64,000 nucleotides of DNA, taken from IMG/VR virus record IMGVR_UViG_3300037725_000018, positions 1-64,000 of that record. The stretch is one strand, 5' to 3'. This document shows positions 1-64,000 of the stretch, in pieces. Both the position numbers and the translations under genes were made by a program. Below the pieces are notes generated by a model. That model had not been told where the DNA came from, made no database searches, and saw only the letters and a list, made by a program, of their open reading frames with translations. Numbering within the stretch: the first letter of the stretch is position 1; the number at the start of each line of letters is the position of its first letter.

Positions 1-61
1 GTTTGTGTGTATTTGAAGAAGCATTTCTTGGTTAACTCAATAACCAGCTTGCCTGTAACAA

Positions 62-328
62 TTACTGCTCGTTTTCTGTAACTTCTCCAGTTTTAATGTC
101 TATTGAAACGTCACCATACTTTTTCATCAAGCTTTTTCGAAGGTCGTTTTCTTTTTCTTCGACCTCTTCTATGTCTTGGACGATCTCTTCTTTTTTTGCC
201 TTTAGGTCAACAATTTCTTCTTGAAGAGAATTAACTTGAAGCGTAATCCATCCAAGCTTGTAGATAAGCTCTTCTTGACTTGATTTTAAGTTTTGCAAAC
301 TGTTCAATTCGGATTTATCTAGCTTCAT
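62..328 (-). CDS. Small coiled-coil hypothetical protein
   Basis: 88 aa heptad-rich ORF ending KKYGDVSIDIKTGEV; late-promoter-like motif 23 nt upstream. Confidence 0.8.
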   Translation of the reverse strand: MKLDKSELNSLQNLKSSQEELIYKLGWITLQVNSLQEEIVDLKAKKEEIVQDIEEVEEKENDLRKSLMKKYGDVSIDIKTGEVTENEQ

Positions 329-350
329 AGTATTTTTGTGTTGTTTTCAC

Positions 351-361
351 TTTATATATAG
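351..361 (-). promoter_or_regulatory. Candidate late promoter CTATATATAAA
   Basis: Exact motif copy in the intergenic gap upstream of 62..328; recurs upstream of other late genes. Confidence 0.55.
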
Positions 362-387
362 GATAAAACAATGCGAGTTTTCATATC

Positions 388-2514
388 TTATACAAATACA
401 TCCACTTCTCGAACCAAATCAAAGTTTACGTCAATAAACTCATTGGTTCCGGTAAATTGAAGCTGACCTGCTACCGATATTCGGTTCTGGTCGGGTTGTG
501 GAGTCAAGTCGAACGTGTAGTTCTCTAAAAGGCCGTTATTTTGAAAGCCCGAAAGCGTGTTTTCAATAAAGTCTCGGTATTCGGAAGTTAAGTCTTCATT
601 GATGTTTTCAAAAAGAAGTTCTCTTCCTCTTTGAGAAACCTCGTTTTTAATTTTGTTTAGCCCCCTACGGACCTTTAACTTCGTTTTCGGCCCGTCTCCA
701 GAGAGAAGCGTTCGGTTTCCTTGAAGAACAATCCCAAGTCTATTATCAGAAACGAAATTAATCCCGTTTTGAAGAAACTGTTCTTCTTCGTTTCTATAGT
801 AGTTCCGCTCTAAGTCCTCGACGGTAAGGTTTGTAGAGTCTCCTGCGGGAGCAGTTGAAATGCCAACAGAGTTGTCGTGTTTTGAATATCCGGCGGGAAC
901 AAAGTTTGAGATTGGATATGTTTTGCCTTCTACATTAGCCCATCCGTGATAAACGCTTGCGTAGCTGGATACAAGAGTTTCTTTTGGGTCCTCTAGAGAA
1001 GAGAAGTCTTCAATCGGAGGCAGATACCCGGCAACAAAGAGAACGGTTCCTGTGTCCCGTGCAAACGCCTCTGCGCTATTGCAAAGGTTTGTATGCACAT
1101 CAAGTAGGCAATCCGGAATCACAACAAGTTCAACGTCAAGTGTAAAGTCTTGATTTAAAATTTCAAAAGCCGTTTCAAACGTTGAAAGCTCGGTTATTCC
1201 ATACAGGTTATTCGAAGTAGCATCAATTCCGGTCTTTTTTTCATCTTCTAAGATTTGACCGTCGTAGCCTCCTTGAAACGCCACGGTAAACTTTTCTTCA
1301 ACAACGTCTGTGGCGTCTTCTAAATTAAAGTCAGGTGAAGACAAAGCCCCGTTGGGAATGGGTTTCAAGTATTGAATGTTGTCTTTTACATTTGCGTCAA
1401 ACCCAAGAAAAAGATCGTCTCTTTCACTTAACGGAAAATCGACGTAATCAGATATGTCTCCTAGGCTTTGAGTGGTTCTGTAAACCGGGTCTGGAAGGCT
1501 TTGGCTTGGCGCATATGGGGTTTTGTACCCTTCAAAACCCTTTGGCACTACTCCGGAAGGAAACGCCGTTTGTGCAACCTCTACAGACACGTAGTTAGAG
1601 CGCCCTTCGTATCTTCCGGTTGTTGCTATTCTACCATCACTAAAGAAGCTGTATTTGTCCCCGATTTCCTCGGCTATATAGTTCTCTGAATCTTCACCAT
1701 CATTTAAACTTAAAAGCTCAAATCTCTCTAAGACGGTGGGGTTGAAATCGCTATCTTCAAAATCCCGGACTTCAACGGTGAAGGTGCCTTCCTGCTCGTT
1801 GATTTCGCTAATAGACACCTTCACCCGCTTGTTTTCATCAGTTCCTTCACTGTTTAAAACGAACCGAAAAAGGCGTTCTCTTTGAAAATTTTCATTGAAA
1901 TCTCCAGACGTGATCCACGGAGTTTTAGGTCTACTTGGAGAAAGAGAGGAAAGGTCCAACCCTTTTCTAAAACTTGCGTCAACGGGCTCGTCTACGTCAA
2001 GGTCTTCAAGCTTTTCCGGAAAGAAAAGGTAAAGCTCAAAGTCTTCAATATCTTCTCTTTCTACATATCCTTCAAGTTGGTCATTTAAGCTCAAATCCAC
2101 TTCCTCAAAAACTGTGCCGGGTGGGTCTGACTCAATGGTAAGTGTAAAGTTTGTAACGTCTCCAGACGCTTCGACCGTTCGGCTGTCAACGCCACCCCTA
2201 TATATCCAAACTAAAAGCGCGTCTCCAGACGAGTCAGTAAGTTCAATCGTGTCGGGGGTTTCACTTTTCGAGTCCATGACCCGTTGAATTCGGGGAACGC
2301 CCCCGGCTTTGATTTGTTTTTCTGCCGCTTTTACAACTGGACTTTCAGTTCCATAAATCCGGTGAAGCTGTTCAACAGTTCCAACCGGGGTCTTTACAAA
2401 GGCAGGACCTCTTTCGGTGCCCCCAACAAAGAGGCTTCTTGTTTCGTCAGTTACTACCTGCTCTTCTTCAACAATTTCACCTTCAACCGATACGTCTGGA
2501 AAATTGACTTTCAT
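388..2514 (-). CDS. Contractile tail sheath protein
   Basis: N-terminal LFVGGTERGPAFV and C-terminal GINF...QGNRTL...LKVRRGL sheath motifs; directly follows the gp15-like gene. Confidence 0.8.
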   Translation of the reverse strand: MKVNFPDVSVEGEIVEEEQVVTDETRSLFVGGTERGPAFVKTPVGTVEQLHRIYGTESPVVKAAEKQIKAGGVPRIQRVMDSKSETPDTIELTDSSGDALLVWIYRGGVDSRTVEASGDVTNFTLTIESDPPGTVFEEVDLSLNDQLEGYVEREDIEDFELYLFFPEKLEDLDVDEPVDASFRKGLDLSSLSPSRPKTPWITSGDFNENFQRERLFRFVLNSEGTDENKRVKVSISEINEQEGTFTVEVRDFEDSDFNPTVLERFELLSLNDGEDSENYIAEEIGDKYSFFSDGRIATTGRYEGRSNYVSVEVAQTAFPSGVVPKGFEGYKTPYAPSQSLPDPVYRTTQSLGDISDYVDFPLSERDDLFLGFDANVKDNIQYLKPIPNGALSSPDFNLEDATDVVEEKFTVAFQGGYDGQILEDEKKTGIDATSNNLYGITELSTFETAFEILNQDFTLDVELVVIPDCLLDVHTNLCNSAEAFARDTGTVLFVAGYLPPIEDFSSLEDPKETLVSSYASVYHGWANVEGKTYPISNFVPAGYSKHDNSVGISTAPAGDSTNLTVEDLERNYYRNEEEQFLQNGINFVSDNRLGIVLQGNRTLLSGDGPKTKLKVRRGLNKIKNEVSQRGRELLFENINEDLTSEYRDFIENTLSGFQNNGLLENYTFDLTPQPDQNRISVAGQLQFTGTNEFIDVNFDLVREVDVFV

Positions 2515-2517
2515 TTT

Positions 2518-3444
2518 CTAGCTTCTTCGTGAATTCGAGTTTATGCGATCTTTCATTTGATCGGGAGTTAACGTAGACTCGTTAAACGTCACTTTTGCTA
2601 CGCTGTGTAGCTTCTTCGTTGTAGCTTCATAGGTCATGTCTTCAGGAATGATGTATCCGTTAACCTCTGCGCTGAAGTTTGCCGTAACGTATCTACTATC
2701 GTCTTGGGTGTTTTCCGTCTCCGGGTTAATACTGTCTACAGACGTGTAAAACATATAGTCTTCGGGGTCGCCCCAATACTCTTGGCTGTAGTACGAAATT
2801 CGCTCGATAAGTTTGTTCATCTGTTGGATCTGCTCTGTAAACAGCCGTATGTTATAAGAAACTTGAAGATACTTTGGAACTTGAATCACGTACTTCGTTT
2901 CAACCGGGTCTCTGTCTTGAAGAGCATCAAAATTGTCAAATCTGTTTTGTGAAGAACGTGTACGTACTCCAGAATACACTCCCGGTTTCGGGGTCATGTT
3001 AAGACGAGTGTTTTGACCATCTAAGTTAGACCATCTTTGAACGCTACTTCTGTCTACGATAATAAGGGGGTAGATAACCCGATCTTGAAGACTTGTTAAG
3101 TTTTCTTCTTGGGCTTGCTTTTGTGCCCATGCCCAATCTTCAGGGGAATCCCAAATAACCGGGACCCGTTTCATTTCTCCGTTCTGTTTAACTTCAAAGT
3201 TGAACCTTTCTTTAAGCTGGAACATAATGTTCCGGTCAATGTCTTCAAGGCCAACTGTTAGATTTTCTACGTTATCGGTATCTCTTCTCTTTTCAAACGC
3301 TCGGTTTGAAGGGTCGGTGCTAACTCTTTCTTCCTTTTTGGACTTGTCTAACTGTTCTTGAAGTCTGTCTTTCTTGGACTTGTTGATATAGTTAATTTCA
3401 ACTTCGTGATCCCCACCTAAGTTGTCCGGTACATTTTTTGCCAT
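2518..3444 (-). CDS. Tail terminator / neck protein (T4 gp15-like)
   Basis: VPVIWDSPEDW motif and VSYNIRLFTEQIQQMNKLIE; position upstream of the sheath. Confidence 0.65.
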   Translation of the reverse strand: MAKNVPDNLGGDHEVEINYINKSKKDRLQEQLDKSKKEERVSTDPSNRAFEKRRDTDNVENLTVGLEDIDRNIMFQLKERFNFEVKQNGEMKRVPVIWDSPEDWAWAQKQAQEENLTSLQDRVIYPLIIVDRSSVQRWSNLDGQNTRLNMTPKPGVYSGVRTRSSQNRFDNFDALQDRDPVETKYVIQVPKYLQVSYNIRLFTEQIQQMNKLIERISYYSQEYWGDPEDYMFYTSVDSINPETENTQDDSRYVTANFSAEVNGYIIPEDMTYEATTKKLHSVAKVTFNESTLTPDQMKDRINSNSRRS

Positions 3445-3463
3445 TGATTAAAAAACGCTTTCT

Positions 3464-4198
3464 CTATTCATACGTACTTAAAAACCTTTTTGGAATGTCG
3501 TTGTGAATAACCCGCGTTTCCGGCCAAACGTCTCTTGCTCTTGGCTCTAACCCATAATAGTTAAATCCATGCAAATTCAACTTGTGTGCGATATAGCTTT
3601 GGGCGTCGTATCTCATGTATTGAGGCTCTTTTTGGACCATCGGGGTGTATCCATCTTTTTTCATAGCTTCAACGTCAATTACTAAGATTGCATCCCCGTA
3701 ACTACCGTTAAGAAGCCGATCCGGGGTCGTCACGGTAAACACCGCATTTCCGATGGACCTATTTTTTAGACCTCTTGTTTGGTTTGTAGCGTTTAAACCT
3801 TCATCTAAAATCTTATCTACATACTTCGGTTGAGTAGCATGGAAAAGTTCATACTCGGTTCTTCCGACGTTTTCCCAAAAACGTCTGTTGTAGATTTCCT
3901 TCCAGTCTACTTCGGTTTCTTCGTAAATTTCACCCAAACTGTACATGTCGCGCATAAACCAGTCTTCAATCCCACTCACTTCGGGGTATGAAGAATCCGG
4001 GGCGGTTATGATTTTATCCTCTTCAGGAAGAACGACGAACTTGTGTCCATTTAAAGTTTCTTCGGTGTAATCTACGCCTTCTTCATCTAAAACACTTAAA
4101 GCTTCCCGGTAATCAAGATCCCAAAAAATGTCTTCAAGTTCAGCGTCAGACATTCCATTGGACCTTGCCTCACGAAGTAAATCATTAAATCGAATCAT
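3464..4198 (-). CDS. Putative ADP-ribosyltransferase-fold protein with N-terminal leader
   Basis: LFHATQPKYVDKILDEGL, VFT, SYGDAILVID and IPKRFL motifs; leader MIRFNDLLRE. Confidence 0.55.
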   Translation of the reverse strand: MIRFNDLLREARSNGMSDAELEDIFWDLDYREALSVLDEEGVDYTEETLNGHKFVVLPEEDKIITAPDSSYPEVSGIEDWFMRDMYSLGEIYEETEVDWKEIYNRRFWENVGRTEYELFHATQPKYVDKILDEGLNATNQTRGLKNRSIGNAVFTVTTPDRLLNGSYGDAILVIDVEAMKKDGYTPMVQKEPQYMRYDAQSYIAHKLNLHGFNYYGLEPRARDVWPETRVIHNDIPKRFLSTYE

Positions 4199-4201
4199 AG
4201 T

Positions 4202-4300
4202 TCAAAGTTCAAATACTTGCTTTATTTTAGGTGGACGATTTGACTGGTTTTTACGGATTCTTTTGATAGCTTTTGAGATCCGTTTTTCGTTTTCAGTCAT
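4202..4300 (-). CDS. Small basic ORF (32 aa, not in the ORF track)
   Basis: MTENEKRISKAIKRIRKNQSNRPPKIKQVFEL fills the gap between flanking co-oriented genes. Confidence 0.4.
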   Translation of the reverse strand: MTENEKRISKAIKRIRKNQSNRPPKIKQVFEL

Positions 4301-4303
4301 AAC

Positions 4304-5053
4304 TTAAATGAAGTTTGGGTTATTTCGGACTCTAGCAACTTTCGAACGCCTACGTTTTTTGTATTCTTTTTCAGCGTCTTCACGGAGATCGTCCGGGTCG
4401 CTCATGTTTTCAACAACGTCTCCGGTTTCGTGTTCGGCATGAATCGCTCGGTTGATAAGATTGATTTTTTCTTTCTGTGGAAGCCTTCGTATGTTCTTTA
4501 AGTCTTTGTAAATTTCATATATGTCTTTGTGAACACCGTCTCCGAAAATTTGTTGAAGACGATCTACGTGTTCTTTCATCGCTTCAATCCAAACGTCTTC
4601 TTCTGTTGGGAAGGAGTACGGGTCGTCGGGGTCCATTTCATATTTGTCTGCCACCCGGTTATATATATCGGACCTTGAAACGTGATATCCCCATATCCGG
4701 TTATCAAGCTCTAACCTTTGTGGAATGGCTCTCCACTCTTCAAACGGGAGCTGGTAAACATCAATATTCATGCTTCTTAGACCCATTCCGATTCGTTCCA
4801 TATAGTCAGCATATGCTTCCCAACCTAAAAATCCGTGCTCCACGGACTTCCGGCGAAATGCTGGTTTAAGGATTTCAGCAATCCGTTCCCAATCGTAAGT
4901 GTCCCAATTGCCTGACATAGAACGGTAAAAATATTCCCGGACCATACCGTTTAAGTCGTCACGAAATATTCTTGAAGGGTCTTCTTTCTCCTGAAGGAGA
5001 AGGCTTACCTCTTCTCGAATTATTCTTCTAAGTCTTTGTTCGGAATTCATCAT
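4304..5053 (-). CDS. Hypothetical protein with IIREE leader (putative internal head protein)
   Basis: 249 aa; N-terminus MMNSEQRLRRIIREEVSLLLQE. Confidence 0.75.
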   Translation of the reverse strand: MMNSEQRLRRIIREEVSLLLQEKEDPSRIFRDDLNGMVREYFYRSMSGNWDTYDWERIAEILKPAFRRKSVEHGFLGWEAYADYMERIGMGLRSMNIDVYQLPFEEWRAIPQRLELDNRIWGYHVSRSDIYNRVADKYEMDPDDPYSFPTEEDVWIEAMKEHVDRLQQIFGDGVHKDIYEIYKDLKNIRRLPQKEKINLINRAIHAEHETGDVVENMSDPDDLREDAEKEYKKRRRSKVARVRNNPNFI

Positions 5054-5065
5054 CTAACTAAATTT

Positions 5066-5596
5066 TTATCTCTGTTGAGGAGTAACCGTATAACCTACAG
5101 GATCTCGCTCTACACTTGCGTTAGGAAAGCGATTTTTTATGAATTTAAGATAAAGACGTTCTCTTTGCTCGCTCCCACCACTAGAAGAAAGGCCACCACT
5201 CTTAAATGAACCTGCAAATGTGTATTTGTTATATTTTTCAGGAAAAATGCCCCGTTTTTTCATAGAGCCATGAAACTCTTCAACAATATTCATTACCGTT
5301 GCCATGACTTTGAAGATTTCGTTTTCGTTTGTTACCGTAGAAAAACTTCCATCAACAGAAAAGCTAACGTCTAAACTAGATTCGTCTTCACCATACTTTT
5401 CAATGGTGACTTGGTAGGCATTTTCGGGTGTAGAGAACTCGTATTTAAAGTATATCGGGTCAAGCCTAGACAGTATGTTTCTGTAGTTGAAGCCAGACCG
5501 GGTTTCACCAAGTTCATGAATTACTTGACGAATATACTCCCGAATGATGGATTCTTCTTTGGATTTAGTATTAAGCGATTTTTTCTTGCGTTTCAT
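5066..5596 (-). CDS. Hypothetical protein with leader-like N-terminus
   Basis: 176 aa; ESIIREYIRQVIHELGE, then FKVMATVMNI...RERLYLKFI. Confidence 0.7.
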   Translation of the reverse strand: MKRKKKSLNTKSKEESIIREYIRQVIHELGETRSGFNYRNILSRLDPIYFKYEFSTPENAYQVTIEKYGEDESSLDVSFSVDGSFSTVTNENEIFKVMATVMNIVEEFHGSMKKRGIFPEKYNKYTFAGSFKSGGLSSSGGSEQRERLYLKFIKNRFPNASVERDPVGYTVTPQQR

Positions 5597-6111
5597 TATC
5601 CTTCGTCGGGATCAATGACGTTGATTTTTGAAATTCTTGTCTGTTCAGTTCGCACCGTAACTGCGTGTCGAAGGTTAAACTTGTCACCAACAAGCGTGTT
5701 GTCAACCACTTCTTTTACCTCAAAGTAAAGATTTGACCATTGAATAACGTCTCCTTCTTCCGGGTAAATGTCAAACTTTTTCAAAACTTCACGTTGAATA
5801 CCAAACTGCATCGATTGTTTCTTCGTCGGACCTCCGGTGTTTTGCCTATCTGTTTGCTGATCTTCGGGGGTAATAAGCACTTTGATTTGAAAAGGAGGGC
5901 GGTACACTTCTCCTTCGGGGCTTTCCCCGTACAGATTTGTGACCGTCTCTTGTGGAAGGATTTTGTAGTAGATGATCGGAATGTCAATGATCTCGTCTAC
6001 ATATTCCTCATTAACGCCTTGAATAAAGGCCCAATCATTCCCCCCCACAAAAAACTGCTGCTGGTCGGGTTGATCTCTTCCGTAATCGTCGTTATTGTCA
6101 AGTTCTGCCAA
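5596..6111 (-). CDS. Neck / head-closure protein (T4 gp14-like)
   Basis: IIYYKI...TNLYGESP...YRPPFQI and PEEGDVIQW...YFEV motifs; lies between gp13-like and gp15-like genes. Confidence 0.65.
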   Translation of the reverse strand: MAELDNNDDYGRDQPDQQQFFVGGNDWAFIQGVNEEYVDEIIDIPIIYYKILPQETVTNLYGESPEGEVYRPPFQIKVLITPEDQQTDRQNTGGPTKKQSMQFGIQREVLKKFDIYPEEGDVIQWSNLYFEVKEVVDNTLVGDKFNLRHAVTVRTEQTRISKINVIDPDEG

Positions 6112-6139
6112 TCTTCACACAAAGTTTAAATGGTTCACA

Positions 6140-6149
6140 CTATATATAG
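6140..6149. promoter_or_regulatory. Palindromic late-promoter-like site CTATATATAG between divergent genes
   Basis: Perfect 10-bp palindrome, about 30 nt from the 6111 (-) start and about 40 nt from the 6188 (+) start. Confidence 0.5.
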
Positions 6150-6187
6150 AACAGAATTAAACGAAAAGGTTTTATTGTAAGCTAAAC

Positions 6188-6961
6188 GTGGTTACTCCTA
6201 ATCTAAACAACCCACATTTGAACGTAAACGTCAAGCTCGCGGAGTTTGTTCTTCGGAACAACCTTTCCCGCGAGTTTTTGCTGTTTATGCACCTCAAGTC
6301 TCTTTGTGACGGTTATATTTCGATTACAAGCCGCGAAAGAGAATACTTGAAGGGGAAGATGAGGTGGACGTGTAACCGCTCTCTAAAGCGGAATCTAAGC
6401 CGCTTAGAGGACCTAGACTGGATTTATTACAGCGAAAGATGCTCGGCGTGGAAAATCAACGGATGGAAACACCTGTTGAACAAGTACAATATCACGTCGA
6501 GCACCGTTCGTCAACTCGCTGTAAAAAATATAGAAAACGTTAAGGAAGCAAAAGCCCACCTATTCTCGATGGTGGTTGCCAAAAGAGCAAACCAAAGGAA
6601 ATGGTACGTTCGCAAAACGAGTCGAGCGCATAAAGGCCACTCCTTCGATTTGCTTGAAGGTGAAAGCTTTTCTCCCTTAACGCTTTCGGTATCCTTTCTA
6701 GCCGAAGTTCTTGATTCGTGCAAAAGCGAAATTCATCGAATGAAGAAGCTGGCCGAAAGGTTCTGTCGAATCTCATTTATAAGTAGAAGGCATGACACAA
6801 GCGTTTCACTTTCGGGTCTAAAAGACCTAAAGAAAACGTTTCCCGATTATGCCCACCGAATGAGATGTGACATAGAAAACGACCGGGTGCTAATCCAGCT
6901 TACCGATACGATAAAACACAACATCAAGTTCAAAAAGAGCAGACAAGCTTACGCTTCCTAA
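6188..6961 (+). CDS. Basic protein with two predicted winged-HTH segments (replication-initiator-like)
   Basis: RSLKRNLSRLEDLDWIYY and LSVSFLAEVLDSCKSEIHRMKKLAE resemble wHTH helices; GTG start. Confidence 0.45.
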   Translation: MVTPNLNNPHLNVNVKLAEFVLRNNLSREFLLFMHLKSLCDGYISITSREREYLKGKMRWTCNRSLKRNLSRLEDLDWIYYSERCSAWKINGWKHLLNKYNITSSTVRQLAVKNIENVKEAKAHLFSMVVAKRANQRKWYVRKTSRAHKGHSFDLLEGESFSPLTLSVSFLAEVLDSCKSEIHRMKKLAERFCRISFISRRHDTSVSLSGLKDLKKTFPDYAHRMRCDIENDRVLIQLTDTIKHNIKFKKSRQAYAS

Positions 6962-7097
6962 GTAGGTGTTAAAATGAGCGTGTTTAAAGCGTCTTGCGTG
7001 TATATGACAAGCTTGGAACGATAATAACGAGTTCACTACACACTCGCTACACGTTACACACGGGGCACGCAAAACGGGGAAACTCAAAGCGAAAAGG

Positions 7098-7874
7098 TCA
7101 AGAAAGCTTTGGTTGAACGTAACTTTCCCAATACCCGTATAGCCTGTTAATCAACCGCTTTTCCTGCCGTTTTGACACCGCACGAAGAAGTTGATCGGGC
7201 AAAAACTCCCCGAACACCCAGTCTTTGAACTTCCGGAAGTCCCCATTCCAGTTTCTTTTGTTTAAAGAGTTAAGGAGGCTAGGTTCACCGACAAGTTCTT
7301 GAACCTGTGCAACTGCCGATTGAAAGTAAGCGTTCACTTCCAAAGGGTCGGAAAAGTATGTTCTCCACTCTTCGCTTGAAATCTCTTTTGAGTCATACGT
7401 TGCAATTTGGTCAAGCCCAAGGTCAGTTCTTTTATCGTCTAAGTAGTGGATGTATTCGTGAATAACAAGATCAAACACATTTCTTAGGTTTTGAGAAATT
7501 TCACGTCTTATTTCTTTTTCATCCTTTTTATGCGGGTTGTCTTCAAGAATATACAACACAATGGCAGGGCCACCTTTAAGCTCGTTTGTATACATTCCAT
7601 CTGTTCGAGACTGGCTTTTTTCACCAAACACGATTCGAAGCGGATTTTTAGCTTCCTTTTCGTATTCTGTAAACCAATCGATCCGGACATACGGGCTGTT
7701 GTATCTCCCGATGTATTGGATCATCCCACCACTTTTTATGTACTCTAAGAGGCTTTCAAACACGTCAACGGCTTGTTTTCGCATTAGCTTATCCGTTTCC
7801 GCGTCTTCGGTTAAGCGGTAAGATACTCTGTGTTCAACTCTTTCGATAAGGTCTTTTTTACCCACCATAGCCAA
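7098..7874 (-). CDS. Zincin-like metallopeptidase
   Basis: VIHEYIHYLD (HExxH) plus downstream YFSDPLEVNAY; ATG start probably at 7868. Confidence 0.65.
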   Translation of the reverse strand: MAMVGKKDLIERVEHRVSYRLTEDAETDKLMRKQAVDVFESLLEYIKSGGMIQYIGRYNSPYVRIDWFTEYEKEAKNPLRIVFGEKSQSRTDGMYTNELKGGPAIVLYILEDNPHKKDEKEIRREISQNLRNVFDLVIHEYIHYLDDKRTDLGLDQIATYDSKEISSEEWRTYFSDPLEVNAYFQSAVAQVQELVGEPSLLNSLNKRNWNGDFRKFKDWVFGEFLPDQLLRAVSKRQEKRLINRLYGYWESYVQPKLS

Positions 7875-9120
7875 TGTAAATCTTTTTTGGAATCCGGTTC
7901 ATCATTTCTTGAAGATTTTGCTGCTGTTGGTTTTGCTCTTCAAGAAGATTTGTCCTAGAAAGCTGTTCAAGCTGTTCTCTTAGGTTGTTTTCAAGCTGTT
8001 CCATGTTCTGTTGCGCTTCCTGCTTTTGGCTTTCACCGTCAAGTTGAAGGTCAGCGCCGTTGGTTCCCGGAATAGAATTTCCGTACTTCGAGCGAACAGT
8101 TCCAAGCTTGTGTCTTGCAACTTCAAGTGCGTATTTGTAAATCCAACGCCTAGAAGGTTGGTTAATGTCTTCGTAGTGGTGAACGTCGTATGGAACATCT
8201 GAATAGTCGGAAACAACGTTTGCAATATCGGAGTCTACAACTTGAACGTTGTTTGCTTCGTCTTTGAACACATAGTCAAACCAGATCCTCCTTGGAAACG
8301 AGCGGTTTGGTTCTTCGTTGTCGTCGTTTTCCGGAATTGCGTCTCCACCAAAAAAGTCTTCTGTTCCCGGAATCGGCGTGATCGTAAGCACTCCGTTGGT
8401 AAGTCTGTACGTATATCCGGAGCGTCGAATCAAGTCGTTAAACTCAACCGCTTGCAAGCGAAGAAGATCATGGTACGCTGGCATCATAAGGTATTCAGAA
8501 GCCACGCCATAGTCGCTAAAGCCAAGTTCTCGAAGAACGTTTAGCGTTCCCACTCCCCCAACAGAGAATGGATCATAAAGCCTCTCAATGGCATGTGGAG
8601 GGTAGTAGTAAATCTTCTTGATGATGATCTCTCTGTCTTCAATTGGAACAGATCCGGACCTGTTTTTCTCTTTGAAAAGCTTTTTAATGTCGTAACGCTG
8701 TTTTCCGCGTTTGATGTTGATGAAATCTTTTCTCCAAGTTACACTTCCACCGTGTCCAACCTCGGACCCATAGGCTTTTGCAAGCCGAACCATTTCCCGG
8801 ACTGGAGATCCGGTGACGTGTTTCCCGGTTAAGTTTTCATATTCACCAATCTTTTCGTTTCCTTGAAGAATGATTAAGTTGTCTTTGATGTTAAGGTGGT
8901 TGACAAGCCTTGAAAATTCAAGAATCGCCTCTTCAATGGAGTTGTAAAGGTCTTTTTCATCGATCTCAATATCAACAGTCGGCCAACCAAGACGCCGCGC
9001 AATCCAATCTGCAATTTTGGGGGCGTCTTTAATGAAATCCGGATCTCCGTCAAAATAGCCAAATGAAGTTTTTCCAACGGGGTTTCCAAGCGTTCCGTCA
9101 AACTTTGTAGGTACAGCCAT
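7858..9120 (-). CDS. Neck / head-tail adaptor (T4 gp13-like)
   Basis: IARRLGWPTVDIEIDEKDLYNSIEEAILEF and WIYKYALEVARHKLGTVRSKY...LDGE; ATG at 9120. Confidence 0.75.
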   Translation of the reverse strand: MAVPTKFDGTLGNPVGKTSFGYFDGDPDFIKDAPKIADWIARRLGWPTVDIEIDEKDLYNSIEEAILEFSRLVNHLNIKDNLIILQGNEKIGEYENLTGKHVTGSPVREMVRLAKAYGSEVGHGGSVTWRKDFINIKRGKQRYDIKKLFKEKNRSGSVPIEDREIIIKKIYYYPPHAIERLYDPFSVGGVGTLNVLRELGFSDYGVASEYLMMPAYHDLLRLQAVEFNDLIRRSGYTYRLTNGVLTITPIPGTEDFFGGDAIPENDDNEEPNRSFPRRIWFDYVFKDEANNVQVVDSDIANVVSDYSDVPYDVHHYEDINQPSRRWIYKYALEVARHKLGTVRSKYGNSIPGTNGADLQLDGESQKQEAQQNMEQLENNLREQLEQLSRTNLLEEQNQQQQNLQEMMNRIPKKIYIGYGG

Positions 9121-9172
9121 ATGAAGTCTCTTTGAATACGTCTGTGAAGTCACAACCTTTTATCTCTTACAG

Positions 9173-9182
9173 TTATATATAG
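9173..9182 (-). promoter_or_regulatory. Candidate late promoter CTATATATAA
   Basis: Exact motif about 53 nt upstream of the gp13-like ATG. Confidence 0.55.
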
Positions 9183-9274
9183 GTGAATAAAATGCGGAAG
9201 TCGCGAGTCGTTCGGGCTTTAGAATGCCTCTTTTCGGGGTATGAAGCGATAGAAGCAAAACGTTCAACAAAATT

Positions 9275-10048
9275 ATGTACAAGACAAAATCATATACGTC
9301 ACACGAAAGTCAAAAGCCGGAAGCATGGATTACCGTAAATAAAGACCGACGCCCAACAGAAAACGGTCAAAACGTGTACCTTGAAGACGGCCAACAGTTT
9401 GAAATAGAACTTAACAACCCAACCGAAGATCCGGTCTTGGCTAAACTTAAAATTCAAGGAGAAACGTCTGATTCGGGTCTTGTTTTACGACCCGGAGAAC
9501 ACACGTTTCTAAAACGGTACATTGGAGAAGATAAAGCGTTTCGGTTCGGCACTTACGAAGTGCCGAAAAAAAATGAACGCTTCATTGAAAAAAACGGTGA
9601 AGTTGCGATTAAGTTTTACGAAAAAGAGGTCAACTTCTATAAGCAACATCAAATAACGTGGAATCCACCAAAGGACGATTATCCAGATAAAAAACCTATC
9701 AACCCGTATCCGTGGGAGCGAGATCCTTGGACTGCCCCAAATAGGCCAAGAATCTGGATGGATACTTCCAGCTTTAGTTCTATCAGCTTTAGCGGAGACG
9801 TGAGCATTTCCGGTTCTTCAAAAGACGGAGAAACGTTAAAAACCGGAAGAATTGAGCCGGGAGAGAAAACCGGACAAGACTTCAACGTAACAAACGAGAA
9901 ATTCAAAAACTTCTCGTTTCACACCGTTCGGTTTAAGCTTCTTCCTGCAAGTCAAAAGAACAGTTCCCGGAAGTATTGCACAGAGTGTGGGGCAAAACAA
10001 AAAAAGAATTGGAAGTTTTGTGCGTACTGTGGAACAGAGTTTGAGTAA
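9275..10048 (+). CDS. Hypothetical protein with C-terminal double zinc ribbon
   Basis: YCTECGAKQKKNWKFCAYCGTEFE C-terminus. Confidence 0.8.
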   Translation: MYKTKSYTSHESQKPEAWITVNKDRRPTENGQNVYLEDGQQFEIELNNPTEDPVLAKLKIQGETSDSGLVLRPGEHTFLKRYIGEDKAFRFGTYEVPKKNERFIEKNGEVAIKFYEKEVNFYKQHQITWNPPKDDYPDKKPINPYPWERDPWTAPNRPRIWMDTSSFSSISFSGDVSISGSSKDGETLKTGRIEPGEKTGQDFNVTNEKFKNFSFHTVRFKLLPASQKNSSRKYCTECGAKQKKNWKFCAYCGTEFE

Positions 10049-10077
10049 ACAACTGTTTTGAATATTCTTTAAATCCG

Positions 10078-10120
10078 AAGGGAGGCTTAGTTGAAAGGCT
10101 GGCCTCCCTTTTGTTATTTT
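10078..10120 (+). terminator. Intrinsic terminator
   Basis: aagggaggc...gcctccctt stem followed by ttgttatttt, 30 nt after the 9275..10048 stop. Confidence 0.7.
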
Positions 10121-10165
10121 CTATCTATAAACAAAAAGGAAAGCATTCATTAAAAAGCAAAAGGT

Positions 10166-11929
10166 ATGCCGGATATAGATTTTAGAATTACATCTGCCGA
10201 TTATATTTATCTTGACTTCGATTACGACAAAGAGCTTGTCAACTACGTCAAGGAAAACATTCCCGGAAGGAAGTATGTCAAGCGAAGCAAAGAGTGGAAG
10301 TTTAAGCTTAACCGAAACTCGCTTCCTGACTTCTTGAAGTTTTTGCAAGATTGGGATTTAGATAAGTCAGACGTTCCCCGTTCCATTCAAAACCGGATGG
10401 AAAGCATCATTAAAGAAGCAAAGAAGGTAGAAAAACAGAAAGAGAAAAACAAGCGCCTTGCGGAAAAAGATGAAGTTGAAGACTTCAAGGTTTACGGCCT
10501 CGCACAAGGCATGAACCCGTATCCGTTTCAAGAGGTAGGAATCAAATACGCGGTTGAAAATAAAAACGTCATTATCGGAGACGAACCGGGCCTCGGAAAG
10601 ACTGTGGAGAGTATAGCGGCGATGCACAAGCAAGATGCATATCCGGTTCTTGTCGTATGTCCAGCTTCTTTAAAAGACAATTGGAAAAGAGAATGGAACA
10701 TGTGGCTCCCCCGAAAAACGGCAAAGGTCCAGCACTCTAGCGAAGGGCTTGACCTTCGGGCTAGAGTATGCATTATCAACTACGATATTCTATGGAAGTA
10801 CAGGAAAAAACTTCGAGAACACGATTGGGGTGGTCTTATACTTGACGAGAGCCACTACGTAAAAAACGGGTCTGCAAAACGTTCTAAGGCCGCAAGACAG
10901 ATTGCACGGAGAATAGACGGGCCAAAGATCCTTCTTTCCGGAACGGCTGTTGTGAACAGGCCAAAAGAGCTTATCAACCAACTCAAGATCATCGACCGCT
11001 TTGAAGAAGAGTTTGGTGGATTCTATCCTTTCGTTAAACGCTACTGCGATGCTGAACAAACTCGGTGGGGGCTAGACTACGACGGGGCCTCAAATGTAAA
11101 GGAGCTTCACGAACGTTTAAAGAAACTTTGCTATATTCGAAGAAACAAAAAAGAGGTTCTTGAAGACCTTCCAGATAAACAGCGTTCGTATATTGAATTT
11201 GATATTGACAACCGGAAAGAATACGACGTGGCAGAAGAGGACCTTGCCGCCCATCTTCGAAAACAAGAGATTACAGATGAAGACTTCCTTGAAAAAATAG
11301 AAAGTCTAGATGCCCTTGAACAACAGGAAAAAATTCGAAAGGAGTATGGAGCGAATGAAATTAGCGGATACGCCGAAAAATTGATGAAGCTTGCAGAGCT
11401 TCGAAAACTTGCAAGCAAAGGTAAGCTAAAGAAAGCGAAAAGGTGGATCAAGGACTTTTTGAAGTCCGGGGAGAAGCTGGTTCTTTTCGCCCACCACAAG
11501 TTTGTTATCCAAGAGATTGTAGATGAATTTGACGCTTTAAAAATTGACGGTTCCGTTCCGGTCGAAGACAGGCAAGACGTTGTAGACAAGTTTCAAAACG
11601 ACGATTCTGAAAAGGTGATTGTCTTGAACATACAAGCTGGAGGAACGGGGCTTACGTTAACAGAGTCTTCAAATGTCGTATTCCTTGAACTCCCTTGGAC
11701 CCCCGCAGAAGTAAGCCAAGCAGAAGACCGTTGCCACCGGATAGGACAAGAAGATTCTGTGAACGTTTACTTCCTTCTAGCAAAAGAAACGATAGACAAA
11801 GACATGTTTGAAGTCCTAAAAAAGAAAAGGATTGTCACGGAACAGATAAACGCCGGGAAAGATATAACAGACGAAGAAGGAAACGTCGTGAAAGGTGTTA
11901 TTAAGAAGATTACAGACAGACAGTCTTAA
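10166..11929 (+). CDS. SNF2-family (HARP/SMARCAL1-like) helicase
   Basis: IIGDEPGLGKT, LILDESHY, LLSGT, GGTGLTL and QAEDRCHRIGQ motifs. Confidence 0.9.
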   Translation: MPDIDFRITSADYIYLDFDYDKELVNYVKENIPGRKYVKRSKEWKFKLNRNSLPDFLKFLQDWDLDKSDVPRSIQNRMESIIKEAKKVEKQKEKNKRLAEKDEVEDFKVYGLAQGMNPYPFQEVGIKYAVENKNVIIGDEPGLGKTVESIAAMHKQDAYPVLVVCPASLKDNWKREWNMWLPRKTAKVQHSSEGLDLRARVCIINYDILWKYRKKLREHDWGGLILDESHYVKNGSAKRSKAARQIARRIDGPKILLSGTAVVNRPKELINQLKIIDRFEEEFGGFYPFVKRYCDAEQTRWGLDYDGASNVKELHERLKKLCYIRRNKKEVLEDLPDKQRSYIEFDIDNRKEYDVAEEDLAAHLRKQEITDEDFLEKIESLDALEQQEKIRKEYGANEISGYAEKLMKLAELRKLASKGKLKKAKRWIKDFLKSGEKLVLFAHHKFVIQEIVDEFDALKIDGSVPVEDRQDVVDKFQNDDSEKVIVLNIQAGGTGLTLTESSNVVFLELPWTPAEVSQAEDRCHRIGQEDSVNVYFLLAKETIDKDMFEVLKKKRIVTEQINAGKDITDEEGNVVKGVIKKITDRQS

Positions 11930-11935
11930 CAAAAA

Positions 11936-12148
11936 ATGGGTATAATTGTTTTAGATAACAAGGTCAACTCCAGCACCGAATGGGAGTACGGGGACTATGC
12001 AGTTTCCTCTTGGTCTTTTATGCGAGTTGTTCCGGTTGAAGAAAAAACGTGGATTCATAGAAATGGGGGACCTTGGAAAAAGACGGTAATGGGATATAAA
12101 AAGATCGACGTAGTTAAGGAAAACATAGAAAAAGTTCTTTCTCTTTAA
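11936..12148 (+). CDS. Hypothetical protein
   Basis: 70 aa ORF tightly packed after the helicase. Confidence 0.6.
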   Translation: MGIIVLDNKVNSSTEWEYGDYAVSSWSFMRVVPVEEKTWIHRNGGPWKKTVMGYKKIDVVKENIEKVLSL

Positions 12149-12187
12149 GAGCACAACCTCAGATAAAACAAAATCCGTTAAAGACAA

Positions 12188-12595
12188 ATGAATCTTGTTG
12201 ATTACTTAAAGGCGTACGGGGTAAAAACTAACTTTACGTTTACAAGCTACCACCTAGACCGGGAAAGCGAACTTAACGAATTCAACCCCGGAGTTGGAAC
12301 CGAAGTTGGAACGGGTCCATTAAAGCTTCAAATGGGATTTTATAAAAATTCTCACGAAAAAGTGACAACCTTTGTTGGAACTTCTTATTGCCACAGCATA
12401 ACAAATTACCTTCACGTAGGCGTAATATTGGGAGCAGCAACTGGATACGATCACTTTGAACTTGGTATCCCCTTTACAGGGGCAATTGTTCCTTTTGTGT
12501 CGGTGGGAAGGAAAAACCGCGTTCAAATTGGTTTTGTGCCTTCGGAGGGAGGAGGCGTGTTCAGCGGAAGAATTGAAATCAATTTTGACTGTTAG
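12188..12595 (+). CDS. PagP-like small beta-barrel protein
   Basis: SYHL...LNEFNPGVG, GFYKNS and GAATGY motifs with alternating Gly/aromatic strands; no evident signal peptide. Confidence 0.45.
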   Translation: MNLVDYLKAYGVKTNFTFTSYHLDRESELNEFNPGVGTEVGTGPLKLQMGFYKNSHEKVTTFVGTSYCHSITNYLHVGVILGAATGYDHFELGIPFTGAIVPFVSVGRKNRVQIGFVPSEGGGVFSGRIEINFDC

Positions 12596-12602
12596 CAATC
12601 CA

Positions 12603-13114
12603 ATGATTTTAACCAAAGAAGAGCAAGTCTTGTTCGCTAAAAGATTCTGTGAAGAAACTGTTGACGGGTTTAGTCCTACAAGAGAAGAAAACACAGTTAC
12701 ATATAGCTTAGACGAAATCAAGTGGAAATTCACGGTTACAAGATTTGGAAGCCTAAGTATTCAAATCAAAGAATCCGGCAAGACGATCTCTAAGTCTGCA
12801 TACGGTCTATACCCTCAATACAAACCCATAGGCGATTCGGTATCCCGGTGGAGACAGATCGTTGCCAGAAAAATGAATCTAGACTATAGAAAATGAGAAG
12901 AAGCAAAACAAAAATGGAAGGAACAGTTAACGTGAAATGCTTGAATTTGATTGAGATTTTAGACCACAGGGGGAGTTTGGGGGTTCGGTTTTCAAAAGAA
13001 GAGGAACAAACAAAGAAACGGCTCGTTTCAATAGCTGAAGATAACGGGTACAAGGTAATCGAAGAAGAAAACTTTGTAGCTGTATTCAAACCAAACGAAA
13101 TCAAAGACGTATGA
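12603..13114 (+). CDS. Two small hypothetical proteins (12603-12896, 12893-13114)
   Basis: Overlapping stop/start junction (ATGA) in the co-oriented block. Confidence 0.6.
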
Positions 13115-13719
13115 CAAGTCACGAAGAGGTTCCGAACAAGCTTCCAATTCGAAAAAACGATGAAGTGGCGATTTATGGCGATAAAAGAAAGAAAGGAACC
13201 GTAGAAAGAGTATGGGAAGAAAACGGCTATGCGGTTGTAGACTGTGGACACAGCAGTAGATACACTGGCTTTTGGTACTTCGAATCTCTTATCATCGTAG
13301 ACGAAAAAATCCGCTCGATTCGGGAAAAAGAGCTTCGAAGAAAGTCCGGATTTGAAGAAGCGAAGCCATTAACAGACGTAAAGGTTGGGGATCTTATTGT
13401 AACGTCGCAAGGTGAAACGGTCGTTGTTAAGTCCGTAAGTTCAAGACAGGTAAAAGCTGGTGGGTTGAAGTTTACCAAGTCCTCCGGTGAAGGTTGGGGA
13501 GATCAATCTGTTTCCGCACAACCGAAGCCAAAAGAAGAACCTGAAGCCGTTAAAGACTTGGATGAAATAAAGCCGGGTGATACCATTGAACTTTCAAACG
13601 GGGAGTTTGAAGAGGTCACGAAAGTTTCCACACGGCAAATCCGAACAGAAAGCCACAAGTTCAAGCGTTCAGATGGAACCGGGTGGTCTGACGAAACAGC
13701 GTCCATCGTTCTTGGTTAA
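13111..13719 (+). CDS. Protein with tandem SH3/KOW-like repeats
   Basis: KVGDLIVTSQGETVVVKSVSSRQV...KFTKSSGEGW is repeated as KPGDTIELSNGEFEEVTKVSTRQI...KFKRSDGTGW. Confidence 0.7.
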   Translation: MTSHEEVPNKLPIRKNDEVAIYGDKRKKGTVERVWEENGYAVVDCGHSSRYTGFWYFESLIIVDEKIRSIREKELRRKSGFEEAKPLTDVKVGDLIVTSQGETVVVKSVSSRQVKAGGLKFTKSSGEGWGDQSVSAQPKPKEEPEAVKDLDEIKPGDTIELSNGEFEEVTKVSTRQIRTESHKFKRSDGTGWSDETASIVLG

Positions 13720-13795
13720 AGCAAATTGTAGGAAACAAACGGCGCGGTTTGCCTATATAATGTATCCTACATGAATAAACCAAGAGGTATAACGT

Positions 13796-14214
13796 ATGGA
13801 AATCGAAGTTCGGTACAAAATAGATGGTGAAGAAAAAGAGGCCACCGTTTCAATCCCGGACAGACTTGCGGATATGGTCGATGAAAAAAGGCAATTTGAC
13901 ATTTTCTTAGAAGGCGCAATCAAAGAGCGGATTGAAACCGATTCTCAAAGCACCGTCGAAAGCATCATTTACACAAACGTAAAAAAAGGAAAGTGATCGT
14001 ATACTCAGAAAATCAAGAGATTTTAGAAGAGATCACCGAAATAAACCATGACGTTCACGGATTGCGGCGAGTGGACCGTTCGACCTTCATGGTTTACTGG
14101 TTCATTAACACGTTTGAAATGAAAGCGGAAACAAGGCACAATGCTTTCAGCGTTAAGCTTGTGTCCACAGACGGGCTCACTCTTGATCTAGAACGAAAAG
14201 CAGACGCCTTTTAA
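13796..14214 (+). CDS. Two small hypothetical proteins (13796-13996, 13993-14214)
   Basis: Coupled ORFs with a GTGA overlap. Confidence 0.6.
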
Positions 14215-14231
14215 CTAAAACAAACTTTGTT

Positions 14232-14723
14232 ATGCTTTGGATTATCTCAGGCTCACTTTTGGGGGTTTTATATGGCATTTTTGTTGCGGAAGTAGAGTCT
14301 TTCGTTGAGGTAGTTTTCTTTGCCATTTTCTTTGCTGGTTTTGGTGCTATGTCTTCTGGCATGTTATCAATTGCATATCCGGTCGAAGAAGTTGTCACCA
14401 AAACGAAGTCAACGGAACAGATTTACAACCTGTATGACAACCACTCTACTTCCGGAAATTTGTATTTAGGCACCGGGTCCATTGAAGGAAGAAAGTATTA
14501 CTACTACATGACAAAACAGAGGCTTGGACACAGAAGCAAAAGAATTCCTGCGAGCCAGACATACATCAAAGAAATTAATCCGGCAAAAACAGACAGCTTT
14601 AGAGTAGAGGCTAGAACTAAAGTTCGAAAAGATATGTGGTATCGGCTTACATGGTCGCGGGAAAGGTTTTACGTTGTCTACATTCCGAAAAACTCAATTG
14701 ACCGATCTTTTAACGTGAAGTAA
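14232..14723 (+). CDS. Membrane protein (two N-terminal TM helices)
   Basis: Hydrophobic MLWIISGSLLGVLYGIFV and VVFFAIFFAGFGAMSSGMLSI segments. Confidence 0.75.
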   Translation: MLWIISGSLLGVLYGIFVAEVESFVEVVFFAIFFAGFGAMSSGMLSIAYPVEEVVTKTKSTEQIYNLYDNHSTSGNLYLGTGSIEGRKYYYYMTKQRLGHRSKRIPASQTYIKEINPAKTDSFRVEARTKVRKDMWYRLTWSRERFYVVYIPKNSIDRSFNVK

Positions 14724-14777
14724 GTGTGAAGCCTAGGTCCTCTTTGAAACAAAAAGCCAGCACGCGCATGTAAAAGG

Positions 14778-16274
14778 GTGCCTAACAAGGAAGCCCCTTT
14801 ATCACAAAGCAAACAGGTTATGTCTTTTGACTGGAGCGATTACCAGAAACGGATCTTCGATTGGGGAATCAACGGGTCCGGAAACGCGGTTGTGGACGCA
14901 AAGGCCGGAAGCGGAAAAACAACCACGCTTATTGAGCTTGCACGTCGAATCAAAGAAGAGCGTGGAGAGGGTGGAGTTTTTGTTGCGTTCAACAAACACA
15001 TCGAGCGCGAACTCTCTGACAAGCTTTCCGATACCGATTTCATTGCAAAGACCGTCCACTCTTGCGGTTTCGGTGCAATCCGCTACGCCGGGTACGACGT
15101 TGACGTAAACTCTGATAAAATCAAAGACATCGTCAACGCCGTTACGTCCGATATGGCGTTCAAGAAAAACAAAAAGACGGTAAAGGCCAACCTTCGAAAC
15201 ATCGTTGACCTTGTTCGGCTCAATCTTGCGGACCCGTCCGATAAAAGCGAAGTTTTGGACGTTGCCCGTCACCACGGAATTTCCATTGAAGAGATTTTCC
15301 CGCTTATCGAAACGGTGATTAACCGTTCAAACAAGATTGCAAAAGAAAACGGGGAAATTGACTTCACCGACATGATTTATCTTCCGGTGAAGTGGAACCT
15401 TTCGATGTACCAAAACAAGTGGGTCTTCGTGGATGAAGCACAGGACCTAAACACTTGCACGCGCCGGGTGATTGACAAGATGCTTCGTCGGGACGGTCGC
15501 GCAATTTTCGTGGGAGATCCCCGTCAAGCCATTTACGGTTTCGCGGGTGCGGATTCGGATTCTTTCGAGCAGATCAAAGAAGAGTTTGAAACAACCGAAC
15601 TTCCGCTAAACATCACCTACCGTTGCCCGAAAAGCCACGTTGAAAACGTGCAACGCATTGTTCCGGAAATCGAGCCCCGTGAAAACGCCCCGGAAGGTAA
15701 AATCATCGAAGACAAGATGGACAGCCTACCGAACATTGCCGAAAGTGGGGATTACGTTTTGTGCCGCACAAACGCTCCGCTTATCCGGAATTGCATCCGT
15801 CTAATCAAGAACGGACAGCCTGCTCACGTGGTCGGACGAAACATCAAGCGGGGCCTTCTTCAAATTGCAAACCGGATTGATTTTGATAACTTCAACGAAA
15901 GCGTTCGTTCTTACTACCAAAGCAAGCGAGAGAAGCTTCTAGAGAACGATACGTCCGAAGAAAAGCTTCGGGCCTTCCGGGATAAGGTAGACGCCATTAA
16001 AACCGTCTACGGCGAATATGACGTTTCCACAAAGCGGGGTCTAAAAAGCAAGATCAAGTCCCTGTTCAAAGAAACGCCCGATTCGGTGAAGCTTATGACC
16101 GCACACAAGGCGAAGGGCCTTGAAAACGACCGGATTATCATCATCCGAACCGATCTTATGCCGCTTCGTTGGAAGGGTCAAAAGAAGTGGCAGGCAGAGC
16201 AGGAGATGAACCTGAAATATACAGCCGAAACTCGCTCTACGGATACGTTAATCTTCCTTCACCCTGAAAACTAA
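14778..16274 (+). CDS. UvrD/Rep-like superfamily 1 helicase
   Basis: AKAGSGKTT, VFVDEAQD, VGDPRQAIYGFAGA, TYRCPKS, TAHKAKGLE and YTAETRS (motif VI). Confidence 0.92.
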   Translation: MPNKEAPLSQSKQVMSFDWSDYQKRIFDWGINGSGNAVVDAKAGSGKTTTLIELARRIKEERGEGGVFVAFNKHIERELSDKLSDTDFIAKTVHSCGFGAIRYAGYDVDVNSDKIKDIVNAVTSDMAFKKNKKTVKANLRNIVDLVRLNLADPSDKSEVLDVARHHGISIEEIFPLIETVINRSNKIAKENGEIDFTDMIYLPVKWNLSMYQNKWVFVDEAQDLNTCTRRVIDKMLRRDGRAIFVGDPRQAIYGFAGADSDSFEQIKEEFETTELPLNITYRCPKSHVENVQRIVPEIEPRENAPEGKIIEDKMDSLPNIAESGDYVLCRTNAPLIRNCIRLIKNGQPAHVVGRNIKRGLLQIANRIDFDNFNESVRSYYQSKREKLLENDTSEEKLRAFRDKVDAIKTVYGEYDVSTKRGLKSKIKSLFKETPDSVKLMTAHKAKGLENDRIIIIRTDLMPLRWKGQKKWQAEQEMNLKYTAETRSTDTLIFLHPEN

Positions 16275-16365
16275 TTACAAGTGTCAGCCGGGGTTGCGGG
16301 TACATCTTGATAGGTGTACCCGCAACTTATATTAGAGACGGTTTTACGTGATACGTCGAACCGCT
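16230..16365 (+). repeat. Diverged direct repeat, copy 1 (helicase tail + hairpin + endonuclease 3' end)
   Basis: Encodes TRSTDTLIFLHPEN* on +; 16291-16365 matches 17487-17561 at 62/75 nt. Confidence 0.9.
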
Positions 16366-17371
16366 CACCAATCTCAGATTGTGTCATATCGGATTCTTCA
16401 AGAAGGTACTTTATCTCCCCGGCTTCTTTTTTTGAAAGCGCAGGTGTCTTAGGTTTTTTCAAATCTGGAATGGGTTGGGGCTTGGAAGGTTTTACACCTT
16501 CATGAATCTTACCAACATTGATTTCAGAAATGGTTTGGCTTTTTACGTCGTAATGTTTAGCAACAGACTTTTGGGTAAACTTGGTATTATTCAAAAGCCA
16601 TTTGATTTCTGAAACTTGCTCTTTGGACAGCTTGTAGGTCTTCTTCGGATCTAAAAAAACTTCTTGGGGCTTACGTGGCTTCACATCCGTATATCTTTTC
16701 CCGGTCTTGATGCAGGATATGGTATAGCTTGTAACGTCGTAGAGATCACCTATGTCCTTTTGAGAAGCATCCGTATTTTCTATAAGCCATTTGGCTTCGG
16801 CAACCTGTTTCTTGGTCATTCCCAATTTATTTGGTTTTGGAATTGATTCGGGTTTTGATGGTTCAACACGTATCCAGTTTCTTTCTTTGATAATATCGCA
16901 AATAGCCTGTGCCGATACTCCGTATTTATTTGCAAGCTGTTTTTGGGTACATTCGGTGTTTTTAACGAGCCATTTGATTTCGGCTACACTCTCTTCATCT
17001 AACAAAGAAAGTGGTGAATCACTACCATAAGGTGTTTGTCCCCCATAGGCGGTTCGAATAATGTTAGTGAGTTGATCAAAAATATAATCATCATCTAGAA
17101 CAAGTTGTTCTAGCTCTTTTGCCTCTTCTAAGGTCAGGTCAGTTGCAAGTTTTCTGCCGTAACATTTCCAACCGTTTTGCTTGCACTTTTTAATCGTAGA
17201 CGATTTGTGTGGATTTACATCGTACCGTAAACTGCTTTCAGAAAAGTGTCTATTCATTCTTCTTCCGGTTCCGCGCCCTACATAAAACGTCTTCGGAACA
17301 AAGTTATTTCGGGGCCGTTCGTGTACTAGAGCATAAACGTAGTATCTTCTATTAGAATCATCCATAGTCAA
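16271..17371 (-). CDS. GIY-YIG (LEM-3-like) endonuclease with four C-terminal HTH repeats
   Basis: YYVYAL...FYVGRG...RMNRH, EEAKELE and LTN; four repeats of K.(V/A).EIKWL...TQ..I...Y.V....IS.I; ATG at 17365. Confidence 0.85.
   Translation of the reverse strand: MTMDDSNRRYYVYALVHERPRNNFVPKTFYVGRGTGRRMNRHFSESSLRYDVNPHKSSTIKKCKQNGWKCYGRKLATDLTLEEAKELEQLVLDDDYIFDQLTNIIRTAYGGQTPYGSDSPLSLLDEESVAEIKWLVKNTECTQKQLANKYGVSAQAICDIIKERNWIRVEPSKPESIPKPNKLGMTKKQVAEAKWLIENTDASQKDIGDLYDVTSYTISCIKTGKRYTDVKPRKPQEVFLDPKKTYKLSKEQVSEIKWLLNNTKFTQKSVAKHYDVKSQTISEINVGKIHEGVKPSKPQPIPDLKKPKTPALSKKEAGEIKYLLEESDMTQSEIGERFDVSRKTVSNISCGYTYQDVPATPADTCN
16291..16328 (+). terminator. 17-bp stem-loop after the helicase stop (terminator or processing element)
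   Basis: gggttgcgggtacatct-tgat-aggtgtacccgcaactt; G-U pairs favour the + strand; U-tract is weak. Confidence 0.6.
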
Positions 17372-17395
17372 GTTCAGTTCTTGTTAATGTTCACA

Positions 17396-17406
17396 TTTAT
17401 ATATAG
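17396..17406 (-). promoter_or_regulatory. Candidate late promoter driving the endonuclease
   Basis: Exact CTATATATAAA, 31 nt upstream of the endonuclease ATG. Confidence 0.55.
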
Positions 17407-17428
17407 TATGATTGCCCGGTTTACTCAC

Positions 17429-17561
17429 ACAAGATCAACCGACACACTCATTCTTCTTCACCCCGAAAATTAATCGGTATTGATTGAAGCTGTGGGCACA
17501 TCTTGATAGGTGTGCCCACAGTTTATATTAGAGACGGTTTTACGGGATACGCCGAGCCGCC
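17429..17561 (+). repeat. Diverged direct repeat, copy 2 (displaced helicase tail + hairpin + endonuclease stub)
   Basis: Encodes TRSTDTLILLHPEN* on +; hairpin at 17487-17524. Confidence 0.9.
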
Positions 17562-17565
17562 TTTT
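17470..17565 (-). pseudogene. 3' remnant of a related endonuclease (last HTH only)
   Basis: KRRLGVSRKTVSNINCGHTYQDVPTASINTD* versus intact ERFDVSRKTVSNISCGYTYQDVPATPADTCN*; preceded by an in-frame TAA, no start codon. Confidence 0.8.
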
Positions 17566-17594
17566 TTACATGCACGGATACGATTTACTCGAAA

Positions 17595-18238
17595 ATGGTC
17601 ATAATTCAAACAAAAGAAGACCTCTCAAAAGAAGAGGTATACCCCGAGCATCATGGGAAAAATGAAATTTGGTTTAAAGATTCGATTAATGGCAATCTTC
17701 GTTTAAGCCAAGGCAAGATTGACCTTTTAAAAGACACCTATATTCAAGTCGATGAAAGAAAAATTTGGGTTTCCGGATGTGACTTCACGTACAGACACAG
17801 GCTTTCAAAATACAAAGGCCAATGGGACCGTTGGGGCATGAGGGTACGAAGAAGCTTCCATAGAAAAGACAGAAGAAAAGCCTTGCCAATTTGCGAACGA
17901 CACTTTCGGCTTCGTCGGTTAGATAAGCAACATAAACAAGCGAAAAAATACGGAAATATTTTAAAGAGTTGGGGTGTCCACTAATGCTTATATTTCTTGA
18001 AACAAATTCAGAGATTATAGAACTTACAAATGTTGGATTCGATTTTTCAAGCGCAGGCGTCTTTTCCTGTTGTAAAGACTATTCCGGAAGGTGTCATTAC
18101 ATGTTTGAACGCCCGATAGGAAATGGCACAATGACCTTCAAAGGAAGTAATATTTACGTGCGTTACCGGGTTAGAAAGTTTTGCAAAGAGGGCATGGGAA
18201 AGTCTGTGCCAATAAAATTTAAAGACTCTGTAAATTGA
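17595..18238 (+). CDS. Two hypothetical proteins (17595-17984, 17984-18238)
   Basis: Coupled ORFs with a TAATG overlap. Confidence 0.65.
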
Positions 18239-18314
18239 TTCTCTTACTTGGAACCAACCTCATGCACTTGCATTTAAGTATTGCGATTTTGAAAGAGAGA
18301 AACCTCCTGTTACG

Positions 18315-18629
18315 ATGGAAACTGAAGTTGACGGACTTTGCCACCTTCTTGCCCACGAGATCAACAAGCGGATTTCGGGGACTGTGATTGGAACCACCAC
18401 TCCTTCCGGTCGGACGTGGCACTACGCCTTTTTGACCGAAGATGGGTCCGTGGTTGACAAGCACGGTTTTCATGATTCGGTTGATTCATTTTTGGCAAAG
18501 GCCAAAGACAGTTTCGGTCGAGAAGATTTCTCAATTACCGAAGAATCCATTTCAAAAGAAATGGTGGATATATTTACCGAAGATGAAAAGCTTCGGGCTT
18601 CAACCTACGCAGAAAACCTTCTTAACTAA
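18315..18629 (+). CDS. Small protein with Cys-His-Asp (papain/transglutaminase-like) motif
   Basis: GLCHLLA...WHYAF...VVDKHG. Confidence 0.5.
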   Translation: METEVDGLCHLLAHEINKRISGTVIGTTTPSGRTWHYAFLTEDGSVVDKHGFHDSVDSFLAKAKDSFGREDFSITEESISKEMVDIFTEDEKLRASTYAENLLN

Positions 18630-18642
18630 GAAAAACACGTCC

Positions 18643-19695
18643 ATGTATCCAATTGGAAAAAAGGAAATTCAAAAGGCCGCAAGTCGGCTTGGAATTGAAA
18701 TTTCAAACGAGACGCCTTCCCCCGGAGACGCGTATCTTTGTGGAAGGAACACAAGCGTTCAAATGTTTACGTGCAATCGTGTTGAAAACGGCTGCGTGTT
18801 TCCGGAGGAAAGAGGATACCCATACAACACCGCAGAGTGCTATAAGGTAAAGACGTGACCCAACACACTTGCTAAAAGAGATCGCCCGTCTTAGAGGCTG
18901 TAAGAGGCTTCTAAGGTTAATCTACATACATGAAGAAAATAAAAGAACAATGACAATAGAAAGTGCAATTCAAGTACACAAGTTCTTAAAAGAGAATCCC
19001 GGTTTTCTTGACGGGAGAATTTCTTGCACCCTGTCTAAATCAAAACACAAAGACAGAGAAGACTCGTTTTTCAGTAGAGGATACACCGGAGCAATTTTAA
19101 AAGAAGAGATTGGTTTTCTTTTTTCTCAAACCGATGATTATTCTTCGGTTCACGGAGTTGCTGCAGAATTTGAAAACAGCGAAGTTTCTCGCACGATGAA
19201 GCACTCTGATTTTGATGAAATGATTAAAGAGGTTCATTTTTCCGGGACCGTAGAACACGTCTTGAACAAAATTTCTAGGTGGGAATCAAACGGCAAGTTC
19301 AAAAACGTAACGACAACCGAAAACTCTGTTCTCTTGTGGCCGAATGAAGACCGTTGGCCTGTAAAATATGATAACTATCCTATCAAATTTAAGGTTAAAT
19401 CAGTTGAAAAGGAGCGGAAGTTTCTGCTTTTCAAAAAGAAACCGTTTCGTTCTTACCACGTATTTCGGTTTATCTCTTCATGTATAGAAGACCGAATGTA
19501 TTCGCTTCCAAACCTTAACTAAAAGACCGGATGATAATTGTGGTCATTGAGCGGGAAGAACCGATAGAACATTGGTATGACGTAAGAGAACAAAATTTTG
19601 AAAATGTGGCACTTGTAAATCTTGTTAGAGGCGACAAAAAGCAAGTGCGAATATACGAAAACCTAATCAAGAAAGACTTCAACGAAAACTGGTAG
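18643..19695 (+). CDS. Three hypothetical proteins (18643-18858, 18950-19522, 19531-19695)
   Basis: Co-oriented ORFs; likely ATG starts chosen manually; the last is below the ORF-track cutoff. Confidence 0.55.
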
Positions 19696-19732
19696 AAAGG
19701 TAAACGAACGAACTTCAAACAAAAACAAAAGA

Positions 19733-20293
19733 ATGGTAGATGAAAACGATGTAACAAACTTTAACAGGACCAAAAAAGAGCTTCAAGAGTTTCTTTTGTT
19801 TGGTATGTGTGTAGCCGGAAAAACCGCCAAGGTTCAATCAAAGAAGTTAGAAGAGTTTTTGAGTTTAGAAGAAGGCCAGACACCTTTTGAAAAAATTGAA
19901 TCTATGGTAGAAAAAGGCGTTCTTGAAAGCAACTTGAAGAAAGTAAAAATGGGAAAGTACACAACACTTGTCCCCGGATTTAAAAGCCTTGCAAAAGAAA
20001 AGCCGAATCTTGAAACAATTTCAAAGAAAGAGCTTGAAACCTATTCGGGAATTGGGCCAAAAACTTCAAGGTACTTTATTTTGCATTCAAGAGAAGAAGC
20101 AAACGTTGCGTGCTTGGACACACACATTTTAAAGTGGATGAAAAGTCTAGGGTATGAAGTTCCAAAGTCTACCCCGTCCGGAAACAGATACAAAAGAATT
20201 GAAACCCATTATCTTTCAGAGTGCCGGAAAAGAGGAAGGCACCCGGCTCATTTGGATTTAGAAATTTGGAAACGGTATAGCAAAAGCTCATGA
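19733..20293 (+). CDS. HhH-GPD DNA glycosylase (Ogg/endonuclease III-like)
   Basis: LETYSGIGPKTSRYFI (HhH) followed by ACLDTHILKW. Confidence 0.8.
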   Translation: MVDENDVTNFNRTKKELQEFLLFGMCVAGKTAKVQSKKLEEFLSLEEGQTPFEKIESMVEKGVLESNLKKVKMGKYTTLVPGFKSLAKEKPNLETISKKELETYSGIGPKTSRYFILHSREEANVACLDTHILKWMKSLGYEVPKSTPSGNRYKRIETHYLSECRKRGRHPAHLDLEIWKRYSKSS

Positions 20294-21081
20294 ACCCACT
20301 TGACCACTATTTGATTGTAACTCTTGTTTTGCTCTACATGCTTTTTGGCACAGGTTCACTTTTAATAACGCAAGGATATAAAATTTACAAGCAAATCAAA
20401 GAAGAAAATGAACACGACAACTGATCACGTCATTAAAGTATACAGCGAAGAGCCGTACATCGACCATAGCTTCGAGCTTGAGGGAGAAACCTATTACGTA
20501 GCCGTTGTTGAAGTCCGGGTAAGCAACCACGGGCGGGAGACGGACAAGCCAATTACGTTTTTCTCAACGTCGAAAGAAGAGGCTCTTCAAGAAGCTTCAA
20601 AGGTAGAAGTTGGATACACTCGACAAGTATAAAGGAAAACCCAAAAACAAATATGAAAGACGTAAAACGAAACGTTCCAAAAAAAGGTGATAGAGTTCGG
20701 GTTCGAATGAACCTAAACAAAGGTCTTATCGTTGTGAAAGCCGCAAGTGGCCCAAACTACGGAAAAATGCTTTACATGACCGACGAAGTTGTAAAGGTAT
20801 CCGATCCGGAGTTTCGAGTCATGGACGGTTCTTACGAAAGGGTCGTAAACGAAGGCCAGAGAGACCTTTGCGCCTACGTTGTGGGGACGTACGAAGGCCA
20901 TTCAAGTGAAGAAAAAAATCCGAACGTGTTTTACAACCCGTTTCGGCAAAAGCATTTTCACTTCCGGGACTCAACCCCGGTGAAAGGAAAGGTTGAAGGA
21001 GAAGAGCTTTTCTTTTGGGCCGAAGACGGGAAAGGGCGAATGAAACTAACAACAGATCAAACAGAAAATGAATGCGATTGA
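20290..21081 (+). CDS. Three small proteins (20290-20424 single-TM; 20408-20632; 20653-21081)
   Basis: Overlapping start/stop junctions; 20653 has VRVRMNLNK...ERV...LCAYVVG...VFYNPF, a pattern common in phage hypotheticals. Confidence 0.6.
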
Positions 21082-21385
21082 AAAGGTTTTAAAGCGAGAG
21101 GATTGGGAATCAAAAGGAAAAGAAGAGATCAACCAAGGGTCATGTAAGTTGTTTGCAGAAGCCGTAAATCAAGAAGACAGCAGGTACAAGGTAAAGCGCG
21201 GCCCCCTCCACACGTTTCTTTACAGAGAGGACACGGGGCTTTATTACGACTCCGAGTGCCCGGAAGGTGTAGAGTACCCGGATTTTCTTCCGTTCTATTG
21301 CCGTTGCCATAGCATATACGACAGCTACTGGATGCATCTTGGATGGTCGAAGGTTGGTTCAAACAGACATGTCCAAAAAGTATGA
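21068..21385 (+). CDS. Small protein with Cys-His-Asp (papain/transglutaminase-like) motif
   Basis: INQGSCKLFA...LHTFL...YYDSE. Confidence 0.5.
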   Translation: MNAIEKVLKREDWESKGKEEINQGSCKLFAEAVNQEDSRYKVKRGPLHTFLYREDTGLYYDSECPEGVEYPDFLPFYCRCHSIYDSYWMHLGWSKVGSNRHVQKV

Positions 21386-21621
21386 TTGTATATTTGAAAG
21401 ACAAGACGGAAAGAAAAGAGTGGCGCAACTACGTAATGGAATATCCAGAGGACGGGGTACCTATGGAGTATCGAGAATTTTCAAAAGACCACATCCTTCA
21501 TCCGGTATATCATAAAGGATTAAAGGGGACAAAAAAGCAAATCAAACAGGCCATAAGTGTGCCTTCAAAGCAGTTTTACGAAAAGAGCAACGTATTCACG
21601 AAAAAAATAGAGATCAAATAA
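21382..21621 (+). CDS. Hypothetical protein
   Basis: ATG overlaps the upstream stop (ATGA). Confidence 0.6.
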   Translation: MIVYLKDKTERKEWRNYVMEYPEDGVPMEYREFSKDHILHPVYHKGLKGTKKQIKQAISVPSKQFYEKSNVFTKKIEIK

Positions 21622-21624
21622 CAC

Positions 21625-22146
21625 ATGTCCTTGGTAATTGGAGTTTCATATAACGAAAAGTCTATAATCGCAGCAGACTCCGGAGGGTTTAACAGTAGCA
21701 ACGGCAACTTTGAAGTTGTGAAAAGTCCAAGAAAAATTCAAAAAATTGAAGGGGTCTTATACGGTCTTGTAAACTCTTGGGAAGACATTCAAGTGTTAAA
21801 AGAGATAAAGACCGAAAGTAAAAAGTCTGTTAAACCATACCATATGAAAAAAGTTCTTCGGCGTTTTGAAGAAAAAAAGGGGGACAACGGAATGAAGGGA
21901 ATAGCCATAGACAGCCAGCACATCGTTCGGCTTTACAACTCGAAAGCCCCAAGACATTTGTCCCCCGATAAACACAAGTTTGCCGCCGTAGGCTGTGGGA
22001 AGGATTGGGTGGAAGGATATATGCACGCGAAAATCAAAGACTTTGAAGACCCGGAAGAGCTGGTTTCGTCTACGTTTTCTGCTATCCAAGACGTGAACAA
22101 GTTTGTTGAACCACCAATACGAAAGGTACTCAAAAACCACCAATGA
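21625..22146 (+). CDS. HslV/proteasome-beta-like Ntn hydrolase
   Basis: MSLVIG...IAADS...RKIQKI...YGLVNS...AVGCG. Confidence 0.65.
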   Translation: MSLVIGVSYNEKSIIAADSGGFNSSNGNFEVVKSPRKIQKIEGVLYGLVNSWEDIQVLKEIKTESKKSVKPYHMKKVLRRFEEKKGDNGMKGIAIDSQHIVRLYNSKAPRHLSPDKHKFAAVGCGKDWVEGYMHAKIKDFEDPEELVSSTFSAIQDVNKFVEPPIRKVLKNHQ

Positions 22147-23051
22147 TTGTTGTTTTTAAAACCAAAGAAGCCAAACGATTTTTGAAAAGGTACATTTCTC
22201 TTTGGGGGTCGTACAACGACGTTGCCGTAAACCCCGAAGTTTTCATACACAACCAAAAAACGCTTCAAAGAGCAAAAGAAAAAATTATCGAAGCTTCAAA
22301 ACACGGAAAGATAGTATGAGTTCGGAGAAAGAAAAATTTGACCGGGTTAGCGTTAAATCCAAAGTTAAAACCGGAACAAAAAAAGAAGAAACATCTCGCC
22401 CCACAGAACCGTATGAAGTGCTTCTTGAATTTCGTGACGACTCCGGAGCACGGCACTTCATCAAATGGTTTTGGGGAAGGGGTGGACTCGAAAAGTTTCG
22501 GGTAGACAAGTGCCTTCCCGATTCAGTGCCGAAAGCCGCAGATCACGTGTTTGGGCTTCCCGAAGAAGGAATTATTACGAGAGACCGACGTAGGTATATA
22601 CACGAAATTCTTATTCTCTTCGAAACAAAAAAAGAGGCAACGTGTTTTAAGCAGTGGTGGGATTATCTTGGGTCTTCGGCTTTCAATGATTACGTCAACG
22701 AATAGTCTTTATTGAACCAATGATTATACTAACGGCAAACTACAACACTTCAAAAATCGTTAACGAATGGGTCGAAGACGAACTTTACGAGAACGGGTGG
22801 CACAAACCGTTTCCAATTTCAATTCGAAACATAAAGGGGTGGAGAAAAAACCAAAGCGTTCAAGTTCTTAAAGAAAGACTCGTAAATGAAAATATAAAGA
22901 AATGGTAATTTTGTCAAGCACAAAAGAAAACCTAAATGGTTGGCTTACGTCAACAACTGCTATGAAAAAGCTTTCTTTATGTTTTCGAAGAATAGACATT
23001 TGGGAAGTTGAAAAATTAAAAAGGGATATCCGGAAGAACCTTTGCCACTAG
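22143..23051 (+). CDS. Four small hypothetical proteins (22143-22319, 22316-22705, 22720-22908, 22902-23051)
   Basis: Mostly translationally coupled ORFs; two are under 60 aa and were read manually. Confidence 0.5.
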
Positions 23052-23151
23052 TTCAATTAAAACGTAACTTTTTAGCCAAAATTAAACACACTCCCGAAGA
23101 CCCTGAAATTGTTTGTGAACTTTTAGAACCTGTATCTGTACTGTAGAGGCG

Positions 23152-23985
23152 ATGAACTACATCTACGAAATTCGAAATACAAAAACCGAAAGGTCATACA
23201 TCGGGTCCACCGAAAATTTTCGGAGACGAATGGTTGAACACCGCTCGATGCTTCGAAAAGGTGTCCACTCTTCCCCGTACCTCCAACACTCTTGGAACCA
23301 GTACGGGGAAGAGGCTTTTGTATTTCGGGTATTAGAGCAAGTCCCGGAAACCGAACATCTTCTTCAAATTGAGCAGCAGTGGCTTGACGATGTAAAACCT
23401 TTTCCGTGGGAAAACCCAAAGGGATACAATATAAGCCCGGATGCTATTGGTGGTTACACTTGGGGACCAAAACACCCAAGATACAATGAAATCGTTGAAA
23501 AAATGAAAAAGATCAATTCTGGAGAAAACAACGGGATGTGGGGGAAAGAACATACCGAAGAAACTCTTCAGCTTATGAAAGACCGTGCTGAAGGTCGGTA
23601 TACTCTTGAATGGTTTATCGAACGATATGGTGAGGAAAAAGGAAAACAACGTTATAAAAGTCGTTGTAAACGTCTATCAAACCGTGAATACGACAACCCA
23701 ATGAATCATGAAAAACACAGAAAGAAAATTTCGGAAACACTTCAAGGAAGAAATGTTACTTGGAAAGATAAAATTAGTAAAGGTAGAAAAGGAAAAGGGA
23801 CTGGAAAGGCAAATGTGAACTACAAAGAAATTTCAAAGACAGAACTAAAACAAAAAGTTAAAGAAGAGTTAAAATCAAAAGAATTGGCTGAATATTTTGA
23901 TGTTTCACAAAACACAATTACCCGCAAACTCAAAAAACATTTCGGATGTGGTCTCCGTGAAGCTAGAAAACAGTTTAGACAATGA
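23152..23985 (+). CDS. Free-standing GIY-YIG homing endonuclease with NUMOD3-like motifs and C-terminal HTH
   Basis: YIYEI...SYIGST...RRRM.EH; NGMWGKEHTEET and HRKKISETLQG. Confidence 0.85.
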   Translation: MNYIYEIRNTKTERSYIGSTENFRRRMVEHRSMLRKGVHSSPYLQHSWNQYGEEAFVFRVLEQVPETEHLLQIEQQWLDDVKPFPWENPKGYNISPDAIGGYTWGPKHPRYNEIVEKMKKINSGENNGMWGKEHTEETLQLMKDRAEGRYTLEWFIERYGEEKGKQRYKSRCKRLSNREYDNPMNHEKHRKKISETLQGRNVTWKDKISKGRKGKGTGKANVNYKEISKTELKQKVKEELKSKELAEYFDVSQNTITRKLKKHFGCGLREARKQFRQ

Positions 23986-24019
23986 AAAAAGGGATGAGCC
24001 AAAAGCTCATCCCTTTTTT
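23985..24019. terminator. Bidirectional intrinsic terminator between the endonuclease and MCP
   Basis: aaaaaagggatgagc-caaaa-gctcatccctttttt. Confidence 0.85.
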
Positions 24020-24047
24020 CTTTTTGTGATATGTAAGGTCCTAAACC

Positions 24048-25763
24048 TTATACGCGGCCCGGATTATCAACTACTACGATACCATAAAACTCGGGGCGAA
24101 CCATGCGCTTCGCATACCGTGTCATAACCCCTCTTCTTGGCGTGAAGTTGTTAGGGTCATACACGATAGGTGTCATAATGAGTGGGATATATGGAGCATA
24201 AACTGCACCAGTTTCAAGGAAGCTTTGTCCTCTATATCCAACAAGAATGATGTTTTCAAGCATGTATGGGTTCTTGTAAACTTGGAATCTGTTGTACAGA
24301 GTACCCACACGCTGAACACCCATAGCGAACTGCATCTCGTCTCCACCTGTGTCGGTTCTGAATCCTTCAATGGACTCAAGAATCGTTGCAACTTGCGGGG
24401 AGCAAACAAGGAAGTTTGCACCACCACGCATTGTCTTCTGGTGGATAGAGTTGGAAACGCTTTGGATCTTGTTTCCTAGCGTTTGGAACCAATCGTTCTT
24501 ACGGGCACCCGGTTGGGAACCTGCGTCAACGAACGAATCAGTTGCCGGATCATACTCAAATCCAACCTTCGTGCTCCAGTACTCTCGCGTTAGAGCGTTG
24601 GAAATGAGCATGTCAAGGATCTCAAGATCAATCTCCATTGAAATGTACTCAGAAAGCATACTTGTTAGTTCTGCCTCTGCGTCAATGGAGTGATAAGCGT
24701 TAAGGTCCTGTGCAAGCTCCGGAGTCCAGACAGCCTTCAATTTACGTGTCTTTGCCGCAATCGGCTCGGAACGCAAGTCGAAGTCAATTTCCGGAATGTC
24801 AAGGATTTCATATCCGCTTGACGGGTTGGTTGTGGAAGGGTAGTCTCCGTTATCACCCGGACCAGCAACGTCAGGGTTCGGGGAACGATCCTCGAAGTCA
24901 CCACGGTCGAACGTTTCTGGCTGAACTTGATACTCAACCGTTACGTTATCGGAATCGAAGTCTCCAGCCGTTTCAACAGCACCGGAAGTTGTCGGAAGAA
25001 CAACGAACTCAACTCGCTGCTTGCCACCAAACTGTCCAATGTGCTCGATGTGTGCCGGATAAAATTGGTCAATAATTGCAGACGCAATCGTGAATCCGCG
25101 AACACCGTTTGGATCAGCCGTCTCCGGAAGGTCAACCGTAACGGCCCTTAGAAGGTCGTCACCGTCAACAGTAAGGTCTGCTCCATTTACTCCAACAAGA
25201 TCCGGATCGAAGTCAACTCGGCTCTTAGAAACGGTGTCAACGGATACAACACGTTCGGTTCCGCTTCCACCTGTAGAGTCAAGTCCTTCAACCGTTTGGT
25301 CGTTCATAGAGTACGTGAAGCGACCTTCACCGTAAAATCCTCCGGTTGGGTCTCCTTCAACTTCGGTGTCACCGTGGATTAGATCATCCTCGTTGAATCC
25401 CGGCTGCGTGGAGCCATACTTGAAGTCAAGGAAGAAGATCAATCCAGAAGGAAGGTTCATCGGCTGAACCGAAACAAATTCCTTCGCAACGATTTCACCA
25501 AAAACTCTTCGTACCAATGGGAGAGCAACACCCGCCCATTCTTCGGAACCCTCTGAGGTTCCGGTTCGATTTGCTTCGTTAACAAGCTGTTGATACTGGT
25601 TTTCAAGAAGGATTGCAAGACCGTGTGTTTCTTCTTCACGGTCAAGTCCTTCAAGAAGACCTGTCTTTTCCCACTTGTTAACAAGCCCACGGGATTTTTC
25701 TTTCAGGGTCTGCTGTGGGCTTTTACCCTGATTAAATTTATTAAGGTCTACAGAAGTTCTCAT
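24048..25763 (-). CDS. Major capsid protein (T4 gp23-like)
   Basis: KWEKTGLLEGL, LPLVRRVF, VQPMNLPSGLIF, KTRKLKAVWTPELAQDL and YAPYIPL...FTPRRGVMTRY; probable maturation site LVNE63/A64. Confidence 0.95.
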   Translation of the reverse strand: MRTSVDLNKFNQGKSPQQTLKEKSRGLVNKWEKTGLLEGLDREEETHGLAILLENQYQQLVNEANRTGTSEGSEEWAGVALPLVRRVFGEIVAKEFVSVQPMNLPSGLIFFLDFKYGSTQPGFNEDDLIHGDTEVEGDPTGGFYGEGRFTYSMNDQTVEGLDSTGGSGTERVVSVDTVSKSRVDFDPDLVGVNGADLTVDGDDLLRAVTVDLPETADPNGVRGFTIASAIIDQFYPAHIEHIGQFGGKQRVEFVVLPTTSGAVETAGDFDSDNVTVEYQVQPETFDRGDFEDRSPNPDVAGPGDNGDYPSTTNPSSGYEILDIPEIDFDLRSEPIAAKTRKLKAVWTPELAQDLNAYHSIDAEAELTSMLSEYISMEIDLEILDMLISNALTREYWSTKVGFEYDPATDSFVDAGSQPGARKNDWFQTLGNKIQSVSNSIHQKTMRGGANFLVCSPQVATILESIEGFRTDTGGDEMQFAMGVQRVGTLYNRFQVYKNPYMLENIILVGYRGQSFLETGAVYAPYIPLIMTPIVYDPNNFTPRRGVMTRYAKRMVRPEFYGIVVVDNPGRV

Positions 25764-25840
25764 TTGATTTTTATGAAATTCTGATTAAGTTATGTAAATG
25801 ATGTAACTTATGATAAATCTTTTTTCCTGCGAGTTATTGT

Positions 25841-27256
25841 TTACCGATTCTCAATTCCGGCAAGCTTCTTCATTCTTTCAGGGAAGCTTGCGTCTTCGTT
25901 GAGAATCTGTTTTGTCTCATTTGAAGAAGGACGTGTAGAGCCTTGTTGTCTAGAGGAACTTAGGTTAATTTGCTCTGTTAGACTCTCGGCTTGGTCCTTC
26001 TTGGTCCGTTGACTAGACTGACTTGCGGAGTCGGTAAGGTTCTCTGCAAGGTTTGTGTATGTCAACTTGACCTCACGAATATTTTGTGCTCGATCAAAGG
26101 AATCGATAACACGTTTCTTTTGGCGTTCGTTAAGGTCGAACGCATTGGTAAGCTTATTCGTGTAGAGCAGTTTGCTATTAATGAGATTAACCTCATTCAT
26201 TTCTTCTCGCAGGATTTTGAAAGCCTGTCGAAATTCGTCTAGCTGCTCTTTAAGCTTTTCGTTTTCACGACGAAGACTTCGGTAAGACTCTTCCATTTCG
26301 TCTTCGTCTTCCATTTCGTCGTAATCCATTTCTTCCATGTCGTCTTCCTCTTCAAGAAGAAGATCGCCATAGCTTACGTAAGATTCGCCAATGGTAGAAT
26401 CCGGCATGTCCTCTGCTTCGTAGTCCATCTCTCCGTATCCGTAGCCATAATCAAACTCTACGTAGTCGTCAGACGTGTCCATAAGATCGTCTACAACTTG
26501 GTCGTATGGACCGGAAACTGCGCTTGGCTCTTGCATTGGCTCGTCTCGGTCAACAGACGTTACGCCGTATTCACGAAGCGTACTTTCGAGTTCATCCACG
26601 TCGATTTCGTACATTACGTCGTCACCGCCGCTTCTGGAACGACCATTTTCAAGATCGTTAAGAAACTCGTCAATTTGTCGGTCTAGATCCCTTTCTTCAA
26701 TGTCCTCTTCAAGTTCGGATACAACTCGGTCTAGATCCAACTTCTCGTGAACGTCGTCCATTGCCATTGCTCCGTATCCGTCTTCGTGGTCGTCCACGTC
26801 AAGCATTGGAGCATCTTCGTGGCCTCCGTCGTGTTGAACCTCGTCGTAAGAAAGCTCGTCTGCAAGATCCGGGTCGCGGTGGCGCTCGCCTCCCGCAACC
26901 TCTTCATCGAGTTCAGAGAGGAAGTTTGCGATATTGTCCCAATCGCGCTCGGAAAGTCCAAAGGACTCTTCCATATCTTCTTCTTCCTCGTCCTCTTCTT
27001 CGTCTTCTTCGTCTTCATCGTCAAGGTCCATTTCGACCTCTTCTTCATCTTCCATGTCTTCCATGTCTTCTTCGTCGTAGTCACCTTCCATTTCTTCTTC
27101 GGCTTCCCGTTGAAGTTGGTCGGCTACAACTTGACGAATCTTTGGCGTGAAAGCTTCACGAAGATAGTCAAAAGCGTTTTCTTTTGCTACTTCTCGAAGC
27201 GTTTTGGCGTCAGCCATCGCTTCTTTGAGCATTTCACTATCTGTTTGATCTTTCAT
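25841..27256 (-). CDS. Prohead core scaffold protein (gp22-like)
   Basis: LKEAMADAKTLREVA N-terminus, acidic middle and NEVNLINSKLLY...FDRA C-domain; directly upstream of MCP. Confidence 0.8.
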   Translation of the reverse strand: MKDQTDSEMLKEAMADAKTLREVAKENAFDYLREAFTPKIRQVVADQLQREAEEEMEGDYDEEDMEDMEDEEEVEMDLDDEDEEDEEEDEEEEDMEESFGLSERDWDNIANFLSELDEEVAGGERHRDPDLADELSYDEVQHDGGHEDAPMLDVDDHEDGYGAMAMDDVHEKLDLDRVVSELEEDIEERDLDRQIDEFLNDLENGRSRSGGDDVMYEIDVDELESTLREYGVTSVDRDEPMQEPSAVSGPYDQVVDDLMDTSDDYVEFDYGYGYGEMDYEAEDMPDSTIGESYVSYGDLLLEEEDDMEEMDYDEMEDEDEMEESYRSLRRENEKLKEQLDEFRQAFKILREEMNEVNLINSKLLYTNKLTNAFDLNERQKKRVIDSFDRAQNIREVKLTYTNLAENLTDSASQSSQRTKKDQAESLTEQINLSSSRQQGSTRPSSNETKQILNEDASFPERMKKLAGIENR

Positions 27257-27415
27257 GATAGTAGTTTATATGATTTATTGTTGATCTCTGCCTCTATTGA
27301 GAGAGACAATTGAGAACTTATGTTAAAATGCTAAATTTCGATACGGCGTATATGAACGCCGTTTTCGACATTTGAATAACTCTTTGCAAGGTGTGTGTAA
27401 CTTATATGTTCACAC

Positions 27416-27425
27416 TTATATATAG
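27416..27425 (-). promoter_or_regulatory. Candidate late promoter for the scaffold-MCP operon
   Basis: Exact CTATATATAA, 160 nt upstream of the scaffold ATG. Confidence 0.55.
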
Positions 27426-27454
27426 TGTTTGTATGAATTTTTTTTAAAATCCAT

Positions 27455-27784
27455 TTATCCGGAGAAAAAGCGGCGTGCTTTGCTCCACATCTTTGCGGCT
27501 TTGCTGCCGCCCTCAATAGCGTCGTACATAGCTTTTCGGATGTGCCTACCCTCTCCTTTCGACGTAATATCAATCCAACGCTCTACTTCTCTTCTTGGGC
27601 CTTTCACAATCCATGTAGTATCGGGGTAGTCTTCGTCTTTTTTAACTTCAACGTCGGCTTCTCGGTACGCTTTACTTGCTCGTTTAAAGTCAACCGCTGA
27701 CGTATATTTCATCACCGCTTCTTCGGTGAGGTGTTGAACCTCTTCACGGATAGTCCGCTTTAGTTTTCGCTGTGAAATCTTCAT
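27455..27784 (-). CDS. Leader-bearing small protein
   Basis: MKISQRKLKRTIREEVQHLTEE. Confidence 0.75.
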   Translation of the reverse strand: MKISQRKLKRTIREEVQHLTEEAVMKYTSAVDFKRASKAYREADVEVKKDEDYPDTTWIVKGPRREVERWIDITSKGEGRHIRKAMYDAIEGGSKAAKMWSKARRFFSG

Positions 27785-27789
27785 ATTGT

Positions 27790-27996
27790 TTAATACCTGT
27801 TACTTCTATTTTTGCGTTTAATCCGGCGCTCTTTTTGTTTTCGAGCATCCCTTCTTTCTTTTGAAGGTTTTGTAAACTGCTGGTTTTGAATGTGCTCGTA
27901 TAGAATACCGGACTTTTTAACTCTCCGGTTGAAAACTGAAAGCGCCTTTTCAACGTCGTTGTCTCGAACTTCAACTCCTACTCTTGCTCTTTGCAT
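27790..27996 (-). CDS. rpsU: Ribosomal protein bS21
   Basis: VEVRDNDVEKALSVFNRRVKKSGIL...FTKPSKERR; 68 aa from ATG 27996. Confidence 0.9.
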   Translation of the reverse strand: MQRARVGVEVRDNDVEKALSVFNRRVKKSGILYEHIQNQQFTKPSKERRDARKQKERRIKRKNRSNRY

Positions 27997-28027
27997 ATAA
28001 CTCTGTGTGTTTTGATTGATTAGTATT

Positions 28028-28923
28028 TTATTGTGTTTTCTCTCTTGTTTCGCTAACAACATCGGGAACAGCACTCCTTATTGTTCGTCCCCATTTTTTG
28101 CTATCTTTCATCCTGCTGCGTCTTACGTTTCCTCTAAAAAGTCTTGTTCCGGACTGTTCTTTAGGAATAACATACATCGCAACACAGTTTCCTTCTCTTG
28201 GGTGGCCTTCAAATCCGGCTATGCCTGAAGATTGCGGGTCAACAAAACCAATAACACTCATTCCGTCTTCATAAACTCCAGCAGCTAGTTTTGTGCTAAC
28301 AACTTGGCCTCTGTCGGTATCTTCAATATCTCTTCTTCTTTTGAAGCTCTCTCTGATCCTGTCTTCAACTGGATTAATAATGTTTTCAACTAGTGCCCTT
28401 TCTGGAATATCTGTCAAATCTTGATTTCTTAGTGTCTCCCAAAGATCATTTCCCATATATGGGTCTAGTTCATAAAGATTTGAAACACTTTCAGTAACTC
28501 TTCGTCTTGATCTTCTTGAATTACTGTTCAGGGTCTTTCGAACTTCCTCACGAATGATGCGTTTAAGTTTGCGTTTTGATAGTCTCATTATACTGATTTT
28601 TTATTTTAGTAAATGTATATGCGTGTATAGCTTTACTTGCGAGTTACATTAAATCCTGCACCATCAAGGACTCGAAATACTTCTTGGGCGAGTCCCCTAC
28701 GCATTCCGTCTCCACTTACGACGTATGTTCTAGATCCATAATTGTAAGTGACGGTGGCAAGATCCGGGCCGTCTTCAATTTCCAATCTTTTTCCCATGTC
28801 AAAGATTGAGTCATATGAAGGAAGCCTCCGTCTAAGAACATTTGAAGGCTTGTTAAAAAGCCCTTTAGCTTCTTTAAGTTCTTCACGGATCATGCGGCGC
28901 AGTTTACGTCTTGAAAGTCTCAT
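28028..28923 (-). CDS. Two leader-bearing proteins (28028-28588, 28633-28923)
   Basis: MRLSKRKLKRIIREEVRK and MRLSRRKLRRMIREELKE. Confidence 0.75.
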
Positions 28924-28981
28924 TGTGTTTTAATTCTTCCTATTAACTTAACGTTAAATGTAATCGTTTGTAGTTGTTTGT

Positions 28982-29332
28982 TTACTTGGACATGATTCCA
29001 CCTACTTGCGGATCTCTTTTGTCTCCACCTGCAAACTTGCTTGCAGCGTTAGAAACAGAATAGACCCCATAAACGGCAAGGTTAAACTGTGTCCAGTTCA
29101 CCGGGTCAATAAATCCTGTAAGAAGAAGAGCAATGCTAATCACGTGAAGAGCAACCCCCGCAAGAAACTTCCTTGACGTAAACCGTTCTTTTAGGTCTTG
29201 AGGAAGCCCAACGTCAAGTTTCTTTTTGCTTTTTGGGGGATTTTCACTCTTCTCTTTATCTTCCCCGTCCCCAACTTGCTCTGGAGGTTTGGGGGGCATT
29301 GGGGCTTGTGTATTTGCTTTGTCGGTTGTCAT
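28982..29332 (-). CDS. Putative two-TM holin
   Basis: SRKFLAGVALHVISIALLLTGFI...WTQFNLAVYGVYSVSNAASKF. Confidence 0.5.
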   Translation of the reverse strand: MTTDKANTQAPMPPKPPEQVGDGEDKEKSENPPKSKKKLDVGLPQDLKERFTSRKFLAGVALHVISIALLLTGFIDPVNWTQFNLAVYGVYSVSNAASKFAGGDKRDPQVGGIMSK

Positions 29333-29431
29333 TGTCAGTTACTTTGTTTTTCAAAACATGAATATTTAACATAACCTTTATTGAAAACAAGCGGTAACTG
29401 ATTTGCAACCGTTTTATTTAACTTATATTTT

Positions 29432-29854
29432 TTACAGGTCTTCAATCATAAACCGAAGTCCGCGAATTACTTTCGGCTTGATAGATGTTGGCATATCGTC
29501 TTTTGTGACCGTTTCAAGGTCAAGCTCGACCTCTTTGCTTAAAAGATTGTTTAGGTCTTCGACAAGTTGACCTTTATCTTCGAACTTCGGGTCAACCTGT
29601 TCGTTGTCAGGGTCAACGCCTTCCGGGTATACCGGATCACCGTTTTCGTCACGAACGATTTGGTCATTAACGTGGCGCTGGTATGCCTTTTGATAACGTT
29701 CGTGAGCCTGTTCGAGTTCTTCAGCGTTAATGACGACCGCCCAAACTAGGTCGCCTTCGATTTCCATGTCTTCTAGAACTTGAATTGCTTGTCGTGCTTG
29801 AATAACTTCTCGGTTTGTAAGCTTCATTTTTTGTATAATGGTTTTATTGTTCAT
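29432..29854 (-). CDS. Hypothetical protein (possibly DUF1617-like)
   Basis: MKLTNREVIQ...LNNLLSKEVELDLETV...IRGLRFMI pattern; second Met is the likely start. Confidence 0.5.
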   Translation of the reverse strand: MNNKTIIQKMKLTNREVIQARQAIQVLEDMEIEGDLVWAVVINAEELEQAHERYQKAYQRHVNDQIVRDENGDPVYPEGVDPDNEQVDPKFEDKGQLVEDLNNLLSKEVELDLETVTKDDMPTSIKPKVIRGLRFMIEDL

Positions 29855-29877
29855 TCATCTGACGTGTCAGGTTTGAT

Positions 29878-32309
29878 TTATTCTTGGCCGCTTGACACGT
29901 CGAAGTAGCGGTCAAGAATCATTGCAATATCTTCATATAGGGCAGAAAGACGTTCTCGGTTCTTTTGCGTCTTTTCTGCCGTTTTTTCAAACTTGTTTAA
30001 ATATTTTTTGAGTTCTCTCATATTGCGGTTAACCGTTACGTTGTCAAACGGCGTGTTCTTTTCGTTTAAATACCGCTTGGCGTACTTAGCAACCGCATGA
30101 AGTTTCTTTGAAAGCTTGTTTAAATTTCCTTCATTATATATATACTTGTCGTTTTCGTGAAAATTTTTTAGCTCACGAAAGAGGATTTTCTTTTGGTCTT
30201 CGGAAAGATTGCCTTCCGATTCAAACCAGTTTTCGTTTGAAGACTCTTTTTTCTGTTCTTCGACCAAAAGTGAAACAAGCTTATCAAATTTCATGAGATT
30301 TTCTTTTTACTTCAGTCTTATATATCTACCACTCTTTCCTTGTTGCCATTCTTGACAAATCTGTAGTCGTATATGCTTTCTTCCCCGGCCTGTGGCCTTT
30401 CGATTTCGTACCCGTTGTTTTTAGCCCACATCTTCATCTTCTCAAAAGCGTGGGTTAAATTAGACCCTCTTGTTATGTGCTCGATTTCATAGTCTTTTTC
30501 TTTTGGAGCAGTAAGCCCAAGCCTCACAACGTCAGAAAAAAGCTTTTCGCGTAAGATATCCTTAAAAGTAATCATTATCCATCAAACCATAATTCAGCAA
30601 CTTGACCGTCAAATCTAACTTTATTTAAGTCACTTCTTTTAGCAATGGAAGAAAGCATATTCGGATTCAAGGTTAGACCACCGGGAAGAGTCGAAGGGTT
30701 AATCTCTACTATATAAATAGGTTCGCCCATTCGCATATCTTCCTTATAAACTTTGTAGCGAGAGGTATCACCTAAACCCATAGTTTGAAGAGCAGAGTCT
30801 ATCTTCCGGGGAACACTAGGCCCGGACACTGTTTCTTGTTCAGACAAAACCTTTTTTGTTTCTTCACGAACTATTTTCTGAAGTTTTTGGTTACTAATTT
30901 TCATTTGTCTTTTTGGTTTAGTGTTTTTTTTAATCATTCTCCCCGTTTGGGCCTGTTCTCCAATCTTCACGGCCCAAATACTCGTCTTTTAGCGAAGCGC
31001 AAAATGCTTCCGGGTCGTCAAGCTCGTCTTCCATTTTGTCCATACAATTTGAGAAAAACCCTTCTGTGTCGTCTTTTGTTTTTCCTGTAAGGCTTCTAGC
31101 AAAGCTTTGAAGGCTTTCTTCGTCCCATCCGGGGGGAAGGTTTTCCCATCCTATGTACGGATTCTCTTCCGCTAACAAATGTTCTTTAATATACGCTCTT
31201 GCTTTTCTTCGAAAAGCCTCTTCTTTTACTTCCGGGGGAATGTCGTCGTGACCAGTTTCGGCAAAATCTTTTGCATCTTCCATCGAAATGTCGTCAGCGA
31301 TAGACTTGATCTTTTCTGCCAAGTCGTCGTCAAGCTCGCCCAAGTCAAGTTCTCCTTGCTTGTAAGCGTAAACCATTCCGAAAAGCCTCTGTTGGGTTTC
31401 AGACTTTGATTTTTCGTTTACAACAGATTCATCAAGCCGTTCTCTTGATTTTGGGTGCATCCCAATCCTACCAAAGTATTCCCGGTTAAGCTCTCGGATT
31501 GCCTTTTTTGGGTTTTGAAGAAGCATGTCTACCTCTTCTTCGTTGATGTAGTAAGATCCGGCCCCTTCAATACCTTTATCAATGAACCTGTAGTCCTTGT
31601 GATAACCTCTAGCGGCCTTTAGCCCAAAGATAGTATATGGACCTTCAAACTCGCTTTCCTCTAGAGGAACGGCCACTAAAACGTTCATCGGCTCGCTGTA
31701 GTGAACTTCTTCGAATGCATCTTCTTGGTGAAGCATCCGATACGTCGTGTTGTACAAGTCGGTAATTTCTTGGAAGGTGTCCGTATACGGCCTGCCGGGG
31801 TTATACTCTCTGTAGTGGCTAAACGGAGAACGCACAGGTCGTCCACGATTTGCATAATACGCCTCGTGAATCAAACTTCTAATGAAATCTTTACTGTTCA
31901 TATCTTTTTACTGGTTTTCTAAAGTTCCTTCGGCTGTTGACTTCATTTCTTCGATGAACTGCTCTACGGATTCAACGTCAAACTCTCCTGCCGCGTCGGA
32001 AACGTCGTTAACAATTTCTTCAATTGAAACGGTTGGAAAACTTGACGTGGTTGTTTTGAACCGAAGAATTTGCTTGCCCCGAAGGTCGGGGTTTTGAAGA
32101 GAAAAAGAAATTTGAAGAACGCTTCTAGATCGGCCAAAGTATTCTACGGTAACGTCAAACCCTTCATACGTTCCGTTATAGGTGAAATACGTTCCGGCCC
32201 TCCCTGAACGATATAGGTCCATTTCTTCACCTAGGTTTTCCCCAAGCGTTCGAAGCTCTTTTTCAAGTTCGGAAAACGCCTCTTTAAGTAAACTGTTGAG
32301 CCGAATCAT
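29878..32309 (-). CDS. Five leader-bearing head-cluster proteins (29878-30294, 30318-30575, 30575-30904, 30930-31901, 31908-32309)
   Basis: Leaders MKFDKLVSLLVE, MITFKDILRE, MKISNQKLQKIVREE, MNSKDFIRSLIHE and MIRLNSLLKE; 30930 contains a DUF3008-like KSKSETQQRLFGM module. Confidence 0.7.
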
Positions 32310-33007
32310 TATTCAATTTCGTATTCTTCAGACATTTCTTCAATAAGCTCGCTTGCAAAACTGTTTACGTCTTTCCACCTATCCATTTCTTTCTTTGCCT
32401 CCCGGCTTTCGGTAATAAGACCCTCTTGCACGACCCCTTCGTTTACTTCGTCCATGAACGCGCCGTGTGTTGAAGGGTTTGAAACAAAGTCCCAAGCGAT
32501 AAGATCAAAGTCATTTCCAACTCGAAGCGTTCCGTCTGTTTGTTCTTTCACGCTTCCCATTCCACGGCTTGAAATTCCGATATTCACGTTGTCGTTAAGA
32601 AGACTTTTTAGAATTCGACCGTTGGGCGTGTCAAGAACTTTTACTTCCCCCATAAGATCGTTTCCTTTCCACCACACATCCGTAACCATGTGTGAAACGT
32701 TTTTTAGGTTCACAACGGAACTGTCCGGGTGGTCAAGTTCGCCTAATGCTCTGCGTTCATTAATGAGCTTCTTATAATCTTCAACTTCCCGTTTAAGCAC
32801 TTTTTTAGGATATATCCGACCGTTCTGGTTTTGGGCATTGGCCCGTTGAAGAATACCTTTTACAACAAGGGGCTCGTCAGAGTCCCCCGCAGCCTCGTCA
32901 AGTCGAGTCTTTTTCTTTTCGTACCTGAAAGGCCGAACATCAACAATGTCCGCTTTTTCTTTTTCCGGCTTTGTATCAAGCTGTTGTTTTGTTTCTACTT
33001 CTGCCAT
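32309..33007 (-). CDS. Prohead maturation protease (T4 gp21-like)
   Basis: NQNGRIYP, ALGELDHP, VSH, GISSRGMGS and DFVSNPST. Confidence 0.92.
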   Translation of the reverse strand: MAEVETKQQLDTKPEKEKADIVDVRPFRYEKKKTRLDEAAGDSDEPLVVKGILQRANAQNQNGRIYPKKVLKREVEDYKKLINERRALGELDHPDSSVVNLKNVSHMVTDVWWKGNDLMGEVKVLDTPNGRILKSLLNDNVNIGISSRGMGSVKEQTDGTLRVGNDFDLIAWDFVSNPSTHGAFMDEVNEGVVQEGLITESREAKKEMDRWKDVNSFASELIEEMSEEYEIE

Positions 33008-33037
33008 GTTTGAAAGCTTAGTTTTGATAATTGATTA

Positions 33038-34871
33038 CTAAAACAGTTCCGTAACACTTGAAATCATTCGAGAAACTTTGTCTGCGTCGTTTGCTCCAAT
33101 GATAATACCGTTTGTTTCTCCGTACTCAACGATGTATACTCCAACGTCCATTGTCCGCTGGTCTTCAACGGCATAAATTTCAATGTCTCCACCCATTGTT
33201 CGAAGACTTCCGATCTCTTCCCGGATTTCAATTGGACCTACACCTTTGCCAACAACCTCTCCGGGAGACAGGTGGGATTCGGAGATAAGATTTGAAACTT
33301 CTTCTCGAATAATACGTTTAAGTTTTTGTGGAGACATGGATCTTTTGGTTTCAAATTAGTCAATCCAAAAAGACCTGCGCCTAAACAGGTCGTAAAAGAC
33401 TTCTGAAATTTCCGAACGAATGATTCGCCGGATCTCTTCTTCTTCGTCTTTGGAAAATTCTTCTTTGATAAGGGTGCGACGCACCTCGTCTTGAATTATG
33501 CGCCGCAACTTCGTACCCTCTTTATCTTTCATTTAAAATTGAAGTTATCTTCTATTTCACCTACCAAGTACCAAAGGTCGTTACTGGACCCGGTAGTTCT
33601 CGTTGATGTATGAAAGCTTCTCTTCAAGCTCGTCGTTGCTTAGGCTTTCAAGAAGGGCTTGGGTAAAGGAAACCTCTCCCATAAGTTGCCTCATCTTGTC
33701 TGCCTGTTCGTTAAGCCTTTGCCGTTGGGACTGTTTGTTTTCGTTTAGTCCTGCAAGCTCTTTGAATCGTGACTTCTTTTGTCCGTTAATAAGATTTCCC
33801 ATTGTACGTTTTATAAATTGTGTAAAGTGAATGAATCTTTAGATACACGTAAACTTTTAATGAATCTTCGTATGTGAACTTATCGCTCAACGTCAATAAA
33901 GTTTCGGATGTTCTTTGCAATCTTACCCGGTTCTGCGTCTGCTCCAAGCTTATCTTTTATTTCGTCTTCTCCGATTTCGCCGTCTTCAAGCCTTCCTTGA
34001 AGCCCCTCAAGATCGTCAGCAACGTCTTCAAGCTCATCGGTTTCATAGTCGTCAAAAGCCTTCCTAAAGTCTTCAGCGGTGTTTCCGCTAAGGTCTTTAT
34101 CTGCAACCCCAAGGTCTTCAAGCTCTTTTCCTATATCTTTTGTTTTCTTTTCGGTTTCGCCGCTAGAGTCGTCGCCTCCACCGCCGAACTTCTCTTTTGC
34201 TTTCTTCTCTATTTTTTTAGCTTTCTTGAAGGCAGGGTGTCCACTTCCATAACTTAGAGCGGTTTTTAGCTTGATTTCTTTTCCCGTTTTTGGGTTTTCA
34301 ATCTTGGTGTTATACACCTTTTTCATTTTCTTATTTTTCTCTTCTCTAACCACTTGACGGACCATCTTTCTAATACCGCGAATGGCCTTTTGCTTTTTTA
34401 CTTCTTCGTTTATAATTTGTCTTAGTCGTTTTCTCATTTTAACGTTTGAATAGTTTTATGTGTGTGTTTGTGTTTAAAACTTATTGAGTAATGAATTTAT
34501 TATGTAATGAGTTTTTTGACCTCTCTTCGAATGCGCTCGTCTTTTTTTGCAAGTGGGCCAAAAAACGCAAGAAAGTCTTGAATAGCCTCCGGGCTTGTAA
34601 CGTCTTGAACAAGCGTATATCCGTATTGCTTGTTAATCTTTTTTAGCTTTTTCTTTCTTTTTTCTTCATCTTCTTCGGAGTCCCCAGAAAACGCATACGG
34701 GGTATCATATCCCGGAACGTTCAACGTGGTCGTGGCCTCGTCTGTCGTTTCTTCGTTTTCCTCTCTGTCAGAGTCAACAATAATTGTTTTAATGTACTCT
34801 CTTAGCTTGCCTTTCGGGTATTTAAGAGAGGAACCCTTGCAACCGCAGTCTTCGTTAATTTTTTTTCTCAT
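33038..34871 (-). CDS. Five small head-cluster proteins (33038-33337, 33356-33532, 33581-33802, 33880-34437, 34500-34871)
   Basis: Leaders KLKRIIREE, KLRRIIQDE (58 aa ORF read manually), RFKELAGLNE, RLRQIINEE and KLREYIKTII. Confidence 0.7.
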
Positions 34872-35758
34872 TGGCTTTGAAGCTGGTTTTCAATTTTTTC
34901 TTGAAGCTGGTAATACATAAGAAGTTTCGTCACTTGATCTTCGCTAACGTGCTGGCCATTTTTCACGTTACCGATAAGCTCGGAAGCTTCTTTAACCTTC
35001 GTTTTTGTAACTGTGTCTTCAATTTCACTTTGAAGAGAAGAAAGGGTTTCTTTCAACTCTTCTGCTTCAGAGTCCACATATTCCCGGAGGTTGTTCGTAT
35101 TTGAAATGTTGTTGATGTACTTGCGAAGAAGTTTCTTTTGCTTGCCATTTAAGCCGTTATAGCGGTCATTAAACCGCTCGATCATAAGCTTTTGTGCATA
35201 AAGGCGAAGGTCTTTACTTTGGTTTTTATACTCTTCAATCTCTTTTGACCGGGCCTCTCTTAACTTCTCTTCTTTGGTTGGCTCGGACGTATCACTTGTA
35301 ATGTGCTCGACAAGCGTGTCTTCAGATCGAACAACATCTGCAGGGTTGTATATTTCTTTGTCGTCTTTTTCCGCTTCAAAGATTTTGTAAACACTCGCAT
35401 ACTCTTTGTAGTTGTCAACTCTTGACTTGAAAAACTCTTCAAGTGGGTAATGCTCTTTGATCTCTCCAATCAAGTCGTATCTTTGATTATAAAGCTTCTG
35501 GTCGTCAAGCTTCTTACGGGCTTCAACAACTCGATCAATAAGCTCTTTTGCTTTGCTTGGGTCGGAGAAATCTTCACTCATTAAAACGTTGTACAAAGAA
35601 TACTCTTTGGCAAGCTCGGTATCTTTGTAGTATTCGCGGATAATTCGAGCCGCCTCGCTTTTTGTTTCTCCATTTAGGGCGTCAACGGTAATTTGACGCA
35701 CCAGCATTTCAAAAATCAAGCCAGTATTTTTGTATTTCGAGTGTTTTATCTTTTTCAT
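34868..35758 (-). CDS. Head-module protein downstream of portal, function unknown
   Basis: 296 aa helical protein MKKIKHSKYKNTGLIFEMLVRQ; promoter motif at 35786-35796. Confidence 0.8.
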   Translation of the reverse strand: MKKIKHSKYKNTGLIFEMLVRQITVDALNGETKSEAARIIREYYKDTELAKEYSLYNVLMSEDFSDPSKAKELIDRVVEARKKLDDQKLYNQRYDLIGEIKEHYPLEEFFKSRVDNYKEYASVYKIFEAEKDDKEIYNPADVVRSEDTLVEHITSDTSEPTKEEKLREARSKEIEEYKNQSKDLRLYAQKLMIERFNDRYNGLNGKQKKLLRKYINNISNTNNLREYVDSEAEELKETLSSLQSEIEDTVTKTKVKEASELIGNVKNGQHVSEDQVTKLLMYYQLQEKIENQLQSQ

Positions 35759-35826
35759 CTTAGGTTTTTGTTAAATCTTCTTCACTTTATATATAGAAAA
35801 GTTACGTGCTCCTTTGTAAAAGAGTG

Positions 35827-37731
35827 TTACAAGGTTTCATCTAGCAATTCTTTGAGTCTATCATTTTTTTCTTCAAGGGCTGACTCGTCCATATATGTAT
35901 CTTTCATATGATCTTCGTTTCCTTCGTCTTCTTTGTCTTCGTCTTCGGTGTATGTTTCATGAATGAGCCGTCTTTTTCTGTTGAAATGTTTCTCTAAACT
36001 TGAAGAAAGAGCCATTGGGCTTCCTCCTTGGTAGTTGTGAGTTATATCCGAAGACTTGTTTCTAAGTTGATTTGAAAGGTCTTTCATTCCTGAAACATCA
36101 TCGTCTCCGCCTCCAAGATCATTTCCACCTTCATCTTTATCTAAGTCTTCTAGTTCGTCTTCGGTGTTGTCAATGTCGAAGTTCTGGATTTGTGAGCTTC
36201 CACTCATTGCCAAATCACTTGGCGTCCCGTAACTCATTCCCGTCTTTACGGGATCGTTGCCTTCACGTTCGATTTGATCCTTTCGGAAGTTTCTCTTCCA
36301 GTCCCGAACCTTCTCTTTGTATTCTTCATCGATTTCGTCTTCGGACATGTTAAACACTTCCTTTGCAATCTTTTCATCCGATAGGAAAGGCATTTCTCGC
36401 ATGTCACGCGCAAGACTAACCTTCCGGCTAAGAAACTCAATCCGTTCTTGTTCTGCAACAATGCTTGGGTTTGTAAACGAGAAGTTAAAGTCAATAAGAT
36501 CACTTCCCCTGTACCCTCGGACATACAGGTGAACAACGGCGATTTTTTTCAACTCTCTTGCAATAGACCGTTGAAGGTTTTCTACGGCGTTAGAAAACTT
36601 AATGGACTCTTGGGCAAGAGTGGCTTTTCCTTGAATTTCTTGTTCGTATCCTAAGAAAGCATTTGGAATCTTTAAAGCCGACATAAGCTTCTTCCGAAGA
36701 TACTCAACGTCTTCCATCGCTTGATATTGAAGGCCCTGAAGACTTTGAATTTCCGTTCCGGATTGGTTTCCCCGAACCGGAAGAAAAAAGTCTTCAAGCA
36801 TATTCTGCATGTTGAATTCCAAGTTGTATTGTCCCGTTTCCGGGTCAACAAGCGGGGTTTGCTGAATGTCGTTCATTACGTCGTTCATATAGCTTTCAAT
36901 TGCGTCAGGTTCGATGTTCCCAACGTCAATTTTGAAAACCCGCTTCTCCGGTGCCCTCATGATCCGGTGAATCAACATAGCCTCTTCCATCAAAGAAAGC
37001 TGTTGCCAAATCTTTCGGCCATTTTCAATGATGCTCTTCCCGTACGGAAAAAAGTTCCCGTCATTTATGAATCGAAAGTGTGCAACTTCCCATTCTTCAA
37101 AAGCAACTTGCCCTTGCGTGCTGCTTGTGTATGCGGACCCGTGGGCATTCCCTTGATAGACAAATTTAATCTCGTCTCCGTGGGTATCTTCTTGTCTTAC
37201 AATTTCATACGGGGAAAGTGGGGTAACTTTTGTCACTCCAACGTCTTCGTTGATCGTCATGTGAAGAAACAAGTCCCCATACTTTGCAATTGAGCGTGCC
37301 CACCACCGGGCGTTAAAATTCACATCCAGAATATTGAAAACTAAATTTTCAAGAACAGACTTGATTTCCCCATTTTCACACTTTACATCCAAAATCTGTC
37401 CATATGCGTCTTTAGTTGCAACTTCGTTTGCGTAAATATCAAGAGCAGATGCAATAATCGGGTCTTGGTCCATATCTTCATAGGTTTGAAAAAGCTCAAA
37501 CCTGTTTGCATGAAGAGCCTGTGAAGACGAGTATCCGCTTGAAGAGTAATGGCTTTGCCCGGACCCATAAAGCTTTTTGAAACGCCCGTCCGCAAGGTCT
37601 TGTGAAATAGATTGGCTACTACGTAAGTCTGCCGTTGTCACGTCCTCTCCATCCGAAGAGCGGACAATCACCTCGCTGGAAAAGAGACGTGAGAGGGCAT
37701 TTCTAATACTTCCTCTTGACTTTTCTGCCAT
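35827..37731 (-). CDS. Portal protein (T4 gp20-like)
   Basis: YEDMDQDPIIASALDI, LMEEAMLIHRIMRAPEKRVFKIDVGN and MLEDFFLPVR. Confidence 0.95.
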   Translation of the reverse strand: MAEKSRGSIRNALSRLFSSEVIVRSSDGEDVTTADLRSSQSISQDLADGRFKKLYGSGQSHYSSSGYSSSQALHANRFELFQTYEDMDQDPIIASALDIYANEVATKDAYGQILDVKCENGEIKSVLENLVFNILDVNFNARWWARSIAKYGDLFLHMTINEDVGVTKVTPLSPYEIVRQEDTHGDEIKFVYQGNAHGSAYTSSTQGQVAFEEWEVAHFRFINDGNFFPYGKSIIENGRKIWQQLSLMEEAMLIHRIMRAPEKRVFKIDVGNIEPDAIESYMNDVMNDIQQTPLVDPETGQYNLEFNMQNMLEDFFLPVRGNQSGTEIQSLQGLQYQAMEDVEYLRKKLMSALKIPNAFLGYEQEIQGKATLAQESIKFSNAVENLQRSIARELKKIAVVHLYVRGYRGSDLIDFNFSFTNPSIVAEQERIEFLSRKVSLARDMREMPFLSDEKIAKEVFNMSEDEIDEEYKEKVRDWKRNFRKDQIEREGNDPVKTGMSYGTPSDLAMSGSSQIQNFDIDNTEDELEDLDKDEGGNDLGGGDDDVSGMKDLSNQLRNKSSDITHNYQGGSPMALSSSLEKHFNRKRRLIHETYTEDEDKEDEGNEDHMKDTYMDESALEEKNDRLKELLDETL

Positions 37732-37797
37732 TCTGTGTATTTATACTCTTTAAATTTATAACTTACTCGCTTCTATTCATTCATATATAGCTTTAGG

Positions 37798-38757
37798 CTA
37801 CACAAGCCTTACAATCTTGTTTTCGTCGGTAATTTGGTCGTATCCTTTTCCCCAATCTGCCACGTAGTTTCTTCCGACGTAACCACCGTAAACCTCTCCG
37901 TGTCCAGTCTGAGAATCGTATTCTGCTTGGTTGACGATGTAAAATTCATATGAAGACGGGTTAAAAGAACTCGTTCCAAGTTCGTCTCGAAGCTGGCGAA
38001 CAAGTTCGCTGTACTGTGGGCTTCTCGGGTGAACCAAAATCATATCCGGGTCGTCAATAACGTCCCCAACCGTAGACTCTTCCCGGTTTTCTTGCTCTTG
38101 TAGGCGTCGAAGTTCTTCAACGAAAATTTGCTGTTTTCCTTCTTTTGAATTGATTCTCATATTAGTTGACTCTTTATATTTATCGGATTTTCTTTTTTCT
38201 CCGTCTGATCGTTCGATGTATCCTTGTGCCTTGCAACTTGCTCTTTGGGTAAATCCCATGTCTTCCGGATCGGTGTTTTTGCAATACTCTTCACTTGCTT
38301 TTTCTAAAATGCGATTTCTAGTAGCGGAGCGAACGTATTCTTCAATTTTCCATTCTTCGCCTTCACTTAAAAGGTCGGACACGGACTTGTCTTTTCTCCA
38401 AAACACACAACTCCAAAACTTTGCGGTGTGCTTATCGGATTGATCAAGTTCCCCACAGCTAAATCTAGACCGGAAAGATTTAAGCCGTGCCGGATCGTCT
38501 CTTTTGATTTCCATCGTGTCAGACCCGAACTTAACTTTGTTCACGTTTCCAGAATCGGGGTTCCGGACGTAAACGGCAAACTTCTTTTCATCGTCTTCAA
38601 TCCGAAACGGGTCGTAAAGCGTAACTTCCCGACCATCATACTCTGCATCTTCTTGGTCCGGAAGCTCGGGAGTATCATAGTCGGGAAGATCGTCCATTGT
38701 AAGCTCTTCGTCTTCGTCTTCGGTCAATATGTGGGCGATCTGTTTTTTTGTAATCAT
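37798..38757 (-). CDS. Modular head-cluster protein
   Basis: KKFAVYVRNP...VKFG...RLKSFRSRFSC...KFWSC basic Cys module between acidic and leader-like segments. Confidence 0.7.
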   Translation of the reverse strand: MITKKQIAHILTEDEDEELTMDDLPDYDTPELPDQEDAEYDGREVTLYDPFRIEDDEKKFAVYVRNPDSGNVNKVKFGSDTMEIKRDDPARLKSFRSRFSCGELDQSDKHTAKFWSCVFWRKDKSVSDLLSEGEEWKIEEYVRSATRNRILEKASEEYCKNTDPEDMGFTQRASCKAQGYIERSDGEKRKSDKYKESTNMRINSKEGKQQIFVEELRRLQEQENREESTVGDVIDDPDMILVHPRSPQYSELVRQLRDELGTSSFNPSSYEFYIVNQAEYDSQTGHGEVYGGYVGRNYVADWGKGYDQITDENKIVRLV

Positions 38758-38800
38758 GATACAATTGTTTGCCTGTATTTTGATAAAATTTTAACTCTTA

Positions 38801-39103
38801 CTAACCAATCCGAACTTGAAAGTAAAACTGGTTGCCATACATTGCAACTTTCAAAATATCCATTCTTGCTCCATAAGAAAGGTCGTCGATGTTTAACTCA
38901 AAGTCTCGAACACCCGGCTTTAAGTACACCTCCCATGTGTCGTCTAGAAGCTGTGAAATTTGATCTACTTCGCGCCCTTCTACTCCGATTGCGCGTGTAA
39001 TAAGACGTTTAAGAGGTTCTGGATACTGCTCAAGGTTCTCTTGTTCTTTGATTACACGTCTTGTTTCTTTTTGAATAATTCTTCTAAGTTTTCTTTTGTT
39101 CAT
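38801..39103 (-). CDS. Leader-bearing small protein
   Basis: MNKRKLRRIIQKETRRVIKE. Confidence 0.75.
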   Translation of the reverse strand: MNKRKLRRIIQKETRRVIKEQENLEQYPEPLKRLITRAIGVEGREVDQISQLLDDTWEVYLKPGVRDFELNIDDLSYGARMDILKVAMYGNQFYFQVRIG

Positions 39104-39166
39104 TGTTTTCTATTTTTTTTATTAGTTTATGTAACGGTATTCAAACAACTCGTGTTTATATATCTT

Positions 39167-39562
39167 TTAGTAAATGTCAATAACAATGTCGCCAGACTTC
39201 GGCTTAAAGTTTTCTTTTCTCATAACCGTAATTACGGTAAGAGCAAGAACCGAAGGATCTCTTGTTCGTTCTAAAACTCCAACCAAGTTTAAATCATAGG
39301 TATTATCTCGAATTACGAATTCGTCGCCCACGTCCATCCGGTTATTGATTAGATACTGAAGAATCTTGTCGGACGCCTCTTCTGCCGTTGCAATAATTTC
39401 TTCCTCGTCAATTTCGTTTCCCTGTCCGTGGCGAAACCTTCGTTCATCTGCATGTCTAGACAAATCAACATTGACTTCAATTGTAACGCTCTCCAAAAAT
39501 TTGCCAATTGAACGCTCGGCAATTTTTTTAGTAAGCTCTTCAAGCATATCGTTTAACTTCAT
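39167..39562 (-). CDS. Leader-bearing protein with RelE/BECR-like RNase motifs
   Basis: LSRHADERRFR and C-terminal VITVMRK. Confidence 0.45.
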   Translation of the reverse strand: MKLNDMLEELTKKIAERSIGKFLESVTIEVNVDLSRHADERRFRHGQGNEIDEEEIIATAEEASDKILQYLINNRMDVGDEFVIRDNTYDLNLVGVLERTRDPSVLALTVITVMRKENFKPKSGDIVIDIY

Positions 39563-39825
39563 GACTTTTTACGTTTGGTTTTCTTTCTTTTTCTAGAACC
39601 TTTTTTGTAGCTACTTTTTTTCCGGTGAGCTTTTTTGGCTGCCTTCGAACGCCTTCTTTTTTCTTTACTTGACATTCGGACGCACCGACCATCTTTTGCT
39701 TTCTTACCCTTTGGGCAGTCAAGCTTACGGACTTTCTTCCCGTTTCTATAAACGGTTTTGTACCGCGCTTCTTCAATTTCTTTTCGAATAAGTTTTCTTA
39801 GTCGTTCCCTTGTTAATTTTTTCAT
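39559..39825 (-). CDS. Basic prohead core protein (T4 gp68-like)
   Basis: VYRNGKKVRKLDCPKGKK...CVRMSSKEKRRRSKAAKKA after an IRKEIEEA leader. Confidence 0.6.
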   Translation of the reverse strand: MKKLTRERLRKLIRKEIEEARYKTVYRNGKKVRKLDCPKGKKAKDGRCVRMSSKEKRRRSKAAKKAHRKKSSYKKGSRKRKKTKRKKS

Positions 39826-40031
39826 ACTACCATCATAAGTTCTTCGATAAGTTCATCTAAAAGTAACTCCACCTCTGCAGGATCTTTGTTAAGGCGATCT
39901 GAAAGCTTTTGAATAAGACGAGTTGAAGTCCTTACTCCTTTCATGTGGGAAAGAAGGTCGTTTAGGTCACAATACAGGTCGCCTTTTGTGATCTTTTCTT
40001 GAAGTTTGTTTCTTTGTTTTCGGTATTTCAT
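39822..40031 (-). CDS. Hypothetical protein
   Basis: 69 aa ORF coupled to the terminase and gp68-like genes. Confidence 0.55.
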   Translation of the reverse strand: MKYRKQRNKLQEKITKGDLYCDLNDLLSHMKGVRTSTRLIQKLSDRLNKDPAEVELLLDELIEELMMVV

Positions 40032-40044
40032 AGCACTTATTTAC

Positions 40045-41703
40045 TTAGTTGAAAAGCCAAGAAATGTCTTCTCCACTCGAAGGGTCTCGATACGGATTCC
40101 CCCTGTTTTTTCCAGAGGAGATTCCGGAACTTGGAATTTGCTTGCTTGGTGAGTTTTTGTTTTTGATTCCCTTCACCATGCCTTTGTTCATTTCTTTTTC
40201 GTTGCCAAAGACTCGGATAGCTGTATCCCGGCTCCAAAACGCAAACATCGTAGCAAATATCAAGTCGTCGTAAAACCCGTCAAGGTGTTCTGCCCGTTTT
40301 GAAGTTTTCCACACAAACGTTTTAAGCTCGTCTACAAGTCTAGACGAGCGAATCGTGGCGTAGTCTTTTCGGATAAACTCTTCAAGCTTCGATACAAGAA
40401 GCGGTCTTGTTTTTCTTGTTGTTTTAAGTCCCGGATACACCTTCTTTTTAGAAGAAACGTTTGCGTTCACCTCAACAATTTTAAAGTCGCTTGACGTATA
40501 AAGAAGATTCTTGTAATCCATGTCAATGAGCCGTTGAAGGGTTGTAAACCCATAATTGTTTCTCTCGACAACGGCTAGAGCTTGATTGTAAATGTTTCCA
40601 ACTTTGTATATTTGTTCACCAAGCTGGTCTGGAGCGATTCTTGCTCTGTATTCTGCAACTTGTTCTATCTGTTTGGTTGTGAACACCTGAAAAGTCGAAA
40701 AGTCGCCTTCATCGTCCCCCCTTGCAACATCTGCGGATATGATATAATTTGTGTTCGGTTGTGGCTCTTCCCAAACCCAGAGGCTTGTTCCCGCAAGAAT
40801 TGGAACCTTATACTTTGGCTTTGAAACCGTGTGTTCTTCGATGGATTCGATCCGGTCCATTTCAATTACAGTTGTACCGGAACTGGAGAAATCGCAATCA
40901 TATTCTCGTTTTGCTTCCTTTTCCGGAAGCTTTTCCCCCTGCTCTTTTCTCCACTGCGCGTCTCTATCGGGGTGGAGGCTCCAATGAAGTTTGATCGGGT
41001 GAAAACCGTTTTCTCCTTCTCCAACCCACTTTTCTTTGTTCGGTGTGTCGTCTACCATTTCTGCTCCGTTCACCGCCTTTTGCCATACTTCATGAAACCA
41101 ATTCCCGATGTTCTCAGGCGTTGAAAGCACGACAGAACTTCCCCCGGACTGTGAAAGCGTAGCTTGAACGCTAGCCCAAAGGTCACGGGCACCGTCGATA
41201 AACGCGGCTTCGTCAATAATTAAAAGAGAAAGAGACTCGGATCGGCCCGCATTTTCTGTTGTGGTTTCAGCGGAGATTTGACTTTGATTGTCAAGCTCCA
41301 TCGAAAGCCTGTTATCACGCACTTTTTTTCTTCGAAAAAACGAAGGCAAGTTGTCGTGCATGATTTTGGTTTTTTTCACCAAGTTGGCTGCAACGCTTTG
41401 TTTTAAGGCCACAACCAAAATGTTTTTATCGGTGTTGAATACCATAAGCCAAAGCGCGTACGCCGCCATAAGCGTCGATATACCCATTTGACGGGCTTTT
41501 AAAATAACGTTGAAGCGGTTATTTTCAATCTCTTCAAGCGTCCTTTCTTGAAACGGGTAAAGATCAAACGGAATCTTTCCCTTCTGTTGATCTTGAATCA
41601 TGCAGTACTTCCGCATGAAATACTCGGGATTAGTTGCACACTTTAGGTACTCTTCCCGCTGGTTTTGAAGGATTTCTTTCCGTTTGTTTGACTGATTTGA
41701 CAT
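40045..41703 (-). CDS. Terminase large subunit (T4 gp17-like)
   Basis: LKARQMGIST (Walker A), LLIIDEAAF (Walker B), LSTP, ISADVARG and DDLIFA. Confidence 0.95.
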   Translation of the reverse strand: MSNQSNKRKEILQNQREEYLKCATNPEYFMRKYCMIQDQQKGKIPFDLYPFQERTLEEIENNRFNVILKARQMGISTLMAAYALWLMVFNTDKNILVVALKQSVAANLVKKTKIMHDNLPSFFRRKKVRDNRLSMELDNQSQISAETTTENAGRSESLSLLIIDEAAFIDGARDLWASVQATLSQSGGSSVVLSTPENIGNWFHEVWQKAVNGAEMVDDTPNKEKWVGEGENGFHPIKLHWSLHPDRDAQWRKEQGEKLPEKEAKREYDCDFSSSGTTVIEMDRIESIEEHTVSKPKYKVPILAGTSLWVWEEPQPNTNYIISADVARGDDEGDFSTFQVFTTKQIEQVAEYRARIAPDQLGEQIYKVGNIYNQALAVVERNNYGFTTLQRLIDMDYKNLLYTSSDFKIVEVNANVSSKKKVYPGLKTTRKTRPLLVSKLEEFIRKDYATIRSSRLVDELKTFVWKTSKRAEHLDGFYDDLIFATMFAFWSRDTAIRVFGNEKEMNKGMVKGIKNKNSPSKQIPSSGISSGKNRGNPYRDPSSGEDISWLFN

Positions 41704-41723
41704 GCTACTGCTTAGTTGATAGT

Positions 41724-42320
41724 TTACCCGTGAAGAAGCTTTCTTTCACTTTCTCGGATCGTGCTATTCCAAAAAGATTCTCCTTCATCTTTTTCGAGAG
41801 GACTATCCGGACGTGCTCTTTTTTTCTTTGTTGAAAGGTCTTTGTCCGGGTCAAAAGCCGTAGAGGGGCCACCGCTTACGACAACCCCTCCACCGTTTAC
41901 GTCAAGTTTTTTCCGGAGATTTTTAGCCTTCTGTGGGCGAGCCTCTTTTTCTACGTCTCCAAAAAAGTCGTTTGACATGACACTTCGATTGTTTGTTTAA
42001 AGATTTTCAATATCTTCTCGAATCTCTCCAAGACGCTTGACAATTCTTGAAATTTTGTCGTTGTTTGAACCGTCTGCAGCTTCCCGGAGAAGAGAAACAG
42101 TTTCGTCAATGCTTTCGGTAACAATGTCGAGTTGGCCTCTCTTCATGTCTTCAAGACCTCTGTACGTAAAGTCGTCTTGTCTTGAAGGAGAACTCATGTC
42201 GTGAATTGGTTGAAGCCCAACCATTCCACCTACGGCCTCGTCAATTTGTCTTTTTGAAGAAGTTTGTCTGCGAATCTCGCGTTCTACAAGTCTGCGAATT
42301 TTTCGTCTATTGATTTTCAT
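41724..42320 (-). CDS. Two small proteins (41724-41978; leader-bearing 41997-42320)
   Basis: Second ORF begins MKINRRKIRRLVEREIRR. Confidence 0.6.
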
Positions 42321-42406
42321 ATTATCAGTTGTTAAGTTGATGAAAGATTAATGAATGTAGTAAATAATGTTGCCATGCTAGTGTAGACGTTTGGTGTTTG
42401 GCGTTG

Positions 42407-42844
42407 TTAATTTGTTTGTCCGACGACATATGCCGAACCGATAACTGCAGCCGCTCCACCGACAAAGTAAAGCCACTTTCTCCGGTTTGCGGAATTTAGC
42501 TGTTCTCTTAGGCCCTCTATTTCGTTGTTTTTTTCTTCAAGAAGCTCGTTTCGGTTTTTTATTCTCCGGTCTTTGATTCCAATAAGAAGGCTATCTTTTT
42601 GCCGAAGGGCTTTAAGCGTCCGGACTTGTGACTCCAAATTTCGTTTTAACCTTTGAAGATCTTGAATCTTCTTCTGTTTCTTTTGAATATCGTCTCTTAC
42701 CCGTTCAAGCTGCTTGACAGGAACACAAACGCTATCTTGTGACGCAGAAGAAGACGAAGAAGATTGCCCAAAGGCAACTGTAGGGGACAACAGCAAAAAT
42801 GCTATAAGTAACGTAACAGACTTTTTAATCATTTTTGTCACCAT
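42407..42844 (-). CDS. Secreted coiled-coil protein with C-terminal hydrophobic anchor (spanin-like)
   Basis: Signal peptide ...LLSPTVAFG, coiled coil, C-terminal WLYFVGGAAAVIGSAYVVG. Confidence 0.55.
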   Translation of the reverse strand: MVTKMIKKSVTLLIAFLLLSPTVAFGQSSSSSSASQDSVCVPVKQLERVRDDIQKKQKKIQDLQRLKRNLESQVRTLKALRQKDSLLIGIKDRRIKNRNELLEEKNNEIEGLREQLNSANRRKWLYFVGGAAAVIGSAYVVGQTN

Positions 42845-43187
42845 AATTGTTTTGAAGCCAATCTCTTACATTTTCTTCATTTTCTTTCGGTTTGGGGTCT
42901 TCCCGGAGGTCTTCTCTTATCTTTTTCTCTTCTTCTTCAAGATTGTTTAAGTCTTTTTCAAGACCCTCTTTCTCCTTTTCAACTTCACGTTCTTTTTCTT
43001 GAAGTTTTTGGTCTTCGTTTTGAAGCTTGTTTTGCCTCCGGAGGCTCTTTTCGATTTTTTCTTGTGCGGAGTCGTCAAAAAACACAAGATAGCCCAAGAT
43101 AATTGACAACCCAAGGGCTATGTACTCCCAAGATTTCTTCAAGAAAGACAAAATAGCTTCTCCAATACGTATAAATGTTTCAATCAT
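42825..43187 (-). CDS. N-terminally anchored coiled-coil protein (i-spanin-like)
   Basis: TM YIALGLSIILGYLVFF followed by a charged coiled coil; overlaps the next gene by 20 nt. Confidence 0.55.
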   Translation of the reverse strand: MIETFIRIGEAILSFLKKSWEYIALGLSIILGYLVFFDDSAQEKIEKSLRRQNKLQNEDQKLQEKEREVEKEKEGLEKDLNNLEEEEKKIREDLREDPKPKENEENVRDWLQNNYGDKND

Positions 43188-43365
43188 GGCCTTATGTTTT
43201 TAGCGATTTTTCTTCCGTCTATATCCCCACCTTGAAGCTGGATTTTCTCGATAGCTTTGTTTACAATTCCGGTTATGTGTTGCTCTGCATTCATAGGAGA
43301 AGAAATTGCAACATCATAAATCGCGTCAACCGCTCTTTCATACTCTGCTTGGCCGACGTTTTCAT

Positions 43366-43734
43366 CTACTTTTTTTTTGCTCTTTTCACCACTTCTCGAA
43401 CGGCTTTTTCTTTGCTTACTCCCCGTTCCATAAGCTGACGAACCGCCCGTTTGAACGATTCAAGCTTTTTTGAAGATTCGTTTAAGCCATCTTTTCTTTG
43501 AACGTAGTCTTTAGCTTGCTCGATAGCTTCTTGGTCTTTTGTATCCGTGTCTTCGTTCCATCCTAGGCTAACAAAGTCGAAGAACTTTTTCTTCTCTTTA
43601 TCATTTAATTCTTGTGGAGAATCAATTCCAAACACGTCCATCATCTGTTTGAAATATTTTTGGTACTCCGTCTCTTCATTTAAAATTTTTGAAACCTCTT
43701 CTTGAATGAAGCTTCTAATTTGATCTTTATTCAT
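43366..43734 (-). CDS. Leader-bearing small protein
   Basis: MNKDQIRSFIQEEVSKILNEE. Confidence 0.75.
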   Translation of the reverse strand: MNKDQIRSFIQEEVSKILNEETEYQKYFKQMMDVFGIDSPQELNDKEKKKFFDFVSLGWNEDTDTKDQEAIEQAKDYVQRKDGLNESSKKLESFKRAVRQLMERGVSKEKAVREVVKRAKKK

Positions 43735-43813
43735 GGTATTCTTATTTGACTTTTATTATGATTGTAAAGAATGTTTTGCCGATTCGATAACTCGTTGCTA
43801 CTCGTCTAAGATA

Positions 43814-44236
43814 TTAGTTGTTGTCTTCTACGTTTACACCGATAGGTGGCTCGTAAATCACAAGCATTTTTGACCCGGCCTCGGACACGTCCTCGACAGA
43901 GTGTTCAACCCCACACGGAACGTATATGCTATCTCCAGAGGATAGGATCTTTGTCTTGTCTTTAATTTCATACTTTAGCTCGCCTGAAATAACAATTGAA
44001 AGTTCAGACTTGTTGGGATGGGAGTGGTCAGGTAGGCTACCGCCCGGATCTACATTTTCAATCCATCCGTCAATATCTTCTCTTTCGATAACGGACTTTA
44101 TCTTCCACCCGTCTTGAATTTCTATGGGCTCGGTTGTATACGGAATATTACTTACAAACCCTTCTCTATATTTCGTTTCAAGTCGGGTCGAAAGTTCCGA
44201 TTGTAAGCTAAGTATTTTTTCGTGTTTTTCACTCAT
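43814..44236 (-). CDS. Cupin (RmlC-like) domain protein
   Basis: PDHSHPNKSELSIVISGE and GDSIYVPCGVEH. Confidence 0.85.
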   Translation of the reverse strand: MSEKHEKILSLQSELSTRLETKYREGFVSNIPYTTEPIEIQDGWKIKSVIEREDIDGWIENVDPGGSLPDHSHPNKSELSIVISGELKYEIKDKTKILSSGDSIYVPCGVEHSVEDVSEAGSKMLVIYEPPIGVNVEDNN

Positions 44237-44293
44237 GATACCATTTCAATTGTTACATGAATTTCATGTTTCTTTTATAGTAAAATTCTGTTG

Positions 44294-44521
44294 TTAATCT
44301 TTGTTGGCTTCTTCTAAGAGTTTTTGCAAAACTTCGATTGTATTCTCTTGTTCAATTTTACGTTCTCTGCTTTCTTTATCTCGTTGGTCTCTCAAAGAAA
44401 GATACTTGTCCCGCCAATAGTCTCTGCGATCCATAGTTTTTTTAAGCCAATAAGCCACGACAGCAGCAACCGCTGGCCCTGTACCCAACTTTAGGATTTC
44501 CAGTAGAATGGAAATTTCCAT
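44294..44521 (-). CDS. Single-TM protein, holin-like
   Basis: Hydrophobic N-terminus GTGPAVAAVVAYWL followed by a charged tail. Confidence 0.45.
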   Translation of the reverse strand: MEISILLEILKLGTGPAVAAVVAYWLKKTMDRRDYWRDKYLSLRDQRDKESRERKIEQENTIEVLQKLLEEANKD

Positions 44522-44589
44522 TGCAAAATATGATGTTTCTTTGAAATTTAAAAAATAACCAGCGCAGGTGTCGGTTTCATTGTTACCGC

Positions 44590-45243
44590 TTACTGTTCTT
44601 CGTTTTCTTCCTCAAGTTGTGCAACTTCTTCTTTTAGGTTTTCAATTTTTTCTTCATACAAAGAAACAAATTCCTCAAAATCTTCTTCTAGTTGATTTAT
44701 ATCCGGCCCACCAGACCAAACTTCCATTCTTCCTTGAGGATTTTGAACGTACTCGTCGTCCCCTTTTTGGCTTTCTAGAAACTCTTGAAACTCTTTCTTT
44801 TGGTCTTCAAGCCAAGACTCGATGTTTTTGATGGTACGCTTTTTGTGGTAAAGCTCATATTCTCCGCGAGCCCGGAGCGTAGATTCAAACTCAATCTGGC
44901 AGTCAAAACAATGTCCGTGAATCTTATATGCTTTTTTGTCGTTTCTGTGATTCATAATTGATCCACATTCAGGGCAAAAAAGCGGCGTGCCAAGAGACTC
45001 GGTTGACTTTCCGTGACGGATCGAGTACCCTTTCTTCCGCTCCCAAAGGTCGCCTTTATCGTCTCTCCATGTGTCTCCGGGCTCGACGCCTTCAGGAACA
45101 ACTTCCTTCACTCTTACGTTTGTAGAAGAATCTTCGTCAAATCCAATTTGAAGCTCTTCGTCTGCGGGGTTTTCCCCTTTAAGAATTTCGTAAAGCGCAT
45201 CCCGCTCTTGCGGGGTTGTAATCATGTCTTTTTTATCTGGCAT
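44590..45243 (-). CDS. Zinc-binding hypothetical protein
   Basis: FCPECG...HCFDC; promoter-like motif at 45273-45283. Confidence 0.75.
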   Translation of the reverse strand: MPDKKDMITTPQERDALYEILKGENPADEELQIGFDEDSSTNVRVKEVVPEGVEPGDTWRDDKGDLWERKKGYSIRHGKSTESLGTPLFCPECGSIMNHRNDKKAYKIHGHCFDCQIEFESTLRARGEYELYHKKRTIKNIESWLEDQKKEFQEFLESQKGDDEYVQNPQGRMEVWSGGPDINQLEEDFEEFVSLYEEKIENLKEEVAQLEEENEEQ

Positions 45244-45312
45244 AACAGTTGTGTTTTTGAATTTATCTTCACTTTATAAATAGCGAAAAAAGGTAGTAGG
45301 CTGTGTTTTATG

Positions 45313-47238
45313 TTAAATCAAGTCGTTTTCGTTAAGAACGTATCGTTTTTCTGAAATTGGCTCTTTAACGCCTTTAGATTTATACGGCGCAAACGCTTTC
45401 TTTTGATTTAGCTTTTGCTCTCCGCTTTCATCGGTCACATAAACAATCGAATCTTTGTCGGCATTTTGTTTTTTAAGGACATTTTGAATCCCGTTTTTAA
45501 GGTTTTGCCGCTCGATAAGATGAACGTTCCTGTTTCCGAACTCTTCATGAAGTGCCTCGCGGATAATCTTTTCTTTCATTGTCGGCCCGTGGTTAGAAAT
45601 CGGGTACACAACAACTTCTTCTCCGGTAGCCACTTTTTTCATGTGCCCACGCCGGATGGACTCTCCAAGCACGTTTGCTACTTCGGTGTCGCTTTCTCCG
45701 TGCCAGCGAATCGTTTCAACCCGATCAGATGGAGAGTTCACCGTTTCAACAGCCCCGGCTTGTCCTTTAAGTTGTGCAAGTCTCCCACTCTCTACTTCAA
45801 CTTCATCTCTAGGATCTGTGGACGGTTCATAATTCGGGGCGATCTCGCTTCCTAGGTAGTCGATAATCTCAAATCCAAGTCCGCTTGCCAAAGCGTCAAC
45901 AAACGGATAGTAAATTGTCTCCGGGTTTTCAACGGGTGTAGATCCGGTTGCCCCTGTAGGGTAGAAGGAGTCAAATGGAAGTCCATCGGTCTTTAACTCT
46001 TGATCTTCATCTGCCTTTCCAATATCGTCAAGAAACTCCCAACCGATTTTATTTGCAAATTCTTCATGGTATTCCTCATATACCCCTTGATTGTGCCACC
46101 AAGTTGTAGGCCCGTCGTCAACAGGCACGAGAGAGGTCGTAGAGGCTTCAGAAAGCATTTTCTTTGTTTTCTTGACCACTCCCCCGATGTTACCTTTCGT
46201 CTCTTTTAAATACTTCTCAAACACTTGGTCTTGAACAATCTTTGAATCAAAACGGTCGTTGATAAGAGAGAACACCGTCTCGTCAAATGATCCAAATAGC
46301 TCTTTGAAGACTTGCTTCTTTGTTTTTTCTTCAACGTCGGAACTTGAAAATATCTTTGAAATTTTCGATTCTTCAACAGATGTTTCTTTGATTGTTACAC
46401 TTGCGTCTTCTACTTCGTAATAGTAAGACTGCTCTTTATACGGTTTTAGATCTGAAGAATCGTATTCTTCAAACAGATCAGAGACGTCTTCGGACTCTTT
46501 TAGTTTTTCAACGTCGCTTTCTCCAAGTGCTGCAACAAATACCGTTTCTTCTTCGTCGTGTCCTTCTAAAACTTCTGTGGGGTTCCAGCTATTTTCAACT
46601 TCGTGAATTTGTTGTTCTGGAATTGGATACATCCGGGTCATTACTTTTCTCTTATCGCTAAACGACAAAGGATTTGACTCGTTGGTTCTATCGCTTGTCG
46701 CAAGATAAACGTTGTGAACCCCAAACTTCTCAACAAGATTTTCGTAGATGTTGTAGTGCTCTTTGTGAAACGGCTGAAAAACGCCAGAGTATACAACAAC
46801 GTGGTTTAGGTCGTCTGTGTTTTCGTTGACCTTATTTACAGCATCCCGGACCTGTTCAACGGCACTTTCTCCCGAAAGGTGGACCCGAACAATAGGAAGG
46901 CGAACGTTTACTTCGTCTTCTTCGGAAATTTGAGTAGCGGCGATTGCTCGGTGGTGCCCGTCAACTACTTTGTAATCTTCGGAGACAAAAACTGTCCGGA
47001 CTTTACCCTCTTTCCGGATCTTTTCTTTTAGAGAGTCTACCTTATCGGAACTATAATCGTCTTGAAAGCTTTCAAGTTCGGTGGGAGATATCTTTTCTCT
47101 TGTTACCAAGACGCCGTTGTTTTCCAAGACGTTTACAACGTCTTGGGTTTTTCCACCGTCCACTTGAGGCATATCCTCTCGCTTAATTTCACTTAGAACT
47201 TGCGCTGCAATTCGTTTTGAAAAATCCTCTAAACTCAC
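45313..47238 (-). CDS. ParB/Srx-like domain fused to a cytidyltransferase-like (HxGH) domain
   Basis: VVDGHHRAIA and YSGVFQPFHKEH; degenerate second transferase-like segment at the C-terminus. Confidence 0.7.
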   Translation of the reverse strand: MSLEDFSKRIAAQVLSEIKREDMPQVDGGKTQDVVNVLENNGVLVTREKISPTELESFQDDYSSDKVDSLKEKIRKEGKVRTVFVSEDYKVVDGHHRAIAATQISEEDEVNVRLPIVRVHLSGESAVEQVRDAVNKVNENTDDLNHVVVYSGVFQPFHKEHYNIYENLVEKFGVHNVYLATSDRTNESNPLSFSDKRKVMTRMYPIPEQQIHEVENSWNPTEVLEGHDEEETVFVAALGESDVEKLKESEDVSDLFEEYDSSDLKPYKEQSYYYEVEDASVTIKETSVEESKISKIFSSSDVEEKTKKQVFKELFGSFDETVFSLINDRFDSKIVQDQVFEKYLKETKGNIGGVVKKTKKMLSEASTTSLVPVDDGPTTWWHNQGVYEEYHEEFANKIGWEFLDDIGKADEDQELKTDGLPFDSFYPTGATGSTPVENPETIYYPFVDALASGLGFEIIDYLGSEIAPNYEPSTDPRDEVEVESGRLAQLKGQAGAVETVNSPSDRVETIRWHGESDTEVANVLGESIRRGHMKKVATGEEVVVYPISNHGPTMKEKIIREALHEEFGNRNVHLIERQNLKNGIQNVLKKQNADKDSIVYVTDESGEQKLNQKKAFAPYKSKGVKEPISEKRYVLNENDLI

Positions 47239-47320
47239 AGTATTTCTTCTTGTTTTTGATATTTATTAAATACAAACTTACAATCCATCCGTTTATAAAT
47301 ATATAGAAGTTAAAGCTATT

Positions 47321-47476
47321 ATGAAGTCTCCGTGTATAAATGTATGTGACATAGACAAAAAGACCGGAACCTGCAAAGGCTGCGGTCGAACAATCGAAGA
47401 AATAACAAATTGGTCAAGCCTAACCGAAAAAGAAAGAGAAAGGGTTATGAAAAGGCTCGAAAACGATTCTAACTAG
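47321..47476 (+). CDS. DUF1289-like small Cys-rich protein (51 aa, not in the ORF track)
   Basis: MKSPCINVCDIDKKTGTCKGCGRTIEEITNWSSLTEKERERVMKRL. Confidence 0.85.
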   Translation: MKSPCINVCDIDKKTGTCKGCGRTIEEITNWSSLTEKERERVMKRLENDSN

Positions 47477-49284
47477 CTTTCAAGAAACACCCCTGCCTTG
47501 TTTCCATCAATGTCAAATAGGTCAACTTTGTATTGAAGGTTTTCGATTTCACGAAGATTGTATGTGTCTGTATCTACTTCCACTTTCAAGATTGTGTAGT
47601 CGGGACTAAACCCGGCTTCTTGTGCAGGGCGAAGGCGAACGTCTCTTATAAACCAGCTCCAGTCTACGTCTTCTGTATCCTCGACCCGAAACGTAATCCG
47701 GAAAGACTGATCTTCATTTACAGAGTCAGGGGGTTGACGAACATTTGCGTTTCGAAGCGGGAAAAAGTTTGCGCTTACTTCTTCGTAGTGATACGTCTCG
47801 TTTTTAAGGTTAATTGAATCAATCTCTTTTTCTGTATTTTCAAATGCGGCACCGGAAAGAACCGTCTTTAGCGTCGTATCTTTAGGTGAGTTGGATTTGA
47901 ACTGTGTTTGAAACGAAAGCGTGTACTCTGAATAATTGAAAAACTGAAATTGTTGGAGGTCCGGGTTTGAAAAATCAATGAACAATTCATACTCGTTTGA
48001 TCCAGAAGACTGTGGAGAAAGCCGCGCAGAGTTCTTAAATTCGTCTTCGTCAAAAGAGAGAGTTGAATCCGGGCCAGAATCAAAAAACTCGTTAAGCTCA
48101 AACTCAGAGTCTAACACGCCAACGGGTTCAACAAGTTTTTGTCTGTCTTCTCTTGAATCACTTAAAAGTTCAATCGGTTCAATTTCGAAATCTCCAACAA
48201 ACGAGTAGTTTTCGTTTTCACCACGAAGCCTATTATACACTTTTGCCCGGTATGCTGCACCTGTTAATGTTTGAATGAAGCCAAGTTGAAGATTTTTAAA
48301 GTATCCTCGCTTTGTGTCCTCAAAGAACTGCGCTTCTCTTTGGTAGAGCATAAAATATCTCCGGGTGTCCACTTCAAACTTTGTTTGAAAATCTTCGTAC
48401 GCCTCGTTTACAACGCTAACGCGAGCTAGCGTATTGTTTATCACTTCTTCAATTTGAAGCACAAGGTCTTCATCTTTTGGAAGCTGGCGCTCTAAGGTGA
48501 CTTCTCCAGTGCTTTCATTTACAGATTGAATTCCGTCTTTAGAAATGTAAAACTGTTCCCCTTCCATTGTCGTCTCCCAATCAAACCCATTTGCAACTAA
48601 GTTGTAATAATCATATGACCATTGTGGGGGATAATATTTAAAACTTACCGATGGAACGCTTATATCATCAGCAACGAGAAGTGGAAATGTTGTGTTATCT
48701 TCAAACTCCGGGCTAAATTCAACACCGCTTGGCACGTACTCGGTATTTCCAAGACGCTCCGTTGCCGCTTCTGGTGAAGCAAAGTTTGGGTTCTTCTTTA
48801 TGTATTCTTCATCATTTACAATGATTTCAGGTGGCCGAACAAAACGAATAACGTCGGTGTTAAACTCGTTTGGGTTAACATTTATGTTTTTGGTCCACTT
48901 TAGGTTAACTGTTCCTCTTTGATCTTCAGGGACGGGGTTTCCGTTTTTTTGTCGAATTGCTTCCGACAAAATTGTTATCTGTCCTTGACCAACCGGGGTG
49001 TCTTCGTACACGTAAACCCCAACAACGCGGGAAACTCCTTCTGTATACGGGCGAATTTCATGGTAGATAACGTCCCCTCTAGAATCAGTAATTTCGATTT
49101 GAACGTCCGCTCCAGAGGCTAAATTTTGGCTTCCGTTAATGATGAAGCCATTTTTTCCCAAGTTGAACTCTTCTCCTAGTTTCGTTACGTTGAAATAAAA
49201 CGGAGAGTTTTCCGATTCATCTTCGATAAACGTCCTGCGTGAAGCGAGACCCCGTTTTTGTCTAGATTTTTTAATTTTTGGCAT
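47473..49284 (-). CDS. Tail-associated structural protein, function unknown
   Basis: 603 aa beta-rich acidic protein in the tail-fibre cluster. Confidence 0.6.
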   Translation of the reverse strand: MPKIKKSRQKRGLASRRTFIEDESENSPFYFNVTKLGEEFNLGKNGFIINGSQNLASGADVQIEITDSRGDVIYHEIRPYTEGVSRVVGVYVYEDTPVGQGQITILSEAIRQKNGNPVPEDQRGTVNLKWTKNINVNPNEFNTDVIRFVRPPEIIVNDEEYIKKNPNFASPEAATERLGNTEYVPSGVEFSPEFEDNTTFPLLVADDISVPSVSFKYYPPQWSYDYYNLVANGFDWETTMEGEQFYISKDGIQSVNESTGEVTLERQLPKDEDLVLQIEEVINNTLARVSVVNEAYEDFQTKFEVDTRRYFMLYQREAQFFEDTKRGYFKNLQLGFIQTLTGAAYRAKVYNRLRGENENYSFVGDFEIEPIELLSDSREDRQKLVEPVGVLDSEFELNEFFDSGPDSTLSFDEDEFKNSARLSPQSSGSNEYELFIDFSNPDLQQFQFFNYSEYTLSFQTQFKSNSPKDTTLKTVLSGAAFENTEKEIDSINLKNETYHYEEVSANFFPLRNANVRQPPDSVNEDQSFRITFRVEDTEDVDWSWFIRDVRLRPAQEAGFSPDYTILKVEVDTDTYNLREIENLQYKVDLFDIDGNKAGVFLES

Positions 49285-49320
49285 ACCGTTTGTTTCGTAA
49301 ACTCTTTATATTCTTTTTCA

Positions 49321-50847
49321 TTACACGCCGTCTTCATTTCCTTGATCGTCAACATGTGAAAGAATAAGGCCACCATCATCTTGAAACACAAGTGAAGCGT
49401 GCCCGTCTGGCGGCTGGTGTCCACCGTTTTTAACCTTTTTACCTGTAGTTCCTGCAGTAGTGTCTTCAATAGCACCGTTTTTAAACACAGGCATTACAAT
49501 AGCTCCGGACCTAGCAATTTGTATATAGTGGGGAATATTTTCTGTTTGATAAGCGTTTGAATCTGGAGATCCGCTTGTGTTTGAGTCGTATTGAACTGGA
49601 ATAGTATTTGCTTGAATATAGTCTTGAGTAATTTCGTACGCCGTAGTTCCGTTATATGATACTTCAATATCCCCCCCACCTCCAATGTTAACCGTAACAC
49701 TTGGATTTACAGTATTGTTAACGAAAATTTCAACAGAAGACCCTTGAACATCTACAGTAGTAGAAGAGGCTTTTAGCTGTATTCTTGGAGTGAGAAGTGT
49801 AGACTCGATAAGGTCAGAAGAAAGCCCAACTCCTCCACTATCTTTTTTGATTTCTAGTCCCCCACCCGCTTTAAATGTTCCTATGTCAGTAACAGTTAAA
49901 TTGCTATCAAATTCATAAGTAACACCACCGCCTGTTGACTGAAAGGTTCCAGATGCAATATCTGAAGCGTCAAGGTCAAGGTCTTGTGAAACTGCATTTA
50001 GATCCGTGGCTTGAAGTCCACCACCCGTATTTGCAAGAAATTGGCCGCTTGTTATTTCTTCGGACTTCAAGTCTCCACCATCTCGAATAAGAACAGAGTT
50101 TGTCCCAATTTGAAACCCGGATAAATCGCTTCCTCCTTCACGAAGAATGAGGCTGTTTTGGTCCACAGAAACGTCTTGAAGCTCGTTTGAAGAATCTGTA
50201 GCGAGAACCGTATTTGCCCCGAAAGTAAGAGAACCCAAGTCAGAATTGTTTCTTACCAAAAGAGAGTTTGAAGGAACGGTAAACGAGTCTAAATCCGATC
50301 CAGTTCTAGCCAAAATTGAGTTTTGGTCAACTTCAATAGAGTCAAAATCTCTTGAATCCCCCGACCCGGAACTGTTATTTAAAAGAACTTCATTTTGGTT
50401 TCCATCAAGGGCAACTCCCGCTTTTACAACACCTGAAATGAAAGACCCCGGATTTAAGTTTGAAAAAGTAGATCCAAAAGCAATTGTTTCATCTGACTCG
50501 ATATTGAATATAACACCCGCACCACCTCCAGCTCCACTTGCCAAAATGTTTAAGTCGATTACGTTTTGCGAAGGATCTCCTTGGTCGTCAACAAAATCAA
50601 CGCCCGGAAGAAACGCCCCGTTCATAATCACAACATACGCATTTGACGGGACCTCAATTTGCCCACTCGCGGTGTACGTCCCCTGTTGGAATGTAATTTG
50701 CGTTTGACCTCCAAGAGACGTTTCGTCAATAAATGTTTGAATGTCAGACAAAGAAGCGTTTACCCCAAGTGGAGATTGAATCGTTTGACTTACAGAACGG
50801 ACCTCTGTATTGGGCTGAACACTTGATATCTGCGGTACAATTGCCAT
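49321..50847 (-). CDS. Tail fibre-like protein with internal repeats
   Basis: Gly/Ser-rich; six repeats of about 18-19 aa (NS-h-h-x-R core). Confidence 0.65.
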   Translation of the reverse strand: MAIVPQISSVQPNTEVRSVSQTIQSPLGVNASLSDIQTFIDETSLGGQTQITFQQGTYTASGQIEVPSNAYVVIMNGAFLPGVDFVDDQGDPSQNVIDLNILASGAGGGAGVIFNIESDETIAFGSTFSNLNPGSFISGVVKAGVALDGNQNEVLLNNSSGSGDSRDFDSIEVDQNSILARTGSDLDSFTVPSNSLLVRNNSDLGSLTFGANTVLATDSSNELQDVSVDQNSLILREGGSDLSGFQIGTNSVLIRDGGDLKSEEITSGQFLANTGGGLQATDLNAVSQDLDLDASDIASGTFQSTGGGVTYEFDSNLTVTDIGTFKAGGGLEIKKDSGGVGLSSDLIESTLLTPRIQLKASSTTVDVQGSSVEIFVNNTVNPSVTVNIGGGGDIEVSYNGTTAYEITQDYIQANTIPVQYDSNTSGSPDSNAYQTENIPHYIQIARSGAIVMPVFKNGAIEDTTAGTTGKKVKNGGHQPPDGHASLVFQDDGGLILSHVDDQGNEDGV

Positions 50848-50900
50848 TATGTTTTCTTATTCAATATGAATTGCTAAAAGCGTGTAACATATTTTCGTCT

Positions 50901-51848
50901 CTATCCGGTAAACTCTATGGTTCCACCGCCAGCATTTGAATCTATAGGAGCTGAAAATGAAAAGCTCGTTATTTCATTGTATATGGGCTGTTCATTTTCC
51001 GGGATTCCAGTTTGAAATGTACTGCTAATACTTTCTCCCGAAGATGAAATTGAACCAGTAACGGTATTTAAAGGTGGTGCGGGGAACGAGTTTGGATTTG
51101 TATTATTTACAATAGCGGTTACAGTTATGTTATCAAGAGGGCTTGATTCTACCAAATCTTCAAAATTAAAAGACACAGAAACATTAACGGTTATTTCCAC
51201 GTCTTTAAATCCAGTGCCTCCCCCAAGTCCACCATTACCTCCGGGATTAAGTTCGATTAAATTGGAATTTGCGCCCATTCCTATATTCGCAAACAAAATC
51301 TCTTTTGACACTTCAATCGGGGAAGAACTCTTAACGCCATATTCATCGCTATATTCTACAACAAGGTCGTCTCTAGACATTTCCCCTTCTCTTGGTTTTA
51401 ACCTAAAGAAGTAGCTAGCAACAGAGATTGGAGATCCAAATCCTGAAGCAGTATGGTCTAAGCTATTTGTGTCCCAATCAAAATTATTATCAACTGTCAC
51501 AAACCCATTCCCAAATTTCATGTTTTCAACCGCCTGTTTGCCGAAGGAAAGCGTTTGAGTCGTTCTTCCGTTAATGGGTTCTACAAATGATCCGTTATTT
51601 CCCGTTATACTAACATTTCCAACGGTTCCATCAATTTCTGGAACTGCGGCGATATAGTCCGGCCCGGACATGGTTATTGAAGAGTCAGACATGTCGTAGT
51701 CTTCAAAGGTTCTTGTCGTTGGGGTGGACGTTAAACCTTCAAGCTCGACAGCTAGGTCTTCTCTAAATTCAATATTTGTTTGAGAGGGGTTGAACCCATA
51801 TGCATATTCTAAAAGTGTATCTAAGCTTAAATCTTCACCGTTTGCCAT
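50901..51848 (-). CDS. Putative tail protein
   Basis: 315 aa, Ser/Thr/Gly-rich, lies between fibre genes. Confidence 0.55.
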   Translation of the reverse strand: MANGEDLSLDTLLEYAYGFNPSQTNIEFREDLAVELEGLTSTPTTRTFEDYDMSDSSITMSGPDYIAAVPEIDGTVGNVSITGNNGSFVEPINGRTTQTLSFGKQAVENMKFGNGFVTVDNNFDWDTNSLDHTASGFGSPISVASYFFRLKPREGEMSRDDLVVEYSDEYGVKSSSPIEVSKEILFANIGMGANSNLIELNPGGNGGLGGGTGFKDVEITVNVSVSFNFEDLVESSPLDNITVTAIVNNTNPNSFPAPPLNTVTGSISSSGESISSTFQTGIPENEQPIYNEITSFSFSAPIDSNAGGGTIEFTG

Positions 51849-51855
51849 TTCAACG

Positions 51856-52908
51856 CTATATTCTATTTTTTAATTTGTTTTTCAAATTTTGAATCTCTTC
51901 TCTTTGAGACTTAACTTCTTCGATAAGAACAGGGATAAGCGCATTGTAAGATACTCCCTTCTCCCCGTTTGGTCGCTCAACAACCGCATCCGGCATAACC
52001 TTTTCGACCTCTTGTGCTACAACTCCATAGTCATAACCGCTTTTCGAAAGGGTTTGGCTCTCGTCTTTCCATTTGAAGTGATACCCGGATATTTGAGATA
52101 GAATGTCTGTAGAGTTGTCAATTCGAGTGATATCTTCCTTCATTCGAATATCCGATGAAGGGTTTGCAATGATGTTTCCGGTAACTTTCAAGTCGTAAGC
52201 AGTAGATCCAATTTCCCCCACAATAACTTCGTTGGCCCCGGAATCAAACGTTGTCATGATTTCAGTTCCATCCTTTATCTCCACAGAATTCCCGGAATCG
52301 GGAAGAATCTGCGACGTTGAAAGCTGATTTCCAACGGTCGCGTTTGTTACGGAAATATCGTTTTCTAAAGAAACAGTATAGTCGCCTCCAGATTGTGAAA
52401 CATTAATGTCGCTACCTTCCGAAACGGTTACTTGATCCGGAATGTTAAGGGCAGATTCATTTACTTCTAAGTCTGACCCGTTCCAGTCAATTGTGGAAGA
52501 ACCGTCTGCCAAGTCTGTTCCAACATCCCCGATATCCACTTCAAGCGTTCCACCGTTAAACTCAAGACCAAAACCTTGATCTACAGATATGGTTGTGGGG
52601 TTGGACCCGGAAAAAGAAATACCGTCCCCTGCTGATCCAGAAAATCCACTACTTACAGTTCCAGCAATCGCTTCAATAGCTTGGCGAAATTCAGAACCTA
52701 CATGATTGTTTGGGTTCCCGGTATAATTTGGAATTTCAAAAGTTTCGGATCTCGTTTCGTTGTTAACAAGAATTGAACCGTCAATGTTAACTTCAAACAT
52801 GCTTTCAGGCGCACGCGACCCGGTAAGAACTTCGTAGAGCCGAAACACGTGGTTTGCTTCAATTGTCTTTCCGGTCTGTACTTCCGATAAGTTAAGTCCA
52901 AAAGGCAT
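51856..52908 (-). CDS. Tail fibre with C-terminal intramolecular chaperone (peptidase S74)
   Basis: SSDIRMKEDI...GVVAQEVEKVMPDAV...VSYNALIPVLIEEVK; promoter motif at 52933-52943. Confidence 0.85.
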   Translation of the reverse strand: MPFGLNLSEVQTGKTIEANHVFRLYEVLTGSRAPESMFEVNIDGSILVNNETRSETFEIPNYTGNPNNHVGSEFRQAIEAIAGTVSSGFSGSAGDGISFSGSNPTTISVDQGFGLEFNGGTLEVDIGDVGTDLADGSSTIDWNGSDLEVNESALNIPDQVTVSEGSDINVSQSGGDYTVSLENDISVTNATVGNQLSTSQILPDSGNSVEIKDGTEIMTTFDSGANEVIVGEIGSTAYDLKVTGNIIANPSSDIRMKEDITRIDNSTDILSQISGYHFKWKDESQTLSKSGYDYGVVAQEVEKVMPDAVVERPNGEKGVSYNALIPVLIEEVKSQREEIQNLKNKLKNRI

Positions 52909-52933
52909 ATGAATTTTTGGTTAAAGTGACTGT

Positions 52934-55900
52934 TTATATATAGGTTACTTTGCTCTTTTCGCTTCCCGAAGACCGGATCTCCATAAGGTCGTCAACCATA
53001 TCCCTCATCATATCCACGTGAGAAATCACAACCGCAAATTGAAATTGAGTCTTCAAGTAGTCAAAAAGAAGTCCCATGTTGTTTAGGTTCGTCCGGTCTG
53101 CCGACGAAAAGCCCTCGTCAATTGCAAGAAAGTTTGGGCTTGGAAGGTTTGCAATATTGATAAGAGCAATCCGAATGGCAAGGCTTGAAATGAACCTTTC
53201 GAAATTTGAAGCGATCTCTAACGGCCACGTGTCTTCTTCGTTATAGCTGATGAATGCGTCTACGTTTTTTCCGTCAAGCTCCATTGAAACGGTAAATTCG
53301 ACCATGCTTGAAAGAATAGAGTTCACCTCGCTTTCAATCGTTGGCATAGCTCGACCGATAAGCTCGTACGGAACGCCGTCTCTTTTTGTGGCTTCAAGAT
53401 AGTATTCGTAGGCGCGGTTTTCTTTCTTTAGCTTCCGGTATTTCTTTAACTTCCGGGTCGCTTCTTTTTTGTCTCTCTCTGCCACCTTCATATCGGAGTG
53501 CTTTTCACGAGCCTCTTTTGAAACTTTCTTTTTTTCTTGCTCAAGATTGGAAATTTCCTCCTTTACTGGATCGATTTTTGTTCGGATCTTCCGGTTATGT
53601 TTTAAGTCTTCTTTCTTCTTTTCATACTCTTCAATCCGGGACTGGACAGTTGAAAGCTCACCCTTCACTTTTGACAGTTTTACCTCTTTTTCGTTGGCTT
53701 TTGATTTGAATTTTTCTACTTTACCCCCAATAGACTCGATTTTATCTTGAATCTCTTTTACCCGCTCGAAGTTTTCTTTGGGGCTTTCGTCTTCTACCTC
53801 TTGTTTAAGCGTTTTCGATTCGGACATGACGGTTTGGAATTCCGATTCGACCGACCGAAGGTCTTCTTGGTATTCTTCAAGCTTCTTTGCATCCTTTTCG
53901 TTCCTCCGGACGCAATACTTACAGTCCGGGTCAAACTCCGAATGAGACTTAATGTGCTCGATAGAGTCTTTAAGCTGCCTTCTTCTTTCTTTTAGGTTTT
54001 TGGCACGAGACTTGTTGCTGGATAGCTTCTCTTTTTTGTCTTTCCACTTTTCGTAGCGGTTTTTGACCTCTTCTACGTCAAAAGAGTTTTCAAGAAGCTC
54101 TTTATACCCTTCAAGCGGCTGTTGGAGTTCCCTCTTTTTGATGTGAAAATACTTAACGTCTTCGGCCACAGATTCTTTTTTGTCTTCGAGTCGGGATTTC
54201 TTTTCTTTAAGGGAAGAAATGTCCACATCTTCGACCGAAACGTCTTTTAACTTCTGGTTTAAGGAAACCAGCTTTTCGTTTTTAGCCTCGATCTTTTCTT
54301 CAAGGGCCTCTTCTTTGCTTGAAAGCTTTTCGTAGGCGTTTAGAGCCGCTTCATGGCGCTTCTCTGCCGAAGATATGTCTTGGGATAGGCTATCCCCTTC
54401 GTACTCTTTAAGAAGCGTTGTGGCCTCTCTACGACGGTCTTTGGCCTTACTATGGAGCTTGTCAAACACGTCAATTCCGATGAACCTCGAAAGCATGTCC
54501 TTCCGCTCCGCTTGGGTCTTTTCCACAAACACCGTTCCGTCTGTCTGTGTAGAAAGAGCCGTTGTAATAAATTCTTCGTATTCCCCGATATATTCCCGGA
54601 TGTTCTTGTTCGTTTTTCTTCTTCTCTCTCCGTTCAAAGACGTTGTATTACCCCCATCTTCTTTCACGTAGAAGTTTACGTCAACAGGAACACGGCCTTG
54701 GTGCCCCTTCTTTTCTCCGCTTCTTTCAATTACGTACTCTTTCCCATTGATTTCAAGAACGGCTTTAGAGGAAAACCAGTCGGAGTCGTTGTTTAAGACC
54801 TTCTTTGATTTCCTTGTTCTAGAACACCTGTCAAACAGGCAGTAGCTAATCGCGTCAAGAATTGAAGACTTCCCGCTTGCGTTATCTGCAAAGATTCCGA
54901 TGATCCCGTCTGCTTGGGTAAAGTCAATTGTGTTGCCCTCCCCATAAGAGAACATATTCGAAAATTCAAACCGCTTTAACTTCCAATTCAAGCTTCGGTT
55001 TTCCCACTTTTTGACCTCTGAATTTAAGTCTCTATTAATTGAACGGATATTTTGAAGAATCTCTTCGCTTACGTTTTGAGATTCAGTTAAGTAGCTTTCA
55101 ATAAGTTCGTTTTGGCGCTCTACGTCTTGAACGTTTCCGATTTCAAGGGAAGAGTCTCCGCTTTCGTTTTCTAAACTCGAAGAAATCCCGGACCTATTCA
55201 CGGAAACCTCCTGCACGTCATACATTTTGCGAAGGTCTGCAACGATCCGTTTCGTTTCTACCGGGTCTGTGTTTTGCACCCGAAGCCGAAGCCTTGGCTT
55301 TTTTGGAACGTCTTCTGGAACCGGATACGCGCCGTTTTCTACATCTAAGGTGTAGAACCCATATTCGTTTTCAACCGGAATAAACTCTACGTCTTCGCTT
55401 TCAACCGCCCACAAATTTGTTCCGTGACCGGAAACAGGCTCCCCGTGGTTCTGTTGAATCAAGCTACCGGAGTACAAGACCTTTTCGTTTGAGTCCAAGA
55501 ATTGTCGTTTATGAATGTCTCCCAGAAGAGCCATGTCGTATCCTTCAAACATCCCGACGTTTACCTCTTCAGAACTTAACGTCCATCCGGTATCTGTCGT
55601 TGCGCCATTTACAACCCCGTGATAAAGCGCAACTTTCGGTTTCAAGTCCGGAATAGAGTCTGCCTTTGGGTAGTTTTTTGGCTTGTCAAGTTGGCTCATG
55701 TGAGCAAAAGCCACACCACCTACCTCAAACGTTTCTGTCTCTCTACTGTAGTAGATCCGGGACGTATCAATGTTTTTAACAATCGGAGTGAGACTGTCCA
55801 TCCGGTCGTGGTTAACTAAATTTTCGTCATGGTTTCCCGGAATCAAAACCGTTGGGGCAACAGAAGAAAGACGCCTCAAAAAGTTCGACGCCACATCCAC

Positions 55901-56107
55901 AAGCTCGGGCGTAAGATCCGTTTTGGCGTGAACCACGTCCCCTAAAACGGCAACAATGGTTCCTTCGGTTTTTCTTTTTTCAATTTCTTCATACAGATTT
56001 TCAAAAACCTTTTTGTACTCGTCGTGCCTTTTTAGCGTCCGGATGTGAACGTCTGCGATTTGAAATATCTCTGTTACGTTTTCGATTCCAATGTCAACCT
56101 TTTTCAT
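52934..56107 (-). CDS. Mre11/SbcD nuclease - Rad50/SbcC ATPase fusion (gp47+gp46-like)
   Basis: IADVH, LGD, GNHD and GDIH; ADNASGKSS, CKYC hook, IDEGF and ISH in one ORF. Confidence 0.92.
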   Translation of the reverse strand: MKKVDIGIENVTEIFQIADVHIRTLKRHDEYKKVFENLYEEIEKRKTEGTIVAVLGDVVHAKTDLTPELVDVASNFLRRLSSVAPTVLIPGNHDENLVNHDRMDSLTPIVKNIDTSRIYYSRETETFEVGGVAFAHMSQLDKPKNYPKADSIPDLKPKVALYHGVVNGATTDTGWTLSSEEVNVGMFEGYDMALLGDIHKRQFLDSNEKVLYSGSLIQQNHGEPVSGHGTNLWAVESEDVEFIPVENEYGFYTLDVENGAYPVPEDVPKKPRLRLRVQNTDPVETKRIVADLRKMYDVQEVSVNRSGISSSLENESGDSSLEIGNVQDVERQNELIESYLTESQNVSEEILQNIRSINRDLNSEVKKWENRSLNWKLKRFEFSNMFSYGEGNTIDFTQADGIIGIFADNASGKSSILDAISYCLFDRCSRTRKSKKVLNNDSDWFSSKAVLEINGKEYVIERSGEKKGHQGRVPVDVNFYVKEDGGNTTSLNGERRRKTNKNIREYIGEYEEFITTALSTQTDGTVFVEKTQAERKDMLSRFIGIDVFDKLHSKAKDRRREATTLLKEYEGDSLSQDISSAEKRHEAALNAYEKLSSKEEALEEKIEAKNEKLVSLNQKLKDVSVEDVDISSLKEKKSRLEDKKESVAEDVKYFHIKKRELQQPLEGYKELLENSFDVEEVKNRYEKWKDKKEKLSSNKSRAKNLKERRRQLKDSIEHIKSHSEFDPDCKYCVRRNEKDAKKLEEYQEDLRSVESEFQTVMSESKTLKQEVEDESPKENFERVKEIQDKIESIGGKVEKFKSKANEKEVKLSKVKGELSTVQSRIEEYEKKKEDLKHNRKIRTKIDPVKEEISNLEQEKKKVSKEAREKHSDMKVAERDKKEATRKLKKYRKLKKENRAYEYYLEATKRDGVPYELIGRAMPTIESEVNSILSSMVEFTVSMELDGKNVDAFISYNEEDTWPLEIASNFERFISSLAIRIALINIANLPSPNFLAIDEGFSSADRTNLNNMGLLFDYLKTQFQFAVVISHVDMMRDMVDDLMEIRSSGSEKSKVTYI

Positions 56108-56166
56108 ACTGGCAAGAAATTTGTGGTGAATGTGTTCAACCCATAGATACAGTTTCAGGCGTGAAG

Positions 56167-57111
56167 CTAAAGTGAAACCTTGTGTTTGATAAGTTCTTCA
56201 AACCCAAGAGTGGGTTCGTTTTTCATCCGTTTCCAACTTCCGGAAAACCCAAGGTCTGCCGGGTCTTCATCTTCAAGTCGAACAAGCCGAACGTCTTGGC
56301 CTTGGTTCATAAGCTTCTCGGAGATTTCAACTCCCGCCTCAAATGCGTCCCCGTCAAGCATCAAATTGATGTGTGGTGGGTTGGTAAGCAAAATCTTGTT
56401 GAAGAGTCTAGAGTGAATCTTTTTGCTCATAAGGCAGGTAGCGTTTCGCCTACACGCCATAGCGTCAAATACCCCCTCCACGATTGTAAGCGGCTCTGAC
56501 CAATCGATAAGGCTATCAAATATAATGACGTTTCTTGACGTTTTCGGGTTAAGATACTTCAAAGACGAACTTCCAAAAAAGTCCCTTCCGGTGAAATAGT
56601 TTAAGTCCCCGTCTTCGTCGTAACTTGGAATGATGATTCGGTGTTGATACTTTCCCTCTTTGCACCATCCAATTTTGTATTTAATCATATCTCCACGAGT
56701 GATTCCGCGCCTTTGGAGATAGTTGTACGCATAGTTCCATTCGTAGCCGGGGTGCTCTTTCCACATCGGCTTATATTCTTCTGGAAGGGAGAGAACGTCA
56801 ACGCTAGAAGAGGGTTTGTCCTTCTTCCCCCCATAGGAAGGCCGATCCAAAGCCTCTGAAAGCTTCTTGAAAAGATGTGACGGGGCATTTAGTTTCTTTA
56901 AAAGAGTAAACAGACTCTTCCCACTTTCTTTACATACCCAACACTTATAGAACCCAAACTCTTGTTTTGACGGGTCTAAGTTCACCGAAAGCTTCTTTTT
57001 GTGGTGCCCACAGAACTTGCAGTGAAACAGGTGTTCTCCTTTGTTTACCTCCCGGTAATCGTTTCCTAAAACGGTTGTGAGAACGTCTAAAACCTTTTTC
57101 TTTTTGTTCAT
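56167..57111 (-). CDS. DNA primase (zinc finger + TOPRIM)
   Basis: CKFCGHH...CWVC, RIIIP, IVEGVFD and LDGD. Confidence 0.9.
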   Translation of the reverse strand: MNKKKKVLDVLTTVLGNDYREVNKGEHLFHCKFCGHHKKKLSVNLDPSKQEFGFYKCWVCKESGKSLFTLLKKLNAPSHLFKKLSEALDRPSYGGKKDKPSSSVDVLSLPEEYKPMWKEHPGYEWNYAYNYLQRRGITRGDMIKYKIGWCKEGKYQHRIIIPSYDEDGDLNYFTGRDFFGSSSLKYLNPKTSRNVIIFDSLIDWSEPLTIVEGVFDAMACRRNATCLMSKKIHSRLFNKILLTNPPHINLMLDGDAFEAGVEISEKLMNQGQDVRLVRLEDEDPADLGFSGSWKRMKNEPTLGFEELIKHKVSL

Positions 57112-57156
57112 AGTGTTACCTGTATAACTTGTTAATTCGTTTTTAGATGGAAATAG

Positions 57157-57196
57157 AAGAGCCTCTACCCACGTCTGCTTATAGGTAGAGGCTCTT
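57157..57196. terminator. 13-bp inverted repeat between the resolvase and primase genes
   Basis: aagagcctctacc-(14 nt)-ggtagaggctctt. Confidence 0.55.
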
Positions 57197-57227
57197 TGTT
57201 TGCCGTATGTTAAGAAGGCTTCAAGCT

Positions 57228-57779
57228 TTATTGAAGATTGTGTTCAACGTAACTGCTTGCCAATACGATGCTATCAGCGGCGTCGTCTGTGCCCGGACGC
57301 GGGTTTCCAGACCGGGTAAGTTCCCACTCAATATTGTACCTATTGGAAGCTTCTTCGATAACCCAACCTTTTGAGTCTTTGTACGTAGACCACGGGCTAT
57401 TGTAAGAAGACGGTACCCTTCCACGATCTAGAAAACTTCTCTTTTTGGCCGTGGATGGATGAACCTTCATGACAGCATCTTTTCCAAGACGCTTGACAAG
57501 CTCGTATTCGATGATTGCGTTAAATTGAAGCAAAACCGAAATCGACGTTGTTGTTGTCATTCCACCATAGTTTTTCAAGGCGTCTTCTAAAACAACCACG
57601 TCTGCGTCTTTAATTTCCGGCCATACGTGCTTGTCAAACTGTTCGACCAAATCTATAAGGTCGTAGTCGCTGTCTTTTTTGAATTTGTGCCAGTCGTAAG
57701 AAATAAGTTCTCCGTCCCCAGACATTAAAGCAAATCCGGCGACGGTTGTTGATAGGTCAAGTCCTGCAACTGTTTTCAT
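57228..57779 (-). CDS. RuvC-like Holliday junction resolvase
   Basis: GLDLSTTVAG, VVLED and DDAADSI. Confidence 0.8.
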   Translation of the reverse strand: MKTVAGLDLSTTVAGFALMSGDGELISYDWHKFKKDSDYDLIDLVEQFDKHVWPEIKDADVVVLEDALKNYGGMTTTTSISVLLQFNAIIEYELVKRLGKDAVMKVHPSTAKKRSFLDRGRVPSSYNSPWSTYKDSKGWVIEEASNRYNIEWELTRSGNPRPGTDDAADSIVLASSYVEHNLQ

Positions 57780-57820
57780 ATTAACATAACTTTAAAGGTG
57801 AATTCAACAATAGATATGAA

Positions 57821-58723
57821 CTATGTGTCAAACCGAACAACAATCGTGAACGGACTGTTTTTTGGCTTTTGCACAGGTTGAGACAGTTTCCCAACCGCAA
57901 TCAAATTCAAAAAGTCGTCATAAAGCCCAACAGTTGTGATAAAAGGTTGGAAGTCCTCGCTTTCAAAATAATCAATGAACCCGCCTTCTCCATCTCGAAC
58001 TGACGGGTTGCTTACCCCGTTGAATTCGTGTTGCTCGATTACGCACCGGACTTCGTGCTCGTAAAGGTCAACGGTGTTGTCAAACTCAAAAGTAAATTCT
58101 TTGAAGCTTTGAAAGTCAAACTGGTCTGCCGAAAAATCAGCGTAGTGTGGAAAGAACGTATAAACATCTGACTCGTTTGTGTTTGCTGTCCTTCGGGTGA
58201 ACACAATTGTTCCGTTTGCGTAAAAGACGTTTCCAACTTGAACGCCGTTTTCGGCAAACAGATTTCCGTTCCCGTCGTCTACAACTACGAAGTTTCCTTC
58301 AAGAAGGCTCGTCGAACCGGGGCCTCCTTCAAACGTAAACTTGACAGACCCCGGAACGATTTTTCTTCCATACTCGTTTGGAGAAACTTTCACGACCCAA
58401 ATCCGGTCTTGGCCTTCACCAAACGTTGAAAGGTCCACTTCCGAATAGTTTTCGATCCCGTGTTTATCGTACGGGTCTTTTTGTTTGTAATAGAAATGGT
58501 TGATCAGGTCAAAAACGTGCTTTTTGTACGTCCCGTTTGGATTTATATTTGACGGGTTTTCATAATAGGACTGAAGGGTTGGTCTTTGCGCTCGAACCCC
58601 CTCAACAAAGTCAATTTCCGGAGAAAGCTCCGGTGTGGAGCGATTAAAATCGACCGTAATCGTTTTACTTACCGTGTAAGGGGTTACGCTATAGTCGTCC
58701 GGTCTTAGGTTCTTAAAAGCCAT
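57821..58723 (-). CDS. Baseplate/tail protein
   Basis: C-terminal FITTVGLYDD..NLIAVGKLSQPVQK. Confidence 0.65.
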   Translation of the reverse strand: MAFKNLRPDDYSVTPYTVSKTITVDFNRSTPELSPEIDFVEGVRAQRPTLQSYYENPSNINPNGTYKKHVFDLINHFYYKQKDPYDKHGIENYSEVDLSTFGEGQDRIWVVKVSPNEYGRKIVPGSVKFTFEGGPGSTSLLEGNFVVVDDGNGNLFAENGVQVGNVFYANGTIVFTRRTANTNESDVYTFFPHYADFSADQFDFQSFKEFTFEFDNTVDLYEHEVRCVIEQHEFNGVSNPSVRDGEGGFIDYFESEDFQPFITTVGLYDDFLNLIAVGKLSQPVQKPKNSPFTIVVRFDT

Positions 58724-58834
58724 TATAAACGTTTGTGAAGCTTTTTATGAGTGAAATGGATTATATCAACTCTTTTTACAACTATCTTACAACATCATTG
58801 CCAAGAGAATCCACTTAATCATGAAGAGAACTAA

Positions 58835-60355
58835 TCAATAATCGAGCTTTATCTTTATAAGCTGCTCGGATTGAAAGTCTTTTTGAACTGGATTTGAAAG
58901 CTTTGCGGTTGCAACCAAGTTGTTATCGTCGTCGTAAAGACCAACGGTCGTAATAAACGTCTTTGGGTCCCCTTCGAACTCTTCAATTGCCAAGGTCCCG
59001 TCTTCATTTGTGAACGTCGGGTTATTCGAGAAGTTAAAGTCTGTGTTTCGGACCCGGACAAAGTAGTTTGTGGAAACAATTTCCTCGGCAGACCTTCCGA
59101 CAAAGTATCCCCCGTTTTTCATGACGTTAAACAGCTTCTCTTGGTTTTTATAGTTATCGTCTTTATCCGTCTCCGGTCGAATACTGTCAACAATAACGTC
59201 TATTAATTGAAGATCAGAAGGGCTAGCTCCGCTAACGTCGCTCGGTCCCGTAATGATGTTGTAATTTGTGGAGTCGTCGCTAAATGTGACAAGATTTGTA
59301 AAGCCTTCATATTGGCCTGTAGACGAGTTAAAGTTTCTGTCCGGGCCTTGCCCTCCAAACACAGCCGCGTGGCGTTGAAGCATGTTCGGGTCAAGCACGA
59401 TGATTCCAAGGTCCGGGTAAAACTCCCCATACGGCTTTGCGGGAAGATACTCAGAAAGTTCGGCGTAGTCTTCTGGTTGGATTACATCTGGATTCGAAGT
59501 TACAGGATTATCCAGATTCAAAGATCCTTGATAGACTTCGTATCTGTTCCCAATGTTCCCGGCATTTAGCTGTTGGTTGTTGAAGTCTGTGTCTGCGGTT
59601 TCGTCAACAAGGGTAAGAACAGAATACTCCGAATTGTTTGCAAAGTCTGGATACGTTCCATTTTGTTCTGGCCCGTCAAATCCAGAGGGGGTCCCGGCAG
59701 AAAAAAGAAGTCGAAGTTCCCAATTTCCCGGATCAACTTTTTGTTTATACTGTGCTCTTGCTATGTTAATAACGTAAAGGTCTTCACTTTTTGTGAAATC
59801 AACCTTTCCGGGTCCTCCATTGTCAATCTCCCCGCCTTCTGAATCAAAAAAGCTATCCCTTGTTTCATTTACGTCAAACAAAACGTTTTTGTGTTGTGCG
59901 TATACGCCTGCAGTAGATTCTAAGGCTTCAACGTTTCCAGTGTCAATTTCTTCGCTTCCACCGCCGTCTTCGTTTCCGTATGCTACGGCAAACTGGATTC
60001 GCGCTGCTTCAAGGTCAATGTTCGGGTCTTTATCGTAAACTTCAAAGAAGTATTTTCCGTTTTCGGAATCTTTTTGGCCTTGAAGCGTAAACATCGAGTC
60101 ATAACCAAGACGACCGACACCCTCGGACCAAAGACCTTGAGTTACGATTTGCCTTCGATTCCGAACAATGTCGTTCCGGTCAAATCGCTGGAAGAAACTC
60201 GTTACGCTTTCTTCAACGTCAAGTGTAGAACGGCGAACAAAGTCGTCTTCACCGTTTTCTGAATTTAGAAGCGCAACGATTTCTTCCTCGGTCAGATCCT
60301 CTTCATTTTGAATCTGTTGTAAAAGTTGCGCCCTCAAATCTTCTGACAGAGCCAT
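58835..60355 (-). CDS. Baseplate/tail protein (C-terminal paralogue of 57821..58723)
   Basis: C-terminal FITTVGLYDDDNNLVATAKLSNPVQK. Confidence 0.65.
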   Translation of the reverse strand: MALSEDLRAQLLQQIQNEEDLTEEEIVALLNSENGEDDFVRRSTLDVEESVTSFFQRFDRNDIVRNRRQIVTQGLWSEGVGRLGYDSMFTLQGQKDSENGKYFFEVYDKDPNIDLEAARIQFAVAYGNEDGGGSEEIDTGNVEALESTAGVYAQHKNVLFDVNETRDSFFDSEGGEIDNGGPGKVDFTKSEDLYVINIARAQYKQKVDPGNWELRLLFSAGTPSGFDGPEQNGTYPDFANNSEYSVLTLVDETADTDFNNQQLNAGNIGNRYEVYQGSLNLDNPVTSNPDVIQPEDYAELSEYLPAKPYGEFYPDLGIIVLDPNMLQRHAAVFGGQGPDRNFNSSTGQYEGFTNLVTFSDDSTNYNIITGPSDVSGASPSDLQLIDVIVDSIRPETDKDDNYKNQEKLFNVMKNGGYFVGRSAEEIVSTNYFVRVRNTDFNFSNNPTFTNEDGTLAIEEFEGDPKTFITTVGLYDDDNNLVATAKLSNPVQKDFQSEQLIKIKLDY

Positions 60356-60426
60356 TTTACGTGTTTTTATCTATTGATGTGTGCTTATAACTTAATTTAA
60401 GTAGTATGTTTTAACGAATGTTTGCT

Positions 60427-61062
60427 TTACTCGTCCGGGCCTTCAACGGTGACTTCAACTGTAGCGGAGCCACCTGTTTCATTTCCAATAATCGTAATCG
60501 TTGTAGAGCGAGATCGTCCCGGCCTAACTGTTTGTGCGGTAATCAAAAACTTCCGGCCAACAGCCGTTTGAGTTCGAAGGTCGTCGTTATCGGAAAGAAA
60601 GTTTGGAACTGTTCCGGTGTTTGTGGACACTTGACCTCCTGCAGCTACTCCAATTGTCACAACGCTGTTATCTTGAACAACAGCCGTGTATCCAAGCGTG
60701 TCGTTCGAGCCGTTTCTCGTGAACGGAACAATTTCGTCTTGTTGTCCCGGTTGCAAAGTAGAGCTTTCACTTGGAACCGAAACAATTGGAACGCGAACGG
60801 TGCCTCTAGGAAGTGTAATAAGTTTGTACCGAAGCGATTGGCTTTCCTCGGTGAACGCTTCAAACATCGGAATGTTTGAAATAACGTTTCCGGAAAATTC
60901 GCTTCCTGCAGGGTGTGAACTTTCCCACAAGCTATAGTCTACTTCGTCGTCTGAAAGCGCAAACTTTGTAATTCCAAGGCTTTCCCCATTGGCAAGCTTT
61001 TCTCTTCCTCTGGAAGTTAAAACCGCCTCTACAGTTACCTCTTCTGAATTTAAGTATCCCAT
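60427..61062 (-). CDS. Baseplate/tail protein
   Basis: N-terminal VLTSRGREKLANG...ITKFALSD; promoter-like motif at 61105-61115. Confidence 0.65.
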   Translation of the reverse strand: MGYLNSEEVTVEAVLTSRGREKLANGESLGITKFALSDDEVDYSLWESSHPAGSEFSGNVISNIPMFEAFTEESQSLRYKLITLPRGTVRVPIVSVPSESSTLQPGQQDEIVPFTRNGSNDTLGYTAVVQDNSVVTIGVAAGGQVSTNTGTVPNFLSDNDDLRTQTAVGRKFLITAQTVRPGRSRSTTITIIGNETGGSATVEVTVEGPDE

Positions 61063-61126
61063 ATTTTATTAAGTTTAAAGTGCTTTAAGTAATTTCTTCT
61101 TCATTTAATATATAGTGAACCGAAAT

Positions 61127-64000
61127 CTATTCAACGTCAAGAACCGGACCTTCACCACTTTCTCTATCGCTCGGTGAAACAATAAGCCTGTCACTTGTCG
61201 TCTCGGTAACTTCAACCGCTGGCCCGTCAACATCGGTATTCCACTTGACGCCTTCATATTTCATTCTTTTCGTAGACGTTCGGAACTCTCGGTTGAATAT
61301 GTAGTGTCTATAAAGTTTATACGGGCGAACCGGAGGCTGAATTTCCCCAAACGGAGTTTGAACAAGATTTTGCTGGTTTACGGTGCTGTAAATAGCCGAT
61401 CCGTACGTGGATCTCTGGTCCCCGTAAGCAAACCCAAATCCAAACACTTGAAAATAATTCAAATGTGAATACTCGAACGGATTTGTAATCGGGTTGATAA
61501 ATTGAATTGTCTGTTTGAACGGGACTCTACGGAATCTCTTTAAAGACTTCCAGTTTCTGTATCCCGGAAGGTCTGCGATAACGTCGTCAAAACCGTCGAT
61601 GATTAAGTTAAAAAGGCTGTATGAAGTTTCAAAACTTGGGATTTCGCTATTTGGAAATATTTCAACTGTTGTTGAGTCTACGGTCGAGTACGTCCCGAAT
61701 AAACTTCCATTTCTAAGAACGTCTCCGTTATTTTCAATTCGAAGCGTTACGTTGTCTTCTGGTGGAATCTCCCAAAATTCGTCTTCGGTATAAAGGCTTT
61801 CATCTTGTCTAGTTCTCCCCTTTGTCGAGTCAAGAAGCGTTCCGGCAAATCGGTAGTCTCTTTGAGATTTCTTTAAAACTCGACCGCTTGTTCCTTTTGT
61901 GTAGGTCGGGTAAAACCCTGTGGCCTCGATTTCTTCGACCACGTTTGCAAACGTTTCTTCTGTTAAGTAGTTAGAATCCGGAAGAGCAACGTCGTCTGTA
62001 ACGTTTATGTCTGTTTCTTTTTGAAGGTCTTCTTTTTCAATGCCTGTGTTCTTTGCCCGATATCTTTCTAAAAAGTGTGGTTCGAGAAGTGAGCCGTATG
62101 TTAAGCTGCTTCTAGCGGGAATGATGTTTTGAAGCTGCTTAAAGAACGCTCGGTTAAACTGGTCAATGTAACGAAAATACGTGTTCCAGTCAATATCGTC
62201 CGGGTACTTCTCCCAATATTTTTTGTTTAGAGATTCAAGTTCTTTGTATCTTTCGCGCCGAAGATTTTCCGGGTCTGCAAGAAGATCGTTTAGATCGTCG
62301 TATCCAACCAAAGCGTTTATGTCTCTGTTGACCGCTTCATTTGGAGAGAAGTAGACTCCAATCTTGTTGCTGTCCTTTCTGTTTAGGTCAAACTCTCCAC
62401 GCTCTCTTTTCTCTGTTGGGCTAAGAGATCCAAGAAGGTTAGACTCTTCGATTCGAACCTTCGTTGAAGAGTTTGATAGGCTCCCAATCTTTAAAGGCGT
62501 TACGTAGTTTAACCTGTTGTAGTTAACGAAGTCTTCACTTATGTCAATGTAGCCGTTTTCGGTGATTGTTCCAAGGTACGGGTTCGTTTGATTTGGGCTT
62601 TCATTTTGAAGATCGTTTTCAGAAAAGTCTAAGTTCACGTAAAGAAAGCGGTTTAAACCAACGCTAAGGTCTTTTCTTTCCGGCCCAAGAATAGACTCTT
62701 TGTTATCGTAGTCGTACTTGTATGGGGCCAACACGTGCTCTTTGAACTTCGATTCGTTCAACTGCCGCCTCCATATCTTCACGTTATCTACCTCTCCACG
62801 GAAAGACTCTCCAACAAAAAGCACGTCTCCGGAAGAAAGGTCAAAACTTGGGTCAAACGTAAAGTCTTCGAAGTACCAAGTTACGCCCTCGGAAGCTGTT
62901 TTCGGGTCGTCAAACTCGTATGGCCCAAGTTCCCCAACCTTTCCAAGTCTTAAAGAAATAAAGTCTTCATCCGGGTTGTAATTAACGTTTAGAGAGTTGA
63001 AGTTTCCATCAAAAATGGGAACCTTGTCTACCCCTGTCCCCACAGAAAGAGTATCCCCACCAATGTTCATCTCGACGTAGCCAAACTCTTCTTTAACAGC
63101 CGGGGATGAAAACTTCTTTAAGTCTACGGTAAGAACGTCTCCACCTCCAGATTCAAGACGCAAAATTCGAAGATCCGAAGACCCTTTGTACTCTGTCCGG
63201 AAGCGAGCCTCGATGCTTTGAACTTTGTCGTCGGGGAACGTCCAATCGATTTCTACGTTTTGACTCCCCATAAATTCCAAAGCCGAAGTTTCGTCTTCGT
63301 ACTCGAAAAACCCCGGATCTGCCTCGGAACTTCCACCCCCATACTCTCGGATTGTAAGGCCGATCTTTGGAACCCCATACATCGAAAGAAGAGCTTGAAC
63401 AGACCTCCGTGTTCCCTTTGTTTTTCCAATGTACGGAACGTTATTTAGAACGCGCCTCCAAATTTGTTTTTGAACGTCTTCTGCCTCGTTTTCTCCACCA
63501 AGAAGAACTTTTTGAAGGTCTTGTTCGCTAAATCCGTTGTAAACTTCAAACCCGAAGCTGTTTGTGATAAACTGCGTCAAGTCTTTAGAAAGACTTTCTA
63601 CTTCATCTATGTCTTCGGAACGGTCTTTGATGTACTGGACATGTTTGATGTATGTGTAGATAATATCAAAGTAGTGGCCGATCATTGAAATGAAAAGCTC
63701 AAAGTTTTCATTTCTCTGGTCGGTCTTGATGTACTCCGGAAGGTTTGTTTGAAGGCTTGAATCGTTATTTCTGTCGTATAGGTCAGCCTCTTTTTTATAC
63801 TCTTCAAGGAAGTTTTGAACGGCTGTGTCACTTGTTGGAAGAAGGTCCCCATTTCCATCCCGGATCTCTTCAGACTCGAAAAGAAACGTTTCAAATCCGT
63901 CTAAGCCTTCAATAAGTGTTGATTTTCGGTCTTGAAGCCGTTGAAGTTTGTTTTGCTCGATAGGGTTGCTTGGGTTGGCTACAGACCCGGAAAAAACCAA
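61127..64000 (-). CDS. Large baseplate wedge-like protein (5' end outside the window)
   Basis: KTKGTRRSVQALL (P2 gpI/T4 gp7-like motif) and a LamG-like FRGEVDNVKIW segment. Confidence 0.6.
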   Translation of the reverse strand: MVFSGSVANPSNPIEQNKLQRLQDRKSTLIEGLDGFETFLFESEEIRDGNGDLLPTSDTAVQNFLEEYKKEADLYDRNNDSSLQTNLPEYIKTDQRNENFELFISMIGHYFDIIYTYIKHVQYIKDRSEDIDEVESLSKDLTQFITNSFGFEVYNGFSEQDLQKVLLGGENEAEDVQKQIWRRVLNNVPYIGKTKGTRRSVQALLSMYGVPKIGLTIREYGGGSSEADPGFFEYEDETSALEFMGSQNVEIDWTFPDDKVQSIEARFRTEYKGSSDLRILRLESGGGDVLTVDLKKFSSPAVKEEFGYVEMNIGGDTLSVGTGVDKVPIFDGNFNSLNVNYNPDEDFISLRLGKVGELGPYEFDDPKTASEGVTWYFEDFTFDPSFDLSSGDVLFVGESFRGEVDNVKIWRRQLNESKFKEHVLAPYKYDYDNKESILGPERKDLSVGLNRFLYVNLDFSENDLQNESPNQTNPYLGTITENGYIDISEDFVNYNRLNYVTPLKIGSLSNSSTKVRIEESNLLGSLSPTEKRERGEFDLNRKDSNKIGVYFSPNEAVNRDINALVGYDDLNDLLADPENLRRERYKELESLNKKYWEKYPDDIDWNTYFRYIDQFNRAFFKQLQNIIPARSSLTYGSLLEPHFLERYRAKNTGIEKEDLQKETDINVTDDVALPDSNYLTEETFANVVEEIEATGFYPTYTKGTSGRVLKKSQRDYRFAGTLLDSTKGRTRQDESLYTEDEFWEIPPEDNVTLRIENNGDVLRNGSLFGTYSTVDSTTVEIFPNSEIPSFETSYSLFNLIIDGFDDVIADLPGYRNWKSLKRFRRVPFKQTIQFINPITNPFEYSHLNYFQVFGFGFAYGDQRSTYGSAIYSTVNQQNLVQTPFGEIQPPVRPYKLYRHYIFNREFRTSTKRMKYEGVKWNTDVDGPAVEVTETTSDRLIVSPSDRESGEGPVLDVE

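Follow-up and report, generated by a model that had tools for sequence, protein, structure and literature searches.

The DNA analysed here (the window) comprises positions 1-64,000 of the genome of a T4-like phage with 223 kb and 362 genes. Its head genes include the following (a slash within a peptide marks a known or predicted cut):

24048..25763, minus strand: major capsid protein, gp23-like, 571 aa (phrog_138, E 1.9e-71)
25841..27256, minus strand: putative scaffold, 471 aa, very acidic (from position and composition only; just upstream of the capsid gene)
32309..33007, minus strand: T4 gp21-type prohead protease, 232 aa (phrog_207, E 8.5e-56)
35827..37731, minus strand: portal protein, gp20-like (phrog_213, E 1.8e-73)

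The protease shares 36% identity with T-even gp21 (tblastn; 2630 phage records matched) and matches T4 gp21 in phmmer with E 5e-25, bearing out an earlier note on this DNA that had placed a gp21-like protease at 32309-33007; it is the presumed enzyme for removing the leaders described below. The same note had singled out LVNE63/A in the capsid protein, and alignment indeed puts YQQLVNE63/A on FLTE65/A of T4 gp23, the position of the T4 maturation cut. The putative scaffold matched no family and contains many L/I-x-E sites, with MLKE/A at residue 13. L/I-x-E is a frequent tripeptide of Glu-rich helices.

Unbiased comparison of the N-termini of all 362 genes yielded only two large classes of leader: class A, with the consensus (K/R)L(K/R)RII(R/Q)EE(V/I), and class B, with the consensus MIRFNDLLRE. 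The window holds 12 clear class A genes:

4304..5053, minus strand: class A protein, 249 aa, MMNSEQRLRRIIREEVSLLLQE..., between sheath and neck genes
27455..27784, minus strand: class A protein, 109 aa, MKISQRKLKRTIREEV... (other-phage-only profile, E 8.7e-4)
28028..28588, minus strand: class A protein, 186 aa, basic cargo, MRLSKRKLKRIIREEV... (HMM and other-phage-only profile)
28633..28923, minus strand: class A protein, 96 aa, MRLSRRKLRRMIREEL... (HMM)
30575..30904, minus strand: class A protein, 109 aa, MKISNQKLQKIVREET... (HMM; in-frame ATG upstream at 30937)
33038..33337, minus strand: class A protein, 99 aa, MSPQKLKRIIREEVSNLISE..., directly upstream of the protease gene (HMM and other-phage-only profile)
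33356..33532, minus strand: 58-aa protein with two class A copies, KLRRIIQDEV and EIRRIIRSEI (two HMM domains)
33880..34437, minus strand: protein of 185 aa carrying a tandem pair of class A-like copies, RLRQIINEEV and MVRQVVREEK (HMM)
38801..39103, minus strand: class A protein, 100 aa, MNKRKLRRIIQKETRRVIKE... (strict regex and HMM)
39559..39825, minus strand: class A protein, 88 aa, strongly basic cargo with Cys, MKKLTRERLRKLIRKEIEE... (strict regex and HMM)
41997..42320, minus strand: class A protein, 107 aa, MKINRRKIRRLVEREI... (HMM)
43366..43734, minus strand: class A protein, 122 aa, MNKDQIRSFIQEEVSKILNE... (HMM and other-phage-only profile)

Four clear class B genes and several looser variants accompany them:

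3464..4198, minus strand: class B protein, 244 aa, MIRFNDLLRE/A..., C-terminal half possibly ADP-ribosyltransferase-like
30318..30575, minus strand: class B protein, 85 aa, MITFKDILRE/K..., start overlapping the stop of the upstream class A gene
31908..32309, minus strand: class B protein, 133 aa, acidic, MIRLNSLLKE/A..., start overlapping the protease stop codon
39167..39562, minus strand: class B protein, 131 aa, MKLNDMLEE/L... (N-terminus comparison)
5066..5596, minus strand: 176-aa protein, extended class A-like leader ..ESIIREYIRQVIHE/LGE, cargo family weakly similar to DUF6934
29878..30294, minus strand: 138-aa protein, variant leader MKFDKLVSLLVEE... (translation)
30930..31901, minus strand: 323-aa protein, loose leader MNSKDFIRSLIHE/A, its hydrophobic-x-x-hydrophobic-hydrophobic-x-Glu ending at residue 13

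About 20 late proteins with shared N-terminal leaders had been described in the earlier note, and all the starts it listed translate as it described: the 12 class A genes, including the two copies at 33532 and at 34437; class B at 4198, 30575, 32309 and 39562; and the variant at 30294. Its looser candidates fared unevenly: 5596 is validated by cargo homology and by alignment to class B leaders, 31901 has FIRSLIHE/A, and 34871 is weak. The proteins are presumably late, judging from co-orientation with the structural genes and from a candidate promoter of late genes, CTATATAWA (9 copies versus 0.3 expected), which lies ahead of structural genes and of three isolated leader genes (70134, 130864 and 133582). 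A promoter-like motif, GATATATAA, also lies at -59 of 38801..39103.

The leaders are genuine and well beyond what chance would give. When all N-termini were compared with one another, 59 pairs exceeded the threshold, versus 2 in an internal control segment, and class A and class B genes merged into a single cluster of 19. A strict class A regex, [KR][LIM][KR][KRQ][LIMVT][IVL][RQK][EDK]E, run on the 223-kb genome in all six frames, gave eight matches; every match falls within the window on the minus strand, 7-17 codons downstream of a stop codon. An HMM built from the window class A leaders, a step the earlier note had proposed, found more copies beyond the window, at 67111, 70134 (two copies) and 133582. 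Class B recurs outside the window at starts 65699, 71829, 72329, 130864 and 199350, and its nine genes genome-wide compare with 0.9 expected by chance. Altogether, some 10 further leader genes lie outside the window, for a genome total of roughly 25. A profile made only from other phages' leaders recognises seven leaders of this genome at E<0.01, namely those starting at 30904 (the top match, E 9e-8), 33337, 28588, 5053, 27784 and 43734 in the window and at 67111 outside it; by this profile the remaining window leaders are divergent.

The leader behaves as a module. Clustering 344 leader proteins by cargo gave 232 unrelated groups, and the cargos are hundreds of unrelated ORFans, as expected from the earlier claim that sequences after the leader are unrelated. 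DNA homology with the close relative L002 stops at 28864, exactly 20 codons into 28633..28923 and at the end of the leader; the 60 nt of leader-coding DNA are thus a boundary of recombination and cargo swapping between strains. L002 lacks the gene 28028..28588 and has another cargo behind the same leader, and the entire gene 33880..34437 is absent from the relative L046. Orthologues of the 4304..5053 product (44-48% identity) retain both the leader and the L20-x-E22 site, and in an AF2 model (pLDDT 77.8) this leader forms a helix of its own (residues 4-22) ahead of a helical domain that gave no fold match. The two classes are interchangeable. The cargo of 5066..5596 is homologous to the class B proteins at 65699, 71829, 72329 and 199350 (E 3e-25 to 2e-6), so that homologous cargo is headed by class B in four paralogues and by a class A-like leader in the fifth; its YIRQVIHE aligns with FNDLLRE of the four homologues, with E28 on their E10. 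Homologues of the 29878..30294 cargo in L005 and Mel-JY01 carry different leader-like N-termini, and that of Mel-JY01 is the gene after the protease. The term effectors, used for the cargos in the earlier note, has weak support: one cargo is a Zeta-toxin-type kinase, and that of 3464..4198 weakly resembles an ADP-ribosyltransferase (Pfam Tox-ART-HYD1 at E 7.8e-4, under the curated cut-off; Atlas feature matches to the Arr, DarT/PARP and HYD1 families of ADP-ribosyltransferases; AF2 unsuccessful, pLDDT 34), but nearly all other leader cargos are ORFans.

Class B leaders conserve F4, L7, L8 and E10 and are as long as the cleaved T4 propeptides, with which they share the register (T4 record: gp24 MAKINELLRE/S, IPII/III MKTYQEFIAE/A, Alt MELITELFDE, gp22 MLKEQLIAE). 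In those propeptides, positions 4 and 7 matter for targeting and 8 and 10 for processing (PMC9026906), the same positions that class B conserves. Profile searches linked neither class to the T4 sequences, and the likeness is one of pattern. The class A core, L8-x-x-I11-I12-x-E14, is the class B spacing moved four residues later, and hydrophobic-x-x-hydrophobic-hydrophobic-x-Glu is also found in both capsid cut sites, FGSFLTE/A in T4 and YQQLVNE/A in the window. Among 187 class A leaders that the search pattern had not forced, Glu occupies position 14 in 97% and position 15 in 94%, and the exceptions at 15 are Ala, Thr, Ser or Val, typical just after a cut. Asp, which prevents processing when placed at the T4 cut site (PMC9026906), occurs at neither position in any of the 187, yet is frequent at 17-24. 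Four window leaders lack Glu at 14 (IIQKE, LIRKE, LVERE and IIQDE), so that the first cut site is gone and a downstream site would be needed. Conservation is very high over residues 1-16, weak to residue 22 and absent beyond; conservation at residues 1-7 and 15-16 far exceeds the needs of a cut site, so another constraint must act on them.

Class A of the window is a divergent form of a motif, MKITKxQLKQIIKEEL, that heads 10,896 protein clusters, those checked being all metagenomic. The class A tag is undescribed, yet over 10,000 protein families of uncultured marine phages begin with it. The tag co-occurs with a clade of the protease: of ten large contigs found by the leader alone, eight encode a protease 47-60% identical to that of the window. 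Class A was not found in any cultured phage; T4, Syn9, P-SSM2, HTVC008M and S-RIM2 gave no match, and Mel-JY01 and immuto gave weak ones only. A similar protease (48-56% identity) occurs in the nearest cultured relatives, which have no class A, and hence the protease alone does not dictate the leader. In relatives, the gene directly after the protease, often overlapping it, starts with a class A or A-like leader; this is the scaffold position in T4, where gene 22 lies, and is occupied in the window by 31908..32309. Some database proteins consist of serial leader-cargo units, and some of their internal leaders lack Met; these cannot be translation starts, which fits polyprotein processing.

Sequence evidence suggests that both leaders are probably T4-type capsid-targeting propeptides removed by the head protease. 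The leader, a short amphipathic N-terminal helix, would dock the new protein on the prohead core or scaffold during head assembly. The gp21-type protease would then cut after the Glu of the hydrophobic-hydrophobic-x-Glu site, at residue 10 (LLRE/) for class B and 14 (IIRE/E) for class A, often with a back-up L-x-E site near residue 22, and so release the cargo within the head. Some leader proteins may be parts of the prohead core or scaffold, not injected ones, and would then be degraded; other cargos would stay with the DNA and exit with it at infection, like the internal proteins of T4 and like Alt. We infer each of these stages, from docking, packaging and cleavage to head residence and ejection or injection. 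The capsid-targeting tag of the earlier note is partly supported: every test open to sequence analysis favours it, namely the class B register, the class A core, the protease, the use of Glu and never Asp, the modularity with its recombination boundary and the scaffold-position leader of relatives; against it count several leader genes located in the baseplate module instead of the head module, and the nearest cultured relatives without class A.

A clearly less likely reading is that the leader stays uncut as a docking or oligomerisation helix for a common partner (scaffold, portal, tail lumen, baseplate or chaperone), with leader proteins as permanent minor virion parts or assembly factors instead of processed cargo. 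Conservation of class A residues 1-16 far past a cleavage site would suit such a helix, as would hydrophobic pairs at four-residue spacing, apt for helix-groove packing; leader genes in the baseplate and neck regions besides the head region, leader-like C-terminal helices in two proteins at 207-209 kb, and close relatives with a similar protease and no leader point the same way. However, strict Glu at 14 and 15, never Asp, is predicted by a Glu-specific protease and not by simple helix packing, the register is that of the cleaved T4 propeptides and the capsid protein cut site, and polyprotein-like leader-cargo chains exist.

It is more doubtful still that the leader is unconnected with the virion and serves as a shared N-terminal module sending small phage proteins to one cellular target, such as a host protease or chaperone adaptor (as a degron or timing device), the ribosome, the polymerase or the membrane. 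The cargos are mainly small ORFans, as host-takeover proteins are; three leader genes (130864, 133582 and 199350) lie away from structural genes; and the motif, present in viral contigs and in none of 185,579 prokaryote genomes, is compatible with any phage-specific function. Yet leader genes are concentrated among virion genes, with 21 of 24 among the 67 head, neck and baseplate genes and 3 among 295 elsewhere (Fisher p = 3e-14), and a plus-strand block of 27 non-structural genes has none. Moreover, translational coupling ties some of them to the protease gene, the isolated ones share the promoter-like motif with structural genes, and the likeness to T4 propeptides would be a coincidence.

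Conservation in DNA or RNA, as a start cassette that spreads (a ribosome site together with A-rich first codons) or as a hot spot for recombination, with the common amino acids as by-product, would account for the recombination boundary and the codon skew (L8 CTT 67%, E14 GAA 93%) but is very improbable and largely refuted by the codon data: synonymous codons vary freely at fixed residues (I12 ATT 164, ATC 146; E15 GAG 208, GAA 129; I3 ATC 160, ATT 107, ATA 26) and likewise among the window's own copies, nothing upstream of the ATG is conserved beyond a Shine-Dalgarno-like purine-rich stretch, and internal and C-terminal leader copies exist. The codon variation shows that conservation acts on the peptide.

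Among known systems, encapsulin cargo-loading peptides offer an analogy only: short peptides at either terminus steer diverse cargo into an HK97-fold shell, and leader-like helices stand at some C-termini here, but no protease removes encapsulin peptides, which are unrelated in sequence and belong to genes adjoining the shell gene. The inner-body and ejection proteins of phiKZ, 201phi2-1 and SPN3US are numerous inside the head and are cut after Glu by a gp21-related protease, with several redundant cut sites per propeptide; the SPN3US paralogues gp53 and gp54 have an identical 15-residue N-terminus containing cut sites (PMC5694885). Their motif is (S/A/G)-x-E and their propeptides mostly exceed 100 residues, whereas the leaders here place two hydrophobic residues before x-Glu and span 10-22 residues, and the head genes are T4-like, not phiKZ-like.

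The closest counterpart is the capsid-targeting sequence (CTS) of T4 (IPI, IPII, IPIII, Alt, gp24, gp22, gp67 and gp68), for which packaging and cleavage by gp21 are established; the leaders here are known from sequence. Class A differs in being four residues longer N-terminally, basic (MKITK or RKLKR) and conserved through residue 16. In number and setting, too, the systems diverge: about 10 cleaved proteins in T4 face roughly 25 leader genes here, several of them in the baseplate module, and a motif heading 10,896 clusters. Common to both are an N-terminal peptide of 10-20 aa shared by otherwise unrelated proteins, a hydrophobic-hydrophobic-x-Glu end and a gp21-family protease encoded in the same genome; gp24 MAKINELLRE shares 6 of 10 positions and the register with class B, and T4 Alt is an ADP-ribosyltransferase, as one class B cargo here may be. 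In both, cargo genes differ between close strains with the junction in leader-coding DNA: cargo swapping is known at T-even internal-protein loci, and the strain breakpoint at the leader end resembles it.

The most economical explanation of the two N-terminal leaders, class A (roughly (K/R)L(K/R)RII(R/Q)EE(V/I) in the window, MKITKxQLKQIIKEEL in related marine contigs) and class B (roughly MIRFNDLLRE), is that both are T4-type capsid-targeting propeptides cut by a gp21-type protease. The leader would direct its protein to the capsid, and the protease would then remove it. The record that begins with the window's 64 kb spans 223,357 bp and is estimated to be complete. By our own heuristic gene calls, the T4-like virion genes of the window lie on the minus strand:

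Virion genes of the window
388-2514, minus strand, tail sheath
7858-9120, minus strand, neck adaptor
24048-25763, minus strand, capsid protein, gp23-like
25841-27256, minus strand, putative scaffold, very acidic
32309-33007, minus strand, prohead protease, gp21-type
35827-37731, minus strand, portal
40045-41703, minus strand, large terminase
51856-52908, minus strand, fibre-like protein

A baseplate module lies directly beyond the window, at 64-74 kb. The closest cultured phages are Microcystis phage Mel-JY01, whose protease is 56% identical to the window's, and Flavobacterium phage immuto (48%); DNA similarity is negligible for any cultured phage. A gp24-like vertex paralogue was sought as a possible leader carrier, and none was found.

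Several neighbouring genes deserve mention in their own right. Within the head module, class A leader genes lie on both sides of a ribosomal protein S21 homologue (27790-27996, minus strand; PF01165, E 2.8e-12), which has a counterpart at the same place in Mel-JY01. A cupin-domain protein (43814-44236, minus strand; PF07883, E 2.5e-17) lies upstream of the terminase with leader genes around it, and the terminase region is adjoined by a 641-aa protein with ParB-like and cytidylyltransferase-like parts (45313-47238, minus strand), the equivalent of which in the Mel-JY01 head module is annotated as cytidylyltransferase-like. A single 1057-aa ORF (52934-56107, minus strand) combines a metallophosphoesterase (SbcD/gp47-like) at its N-terminus with an SbcC/gp46-like ATPase; T4 and cyanophages encode the two separately. 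Judged by eye, the N-termini of ORFs 16271-17365 (minus strand) and 23152-23985 (plus strand) resemble GIY-YIG homing endonucleases (YYVYALVHE..., IYEIRNTKTERSYIGST...); these candidates border the plus-strand block, and a CTATATATAAA motif lies upstream of the first.

All leader starts listed in the earlier note translate as described there. A strict class A pattern, run in six frames over the whole genome, matched eight times, always in the window, on the minus strand and 7-17 codons past a stop. An HMM of the leader, as that note had proposed, was built and recovered further copies outside the window: N-terminal ones at gene starts 67111, 70134 (two copies) and 133582, and C-terminal ones in two proteins at 207-209 kb. 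Within the window, the leader starts at the first Met or begins within eight residues of it, and the proteins starting at 33532 and 34437 carry two copies. The class B pattern occurs in nine genes against 0.9 expected, including those at 65699, 71829, 72329, 130864 and 199350; the members named earlier are among them, and the class is larger than had been seen. When the first residues of all 362 genes were compared without any motif, 59 pairs exceeded the threshold, against 2 for an internal control segment, and the class A and class B genes formed one cluster of 19, with nothing comparable elsewhere.

About 7% of the genes in this phage carry a leader. Twenty-one of the 24 leader genes lie among the 67 sheath-neck, head and baseplate genes, compared with 3 of the 295 elsewhere (Fisher p = 3e-14, for a region boundary drawn post hoc with the data already seen), and the plus-strand block (27 genes, 9-24 kb) contains none. 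A non-cleaved helix that docks onto some virion or assembly partner is conceivable but unlikely, and a targeting module with no relation to the virion appears distinctly improbable.

Two other recurrent elements were noted. Two neighbouring proteins outside the window (L071:10462-11981; positions 207462-208981 of the whole record, G000, minus strand) share a repeated module, W.DISRT..DG.HP.CG...YPKCVPK, every copy of which has a class A-like helix at its end (LRTFIRKEIHKALN, LRKVVREEIKRQIGK). Judged by eye, an intein-like insert (CVPLDS...ITGN/S, the slash marking the junction here, and an observed or predicted cut in the sequences below) apparently splits the second protein between YP and C. 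Many plus-strand proteins of 50-70 aa, at 13993, 19531, 21382, 22143 and 22720 in the window and also at 156-176 kb of G000, share an N-terminus of a third class unrelated to the leaders, M-I-I-V-V-x-E-x-E (for example MIIVVIERE, MIIILSETE and MIVFVVEST); they look like a small non-structural protein family beginning with a beta-strand.

Conservation of the class A leader resides in the peptide. Across 337 unique leaders of related contigs, synonymous codons are free at fixed residues (ATT in 164 and ATC in 146 at I12; GAG in 208 and GAA in 129 at E15), and the window leaders likewise use different codons for the same residues. The conserved entity is the peptide, and a nucleotide-level cassette, contradicted by these codon data, is very hard to credit. 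Among the relatives, 386 of 432 matches begin precisely at a Met with a Shine-Dalgarno-like stretch before it; this stretch is located at -13 to -9 in the 337 unique leaders, and the leaders are therefore real translation starts. In a set of 327 leaders, residues 1-16 each carry about 2-5 bits of information, except the variable residue 6; the content falls to 0.3-0.8 at 17-22 and is nil beyond, the values at positions 1-15 being inflated by the roughly 44% of the leader set (154 of 345 unique) that was collected by exact pattern. The 187 leaders outside the search pattern keep L8 (98%), I11 (84%), I12 (91%), E14 (97%) and E15 (94%); the residues that replace Glu at position 15 are A, T, S, V, M and N, mainly small ones, and Asp never occurs at 14 or 15 in these leaders, yet is common at 17-24. 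An L/I/V-x-E site terminates at residue 14 in 98% of leaders, and a second one at residue 22 in 32%, 21 in 15% and 18 in 13%. Four class A copies in the window have no Glu at 14 but do have L/I-x-E downstream.

For the orthologue family of the protein at 4304-5053 (10 sequences, pLDDT 77.8), AF2 predicts the leader as a separate, lower-confidence helix over residues 4-22, followed by a helical domain without a fold match in PDB or BFVD. The leader and L20-x-E22 are both conserved in orthologues that are 44-48% identical. A Sec/Tat signal peptide has a basic N-region and then an unbroken hydrophobic core of about 10-15 residues; this possibility was ruled out, as the leaders are amphipathic, with K/R and E throughout and no hydrophobic run.

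Class A is widespread in uncultured phages. On contigs fetched via the protease, nearby small ORFs begin MKITKxQLKQIIKEEL, of which the window form RKLKRIIREEV is a more basic, divergent version; a profile built from other phages only finds seven of this genome's leaders at E<0.01, six of them in the window. An exact back-translated 15-mer pattern occurs in at least 120 IMG/VR stretches, commonly as tandem arrays of 2-4 genes, and in 0 of 185,579 prokaryote genomes. Among ten large contigs found through the leader alone, eight carry a protease 47-60% identical to the window's, the remaining two being fragments. When 1.84 billion representative proteins were searched with a profile, 10,896 clusters matched at E<=0.001, and the ten of these that were looked up are all metagenomic and unnamed. 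The class A profile had no match in T4, Syn9, P-SSM2, HTVC008M or S-RIM2 and only weak ones in Mel-JY01 and immuto, and no class B leader was found in loci of the marine relatives other than the near-identical kin of the window. Neither Pfam nor PHROGs has a family covering the leader, and hardly any cargo matches one; a literal literature search for the leader motif strings returned no relevant paper, and tblastn with a 22-residue leader gave no match in the phage collection, for which such a query is too short.

The protein parts behind the leader, or cargos, are unrelated, as had been claimed for the window: 344 unique class A proteins from 1.7 Mb of related loci form 232 cargo clusters, 203 of them singletons, with a median of 112 aa. 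Cargos are mostly ORFans, acidic or basic, and one of the 50 longest has a Pfam domain (YkuD). Exchange behind the leader can be followed directly. Between the window and L002, a close relative's contig that is 90% identical, DNA homology ends at 28864, exactly 20 codons into the gene starting at 28923; past this point L002 carries a single gene, in which the same leader is followed by another cargo, and the window has two leader genes. The double-leader gene 33880-34437 is missing from another relative. Of five paralogues with cargo weakly similar to DUF6934, those at 65699, 71829, 72329 and 199350 begin MIRFNDLLRE, and the window member (5066-5596) has ..SIIREYIRQVIHE aligned at that position; judged from this alignment, the five show class A and class B leaders to be interchangeable. 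The gene directly after the protease gene, often overlapping it and in the T4 scaffold position, has a class B start in the window and, in relatives, a class A start or that of a related leader, for example LKPLIKEC or WRDFLIES. Chains of 2-4 leader-cargo units, in which some internal leaders lack a Met, occur among database proteins; the metagenomic proteins P0013, P0015 and P0016, with 3-4 units per ORF and the Met-less internal leaders GKTKITKSQLATIIKEEL and RENKITKSKLAQIVQEEL, are possible polyproteins.

Few cargos offer a clue to function. A class B protein (L070:959-1864; G000 129959-130864, minus strand) has a P-loop of the Zeta-toxin or phrog_5268 type (PF06414, E 5.3e-7), and a class A protein (L069:2728-3111; G000 66728-67111, minus strand) has a HiPIP-like Cys motif (PF01355, E 1.3e-5). 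The class B protein 3464-4198 gives a sub-threshold Tox-ART-HYD1 match and language-model feature matches to three ADP-ribosyltransferase families, and no match in a profile search of solved structures; its putative likeness to an ADP-ribosyltransferase, parallel to T4 Alt, is a lead only, because its AF2 model was unusable (pLDDT 34.5).

The T4 late promoter TATAAATA is not clearly enriched (4 matches against 1.1 expected). A related but different motif, CTATATAWA, occurs nine times in the window against 0.3 expected, at sites that include:

353-361, 6141-6149, 9174-9182, 17398-17406, 27417-27425, 35788-35796 and 52935-52943, all minus strand, CTATATAWA

It precedes the neck, scaffold-capsid, portal-adjacent and fibre genes, lies 30-160 nt from the structural genes downstream of it and is therefore a candidate late promoter, other than that of T4. 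Genome-wide, it also precedes the isolated leader genes 70134, 130864 and 133582, and late expression of the leader genes is thus plausible, though inferred.

The earlier note had proposed that some 20 late proteins are tagged for loading into the head and for injection. Head targeting is favoured by pattern and register; the step from head-targeted proteins to injected effectors is the least supported part. Tentatively, a major clade of uncultured ocean T4-like phages may use a universal tag, MKITKxQLKQIIKEEL, to fill their heads with unrelated small proteins, hundreds to thousands of them and quickly turned over, leader-cargo chains included, which would reach the host ready-made. In that case metagenomes alone would suffice to list the injected proteome of marine phages, and its size and variability would go far beyond what the T4 model suggests. 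If the propeptide reading holds, the leader would label proteins travelling inside the capsid in more than 10,000 protein families, all confined to uncultured marine viruses, and give a first functional handle on a big block of viral 'dark matter'. Cargo genes would evolve by swapping behind a constant leader, there would be a large, quickly exchanged stock of pre-made proteins for the first moment of infection, for example for counter-defence or host takeover, and T4-like heads would have a second, longer tag for packaging foreign proteins.

Among known processed propeptides, those of the phiKZ/SPN3US inner body have the cut motif (S/A/G)-x-E and mostly exceed 100 residues (PMC5694885); the leaders measure 10-22 residues, and two positions before their Glu stands Ile, Leu or Val in place of a small residue. 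In T4, the record gives the propeptides MAKINELLRE/S for gp24, MKTYQEFIAE/A for IPII and IPIII and MLKEQLIAE/A for gp22, the Alt N-terminus MELITELFDE and the gp23 cut site FGSFLTE/A. Alt is cut at ITE-6 and, C-terminally, at LTE-619 (PMC5694885). The first 10 residues of IPIII are enough for packaging; residues 4 and 7 of the T4 capsid targeting sequence (CTS) serve targeting and residues 8 and 10 processing, and with Asp at position 10 targeting persists but processing is blocked (PMC9026906).

Class A and class B profiles had no match among the T4 CTS, core and internal proteins, and LIKEE of T4 gp67 was discarded as a chance-level match. Scored in register against MKTYQEFIAEA, class B reaches 10-16 by BLOSUM, among the top of the 362 genes (mean -2.9, sd 6), the peptides being very short. 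The pattern hydrophobic-x-x-hydrophobic-hydrophobic-x-Glu ends within the first 16 residues in 37 of the genes, where about 10 would be expected; about nine of the 37 belong to the unrelated MIIVV class. The link of the leaders to the T4 CTS, as read from these comparisons, lies in pattern and register; homology could not be demonstrated. As the earlier note had stated, a gp21-family protease is encoded by this phage (window 32309-33007), and the capsid protein has LVNE63/A, within a site, YQQLVNE63/A, that aligns on the T4 gp23 cut site. Class B (MIRFNDLLRE/A) has the same length as the T4 CTS, with hydrophobic F4, L7 and L8 and with E10, and is identical to the gp24 propeptide at 6 of 10 positions; in class A, L8-x-x-I11-I12-x-E14 repeats this spacing four residues later. 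Residues 7-10 of class B are LLRE, ILRE or LLKE, and residues 11-14 of class A mostly IIRE. The hydrophobic-x-x-hydrophobic-hydrophobic-x-Glu pattern is thus shared by class A, class B, the two capsid-protein sites and most T4 propeptides. On the propeptide reading, class B would simply belong to the known T4-type kind, and class A is most economically explained as an extended variant of it, undescribed as far as we could find, that uncultured marine T4-like phages would use on a very large scale.

What the first reader, a model, noticed from the sequence alone, without database searches (positions are those of the whole stretch)
16230..17473. Endonuclease cassette inserted in helicase motif VI brings its own recoded copy of the helicase C-terminus
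The helicase ends ACT CGC TCT ACG GAT ACG TTA ATC TTC CTT CAC CCT GAA AAC TAA (16230-16274; TRSTDTLIFLHPEN*). After the antisense GIY-YIG gene and its promoter comes ACA AGA TCA ACC GAC ACA CTC ATT CTT CTT CAC CCC GAA AAT TAA (17429-17473; TRSTDTLILLHPEN*). The two copies share 13/14 residues but differ at 14/45 nt. Ten codons differ synonymously, including the first eight in a row. The duplication starts inside conserved SF1 motif VI (Y-x-A-x-T-R). Established: homing endonucleases target conserved coding motifs, and some fungal mitochondrial GIY-YIG elements repair their host gene with a duplicated 3' end. Inference: this is a phage intronless element that splits an essential gene without splicing. 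It restores the gene with a cleavage-resistant recoded tail and leaves the original tail orphaned.
Basis: partly seen in the sequence, partly recalled or inferred. Interest (0 to 1): 0.85.

Follow-up and report, generated by a model that had tools for sequence, protein, structure and literature searches.

The report
Phage endonuclease cassette carrying a helicase tail
A selfish endonuclease gene sits inside the end of a phage helicase gene and brings its own copy of the last 14 codons, so the helicase stays whole; closely related phages from the same samples occur both with and without the insert.

Summary
The repeat is real and about 135 nt long, not 45 nt. It covers the helicase tail (16230-16274 vs 17429-17473; 14 nt differences, 1 amino-acid change) and then the stop-overlapping last ~29 codons of the antisense endonuclease gene (16275-16365 vs 17474-17561). 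The endonuclease has a GIY-YIG-type nuclease domain, four helix-turn-helix repeats and its own TATAAATG promoter.

The decisive evidence comes from a sister strain about 9% diverged.
- Four contigs are "empty": helicase, terminator, next gene.
- Five contigs are "filled".
- Filled equals empty plus one 1184-nt unit. The unit's left edge lies in the first 20 nt of the motif VI Thr-Arg codons and its right edge follows ...ATGATT.
- Over more than 4.2 kb of flank, the alleles differ at 3 scattered sites plus 5 synonymous sites clustered in the cassette-side tail.
- The downstream orphan tail matches the empty allele 45/45.

The window carries the same 1184-nt unit (16230-17413). Its orphan is not simply "the original tail". 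It is a more diverged tail fused to a fossil of a second endonuclease copy, which points to repeated invasion.

Deliberate "recoding", cleavage resistance and the cut site remain untested. The closest precedent is fungal mitochondrial mobile ORFs. I found no phage example.

The parts
14820..16274 (+). SF1 (UvrD/PcrA-like) DNA helicase, 484 aa. Its last 14 codons and stop are supplied by the cassette.
   Evidence: Pfam UvrD-helicase 3e-22 and UvrD_C; PHROG 1967 DNA helicase 2e-93. Matches PDB UvrD 4c2u, including motif VI at the C-terminus.
16230..17413 (.). The mobile unit, 1184 nt: helicase tail copy 1, antisense endonuclease gene and its promoter, ending ...ATGATT.
   Evidence: The same 1184-nt unit, ungapped and 88-96% identical, is present in sister-strain filled contigs and absent from their empty alleles, with the same right end.
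16230..16274 (+). Tail copy 1 (TRSTDTLIFLHPEN*), the tail actually used by the helicase. It is cassette-linked.
   Evidence: In frame with the helicase. It differs from every endonuclease-free or orphan tail at tail positions +21, +24 and +36, as does the sister strain's cassette tail; at +21 and +36 the two cassette tails carry the same base.
16271..17365 (-). Free-standing homing-endonuclease gene, 364 aa: N-terminal GIY-YIG-type nuclease domain and four helix-turn-helix repeats. Its stop overlaps the helicase stop.
   Evidence: N-terminal domain alone scores 27.5 bits against PF22945 LEM-3_GIY-YIG (cut-off 27), and 4 of 4 homologues match. PADLOC PD-T4-3 3.7e-6. Foldseek top hit is 9u75_A, PD-T4-3 endonuclease. 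HTH families. dN/dS 0.14 against the sister-strain copy.
16291..16328 (+). 17-bp hairpin directly after the helicase stop, lying inside the endonuclease C-terminal codons. Probable terminator of the helicase transcript.
   Evidence: Free energy -31.9 kcal/mol, z = -6.35. Read from the sequences, three base pairs differ from copy 2 by changes on both sides that keep pairing.
17366..17413 (-). Endonuclease upstream region with TATAAATG (17394-17401), resembling a T4 late promoter.
   Evidence: the motif occurs 8 times in the window against 2.55 expected. This stretch differs at only 1 nt from the sister strain.
17414..17428 (+). 15 nt of uncertain origin between the cassette end and tail copy 2. 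It may be a further decayed piece of helicase motif VI with one codon missing.
   Evidence: Absent from the sister strain's junction. No other copy in the window beyond chance.
17429..17473 (+). Orphan tail copy 2 (TRSTDTLILLHPEN*), not joined to any helicase body.
   Evidence: Its closest tail is that of the endonuclease-free relative L012 (37/45). It matches copy 1 at 31/45.
17470..17565 (-). Fossil 3' end (about 30 codons plus stop) of a second, diverged endonuclease gene. Its stop overlaps the orphan tail's stop, as in the live pair.
   Evidence: It translates as RRLGVSRKTVSNINCGHTYQDVPTASINTD* against ERFDVSRKTVSNISCGYTYQDVPATPADTCN*. tblastn E = 1.8e-7.
17487..17524 (+). Second copy of the 17-bp hairpin.
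   Evidence: Free energy -34.5 kcal/mol, z = -7.57.
17567..17984 (+). Point where colinearity with the empty alleles resumes, followed by a 129-aa gene of unknown function. Not part of the cassette.
   Evidence: L021 3691-5678 matches window 17567-19556 at 86.8%.

Best explanation
This is an intron-less, intein-less homing-endonuclease cassette lodged in the 3' end of a phage SF1 helicase gene. The 1184-nt unit (16230-17413) holds three things: a copy of the helicase's last 14 codons and stop; an antisense gene for a GIY-YIG-type endonuclease with four HTH DNA-binding repeats; and that gene's own promoter.

Because the unit supplies a tail in frame, the helicase stays a single intact ORF. The tail that was there before is pushed downstream as an orphan.

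Proposed mechanism (inferred):
- The endonuclease cuts endonuclease-free helicase alleles in or next to the motif VI codons (T-R-S-T-D-T-L).
- The break is repaired from a cassette-bearing genome during co-infection.
- The helicase body serves as the left homology arm and the donor's orphan tail as the right arm. The unit can therefore enter any related helicase gene, whatever lies downstream.
- The few synonymous differences in the cassette-borne tail, together with the changed sequence after the stop, would protect the filled allele.

In the window, the orphan is a tail from a more distant lineage still attached to the last ~30 codons of another endonuclease copy. This site was therefore invaded at least twice, and the older endonuclease was mostly deleted.
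For: 1. Natural before-and-after pair. The sister-strain empty allele L021 and filled alleles L013/L022 are colinear over more than 4.2 kb. Outside the tail they differ at 2 sites upstream and 1 downstream. They also differ at 5 sites within 22 nt of the cassette-side tail, all synonymous, and by the 1184-nt unit. The orphan tail and terminator of the filled allele match the empty allele 45/45.
2. Both junctions are identical in four filled contigs (a fifth covers only the left junction), and four contigs share the empty junction. Both alleles occur in the same samples (3300038620, 3300038621).
3. The window has the same unit: same length, same right end, uniform 88-96% identity. What lies to its right is quite different. 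The unit is therefore separable from its right-hand context.
4. Both orphan tails diverged almost only synonymously. P is below 5e-6 for the window pair and 4.6e-4 for the sister-strain pair. Each tail was therefore a working helicase tail until recently.
5. Homologues of the endonuclease (42-44% identity) lie convergently just after the same helicase gene in two more lineages, L001 and L018/L019. They are absent from the close relative L017 of L001, and from L012.
6. The endonuclease is intact, its motif residues are conserved in four homologues, and dN/dS is 0.14.
7. No intron RNA is detectable.
Against: - No cleavage has been shown. GIY-YIG assignment rests on borderline scores: 27.5 bits against a cut-off of 27, a model with pLDDT 61, and Foldseek E = 3.8e-3.
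- In the sister strain, the filled left junction is identical to the empty allele for the first 20 nt of the tail. Immunity would then depend on 5 synonymous sites and the sequence after the stop, which is unproven.
- The empty allele could also arise from the filled one by recombination within those 20 identical nt. The direction of any single event is therefore not fixed by the pair alone.
- Synonymous divergence of the cassette between window and sister strain (dS 0.29) is about that of the helicase (0.33). This shows no recent transfer between these two lineages.
- No donor, and no genome carrying tail 2 on a working helicase, was found.
- The 15 nt at 17414-17428 are not explained by simple homologous homing from a sister-strain-like donor.
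Confidence: 0.75

Rival explanations
1. Loss only. The cassette with its flanking repeat is old and no longer mobile. The empty alleles are recent deletions produced by recombination between the two tail copies.
For: A crossover in the 20 identical nt at the start of the two tails would give exactly the empty allele. Cassette dS is about equal to helicase dS between window and sister strain.
Against: - An orphan that had been non-coding for that long should carry replacement changes. It has none among 5 differences (P = 4.6e-4).
- A third strain, L033, is 6.5% diverged and also empty, with the identical tail and terminator.
- The endonuclease is under purifying selection.
- The unit sits next to two unrelated right-hand contexts.
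Confidence: 0.12
2. Plain tandem duplication of the helicase 3' end and neighbouring gene within one genome, followed by decay. No homing is involved.
For: The layout tail-endonuclease-tail-endonuclease fragment looks like a tandem duplicate with an internal deletion. The nearest endonuclease-free relatives carry a copy-1-like tail.
Against: - Copies made in one genome start identical, and the unused one drifts freely. Here the differences are almost all synonymous.
- Hairpin base pairs changed on both sides while keeping pairing (sequences).
- In the sister strain the used copy is the foreign one and the unused copy equals the empty allele.
- The window's copy 2 is much more diverged (31/45) than the 9% divergence of the flanks.
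Confidence: 0.05
3. The antisense gene is not an active nuclease. It would be a DNA-binding regulator (one source names it an XRE-family regulator) that happens to lie next to a recombination hotspot.
For: The strongest profile matches are HTH families. A source names it 'DNA-binding XRE family transcriptional regulator'. The nuclease-domain evidence is borderline.
Against: - All four homologues match the GIY-YIG model.
- Tyr, Arg, His, Glu and Asn positions are invariant.
- The domain matches the PD-T4-3 nuclease both in sequence and in fold.
- Presence or absence at one exact site with co-converted flanking markers is the signature of homing endonucleases.
Confidence: 0.06
4. Assembly artefact: contigs mis-joined through the repeated tail.
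For: Several short contigs end at or near the repeat: L011, L015 and L016 end there, and L032 starts exactly at the first base of the tail.
Against: The longest identical run between copies is about 20-26 nt. The window structure is identical in three independent assemblies, one of them a 223-kb contig. The filled and empty junctions each recur in 4-5 contigs from different samples. Contig breaks at the branch point are expected when both alleles are present.
Confidence: 0.02

Closest known systems
Fungal mitochondrial mobile endonuclease ORFs that carry a foreign gene C-terminus (Allomyces macrogynus atp6; Glomus sp. atp6, atp9, cox2, nad3), as described in PMC3630166
   Same: An endonuclease ORF (GIY-YIG in the Glomus atp9 case; LAGLIDADG in the other three) is inserted in the 3' part of an essential gene together with an in-frame replacement C-terminus. 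The native C-terminus is displaced downstream. The inserted and native copies are nearly identical as protein but diverged as DNA. The native copy matches the close relative that lacks the element; here that holds in the sister strain.
   Different: - Here the host is a bacteriophage genome.
- The endonuclease gene is antisense and convergent, with its own promoter and a stop that overlaps the host gene's stop. It is not in phase with or downstream on the same strand as the host gene.
- The duplication is only 14 codons.
- The window's orphan carries a fossil of a second endonuclease.
Free-standing GIY-YIG (Seg) and HNH (Mob) homing endonucleases of T4-like phages and 'intronless homing' (review PMC2988022)
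   Same: A free-standing endonuclease gene sits between or next to conserved genes. It shows presence/absence polymorphism among relatives and co-conversion of flanking markers. It has a GIY-YIG nuclease joined to HTH DNA-binding modules and a promoter resembling a late promoter. The L001 and L018 relatives show this classical intergenic form after the same helicase.
   Different: In the classical cases the element lies in an intergenic space and the recipient's flanking sequence is replaced, not duplicated. Here the unit's left boundary is inside the coding sequence and a duplicate tail is kept. The word 'duplicat' does not occur in that review.
Endonuclease insertions that split phage genes (mobE in Aeh1 nrdA, mobA between T4 genes 39 and 60, seg in gene 43 of phage 25; PMC2988022, PMC3045599)
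   Same: A free-standing endonuclease invades a functionally critical coding region without an intron or intein, and the host function survives.
   Different: In those cases the host gene becomes two polypeptides that reassemble. Here the host gene stays a single ORF because the element brings the missing end.
PD-T4-3 5hmC-specific endonuclease (PDB 9u75; PADLOC PD-T4-3)
   Same: It is the best sequence-profile and fold match of the N-terminal nuclease domain.
   Different: PD-T4-3 is a bacterial defence enzyme with a different C-terminal part. The similarity covers only about 60-90 residues and is weak.

Membership tests
Free-standing GIY-YIG homing endonuclease | GIY-YIG nuclease domain | tested here: met
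   Met, but weakly. PF22945 scores 27.5 bits against a cut-off of 27 for the N-terminal 117 aa, and 4 of 4 homologues match, best 8.9e-8. PD-T4-3 profile 3.7e-6. The model has beta-beta-alpha-alpha-beta-alpha-alpha order, and the top Foldseek hit is 9u75_A with probability 1.0 and E = 3.8e-3. A profile search of PDB sequences found nothing.
Free-standing GIY-YIG homing endonuclease | Conserved catalytic-type residues (two Tyr motifs, Arg, His, Glu, Asn) | tested here: inconclusive
   Y9, Y11, Y28, G30, R31, G32, R36, H40, E84, E86 and N101 are invariant in four homologues at 42-91% identity. Mapping them onto I-TevI catalytic residues rests on my memory, not on an alignment made here.
Free-standing GIY-YIG homing endonuclease | Separate sequence-reading DNA-binding module | tested here: met
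   Four tandem HTH repeats (Sigma70_r4 5e-13, HTH_3 1.5e-10 and others).
Free-standing GIY-YIG homing endonuclease | Present or absent at one exact site among close relatives, with co-converted flanking markers | tested here: met
   Filled L013-L016 and L022 against empty L011, L021, L023 and L033. The 5 synonymous markers are confined to the 22 nt next to the insert.
Free-standing GIY-YIG homing endonuclease | Site-specific cleavage of the endonuclease-free allele, and resistance of the filled allele | not testable with these tools
   Needs purified protein or a cross.
Mobile ORF with carried C-terminus (fungal mitochondrial type) | Endonuclease ORF with an in-frame replacement 3' end inserted in a host gene, and the native 3' end displaced downstream | tested here: met
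Mobile ORF with carried C-terminus (fungal mitochondrial type) | The displaced (native) tail is closer to the element-free relative than the inserted tail is | tested here: inconclusive
   Met in the sister strain: orphan 45/45 against cassette tail 40/45. Not met in the window: orphan 33/45 against cassette tail 41/45 to L021. The window orphan is closest to L012 at 37/45.
Mobile ORF with carried C-terminus (fungal mitochondrial type) | The orphan tail is not expressed as part of the host protein | not testable with these tools
   From sequence alone: it follows a stop, a strong hairpin and an antisense gene. No RNA data are available.
Group I/II intron or intein-borne endonuclease | A self-splicing RNA or protein element around the endonuclease gene | tested here: not met
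   No Rfam family reaches its gathering score in the window. In 15900-17900 at E <= 1 there are only chance-level hits, one of them to the hairpin itself. The helicase ORF is continuous and the endonuclease is on the other strand.
Gene-splitting endonuclease insertion (mobE/nrdA type) | The host gene is divided into two separately translated pieces | tested here: not met
   The helicase is one 484-aa ORF, colinear end to end with endonuclease-free homologues.

The most novel reading that the evidence does not exclude
Phage homing endonucleases can turn themselves into self-sufficient units that need no splicing. By capturing the short 3' end of the essential gene they target, they keep that gene intact. 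They also keep the displaced tail as a built-in right homology arm, so they can enter the coding sequence of any related gene whatever lies downstream. The same site is then invaded repeatedly, leaving nested fossils of tail plus endonuclease end. The host gene's terminator hairpin ends up inside the endonuclease's own coding sequence. If this is general, peptide-identical but synonymously diverged gene tails flanking nuclease genes would mark a so-far uncatalogued class of phage mobile element and would map endonuclease target sites directly from sequence.
Probability: 0.45. Interest if true: 0.7.

Novelty: new variant of a known kind. Interest (0 to 1): 0.6.

Why it matters
Three routes are well described for an endonuclease gene to sit inside an essential gene: self-splicing introns, inteins and outright gene splitting. 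The route seen here is to bring a spare copy of the gene's end. It is documented for fungal mitochondria, and I found no phage example in the literature I could search.

This locus offers an unusually clean case. Empty and filled alleles are near-identical, come from the same samples, and have nucleotide-exact boundaries. That gives a directly testable prediction for the cut site (the motif VI codons) and for the immunity determinants (three synonymous positions and the sequence after the stop).

It also shows two things for annotation and phylogeny. An orphan gene tail next to a nuclease gene can be read as a record of past invasions. And the 3' ends of phage core genes can have a different ancestry from the rest of the gene.

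Tried and rejected
- GenBank phages by blastn: one distant hit only, the 484-kb uncultured phage LR756508.1.
- IMG/VR by protein and by alignment: only contigs identical to the window, or relatives at 41% identity or less.
- IMG/VR and JGI metagenome contigs by a hairpin DNA pattern: only the window's own contigs and one bacterial tuf terminator, which is a chance match to a palindromic pattern. That used the single metagenome scan.
- Genome with tail 2 on a working helicase, or an intact second endonuclease: none found. The endonuclease search gave one 90% cluster. The helicase search gave only P0001 and P0002 above 62% identity.
- Wider endonuclease family: 959 clusters at E <= 1e-3. Two more distant members (L034, L036) lie in unrelated contexts without flanking gene-tail repeats. 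L001 and L018 also lack such repeats.
- Profile search of the nuclease domain against PDB sequences: no match.
It was rerun without that row. The model is of only moderate confidence, pLDDT 61.
- The 15 nt at 17414-17428: no templated origin elsewhere in the window.
- Other cassettes of this kind in the window: none.
- Introns and tRNAs: none.
- I considered deriving the window's right junction from a sister-strain-like donor, or the reverse, by simple homologous repair. Neither direction reproduces the 15-nt difference, so I reject both.
Full report
**1. Observation**

They differ at 14 nt. Ten codons differ synonymously and one non-synonymously, and both end in TAA. In 200,000 simulations of 14 random substitutions, none kept one or fewer amino-acid changes. 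A tblastn of the tail peptide over the whole 64-kb window finds the second copy at E = 9e-6.

The tail begins at the Thr-Arg of SF1 helicase motif VI, shown by alignment to D. radiodurans UvrD (4c2u).

The repeat is longer than reported. It continues beyond the stop for about 90 nt (16275-16365 vs 17474-17561), with a 70-nt core at 87% identity.

**2. Anatomy of the locus**

- *Helicase.* The plus strand encodes a 484-aa UvrD-like helicase, 14820-16274.
- *Endonuclease.* A 364-aa gene (16271-17365) lies convergent on the minus strand, and its stop overlaps the helicase stop. It has a nuclease domain and four HTH repeats.
- *Nuclease domain.* The N-terminal 117 aa just reach the Pfam cut-off for a GIY-YIG model: 27.5 bits against 27, with all four homologues matching. 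The domain matches the PD-T4-3 nuclease profile at 3.7e-6. A moderate-confidence model (pLDDT 61) has PD-T4-3 (9u75_A) as its only convincing Foldseek hit.
- *Promoter.* TATAAATG lies 28 nt upstream of the endonuclease ATG. The motif is enriched in the window, 8 occurrences against 2.55 expected.
- *Hairpin.* A 17-bp hairpin directly follows the helicase stop and lies inside the endonuclease's C-terminal codons. It occurs in both repeat copies, at -31.9 and -34.5 kcal/mol with z = -6.4 and -7.6. Read from the sequences, three base pairs changed on both sides while keeping pairing.
- *Second copy.* It consists of an orphan helicase tail and a roughly 30-codon fossil of another endonuclease gene, whose stop overlaps the tail's stop just as in the live pair.
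- *No intron.* No intron-like RNA is present.

**3. Relatives**

Endonuclease homologues (42-44% identity) lie convergently just after the same helicase gene in two other lineages:
- the 484-kb uncultured phage LR756508.1 (L001; helicase 61% identical);
- Logan contigs L018 and L019.

L017 is a close relative of L001 (81% nt) and lacks the endonuclease. There the gene is a classical intergenic insertion without any tail duplication. L012 (helicase 87% aa) also lacks it.

This endonuclease clade is therefore repeatedly tied to the 3' end of this helicase, as expected if it targets that gene.

**4. The natural experiment**

A sister strain about 9% diverged from the window exists in both states, in the same set of JGI samples.
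- Empty: L021 (5.7 kb: helicase, 72-nt spacer with an ordinary terminator, 136-aa gene), L011 and L023. L033 is a third strain, 6.5% diverged, and is also empty.
- Filled: L013, L014, L015, L016 and L022.

Comparison of L021 with the filled allele:
- Upstream they differ at 2 sites in about 3.3 kb, and downstream at 1 site in about 0.94 kb.
- They also differ at five sites at L021 positions 3601-3622. All five are synonymous and all lie in the tail copy joined to the helicase.
- The second tail copy, with the terminator after it, equals the empty allele exactly.

Filled is therefore empty plus one 1184-nt unit. The unit's left edge lies somewhere in the first 20 nt of the tail, which are identical in the two copies. 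Its right edge follows ...ATGATT.

Each junction recurs in 4-5 contigs. Several contigs break exactly at the branch points, and L032 starts at the first base of the tail. This is expected when both alleles are present in a sample.

**5. What the divergence pattern says**

Five differences with no replacement has P = 4.6e-4 under random change, and the window pair is far more extreme. Each orphan tail was therefore a working coding tail until shortly before it was displaced.

That rules out an old in-place duplication that then drifted. It also argues against the idea that the empty alleles are merely deletions from an ancient filled state. Individual losses by recombination in the 20 shared nucleotides remain possible.

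The endonuclease itself is under purifying selection, with dN/dS 0.14. The comparable values are 0.09 for the helicase and 0.14 for the next gene.

**6. The window itself**

The window holds the same unit (16230-17413). It is also 1184 nt, ungapped, and 88-96% identical to the sister strain's throughout. The flanks are similarly diverged. Only 17414-17566 has no counterpart.

Its orphan tail is not the expected native tail:

| Comparison | Identical nt of 45 |
|---|---|
| Window copy 2 vs nearest empty allele (L021) | 33 |
| Window copy 1 vs L021 | 41 |
| Window copy 2 vs L012 | 37 |

The explanation is that cassette tails and native tails in this clade differ by only about 10%. The window's orphan comes from a more distant lineage and still carries the end of that lineage's endonuclease.

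The most economical history is two successive invasions at the same site, followed by deletion of most of the older endonuclease. This is inference. I found no donor, and no genome with tail 2 in working position. The 15 nt at 17414-17428 remain unexplained.

**7. Mechanism**

Shown:
- a discrete 1184-nt unit;
- its exact boundaries;
- its presence or absence in near-identical backgrounds;
- the foreign origin of the tail that is in use.

Inferred:
- The protein cuts endonuclease-free alleles in or near the motif VI codons.
- Repair copies the unit from a filled genome, using the helicase body and the donor's orphan tail as homology arms.
- The filled allele is protected by its synonymous differences and by the changed sequence after the stop.

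Three tail positions (+21, +24, +36) separate both cassette-linked tails from all four kinds of endonuclease-free or orphan tail. The sample is small, so this is a lead only.

The claim of deliberate 'recoding' is not needed. Ordinary divergence under purifying selection gives the same pattern.

**8. Comparison with what is known**

The nearest precedent is the fungal mitochondrial mobile ORFs that carry a foreign C-terminus and displace the native one: Allomyces atp6, and Glomus atp6, atp9, cox2 and nad3 (PMC3630166). The logic is the same. Here, however, the element is in a phage, is antisense with its own promoter, duplicates only 14 codons, and shows a nested fossil.

Among T4-like phages, free-standing endonucleases are described in two forms. 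Some are intergenic elements that co-convert their flanks. Others are insertions that split a gene into two polypeptides (PMC2988022, PMC3045599). That review does not mention duplications, and my other literature searches found no phage case. The library is incomplete, so priority is not established.

**9. Verdict**

I file it as a new variant of a known kind. It is of moderate to good interest, mainly because the empty/filled pair makes the model directly testable.

Noticed in passing
window 17595-17984 (129-aa ORF); L021 3698-4108: The gene just downstream of the locus (129 aa here, 136 aa in the sister strain) has no family match in Pfam above threshold, PHROGs or NCBIfam. It is missing altogether from the more distant relative L012, where the helicase is followed directly by the next gene.
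   Followed up: partly
window 26291-27103: A dense run of degenerate 9-nt-phased repeats (TTC/GTC/ATC-rich on the plus strand). On the minus strand it would encode a very acidic Asp/Glu-rich stretch.
   Followed up: no
window, 8 sites (e.g. 30712, 37738, 45275, 47294): TATAAATR, the T4 late-promoter-like octamer, occurs 8 times against 2.55 expected. With a T4 Gp23-type capsid hit on the related contig L023, this suggests a distant T4-like transcription scheme in this large phage (its contig is at least 223 kb).
   Followed up: partly
L031 1870-1893: A bacterial contig has, right after tuf (EF-Tu) and before tRNA-Trp, secE and nusG, a terminator hairpin with the same loop and inner stem as the phage hairpin. 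This is most likely a chance match to a palindromic search pattern.
   Followed up: partly
L034 5387-7741: Near a distant paralogue of the endonuclease, a 784-aa PIF1/AAA_30 helicase carries LAGLIDADG/Hom_end hits. It is probably an intein-containing helicase, so a second kind of mobile element targets a helicase in a related setting.
   Followed up: no
L018 about 4990-5003: A run of about 14 G lies directly after the helicase stop in the Logan contigs. It may be a sequencing or assembly artefact.
   Followed up: no
L018 4909-4977; L001 6356-6430: In the two lineages with a classical downstream endonuclease, the helicase tail has replacement changes right at motif VI: TRSKKELI in L018 and SRSRSTDTL in L001, against the usual TRSTDTLI. 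These could be target-site immunity changes.
   Followed up: no

What the first reader, a model, noticed from the sequence alone, without database searches (positions are those of the whole stretch)
16291..17524. Covarying 17-bp hairpin encoded inside the endonuclease coding sequence, present in both repeat copies
Copy 1 (16291-16328) is gggttgcgggtacatct-tgat-aggtgtacccgcaactt. Copy 2 (17487-17524) is aagctgtgggcacatct-tgat-aggtgtgcccacagttt. All nine differences keep pairing: three are double compensatory changes (U-A to C-G twice, C-G to U-A) and three are single changes through G-U. The G-U pairs work only on the + strand, so the structure belongs to the helicase transcript, 16 nt after its stop. 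Several changes are non-synonymous in the antisense endonuclease frame, suggesting structure was selected over protein. Inference: the element gives its host gene a terminator, roadblock or processing signal that also limits antisense interference with the endonuclease mRNA.
Basis: partly seen in the sequence, partly recalled or inferred. Interest (0 to 1): 0.7.

Follow-up and report, generated by a model that had tools for sequence, protein, structure and literature searches.

The report
Endonuclease cassette with terminator-like hairpin
The two hairpins are the near ends of two successive insertions of a selfish endonuclease gene into the tail of a jumbo-phage helicase gene. The hairpin most likely replaces the helicase's own transcription terminator, which the insertion displaced, but no RNA data could be found to test this.

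Summary
The hairpins are real. Both have 17-bp stems, and they are the two most stable uninterrupted hairpins in the 223-kb phage genome. All nine differences between them keep pairing. The framing needs correcting: only copy 1 lies in the live endonuclease gene. Copy 2 sits in a relic about 120 nt upstream of that gene's start.

Related tidal-flat contigs show what the repeat is. A GIY-YIG-like homing-endonuclease cassette is present or absent in otherwise near-identical phages. It inserts about 14 codons before the helicase stop. It brings a synonymously recoded helicase end, the hairpin and the antisense endonuclease gene.

In cassette-free alleles the helicase is followed by a canonical terminator. 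In one cassette-bearing allele that native end and terminator sit displaced behind the cassette. In the window the displaced piece is instead the stump of an older cassette: helicase end, hairpin and 29 endonuclease codons, fused to the old terminator's T-run.

A third hairpin variant adds a fourth compensatory pair, and every non-Watson-Crick pair is G-U on the + strand. The hairpin codes a low-confidence C-terminal tail.

A portable + strand terminator or 3' stem-loop is the best reading (about 0.5). It is unproven: there are only three variants, the U-tract is modest and no RNA run was listed. This is a new variant of known kinds.

The parts
14778..16274 (+). UvrD-like superfamily 1 helicase, the host gene of the cassette. 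By comparison with L059 and L057, its last ~14 codons (about 16230-16274) are supplied by the cassette.
   Evidence: Pfam UvrD-helicase at 3e-22 and PHROG DNA helicase at 3e-94. L059 and L057 differ by 1 mismatch in 695 nt of helicase body, then by 5 synonymous mismatches in the last 45 nt.
16275..16290 (+). 16-nt spacer between the helicase stop and hairpin 1. On the - strand it codes the last residues of the endonuclease.
16291..16328 (+). Hairpin 1 (W1): 17-bp stem, UGAU loop, followed by a U-rich tail. It is overprinted on endonuclease codons ~347-359.
   Evidence: Folds at -28.9 kcal/mol on + and -22.2 on -. Among the top 2 hairpins in the genome.
16271..17365 (-). Free-standing homing endonuclease gene (364 aa): an N-terminal GIY-YIG-like domain plus four three-helix HTH modules. 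Its stop codon overlaps the helicase stop tail to tail.
   Evidence: dN/dS against the L059 allele is 0.14. Presence/absence polymorphism is shown.
17366..17413 (-). Upstream region of the endonuclease gene. The right end of the cassette is at 17413.
   Evidence: The same sequence up to 17413 is found in L059, after which the alleles differ. Contig loose ends at 17413 in runs X4, X5 and X9 carry the native helicase end.
17414..17473 (+). Relic of a helicase 3' end. The last 14 codons and stop are at 17429-17473, with possibly about 5 more degenerate codons before them. It is displaced by the present cassette.
   Evidence: It translates to the helicase C-terminus with one change. It has 14 nt differences from copy 1 and only 8 from the L058-type allele.
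17487..17524 (+). Hairpin 2 (W2), the hairpin of an older cassette generation. It is 13 nt after the relic stop.
   Evidence: Folds at -31.9 kcal/mol on + and -21.8 on -. It is the most stable hairpin in the genome.
17470..17560 (-). Relic of the C-terminal ~29 codons and stop of an older endonuclease gene. It is still in frame, with the same tail-to-tail overlap of stops with the helicase relic.
   Evidence: Own-genome protein search: 64% identity to residues 334-361, E 8e-7, with a 31-aa open frame. DNA repeat at 87% identity.
17562..17567 (+). T-run left from the native helicase terminator. The deletion that removed the older endonuclease ended here. With the small stem before it, it may still act as a terminator.
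   Evidence: Compare L057 and L070, where the canonical stem is followed by T5 and then the same downstream sequence.

Best explanation
SHOWN. The helicase gene carries a mobile homing-endonuclease cassette. In L059 the duplicated helicase segment begins about 14 codons before the helicase stop. The cassette consists of four parts: a synonymously recoded copy of those last helicase codons with a stop, a 16-nt spacer, the 17-bp hairpin, and the endonuclease gene on the opposite strand. The endonuclease's last ~20 codons run through the hairpin and end on the helicase stop. Insertion pushes the native helicase end and its canonical terminator 1.2 kb downstream.

In the window the displaced piece is not the native end. 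It is the stump of an earlier cassette: helicase end, hairpin and 29 endonuclease codons, fused to the native terminator's T-run. The two 'repeat copies' are therefore two generations of the same cassette end.

INFERRED. The hairpin acts in the + strand helicase transcript as a portable Rho-independent terminator or a 3'-end-protecting stem-loop. It would replace the displaced or destroyed native terminator and stop read-through from the + strand gene block from running antisense through the endonuclease gene. It was built inside a substitution-tolerant C-terminal tail of the endonuclease and has been kept by compensatory substitutions.
For: Cassette polymorphism. L057 and L070 are cassette-free: the helicase stop is followed after 34 nt by a canonical terminator (-24.6 kcal/mol plus T5). 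L059-L062 and L071 carry the cassette with the native end and terminator displaced. The helicase body is identical except for 5 synonymous changes in the last 45 nt. All three allele types co-occur in tidal-flat runs.

Relic..

Live gene. dN/dS is 0.14. A GIY-YIG-like fold plus four HTH modules is supported.

Structure. There are three distinct hairpins. All 51 cells pair, 4 pairs change on both sides, and slid controls give 25-59% pairing. Every non-Watson-Crick pair is G-U on the + strand, so the + fold is 7-10 kcal/mol stronger than the - fold. At the stem base the 3' side stays CUU or UUU while the 5' side toggles between A and G. This is as expected if the 3' U's are part of a U-tract.

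Strength and tail. These are the two strongest hairpins in the genome. The tail score is 3.7-4.2 when the basal U's are counted, against 4.7 for the native terminator and a background 95th percentile of 3.75.

Context. The endonuclease is the only sizeable antisense ORF in the + strand block 9.3-24 kb. Hairpin-coded residues fall in a low-confidence tail. Distant orthologues L050 and L064 keep the peptide motif but have no hairpin, so the structure was added on top of existing coding sequence.
Against: There is no RNA evidence of any kind: no RNA run was listed. Only three distinct sequences exist in everything searched, so covariation cannot reach significance: 19 of 500 shuffles match it, and the transitions-only null gives p of about 0.03.

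The U-tract is interrupted (UUAUAUUA). The simple terminator scan does not call either hairpin. Other strong hairpins in this genome have runs of 4-8 T.

In L059-type alleles the native terminator is still present behind the cassette, so the host does not strictly need a new one. Distant cassette-bearing relatives manage without any hairpin.
Confidence: 0.5

Rival explanations
1. The hairpin is a functionless DNA quasi-palindrome. Template switching during replication copies one arm onto the other, which produces 'compensatory' double changes without any selection on RNA.
For: The stems differ at 9 of 34 positions while the adjacent 36 nt differ at only 3. This suggests an elevated, arm-coupled mutation process. 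Only three sequences are available. All changes are transitions, and half of single transitions keep pairing anyway. Distant orthologous cassettes need no hairpin.
Against: Template switching should drive arms to perfect Watson-Crick complementarity on both strands. Instead each hairpin keeps 2-3 G-U pairs, all oriented so that only the + strand pairs (7 of 7 cells, about 4 independent events). Pair 15 is U-G in all three lineages. This mechanism does not explain why a 17-bp palindrome arose exactly 13-16 nt after the replacement stop codon, or why it is the strongest hairpin in the genome.
Confidence: 0.2
2. The hairpin is a + strand RNA element other than a terminator, for example an RNase III or RNase E processing site. 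Alternatively it is a structure that limits duplex formation between the convergent helicase and endonuclease transcripts. No termination would occur at this site.
For: The same structural evidence as for the best explanation applies. The U-tract is weak. A 17-bp stem is longer than most intrinsic terminator stems. Convergent overlapping transcripts are expected, because no - strand terminator follows the endonuclease stop.
Against: There is no direct evidence. The basal U-rich 3' side and the replacement of a displaced canonical terminator fit termination more simply.
Confidence: 0.15
3. The palindrome is a double-stranded DNA site bound by a protein, for example the endonuclease's own HTH modules for autoregulation or immunity, or a phage or host factor.
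For: The endonuclease has four HTH modules. I-TevI is known to act as an autorepressor at an operator (PMC2988022). The top of the stem and most of the loop are almost invariant.
Against: The site lies at the 3' end of the gene, not at a promoter. Mirror-image changes in both arms alter the half-site sequence, which a fixed DNA-binding protein would not tolerate. G-U pairs are mismatched half-sites at the DNA level. The invariant top of the stem is also explained by the conserved peptide motif it encodes.
Confidence: 0.07
4. The structure works in the - strand endonuclease mRNA, for example by pausing ribosomes or stabilising the 3' end.
For: The - strand still folds at about -22 kcal/mol, z about -5.5.
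Against: All wobble positions become A-C mismatches on the - strand. No U-tract follows on the - strand. The hairpin ends 6 codons before the stop, so a 3' end there would give a non-stop mRNA.
Confidence: 0.03

Closest known systems
Mobile endonuclease ORFs (mORFs) that carry a replacement C-terminus of their host gene. Examples are Allomyces macrogynus atp6 and Glomus atp6, atp9, cox2 and nad3 in fungal mitochondria (PMC3630166).
   Same: The endonuclease gene inserts near the 3' end of a host gene and brings an in-frame, mostly synonymously diverged copy of that end. The native end is left as a duplicate behind the insert. In the cassette-bearing allele L059 that displaced copy matches the corresponding sequence of cassette-free relatives.
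   Different: Here the host is a jumbo-phage helicase and the endonuclease is on the opposite strand, not fused in frame. A hairpin is overprinted on the endonuclease's own last codons. The window additionally keeps the stump of an earlier cassette instead of the native end.
Intrinsic terminators inside the coding regions of the phage T4 free-standing endonuclease genes mobE and segF (review PMC2988022).
   Same: A stem-loop with a weak U-tract lies inside a homing-endonuclease coding sequence. It is thought to tune read-through between the endonuclease and neighbouring host genes. About 30% termination was measured for mobE.
   Different: Those terminators lie in the 5' part of the gene and act on the sense transcript. 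Here the hairpin lies in the last codons, is read antisense to the endonuclease, and would terminate the convergent host gene. Function here is not measured.
Free-standing GIY-YIG homing endonucleases of T4-like phages (the Seg family) and intronless homing with co-conversion of flanks (PMC2988022).
   Same: An N-terminal GIY-YIG-type nuclease is joined to C-terminal HTH DNA-binding modules. It is present or absent at one site among close relatives, with a sharp boundary and converted flanking markers. T4 segD is likewise antisense to its neighbours.
   Different: The catalytic domain scores below Pfam's cut-off, and the best structural match is a GIY-YIG restriction enzyme. There are four tandem HTH modules. 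The insertion lies within the end of a gene, not between genes. No cleavage data exist.
Canonical Rho-independent terminators, including the native one after this helicase in cassette-free alleles.
   Same: A GC-rich stem-loop lies just after a stop codon on the sense strand. Basal A/G-U pairs lead into a U-rich tail, as in this genome's A-tract/T-tract terminators.
   Different: The stem is 17 bp and the U-tract is interrupted (UUAUAUUA). The hairpin lies inside a convergent coding sequence, and no mapped 3' end exists.

Membership tests
Rho-independent (intrinsic) terminator | Stable GC-rich stem-loop in the transcript | tested here: met
   Folds at -28.9, -31.9 and -29.7 kcal/mol, with z -6.9 to -9.0. 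These are the strongest hairpins in the genome.
Rho-independent (intrinsic) terminator | Run of U immediately 3' of the stem | tested here: inconclusive
   After the full stem, 4 of 8 bases are T, so the scan's rule of at least 5 of 8 is not met. If the basal A/G-U pairs open, 5-6 of 8 are T. The tail score is then 3.7-4.2, against 4.7 for the native terminator and a background 95th percentile of 3.75.
Rho-independent (intrinsic) terminator | Lies downstream of a gene on the sense strand | tested here: met
   It lies 16 nt (W1, L059) or 13 nt (W2) after the helicase stop or its relic.
Rho-independent (intrinsic) terminator | RNA 3' ends map to the U-tract | not testable with these tools
   No RNA run was listed for this phage.
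Free-standing homing endonuclease cassette (GIY-YIG type) | GIY-YIG catalytic domain | tested here: inconclusive
   A YVY...YVGRG motif is visible. Pfam LEM-3_GIY-YIG scores 24.8 bits against a cut-off of 27. The PDB sequence match to the GIY-YIG protein 9u75 has E 0.94. Foldseek gives the same protein as best hit, with probability 1.00, 87 columns and E 0.025, on a model with pLDDT 62.
Free-standing homing endonuclease cassette (GIY-YIG type) | Presence or absence at one site among near-identical genomes, with sharp boundaries | tested here: met
   L057 and L070 lack the cassette; L059-62, L071 and the window carry it. The helicase body has 1 mismatch in 695 nt. Cassette-free joints and loose ends appear in runs X6 and X7.
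Free-standing homing endonuclease cassette (GIY-YIG type) | The enzyme cleaves the cassette-free allele near the insertion site | not testable with these tools
   This needs a biochemical assay.
mORF-type C-terminal replacement (hybrid host gene) | The insert supplies an in-frame copy of the host gene's end, and the older end is left downstream as a duplicate | tested here: met
   In L059 a recoded end (5 synonymous changes) is followed by the cassette and then the native end with its terminator. In the window the displaced end is at 17429-17473.
Structured RNA supported by covariation | Statistically significant compensatory changes across independent homologues | tested here: inconclusive
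   There are 3 distinct sequences, 4 of 17 pairs with double changes and no broken pair, but 19 of 500 shuffles do as well. The null simulation gives p of about 0.03.
Known RNA families (Rfam) | Match at the gathering score | tested here: not met
   The only match is a chance one to mir-70, at 29 bits against a gathering score of 90.
Quasi-palindrome kept by template switching | Arms tend to perfect Watson-Crick complementarity on both strands | tested here: not met
   Each hairpin has 2-3 G-U pairs, all on the + strand, and one is shared by all three. The sample is small, so this mechanism is weakened, not excluded.

The most novel reading that the evidence does not exclude
A selfish homing-endonuclease cassette carries its own strand-specific transcription terminator, written antisense into the last codons of its own gene. 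When it breaks into the end of a host gene it then supplies three things: a new gene end, a new terminator, and insulation of itself from host read-through. The dual-coding hairpin is kept by compensatory substitutions even where they change amino acids. The window preserves two successive generations of this cassette end, a direct fossil of the invasion, decay and re-invasion cycle in a phage.
Probability: 0.4. Interest if true: 0.6.

Novelty: new variant of a known kind. Interest (0 to 1): 0.45.

Why it matters
If the hairpin does terminate helicase transcripts, the case shows how a selfish endonuclease keeps its cost low when it inserts inside a gene. It would bring the gene's end, a terminator and its own insulation in one package, with the terminator overprinted on its own coding sequence.

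The case also gives a rare, dated-by-divergence record of repeated invasion of one site in an uncultured jumbo phage. All three states (empty, invaded and re-invaded over a relic) co-circulate in one environment. For annotation, it warns that short direct repeats flanking an antisense ORF at a gene's end are insertion footprints, not regulatory duplications.

Tried and rejected
**More hairpin homologues for covariation**
- A 16-mer scan of IMG/VR gave 42 loci. All were chance hits except two contigs identical to the window.
- Helicase-based and endonuclease-based scans of IMG/VR returned only identical or distant loci.
- Both metagenome scans found nothing.
- Cluster members and their contigs gave only the L059-type variant.
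- Laying contigs of eight tidal-flat runs showed the same three alleles and no new hairpin.

**RNA evidence**
- No RNA run was listed.

**Other searches**
- Rfam gave no family.
- A T4-late-promoter-like TATAAAT motif lies upstream of the endonuclease gene but is not enriched in the genome, so it was dropped.
- The sigma-70 and terminator scan gave no more hits than shuffles and did not flag the hairpins.

**Ideas rejected**
- Two like-oriented hairpins as ends of an IS200/IS605-type element: rejected, because L059-type cassettes have only one such hairpin and there is no transposase.
- The ORF simply reading through a pre-existing helicase terminator: rejected, because the hairpin-coded peptide is homologous to the module ends of hairpin-less orthologues.
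- A tandem duplication origin of the repeat: rejected, because the helicase-end relic is closer to another lineage's allele (8 mismatches) than to copy 1 (14 mismatches).

Full report
**The observation.** The window is the first 64 kb of a 223-kb virus record with 43% G+C. Read depth and related contigs place it in tidal-flat metagenomes. A UvrD-like helicase gene ends at 16274 on the + strand. A 364-codon gene on the - strand runs from 17365 to 16271. Its stop codon overlaps the helicase stop tail to tail.

Each has 17 pairs and a UGAU loop. As + strand RNA they fold at -28.9 and -31.9 kcal/mol, and no shuffle folds as well. As - strand RNA they reach only about -22 kcal/mol, because the wobble pairs become A-C mismatches. 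An exhaustive scan of the genome for uninterrupted stems ranks them first and second of all hairpins on either strand. The nine differences are as described: three double changes and three single changes through G-U.

One part of the description is wrong. Copy 2 is not in the endonuclease coding sequence. It lies upstream of that gene's start codon.

**What the repeat is.** The repeat runs from about 16230 to 16364 and from 17429 to 17560. On the + strand, copy 2 still encodes the last 14 helicase residues and a stop, with one amino-acid change but 14 nucleotide changes. On the - strand it encodes, in frame, 29 residues homologous to the endonuclease C-terminus, ending on the relic helicase stop with the same geometry as in copy 1. 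It is therefore a stump containing both convergent gene ends and the hairpin between them.

**Related alleles.** Contigs from the same environment explain this.
- L057 and L070 carry a helicase 94% identical to the window's and no endonuclease. The stop is followed after 34 nt by a canonical terminator (13-bp GC-rich stem, -24.6 kcal/mol, then T5), and the next gene follows.
- L059-L062 and L071 carry the same helicase but also an endonuclease 91% identical to the window's.
- Between L059 and L057 the helicase has one mismatch in 695 nt, then five synonymous mismatches in the last 45 nt.
- Behind the endonuclease gene in L059, directly after the sequence that ends at window 17413, the native last 14 codons and the canonical terminator reappear unchanged.

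The insert is thus a cassette made of a recoded helicase end, the spacer, the hairpin and the antisense endonuclease gene. In L059 the duplicated helicase segment starts about 14 codons before the stop. Contigs of eight runs show that the empty allele, the L059-type allele and the window-type allele co-circulate.

In the window, what lies behind position 17413 is not the native end. It is the stump described above, joined to a T-run and then to the same downstream sequence as in L070. The simplest history has three steps: an earlier cassette invaded; its endonuclease was deleted from within the last DNA-binding module to the native terminator's stem; and the present cassette then re-invaded the same site. 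The helicase-end relic resembles the L058 lineage (8 mismatches) more than copy 1 (14 mismatches), so the older cassette came from a different background.

**The gene.** The protein has a YVY...YVGRG motif. Its Pfam GIY-YIG match is just below threshold. Its best sequence and structure matches are to the same GIY-YIG restriction enzyme, with Foldseek probability 1.00 over 87 columns on a modest model. It also has four three-helix HTH modules. Between the window and L059 its dN/dS is 0.14, so it is a working gene.

Orthologues sit convergently behind the helicase in much more distant phages. L050 and L064/L065 have helicases about 60% identical and endonucleases 42-45% identical. Their cassette-free relative L063 shows the same presence/absence pattern. 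Those distant copies lie just after the helicase stop, with no duplication and no hairpin.

**The hairpin as a structure.** L059-type cassettes give a third hairpin sequence. Compared with copy 1 it turns pair 3 from G-C to A-U, turns pair 1 from G-U to A-U, and changes one loop base. Across the three sequences all 51 cells pair, four pairs change on both sides and two change on one side. Sliding the partner columns drops pairing to 25-59%.

All seven non-Watson-Crick cells are G-U on the + strand. At the stem base the 3' side is always CUU or UUU, while the 5' side alternates between A and G. This is the pattern expected if those U's begin a U-tract.

The limits are plain. Three sequences cannot give significance: 19 of 500 shuffles match the observed value. 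Nine random transitions keep all pairs in 2.7% of trials.

The hairpin-coded residues (about 347-359) follow the last predicted helix and have pLDDT below 50. The motif they carry is shared with hairpin-less orthologues. The structure was therefore written into a tolerant but genuine coding tail. The claim that structure overrode protein rests mainly on one double change between the two live genes that alters two residues.

**Function.** The cassette separates the helicase from its terminator (L059 type) or sits where that terminator has been destroyed (the window). The endonuclease is the only sizeable antisense ORF in a + strand block from 9.3 to 24 kb. A strong + strand hairpin 16 nt after the new stop, leading into UUAUAUUA, is what a substitute terminator and antisense insulator would look like.

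Its tail score is 3.7-4.2 when the basal U's are counted. The native terminator scores 4.7 and the background 95th percentile is 3.75 (the scoring recursion was recalled from memory). The simple scan does not call it, and other strong hairpins in the genome have longer T-runs. If it terminates, it is probably leaky. No RNA data could be found. I put the terminator or 3'-end reading at about 0.5, a functionless quasi-palindrome at 0.2, another + strand RNA role at 0.15, and a protein-binding site or a - strand role lower.

**Comparison with known systems.** Endonuclease ORFs that bring a replacement C-terminus and leave the native one as a downstream duplicate are known from fungal mitochondria (PMC3630166). 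T4 mobE and segF contain intrinsic terminators within their coding regions, and T4 segD is antisense to its neighbours (PMC2988022). The present case combines these in a jumbo phage. It adds an antisense, overprinted, covarying hairpin and a two-generation footprint. It is a new variant of known kinds, of moderate interest.

Noticed in passing
window 17531-17567 (+): Just after hairpin 2, a smaller stem formed by the endonuclease relic runs straight into the T6 left from the native terminator (fold). The deletion that removed the older endonuclease may have created a makeshift terminator. A similar small stem without a T-run follows hairpin 1 at 16335-16367.
   Followed up: partly
L055 2354-3043 and 4001-4744: In a 359-kb viral contig, a distant helicase homologue matches in two pieces separated by about 950 nt. 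This could be an intron, an intein or another endonuclease insertion inside the gene.
   Followed up: no
L064 4985-5001 and L065 1545-1554: A run of G between the helicase stop and the convergent endonuclease stop differs in length between contigs of the same phage (about 17 versus 10 G). It may be a slippage-prone tract or an assembly artefact.
   Followed up: no
window 23984-24020: A strong symmetric hairpin with an A-run on one side and a T-run on the other lies where the + strand gene block meets a - strand block. It looks like a bidirectional terminator. It shows what native terminators of this phage look like.
   Followed up: partly
window 16569-16987 (-): Three 47-nt direct repeats spaced 183-189 nt apart correspond to the tandem HTH modules of the endonuclease. 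The DNA-binding array therefore arose by internal duplication.
   Followed up: partly
window 17568-17600 versus L070 3685-3725: The gene after the locus starts at an upstream ATG in the cassette-free allele (136 aa call). In the window that ATG is out of frame, so the gene starts at 17595 (129 aa). The scar of the older deletion may have trimmed the neighbour's start.
   Followed up: no
L058 3848-3898: A cassette-free allele with a helicase 87% identical has neither a terminator nor a hairpin after the helicase. It also lacks the gene that follows the locus in the window. The next gene starts 50 nt after the stop.
   Followed up: partly

What the first reader, a model, noticed from the sequence alone, without database searches (positions are those of the whole stretch)
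17470..17565. Stub of an older endonuclease records serial invasion of the same site
The displaced helicase tail overlaps the last 31 codons of a paralogous endonuclease. The tail-to-tail stop overlap is the same as in the intact element (TAG 16271-16273 against TAA 16272-16274; TAA 17470-17472 against TAA 17471-17473). So the pre-insertion allele already carried an endonuclease of this family, which decayed to just the hairpin-bearing segment. This fits the established invasion-degeneration-reinvasion cycle of homing endonucleases, visible here at one locus. It also suggests the hairpin is the part the phage keeps.
Basis: partly seen in the sequence, partly recalled or inferred. Interest (0 to 1): 0.6.

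Follow-up and report, generated by a model that had tools for sequence, protein, structure and literature searches.

The report
Endonuclease gene relic behind phage helicase
Next to an intact selfish endonuclease gene in a 223-kb phage lies a 92-base leftover of a second copy, still joined to an old end of the helicase gene; this suggests the site was occupied at least twice, a known kind of history rarely seen this clearly at one locus.

Summary
Window 17470-17565 (minus strand) is an open 31-codon copy of the last codons of the GIY-YIG/HTH endonuclease gene at 16271-17365. It is joined to a displaced helicase 3' end (17414-17473) with the same 2-base stop overlap. Seven assemblies show this arrangement. 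Relatives give a clear anatomy. A compact 1.2-kb cassette (replacement helicase tail, endonuclease gene, its own promoter-like motif; about 16215-17413) sits inside the helicase 3' end. A sister lineage (about 90% identical) has the same cassette with the same right end. There the displaced tail is followed by an ordinary terminator, not a stub, and near-identical genomes lack the cassette. So the stub is not a by-product of insertion. The displaced tail was once functional: 11 of its 14 differences from the resident tail are synonymous, and it resembles a third lineage's native tail. Serial occupancy is therefore the best reading (about 0.55). No stub-only or intact older allele was found, and the order of events is not proven. 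The stub's core is also no more diverged from the resident gene than the sister lineage's gene is. Gene conversion or a late partial copy therefore stays open. The hairpin shows four compensatory pairs, but nothing shows selection after truncation. This is a new example of known phenomena.

The parts
14778..16274 (+). UvrD-like superfamily-1 helicase gene. Relatives' gene calls start 14 codons later, at about 14820.
   Evidence: Pfam UvrD-helicase 3e-22 and UvrD_C; PHROG DNA helicase 3e-94; thousands of homologues.
16215..16274 (+). Replacement helicase tail carried by the cassette (motif VI to the stop). It is now the functional end of the helicase.
   Evidence: Alignment with the cassette-free lineage C (L011) stops at about 16204, and L011's own tail aligns with 17425-17473 instead. 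It is 41/45 identical to the sister lineage's tails but only 29/45 to lineage C.
16271..17365 (-). Intact free-standing endonuclease gene: N-terminal GIY-YIG domain plus four HTH repeats (364 aa from the ATG at 17365; the ORF listing starts it at TTG 17371).
   Evidence: The N-terminal profile hits solved GIY-YIG proteins at 5e-14, and Pfam LEM-3_GIY-YIG scores 27.4 bits against a cut-off of 27.
16291..16328 (+). 17-bp hairpin inside the last codons of the endonuclease gene, 17 nt after the helicase stop.
   Evidence: -31.9 kcal/mol, z -5.0 as plus-strand RNA, and weaker on the minus strand. Paired in all three copies, with four double-sided changes.
17390..17406 (-). Promoter-like motif of the phage, 25-30 nt upstream of the endonuclease start codon. 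The cassette ends 7 nt beyond it.
   Evidence: Seven similar sites against 0.9 expected. Six of them lie 20-40 nt upstream of minus-strand ORF starts.
17406..17413 (.). Right end of the cassette (junction 17413|17414). The sister lineage has the identical end.
   Evidence: Window and L016-L019 are collinear up to this point and then differ.
17414..17473 (+). Displaced former 3' end of the helicase gene (20 codons including the stop; clear part 17429-17473).
   Evidence: 14 differences in 45 nt from the resident tail, by Nei-Gojobori counting 11 synonymous and 3 non-synonymous (pS about 1, pN 0.09). 10 of the 14 match lineage C's native tail (P 0.004).
17470..17565 (-). The stub: the last 31 codons plus stop of a second endonuclease gene copy. 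It has no start codon and a stop directly upstream. Homology is clear over 17473-17561.
17487..17524 (+). Hairpin of the stub: 17 bp, intact, with three fully compensated pairs relative to the resident copy.
   Evidence: -36.7 kcal/mol, z -7.5; pair counts.
17562..17594 (+). T-run and leader shared with the sister lineage. There the T-run is the tail of the native helicase terminator.
17595..17984 (+). Downstream 129-aa gene of unknown function. It marks the right flank and is absent from lineage C.

Best explanation
The segment is a true relic of a second copy of the same GIY-YIG/HTH homing-endonuclease gene family. That copy once sat convergently behind the helicase gene, stop codon against stop codon. 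This is how the family sits in distant relatives. Most of it was deleted. What remains is its last roughly 30 codons, still fused to the helicase 3' end it used to face. The present endonuclease gene belongs to a compact 1.2-kb cassette (about 16215-17413). The cassette carries its own copy of the helicase's last 20 codons, the endonuclease gene and a phage-type promoter-like motif. It was pasted into the helicase reading frame just before motif VI. The helicase therefore now ends in the cassette's tail, and the old tail and stub were pushed 1.2 kb downstream as dead sequence. Shown here: the homology, the cassette boundaries, cassette presence/absence in a near-clonal sister population, the functional past of the displaced tail, and compensatory evolution of the hairpin. 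Inferred: that the stub's gene came first, that it decayed in place, and that the endonuclease cuts cassette-free helicase alleles near motif VI.
For: (1) The stub aligns with the family-wide end of the last HTH repeat, including in homologues of 42-44% identity that lack the hairpin. (2) The sister lineage B has the same cassette with the identical right end. There the displaced tail is 45 nt and is followed by an ordinary hairpin-plus-T-run terminator, so cassette insertion does not itself create a stub. (3) B genomes with and without the cassette are 99.3-99.9% identical in the flanks. All three alleles occur in one sample (L007, L019, L026). (4) Displaced versus resident tail: synonymous sites are saturated, pN is 0.09, and 10 of the 14 differing sites match the native tail of the cassette-free lineage C. 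It served as a real helicase end in another background. (5) The window and B are uniformly about 90% identical on both sides; only 17414-17561 is replaced. (6) Both repeat copies have the same 2-base stop overlap. By my own rough estimate, an unrelated fragment would reproduce the frame and stop overlap with a chance of only about 0.1. (7) The family is found behind the helicase in L013 and L021/L022, with the gene-free counterpart L012.
Against: No stub-only allele and no intact gene matching the stub better than the resident one was found. Only three close lineages exist in the collections. The stub core is close to the resident gene: pS is 0.25, against 0.35 between the resident genes of A and B and 0.59 between the stub and B. 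The site patterns are stub=A 9, stub=B 4, A=B 18. That fits gene conversion between the two copies, or a split no older than the A/B split. The 16-19 nt between the stop and the hairpin cannot be aligned reliably. A three-sequence comparison has no root.
Confidence: 0.55

Rival explanations
1. Reverse order, or one-step capture. The cassette was already in place, as in lineage B. Later a fragment 'helicase tail plus endonuclease 3' end' from a co-infecting relative with its own copy replaced the displaced tail and terminator. This could have been a whole second gene that was then deleted, or a patch from illegitimate recombination. The stub would then be neither older nor decayed in place.
For: Lineages A and B coexist in the same samples. 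The cassette is about as diverged between A and B (about 91%) as the backbone is, which fits a single old insertion followed by change only to the right of it. The stub core has only A/B-level divergence.
Against: It needs an illegitimate junction that lands exactly at the cassette's right end, where B also has its junction. It also needs 15 extra bases of helicase-like sequence with no homology on the left to prime the exchange. That is more steps than the serial model.
Confidence: 0.2
2. Partial duplication or gene conversion of the resident gene. Only the core of the stub (hairpin plus recognition-helix codons, about 17491-17561) was copied from the resident endonuclease gene of this lineage. 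It landed next to a native displaced tail that never faced an endonuclease gene.
For: Synonymous distance is smallest to this genome's own resident gene (0.25, against 0.59 to B). Non-synonymous divergence is raised (0.16 against 0.05), as expected for a dead copy. Blocks of 22 nt and 16 nt are identical to the resident copy. The stub's branch of 18 changes is close to about 16, which I estimated from the pS values for neutral decay since the A/B split.
Against: The tail part is certainly not a copy of the resident tail. An ectopic 70-nt copy would have to land in frame and end in the same stop overlap (my rough estimate, about 0.1). No mechanism places it there. The seven stem substitutions are six in three compensated pairs plus one that leaves a G-U pair, not random decay.
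Confidence: 0.15
3. Not endonuclease-derived. The repeat is a helicase terminator module, and the endonuclease reading frame merely runs across one copy.
For: The hairpin lies where the native terminator lies in cassette-free alleles, and it is more stable in the helicase sense.
Against: The repeat includes the recognition-helix codons conserved across the protein family and in the gene's internal repeats. Cassette-free alleles L010/L026, L011 and L012 have nothing like it behind the helicase.
Confidence: 0.03

Closest known systems
Free-standing GIY-YIG homing endonucleases of T4-like phages (Seg family; mobE and segF for internal terminators), as reviewed in PMC2988022
   Same: A small nuclease gene between or at the ends of conserved essential genes. 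Presence/absence polymorphism among close relatives. An N-terminal GIY-YIG domain with a C-terminal DNA-binding part. Its own phage promoter. Terminator hairpins lying inside the endonuclease reading frame are described for mobE and segF.
   Different: The DNA-binding part here is four tandem HTH repeats. The hairpin lies at the 3' end and faces a convergent host gene. The gene travels with a replacement copy of the host gene's last 20 codons and sits inside the host reading frame. Cleavage activity is untested.
Invasion-degeneration-loss-reinvasion cycle of homing endonuclease genes (Goddard and Burt 1999, cited through PMC2988022)
   Same: Empty sites, occupied sites and a degenerate copy are seen at one site across related genomes. 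The helicase tail attached to the stub is far more diverged from the cassette-borne tail than the stub core is from the resident endonuclease gene. This points to horizontal movement of the gene.
   Different: The degenerate and intact copies lie side by side in one genome instead of in different lineages. The cycle's intermediate states (stub only, intact old gene) were not found.
'HEG islands' with fragments of essential genes in ICP1 phages (PMC10055350)
   Same: Fragments of the neighbouring essential gene lie beside nuclease genes. Nuclease genes have repeated DNA-binding domains and sit at recombination boundaries.
   Different: A different nuclease family and different phages. Here the relic also includes a piece of a nuclease gene itself, stop-to-stop with the gene fragment.
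Integrative elements that carry a replacement 3' end of their target gene (for example tRNA-gene integration)
   Same: The incoming element restores the interrupted gene with its own copy of the 3' end and leaves the old end as a flanking direct repeat.
   Different: There is no integrase. The repeat is imperfect (69-89%), and the likely mechanism is break repair or recombination. This resemblance comes from general knowledge and was not tested.

Membership tests
GIY-YIG homing endonuclease (free-standing) | GIY-YIG catalytic domain with the conserved Tyr...Tyr-x-Gly, Arg, Glu and Asn positions | tested here: met
   Y9/Y11, Y28-G30, R36, H40, E86 and N101 are invariant or nearly so in 11 family members. 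The profile hits solved GIY-YIG proteins at 4.7e-14. Pfam PF22945 scores 27.4 against a cut-off of 27 for the domain alone, and 10 of 11 members match.
GIY-YIG homing endonuclease (free-standing) | A separate DNA-binding domain | tested here: met
   Four HTH repeats; Sigma70_r4, HTH_3 and HTH_23 pass their cut-offs; PHROG HTH and endonuclease families.
GIY-YIG homing endonuclease (free-standing) | Presence/absence at a fixed site among otherwise near-identical genomes | tested here: met
   L026/L010/L028/L032 lack it and L016-L019/L027 have it, with flanks 99.3-99.9% identical. L012 against L021/L022 shows the same in a distant clade.
GIY-YIG homing endonuclease (free-standing) | Site-specific cleavage of the gene-free allele, and gene conversion in mixed infection | not testable with these tools
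   Needs enzyme assays and phage crosses.
Stub as a member of the same endonuclease family | Significant sequence homology to the family's C-terminal HTH repeat, in frame | tested here: met
   E 8e-7 and 3e-9. It aligns with the conserved recognition-helix motif of family members.
Goddard-Burt homing cycle (serial invasion) | Empty, functional and degenerate states at the same site in related lineages | tested here: inconclusive
   Empty and functional states were found. The only degenerate state is this stub, beside a functional copy. No stub-only or intact old allele was found.
Goddard-Burt homing cycle (serial invasion) | The degenerate copy is of a lineage distinct from the reinvading copy | tested here: inconclusive
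   The attached tail is clearly distinct. The core is not (pS 0.25, against 0.35 for A versus B). There is no root.
Intrinsic (rho-independent) terminator | A stable GC-rich stem-loop followed directly by a U-tract, in the sense of the terminated gene | tested here: inconclusive
   The stem is strong and stronger in the helicase sense. The following tract is only U-rich, 5-6 U in 8. The consensus scan did not call it. Termination was not measured.

The most novel reading that the evidence does not exclude
The hairpin built into the last codons of this endonuclease gene is a working terminator or 3'-end stabiliser for the helicase transcript. The selfish cassette brings it along to replace the host terminator it displaces. 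The stub would then survive because its hairpin still does a job, for example shielding the endonuclease promoter and the downstream gene from read-through. That would make it a fragment of a selfish gene domesticated as a regulatory element.
Probability: 0.2. Interest if true: 0.55.

Novelty: new member of a known kind. Interest (0 to 1): 0.4.

Why it matters
Homing endonuclease genes are thought to persist by cycling through invasion, decay, loss and reinvasion. In phages this is mostly inferred from presence/absence patterns. Here one locus holds, side by side, an intact gene, a relic of a second copy and the displaced end of the host gene. The same metagenomes hold near-identical genomes with and without the cassette. 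This gives a natural system for asking how such a cassette enters a coding region without killing an essential helicase, what its target is, and whether a hairpin written into coding sequence serves the host gene. It is a clean example, not a new principle.

Tried and rejected
(1) Exact-pattern scan for the hairpin (21 fixed bases). In viral contigs it returned only two contigs identical to the window. In JGI metagenome contigs it returned only L025, a bacterial tuf terminator that matches by chance; I estimate about 0.2-0.3 chance hits for that pattern and database size. It is not related.
(2) Protein word searches with the endonuclease, the helicase and the 129-aa neighbour, plus cluster members and their contigs. 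No stub-only or intact older allele turned up.
(3) Sensitive tblastn of the endonuclease against 17372-19000 for further remnants found nothing beyond the stub.
(4) A sliding comparison of the helicase with lineages B and C, looking for a co-conversion boundary, showed no switch upstream of about 16205.
(5) Rfam gave only a sub-threshold hairpin hit, mir-70 at 29 bits against a cut-off of 90.
(6) The idea that the endonuclease C-terminus was recruited from the native helicase terminator was rejected. The hairpin codons are the normal end of the HTH repeat in the whole family.
(7) My first structure string for the pair count was off by two columns; I corrected it.
I did not try this by another route.
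(9) I did not use the large representative-protein search. A 31-residue query has no power there, and clusters at 50% identity would merge old and new lineages.
(10) No contig taken for human was met, and no spliced models were involved.

Full report
CONTEXT. The window is the first 64 kb of a 223,357-base virus record rated complete. The region holds a UvrD-like superfamily-1 helicase gene at 14778-16274, plus strand. A convergent gene at 16271-17365 encodes an N-terminal GIY-YIG nuclease domain followed by four helix-turn-helix repeats. The GIY-YIG assignment is solid. The signature Tyr, Tyr-x-Gly, Arg, His, Glu and Asn positions are invariant or nearly so in eleven family members. A profile of the domain hits solved GIY-YIG proteins at 4.7e-14. 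The domain alone passes Pfam's cut-off.

The minus-strand frame 17473-17565 is open for 31 codons and has a stop directly upstream. It matches the last codons of the resident endonuclease at 64-66% identity, with E 8e-7 per genome and 3e-9 locally. At the DNA level it is 87% identical over 70 nt. On the plus strand, the frame ending at 17473 repeats the helicase C-terminus.
- No third copy exists in the genome.
- Clear homology stops at about 17561. The bases 17562-17567 are a T-run.
- The arrangement is 100% identical in four IMG/VR loci from two contigs (L006/L008, L007/L009) and in two Logan assemblies. It is therefore not an assembly artefact.

WHAT RELATIVES SHOW. Only three close lineages are in the collections.
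- Lineage B (L010, L016-L019, L026-L028, L032) is uniformly about 90% identical to the window on both sides of the locus.
- Lineage C (L011) is about 80% identical.

In B the same endonuclease gene (about 91% identical) lies at the same place. The sequence to the right of its start codon, including a promoter-like motif, is the same up to an identical end point, which corresponds to window 17413. Beyond that point B has a 45-nt copy of the helicase tail, followed by an ordinary stem-loop-plus-T-run terminator and no stub. Several B contigs lack the endonuclease altogether. In them the helicase runs into exactly that tail and terminator, and then into the next gene. Flanks of B contigs with and without the gene are 99.3-99.9% identical. 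All three alleles occur in one sample (L007, L019, L026).

The unit that comes and goes is therefore a compact cassette, about window 16215-17413. It consists of a replacement helicase tail, the endonuclease gene, and a promoter-like motif. That motif recurs 20-40 nt upstream of five other minus-strand ORF starts in the window. The cassette sits inside the helicase reading frame just before the codons of motif VI.

Lineage C has neither the cassette, the stub nor the 129-aa gene. Distant relatives, with helicases about 60% identical, carry endonucleases of the same family (42-44% identical) convergently just behind the helicase. They show no tail duplication. One clade has a gene-free counterpart.

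THE DISPLACED TAIL IS A FORMER WORKING GENE END FROM ANOTHER BACKGROUND. Over 45 nt it differs from the resident tail at 14 sites. By Nei-Gojobori counting 11 of these differences are synonymous and 3 non-synonymous, the latter in one conservative Phe/Leu codon change. Synonymous sites are saturated and pN is 0.09. Ten of the 14 differing sites carry the state of lineage C's native tail (P 0.004). It is 37/45 identical to C, which is about the backbone level. The resident tail and B's tails are only 29-31/45 identical to C. This excludes the idea that the whole repeat unit is a decayed copy of the resident unit.

THE STUB CORE TELLS A LESS TIDY STORY. Over the 92 nt after the stop:
- The resident genes of the window and B are 86% identical.
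- Window resident versus stub is 75%.
- B resident versus stub is 70%.

Most of the stub's extra divergence lies in the 16-19 nt next to the stop. These cannot be aligned and include a one-codon length difference. In the core of 24 codons, synonymous divergence is 0.25 between stub and window resident. It is 0.35 between the two resident genes and 0.59 between stub and B. The site patterns are stub=window 9, stub=B 4, window=B 18.

So the core is not a deep lineage. It split from the resident line at about the time the two sister lineages split, or it has since been partly homogenised with the resident copy 1.2 kb away. Three sequences give no root.

The contrast between a saturated tail and a mildly diverged endonuclease core is significant (synonymous counts, P 6e-4). 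Three readings would each explain it: the endonuclease moved between helicase backgrounds; nucleotide-level constraint acts on the hairpin region; or there was gene conversion.

THE HAIRPIN. All three copies form a 17-bp stem with a 4-nt loop. All 51 pair positions (17 pairs in 3 copies) are paired. Four pairs changed on both sides and two on one side. With only three sequences the shuffle control is weak (11 of 500 reach the observed value). The stem is more stable as plus-strand RNA, because of G-U pairs (-32 to -37 kcal/mol, z -5 to -7.5). On the minus strand it reaches only about -23 kcal/mol. It lies 17 nt after the helicase stop, where cassette-free alleles have their terminator 23 nt after the stop. 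A U-rich stretch follows it.

I infer that it terminates or stabilises the helicase transcript in place of the displaced native terminator. Terminators inside free-standing endonuclease genes are known for mobE and segF (PMC2988022). The consensus scan did not call it, and Rfam has nothing.

The compensatory changes show selection while the copies diverged. They do not show selection since truncation. The 40 nt beyond the hairpin are at least as well kept, including a 22-nt block identical to the resident copy.

MOST LIKELY HISTORY (about 0.55). An endonuclease gene of this family once sat stop-to-stop behind a helicase end of the C-like type, and most of it was deleted. A cassette carrying a different helicase tail then entered upstream of that tail. 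It entered by homologous exchange on the left and by a non-homologous join at its fixed right end. In B the same cassette end is joined to a different point of a different tail. Two joins of one cassette end are therefore recorded.

RIVALS.
- The second copy arrived after the cassette, or was captured in one step (0.2).
- Only the core was copied or converted from the resident gene (0.15).
- The repeat is not endonuclease-derived (0.03). This is contradicted by the family-wide motif, and by all cassette-free alleles.

COMPARISON WITH KNOWN SYSTEMS. The gene is a free-standing GIY-YIG homing-endonuclease-like gene. The locus fits the Goddard-Burt cycle as discussed for phages in PMC2988022. The displaced gene fragment parallels the 'fragments of essential cargo' beside nuclease genes in ICP1 phages (PMC10055350). 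Two details go beyond routine. The cassette restores the host gene with its own copy of the 3' end. A compensated hairpin is written into the nuclease's last codons. Homing activity, the target site and termination are all untested.

VERDICT. This is a clean new example of known phenomena, of moderate interest.

Noticed in passing
window 346-361, 6134-6149, 17390-17406, 30130-30145, 35781-35796, 45268-45283, 61100-61115: A recurring 16-17-nt AT-rich motif (a TATATATAAA-like box followed by GTGAA on the minus strand). In six of seven cases it lies 20-40 nt upstream of a minus-strand ORF start. There are seven sites against 0.9 expected. It is probably a promoter class of this phage, and the endonuclease gene has one.
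   Followed up: partly
window 17595-17984: A 129-aa ORF directly right of the stub has no family assignment; the only hit is a THAP zinc-finger match at E 0.01, below threshold. It is present in lineages A and B (129/136 aa) and absent from lineage C. In C the helicase is followed directly by an 89-aa gene, with no nucleotide match to the window until the 104-aa gene after it. The 129-aa ORF is an indel of unknown nature next to the mobile site.
   Followed up: partly
L025 1870-1893 (Ga0247718_1007253): The only metagenome hit to the hairpin pattern is a bacterial terminator hairpin between tuf (EF-Tu) and a tRNA-like sequence upstream of a NusG-like ORF. It has the identical 16-nt loop region. 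I judged it a chance match to a near-palindromic pattern and did not test a host link.
   Followed up: partly
window 16527-16629, 16569-16609 versus 16941-16981: The endonuclease gene contains internal DNA repeats (about 69-80% identical) that correspond to its four HTH modules. Such repeats are possible substrates for in-frame recombination that changes DNA-binding specificity, as described for ICP1 nuclease genes.
   Followed up: no
window 26291-27103 (also 35893-35958): Long runs of 9-nt-periodic TTC/GTC-rich repeats. They would encode a strongly acidic Asp/Glu-rich protein segment on the minus strand.
   Followed up: no
L013 4983-5001: In a distant relative, the 21-nt gap between the helicase stop and the endonuclease stop is mostly a run of about 13 G. 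This may be an assembly or sequencing artefact, or a slippery tract.
   Followed up: no
L012, L013, L021 (flanks of the helicase): Related large phages, including a 468-kb record, keep the helicase in a neighbourhood with HSP70-like, chorismate-mutase-like and eIF-1a-like genes. This points to a clade of huge phages with shared gene order.
   Followed up: no
L026 3581-3625 versus L027 3338-3382: In lineage B the cassette-borne helicase tail differs from the native or displaced tail only by five synonymous changes in its last 25 nt. These could make the occupied allele immune to its own nuclease, or they may simply mark a foreign donor.
   Followed up: partly
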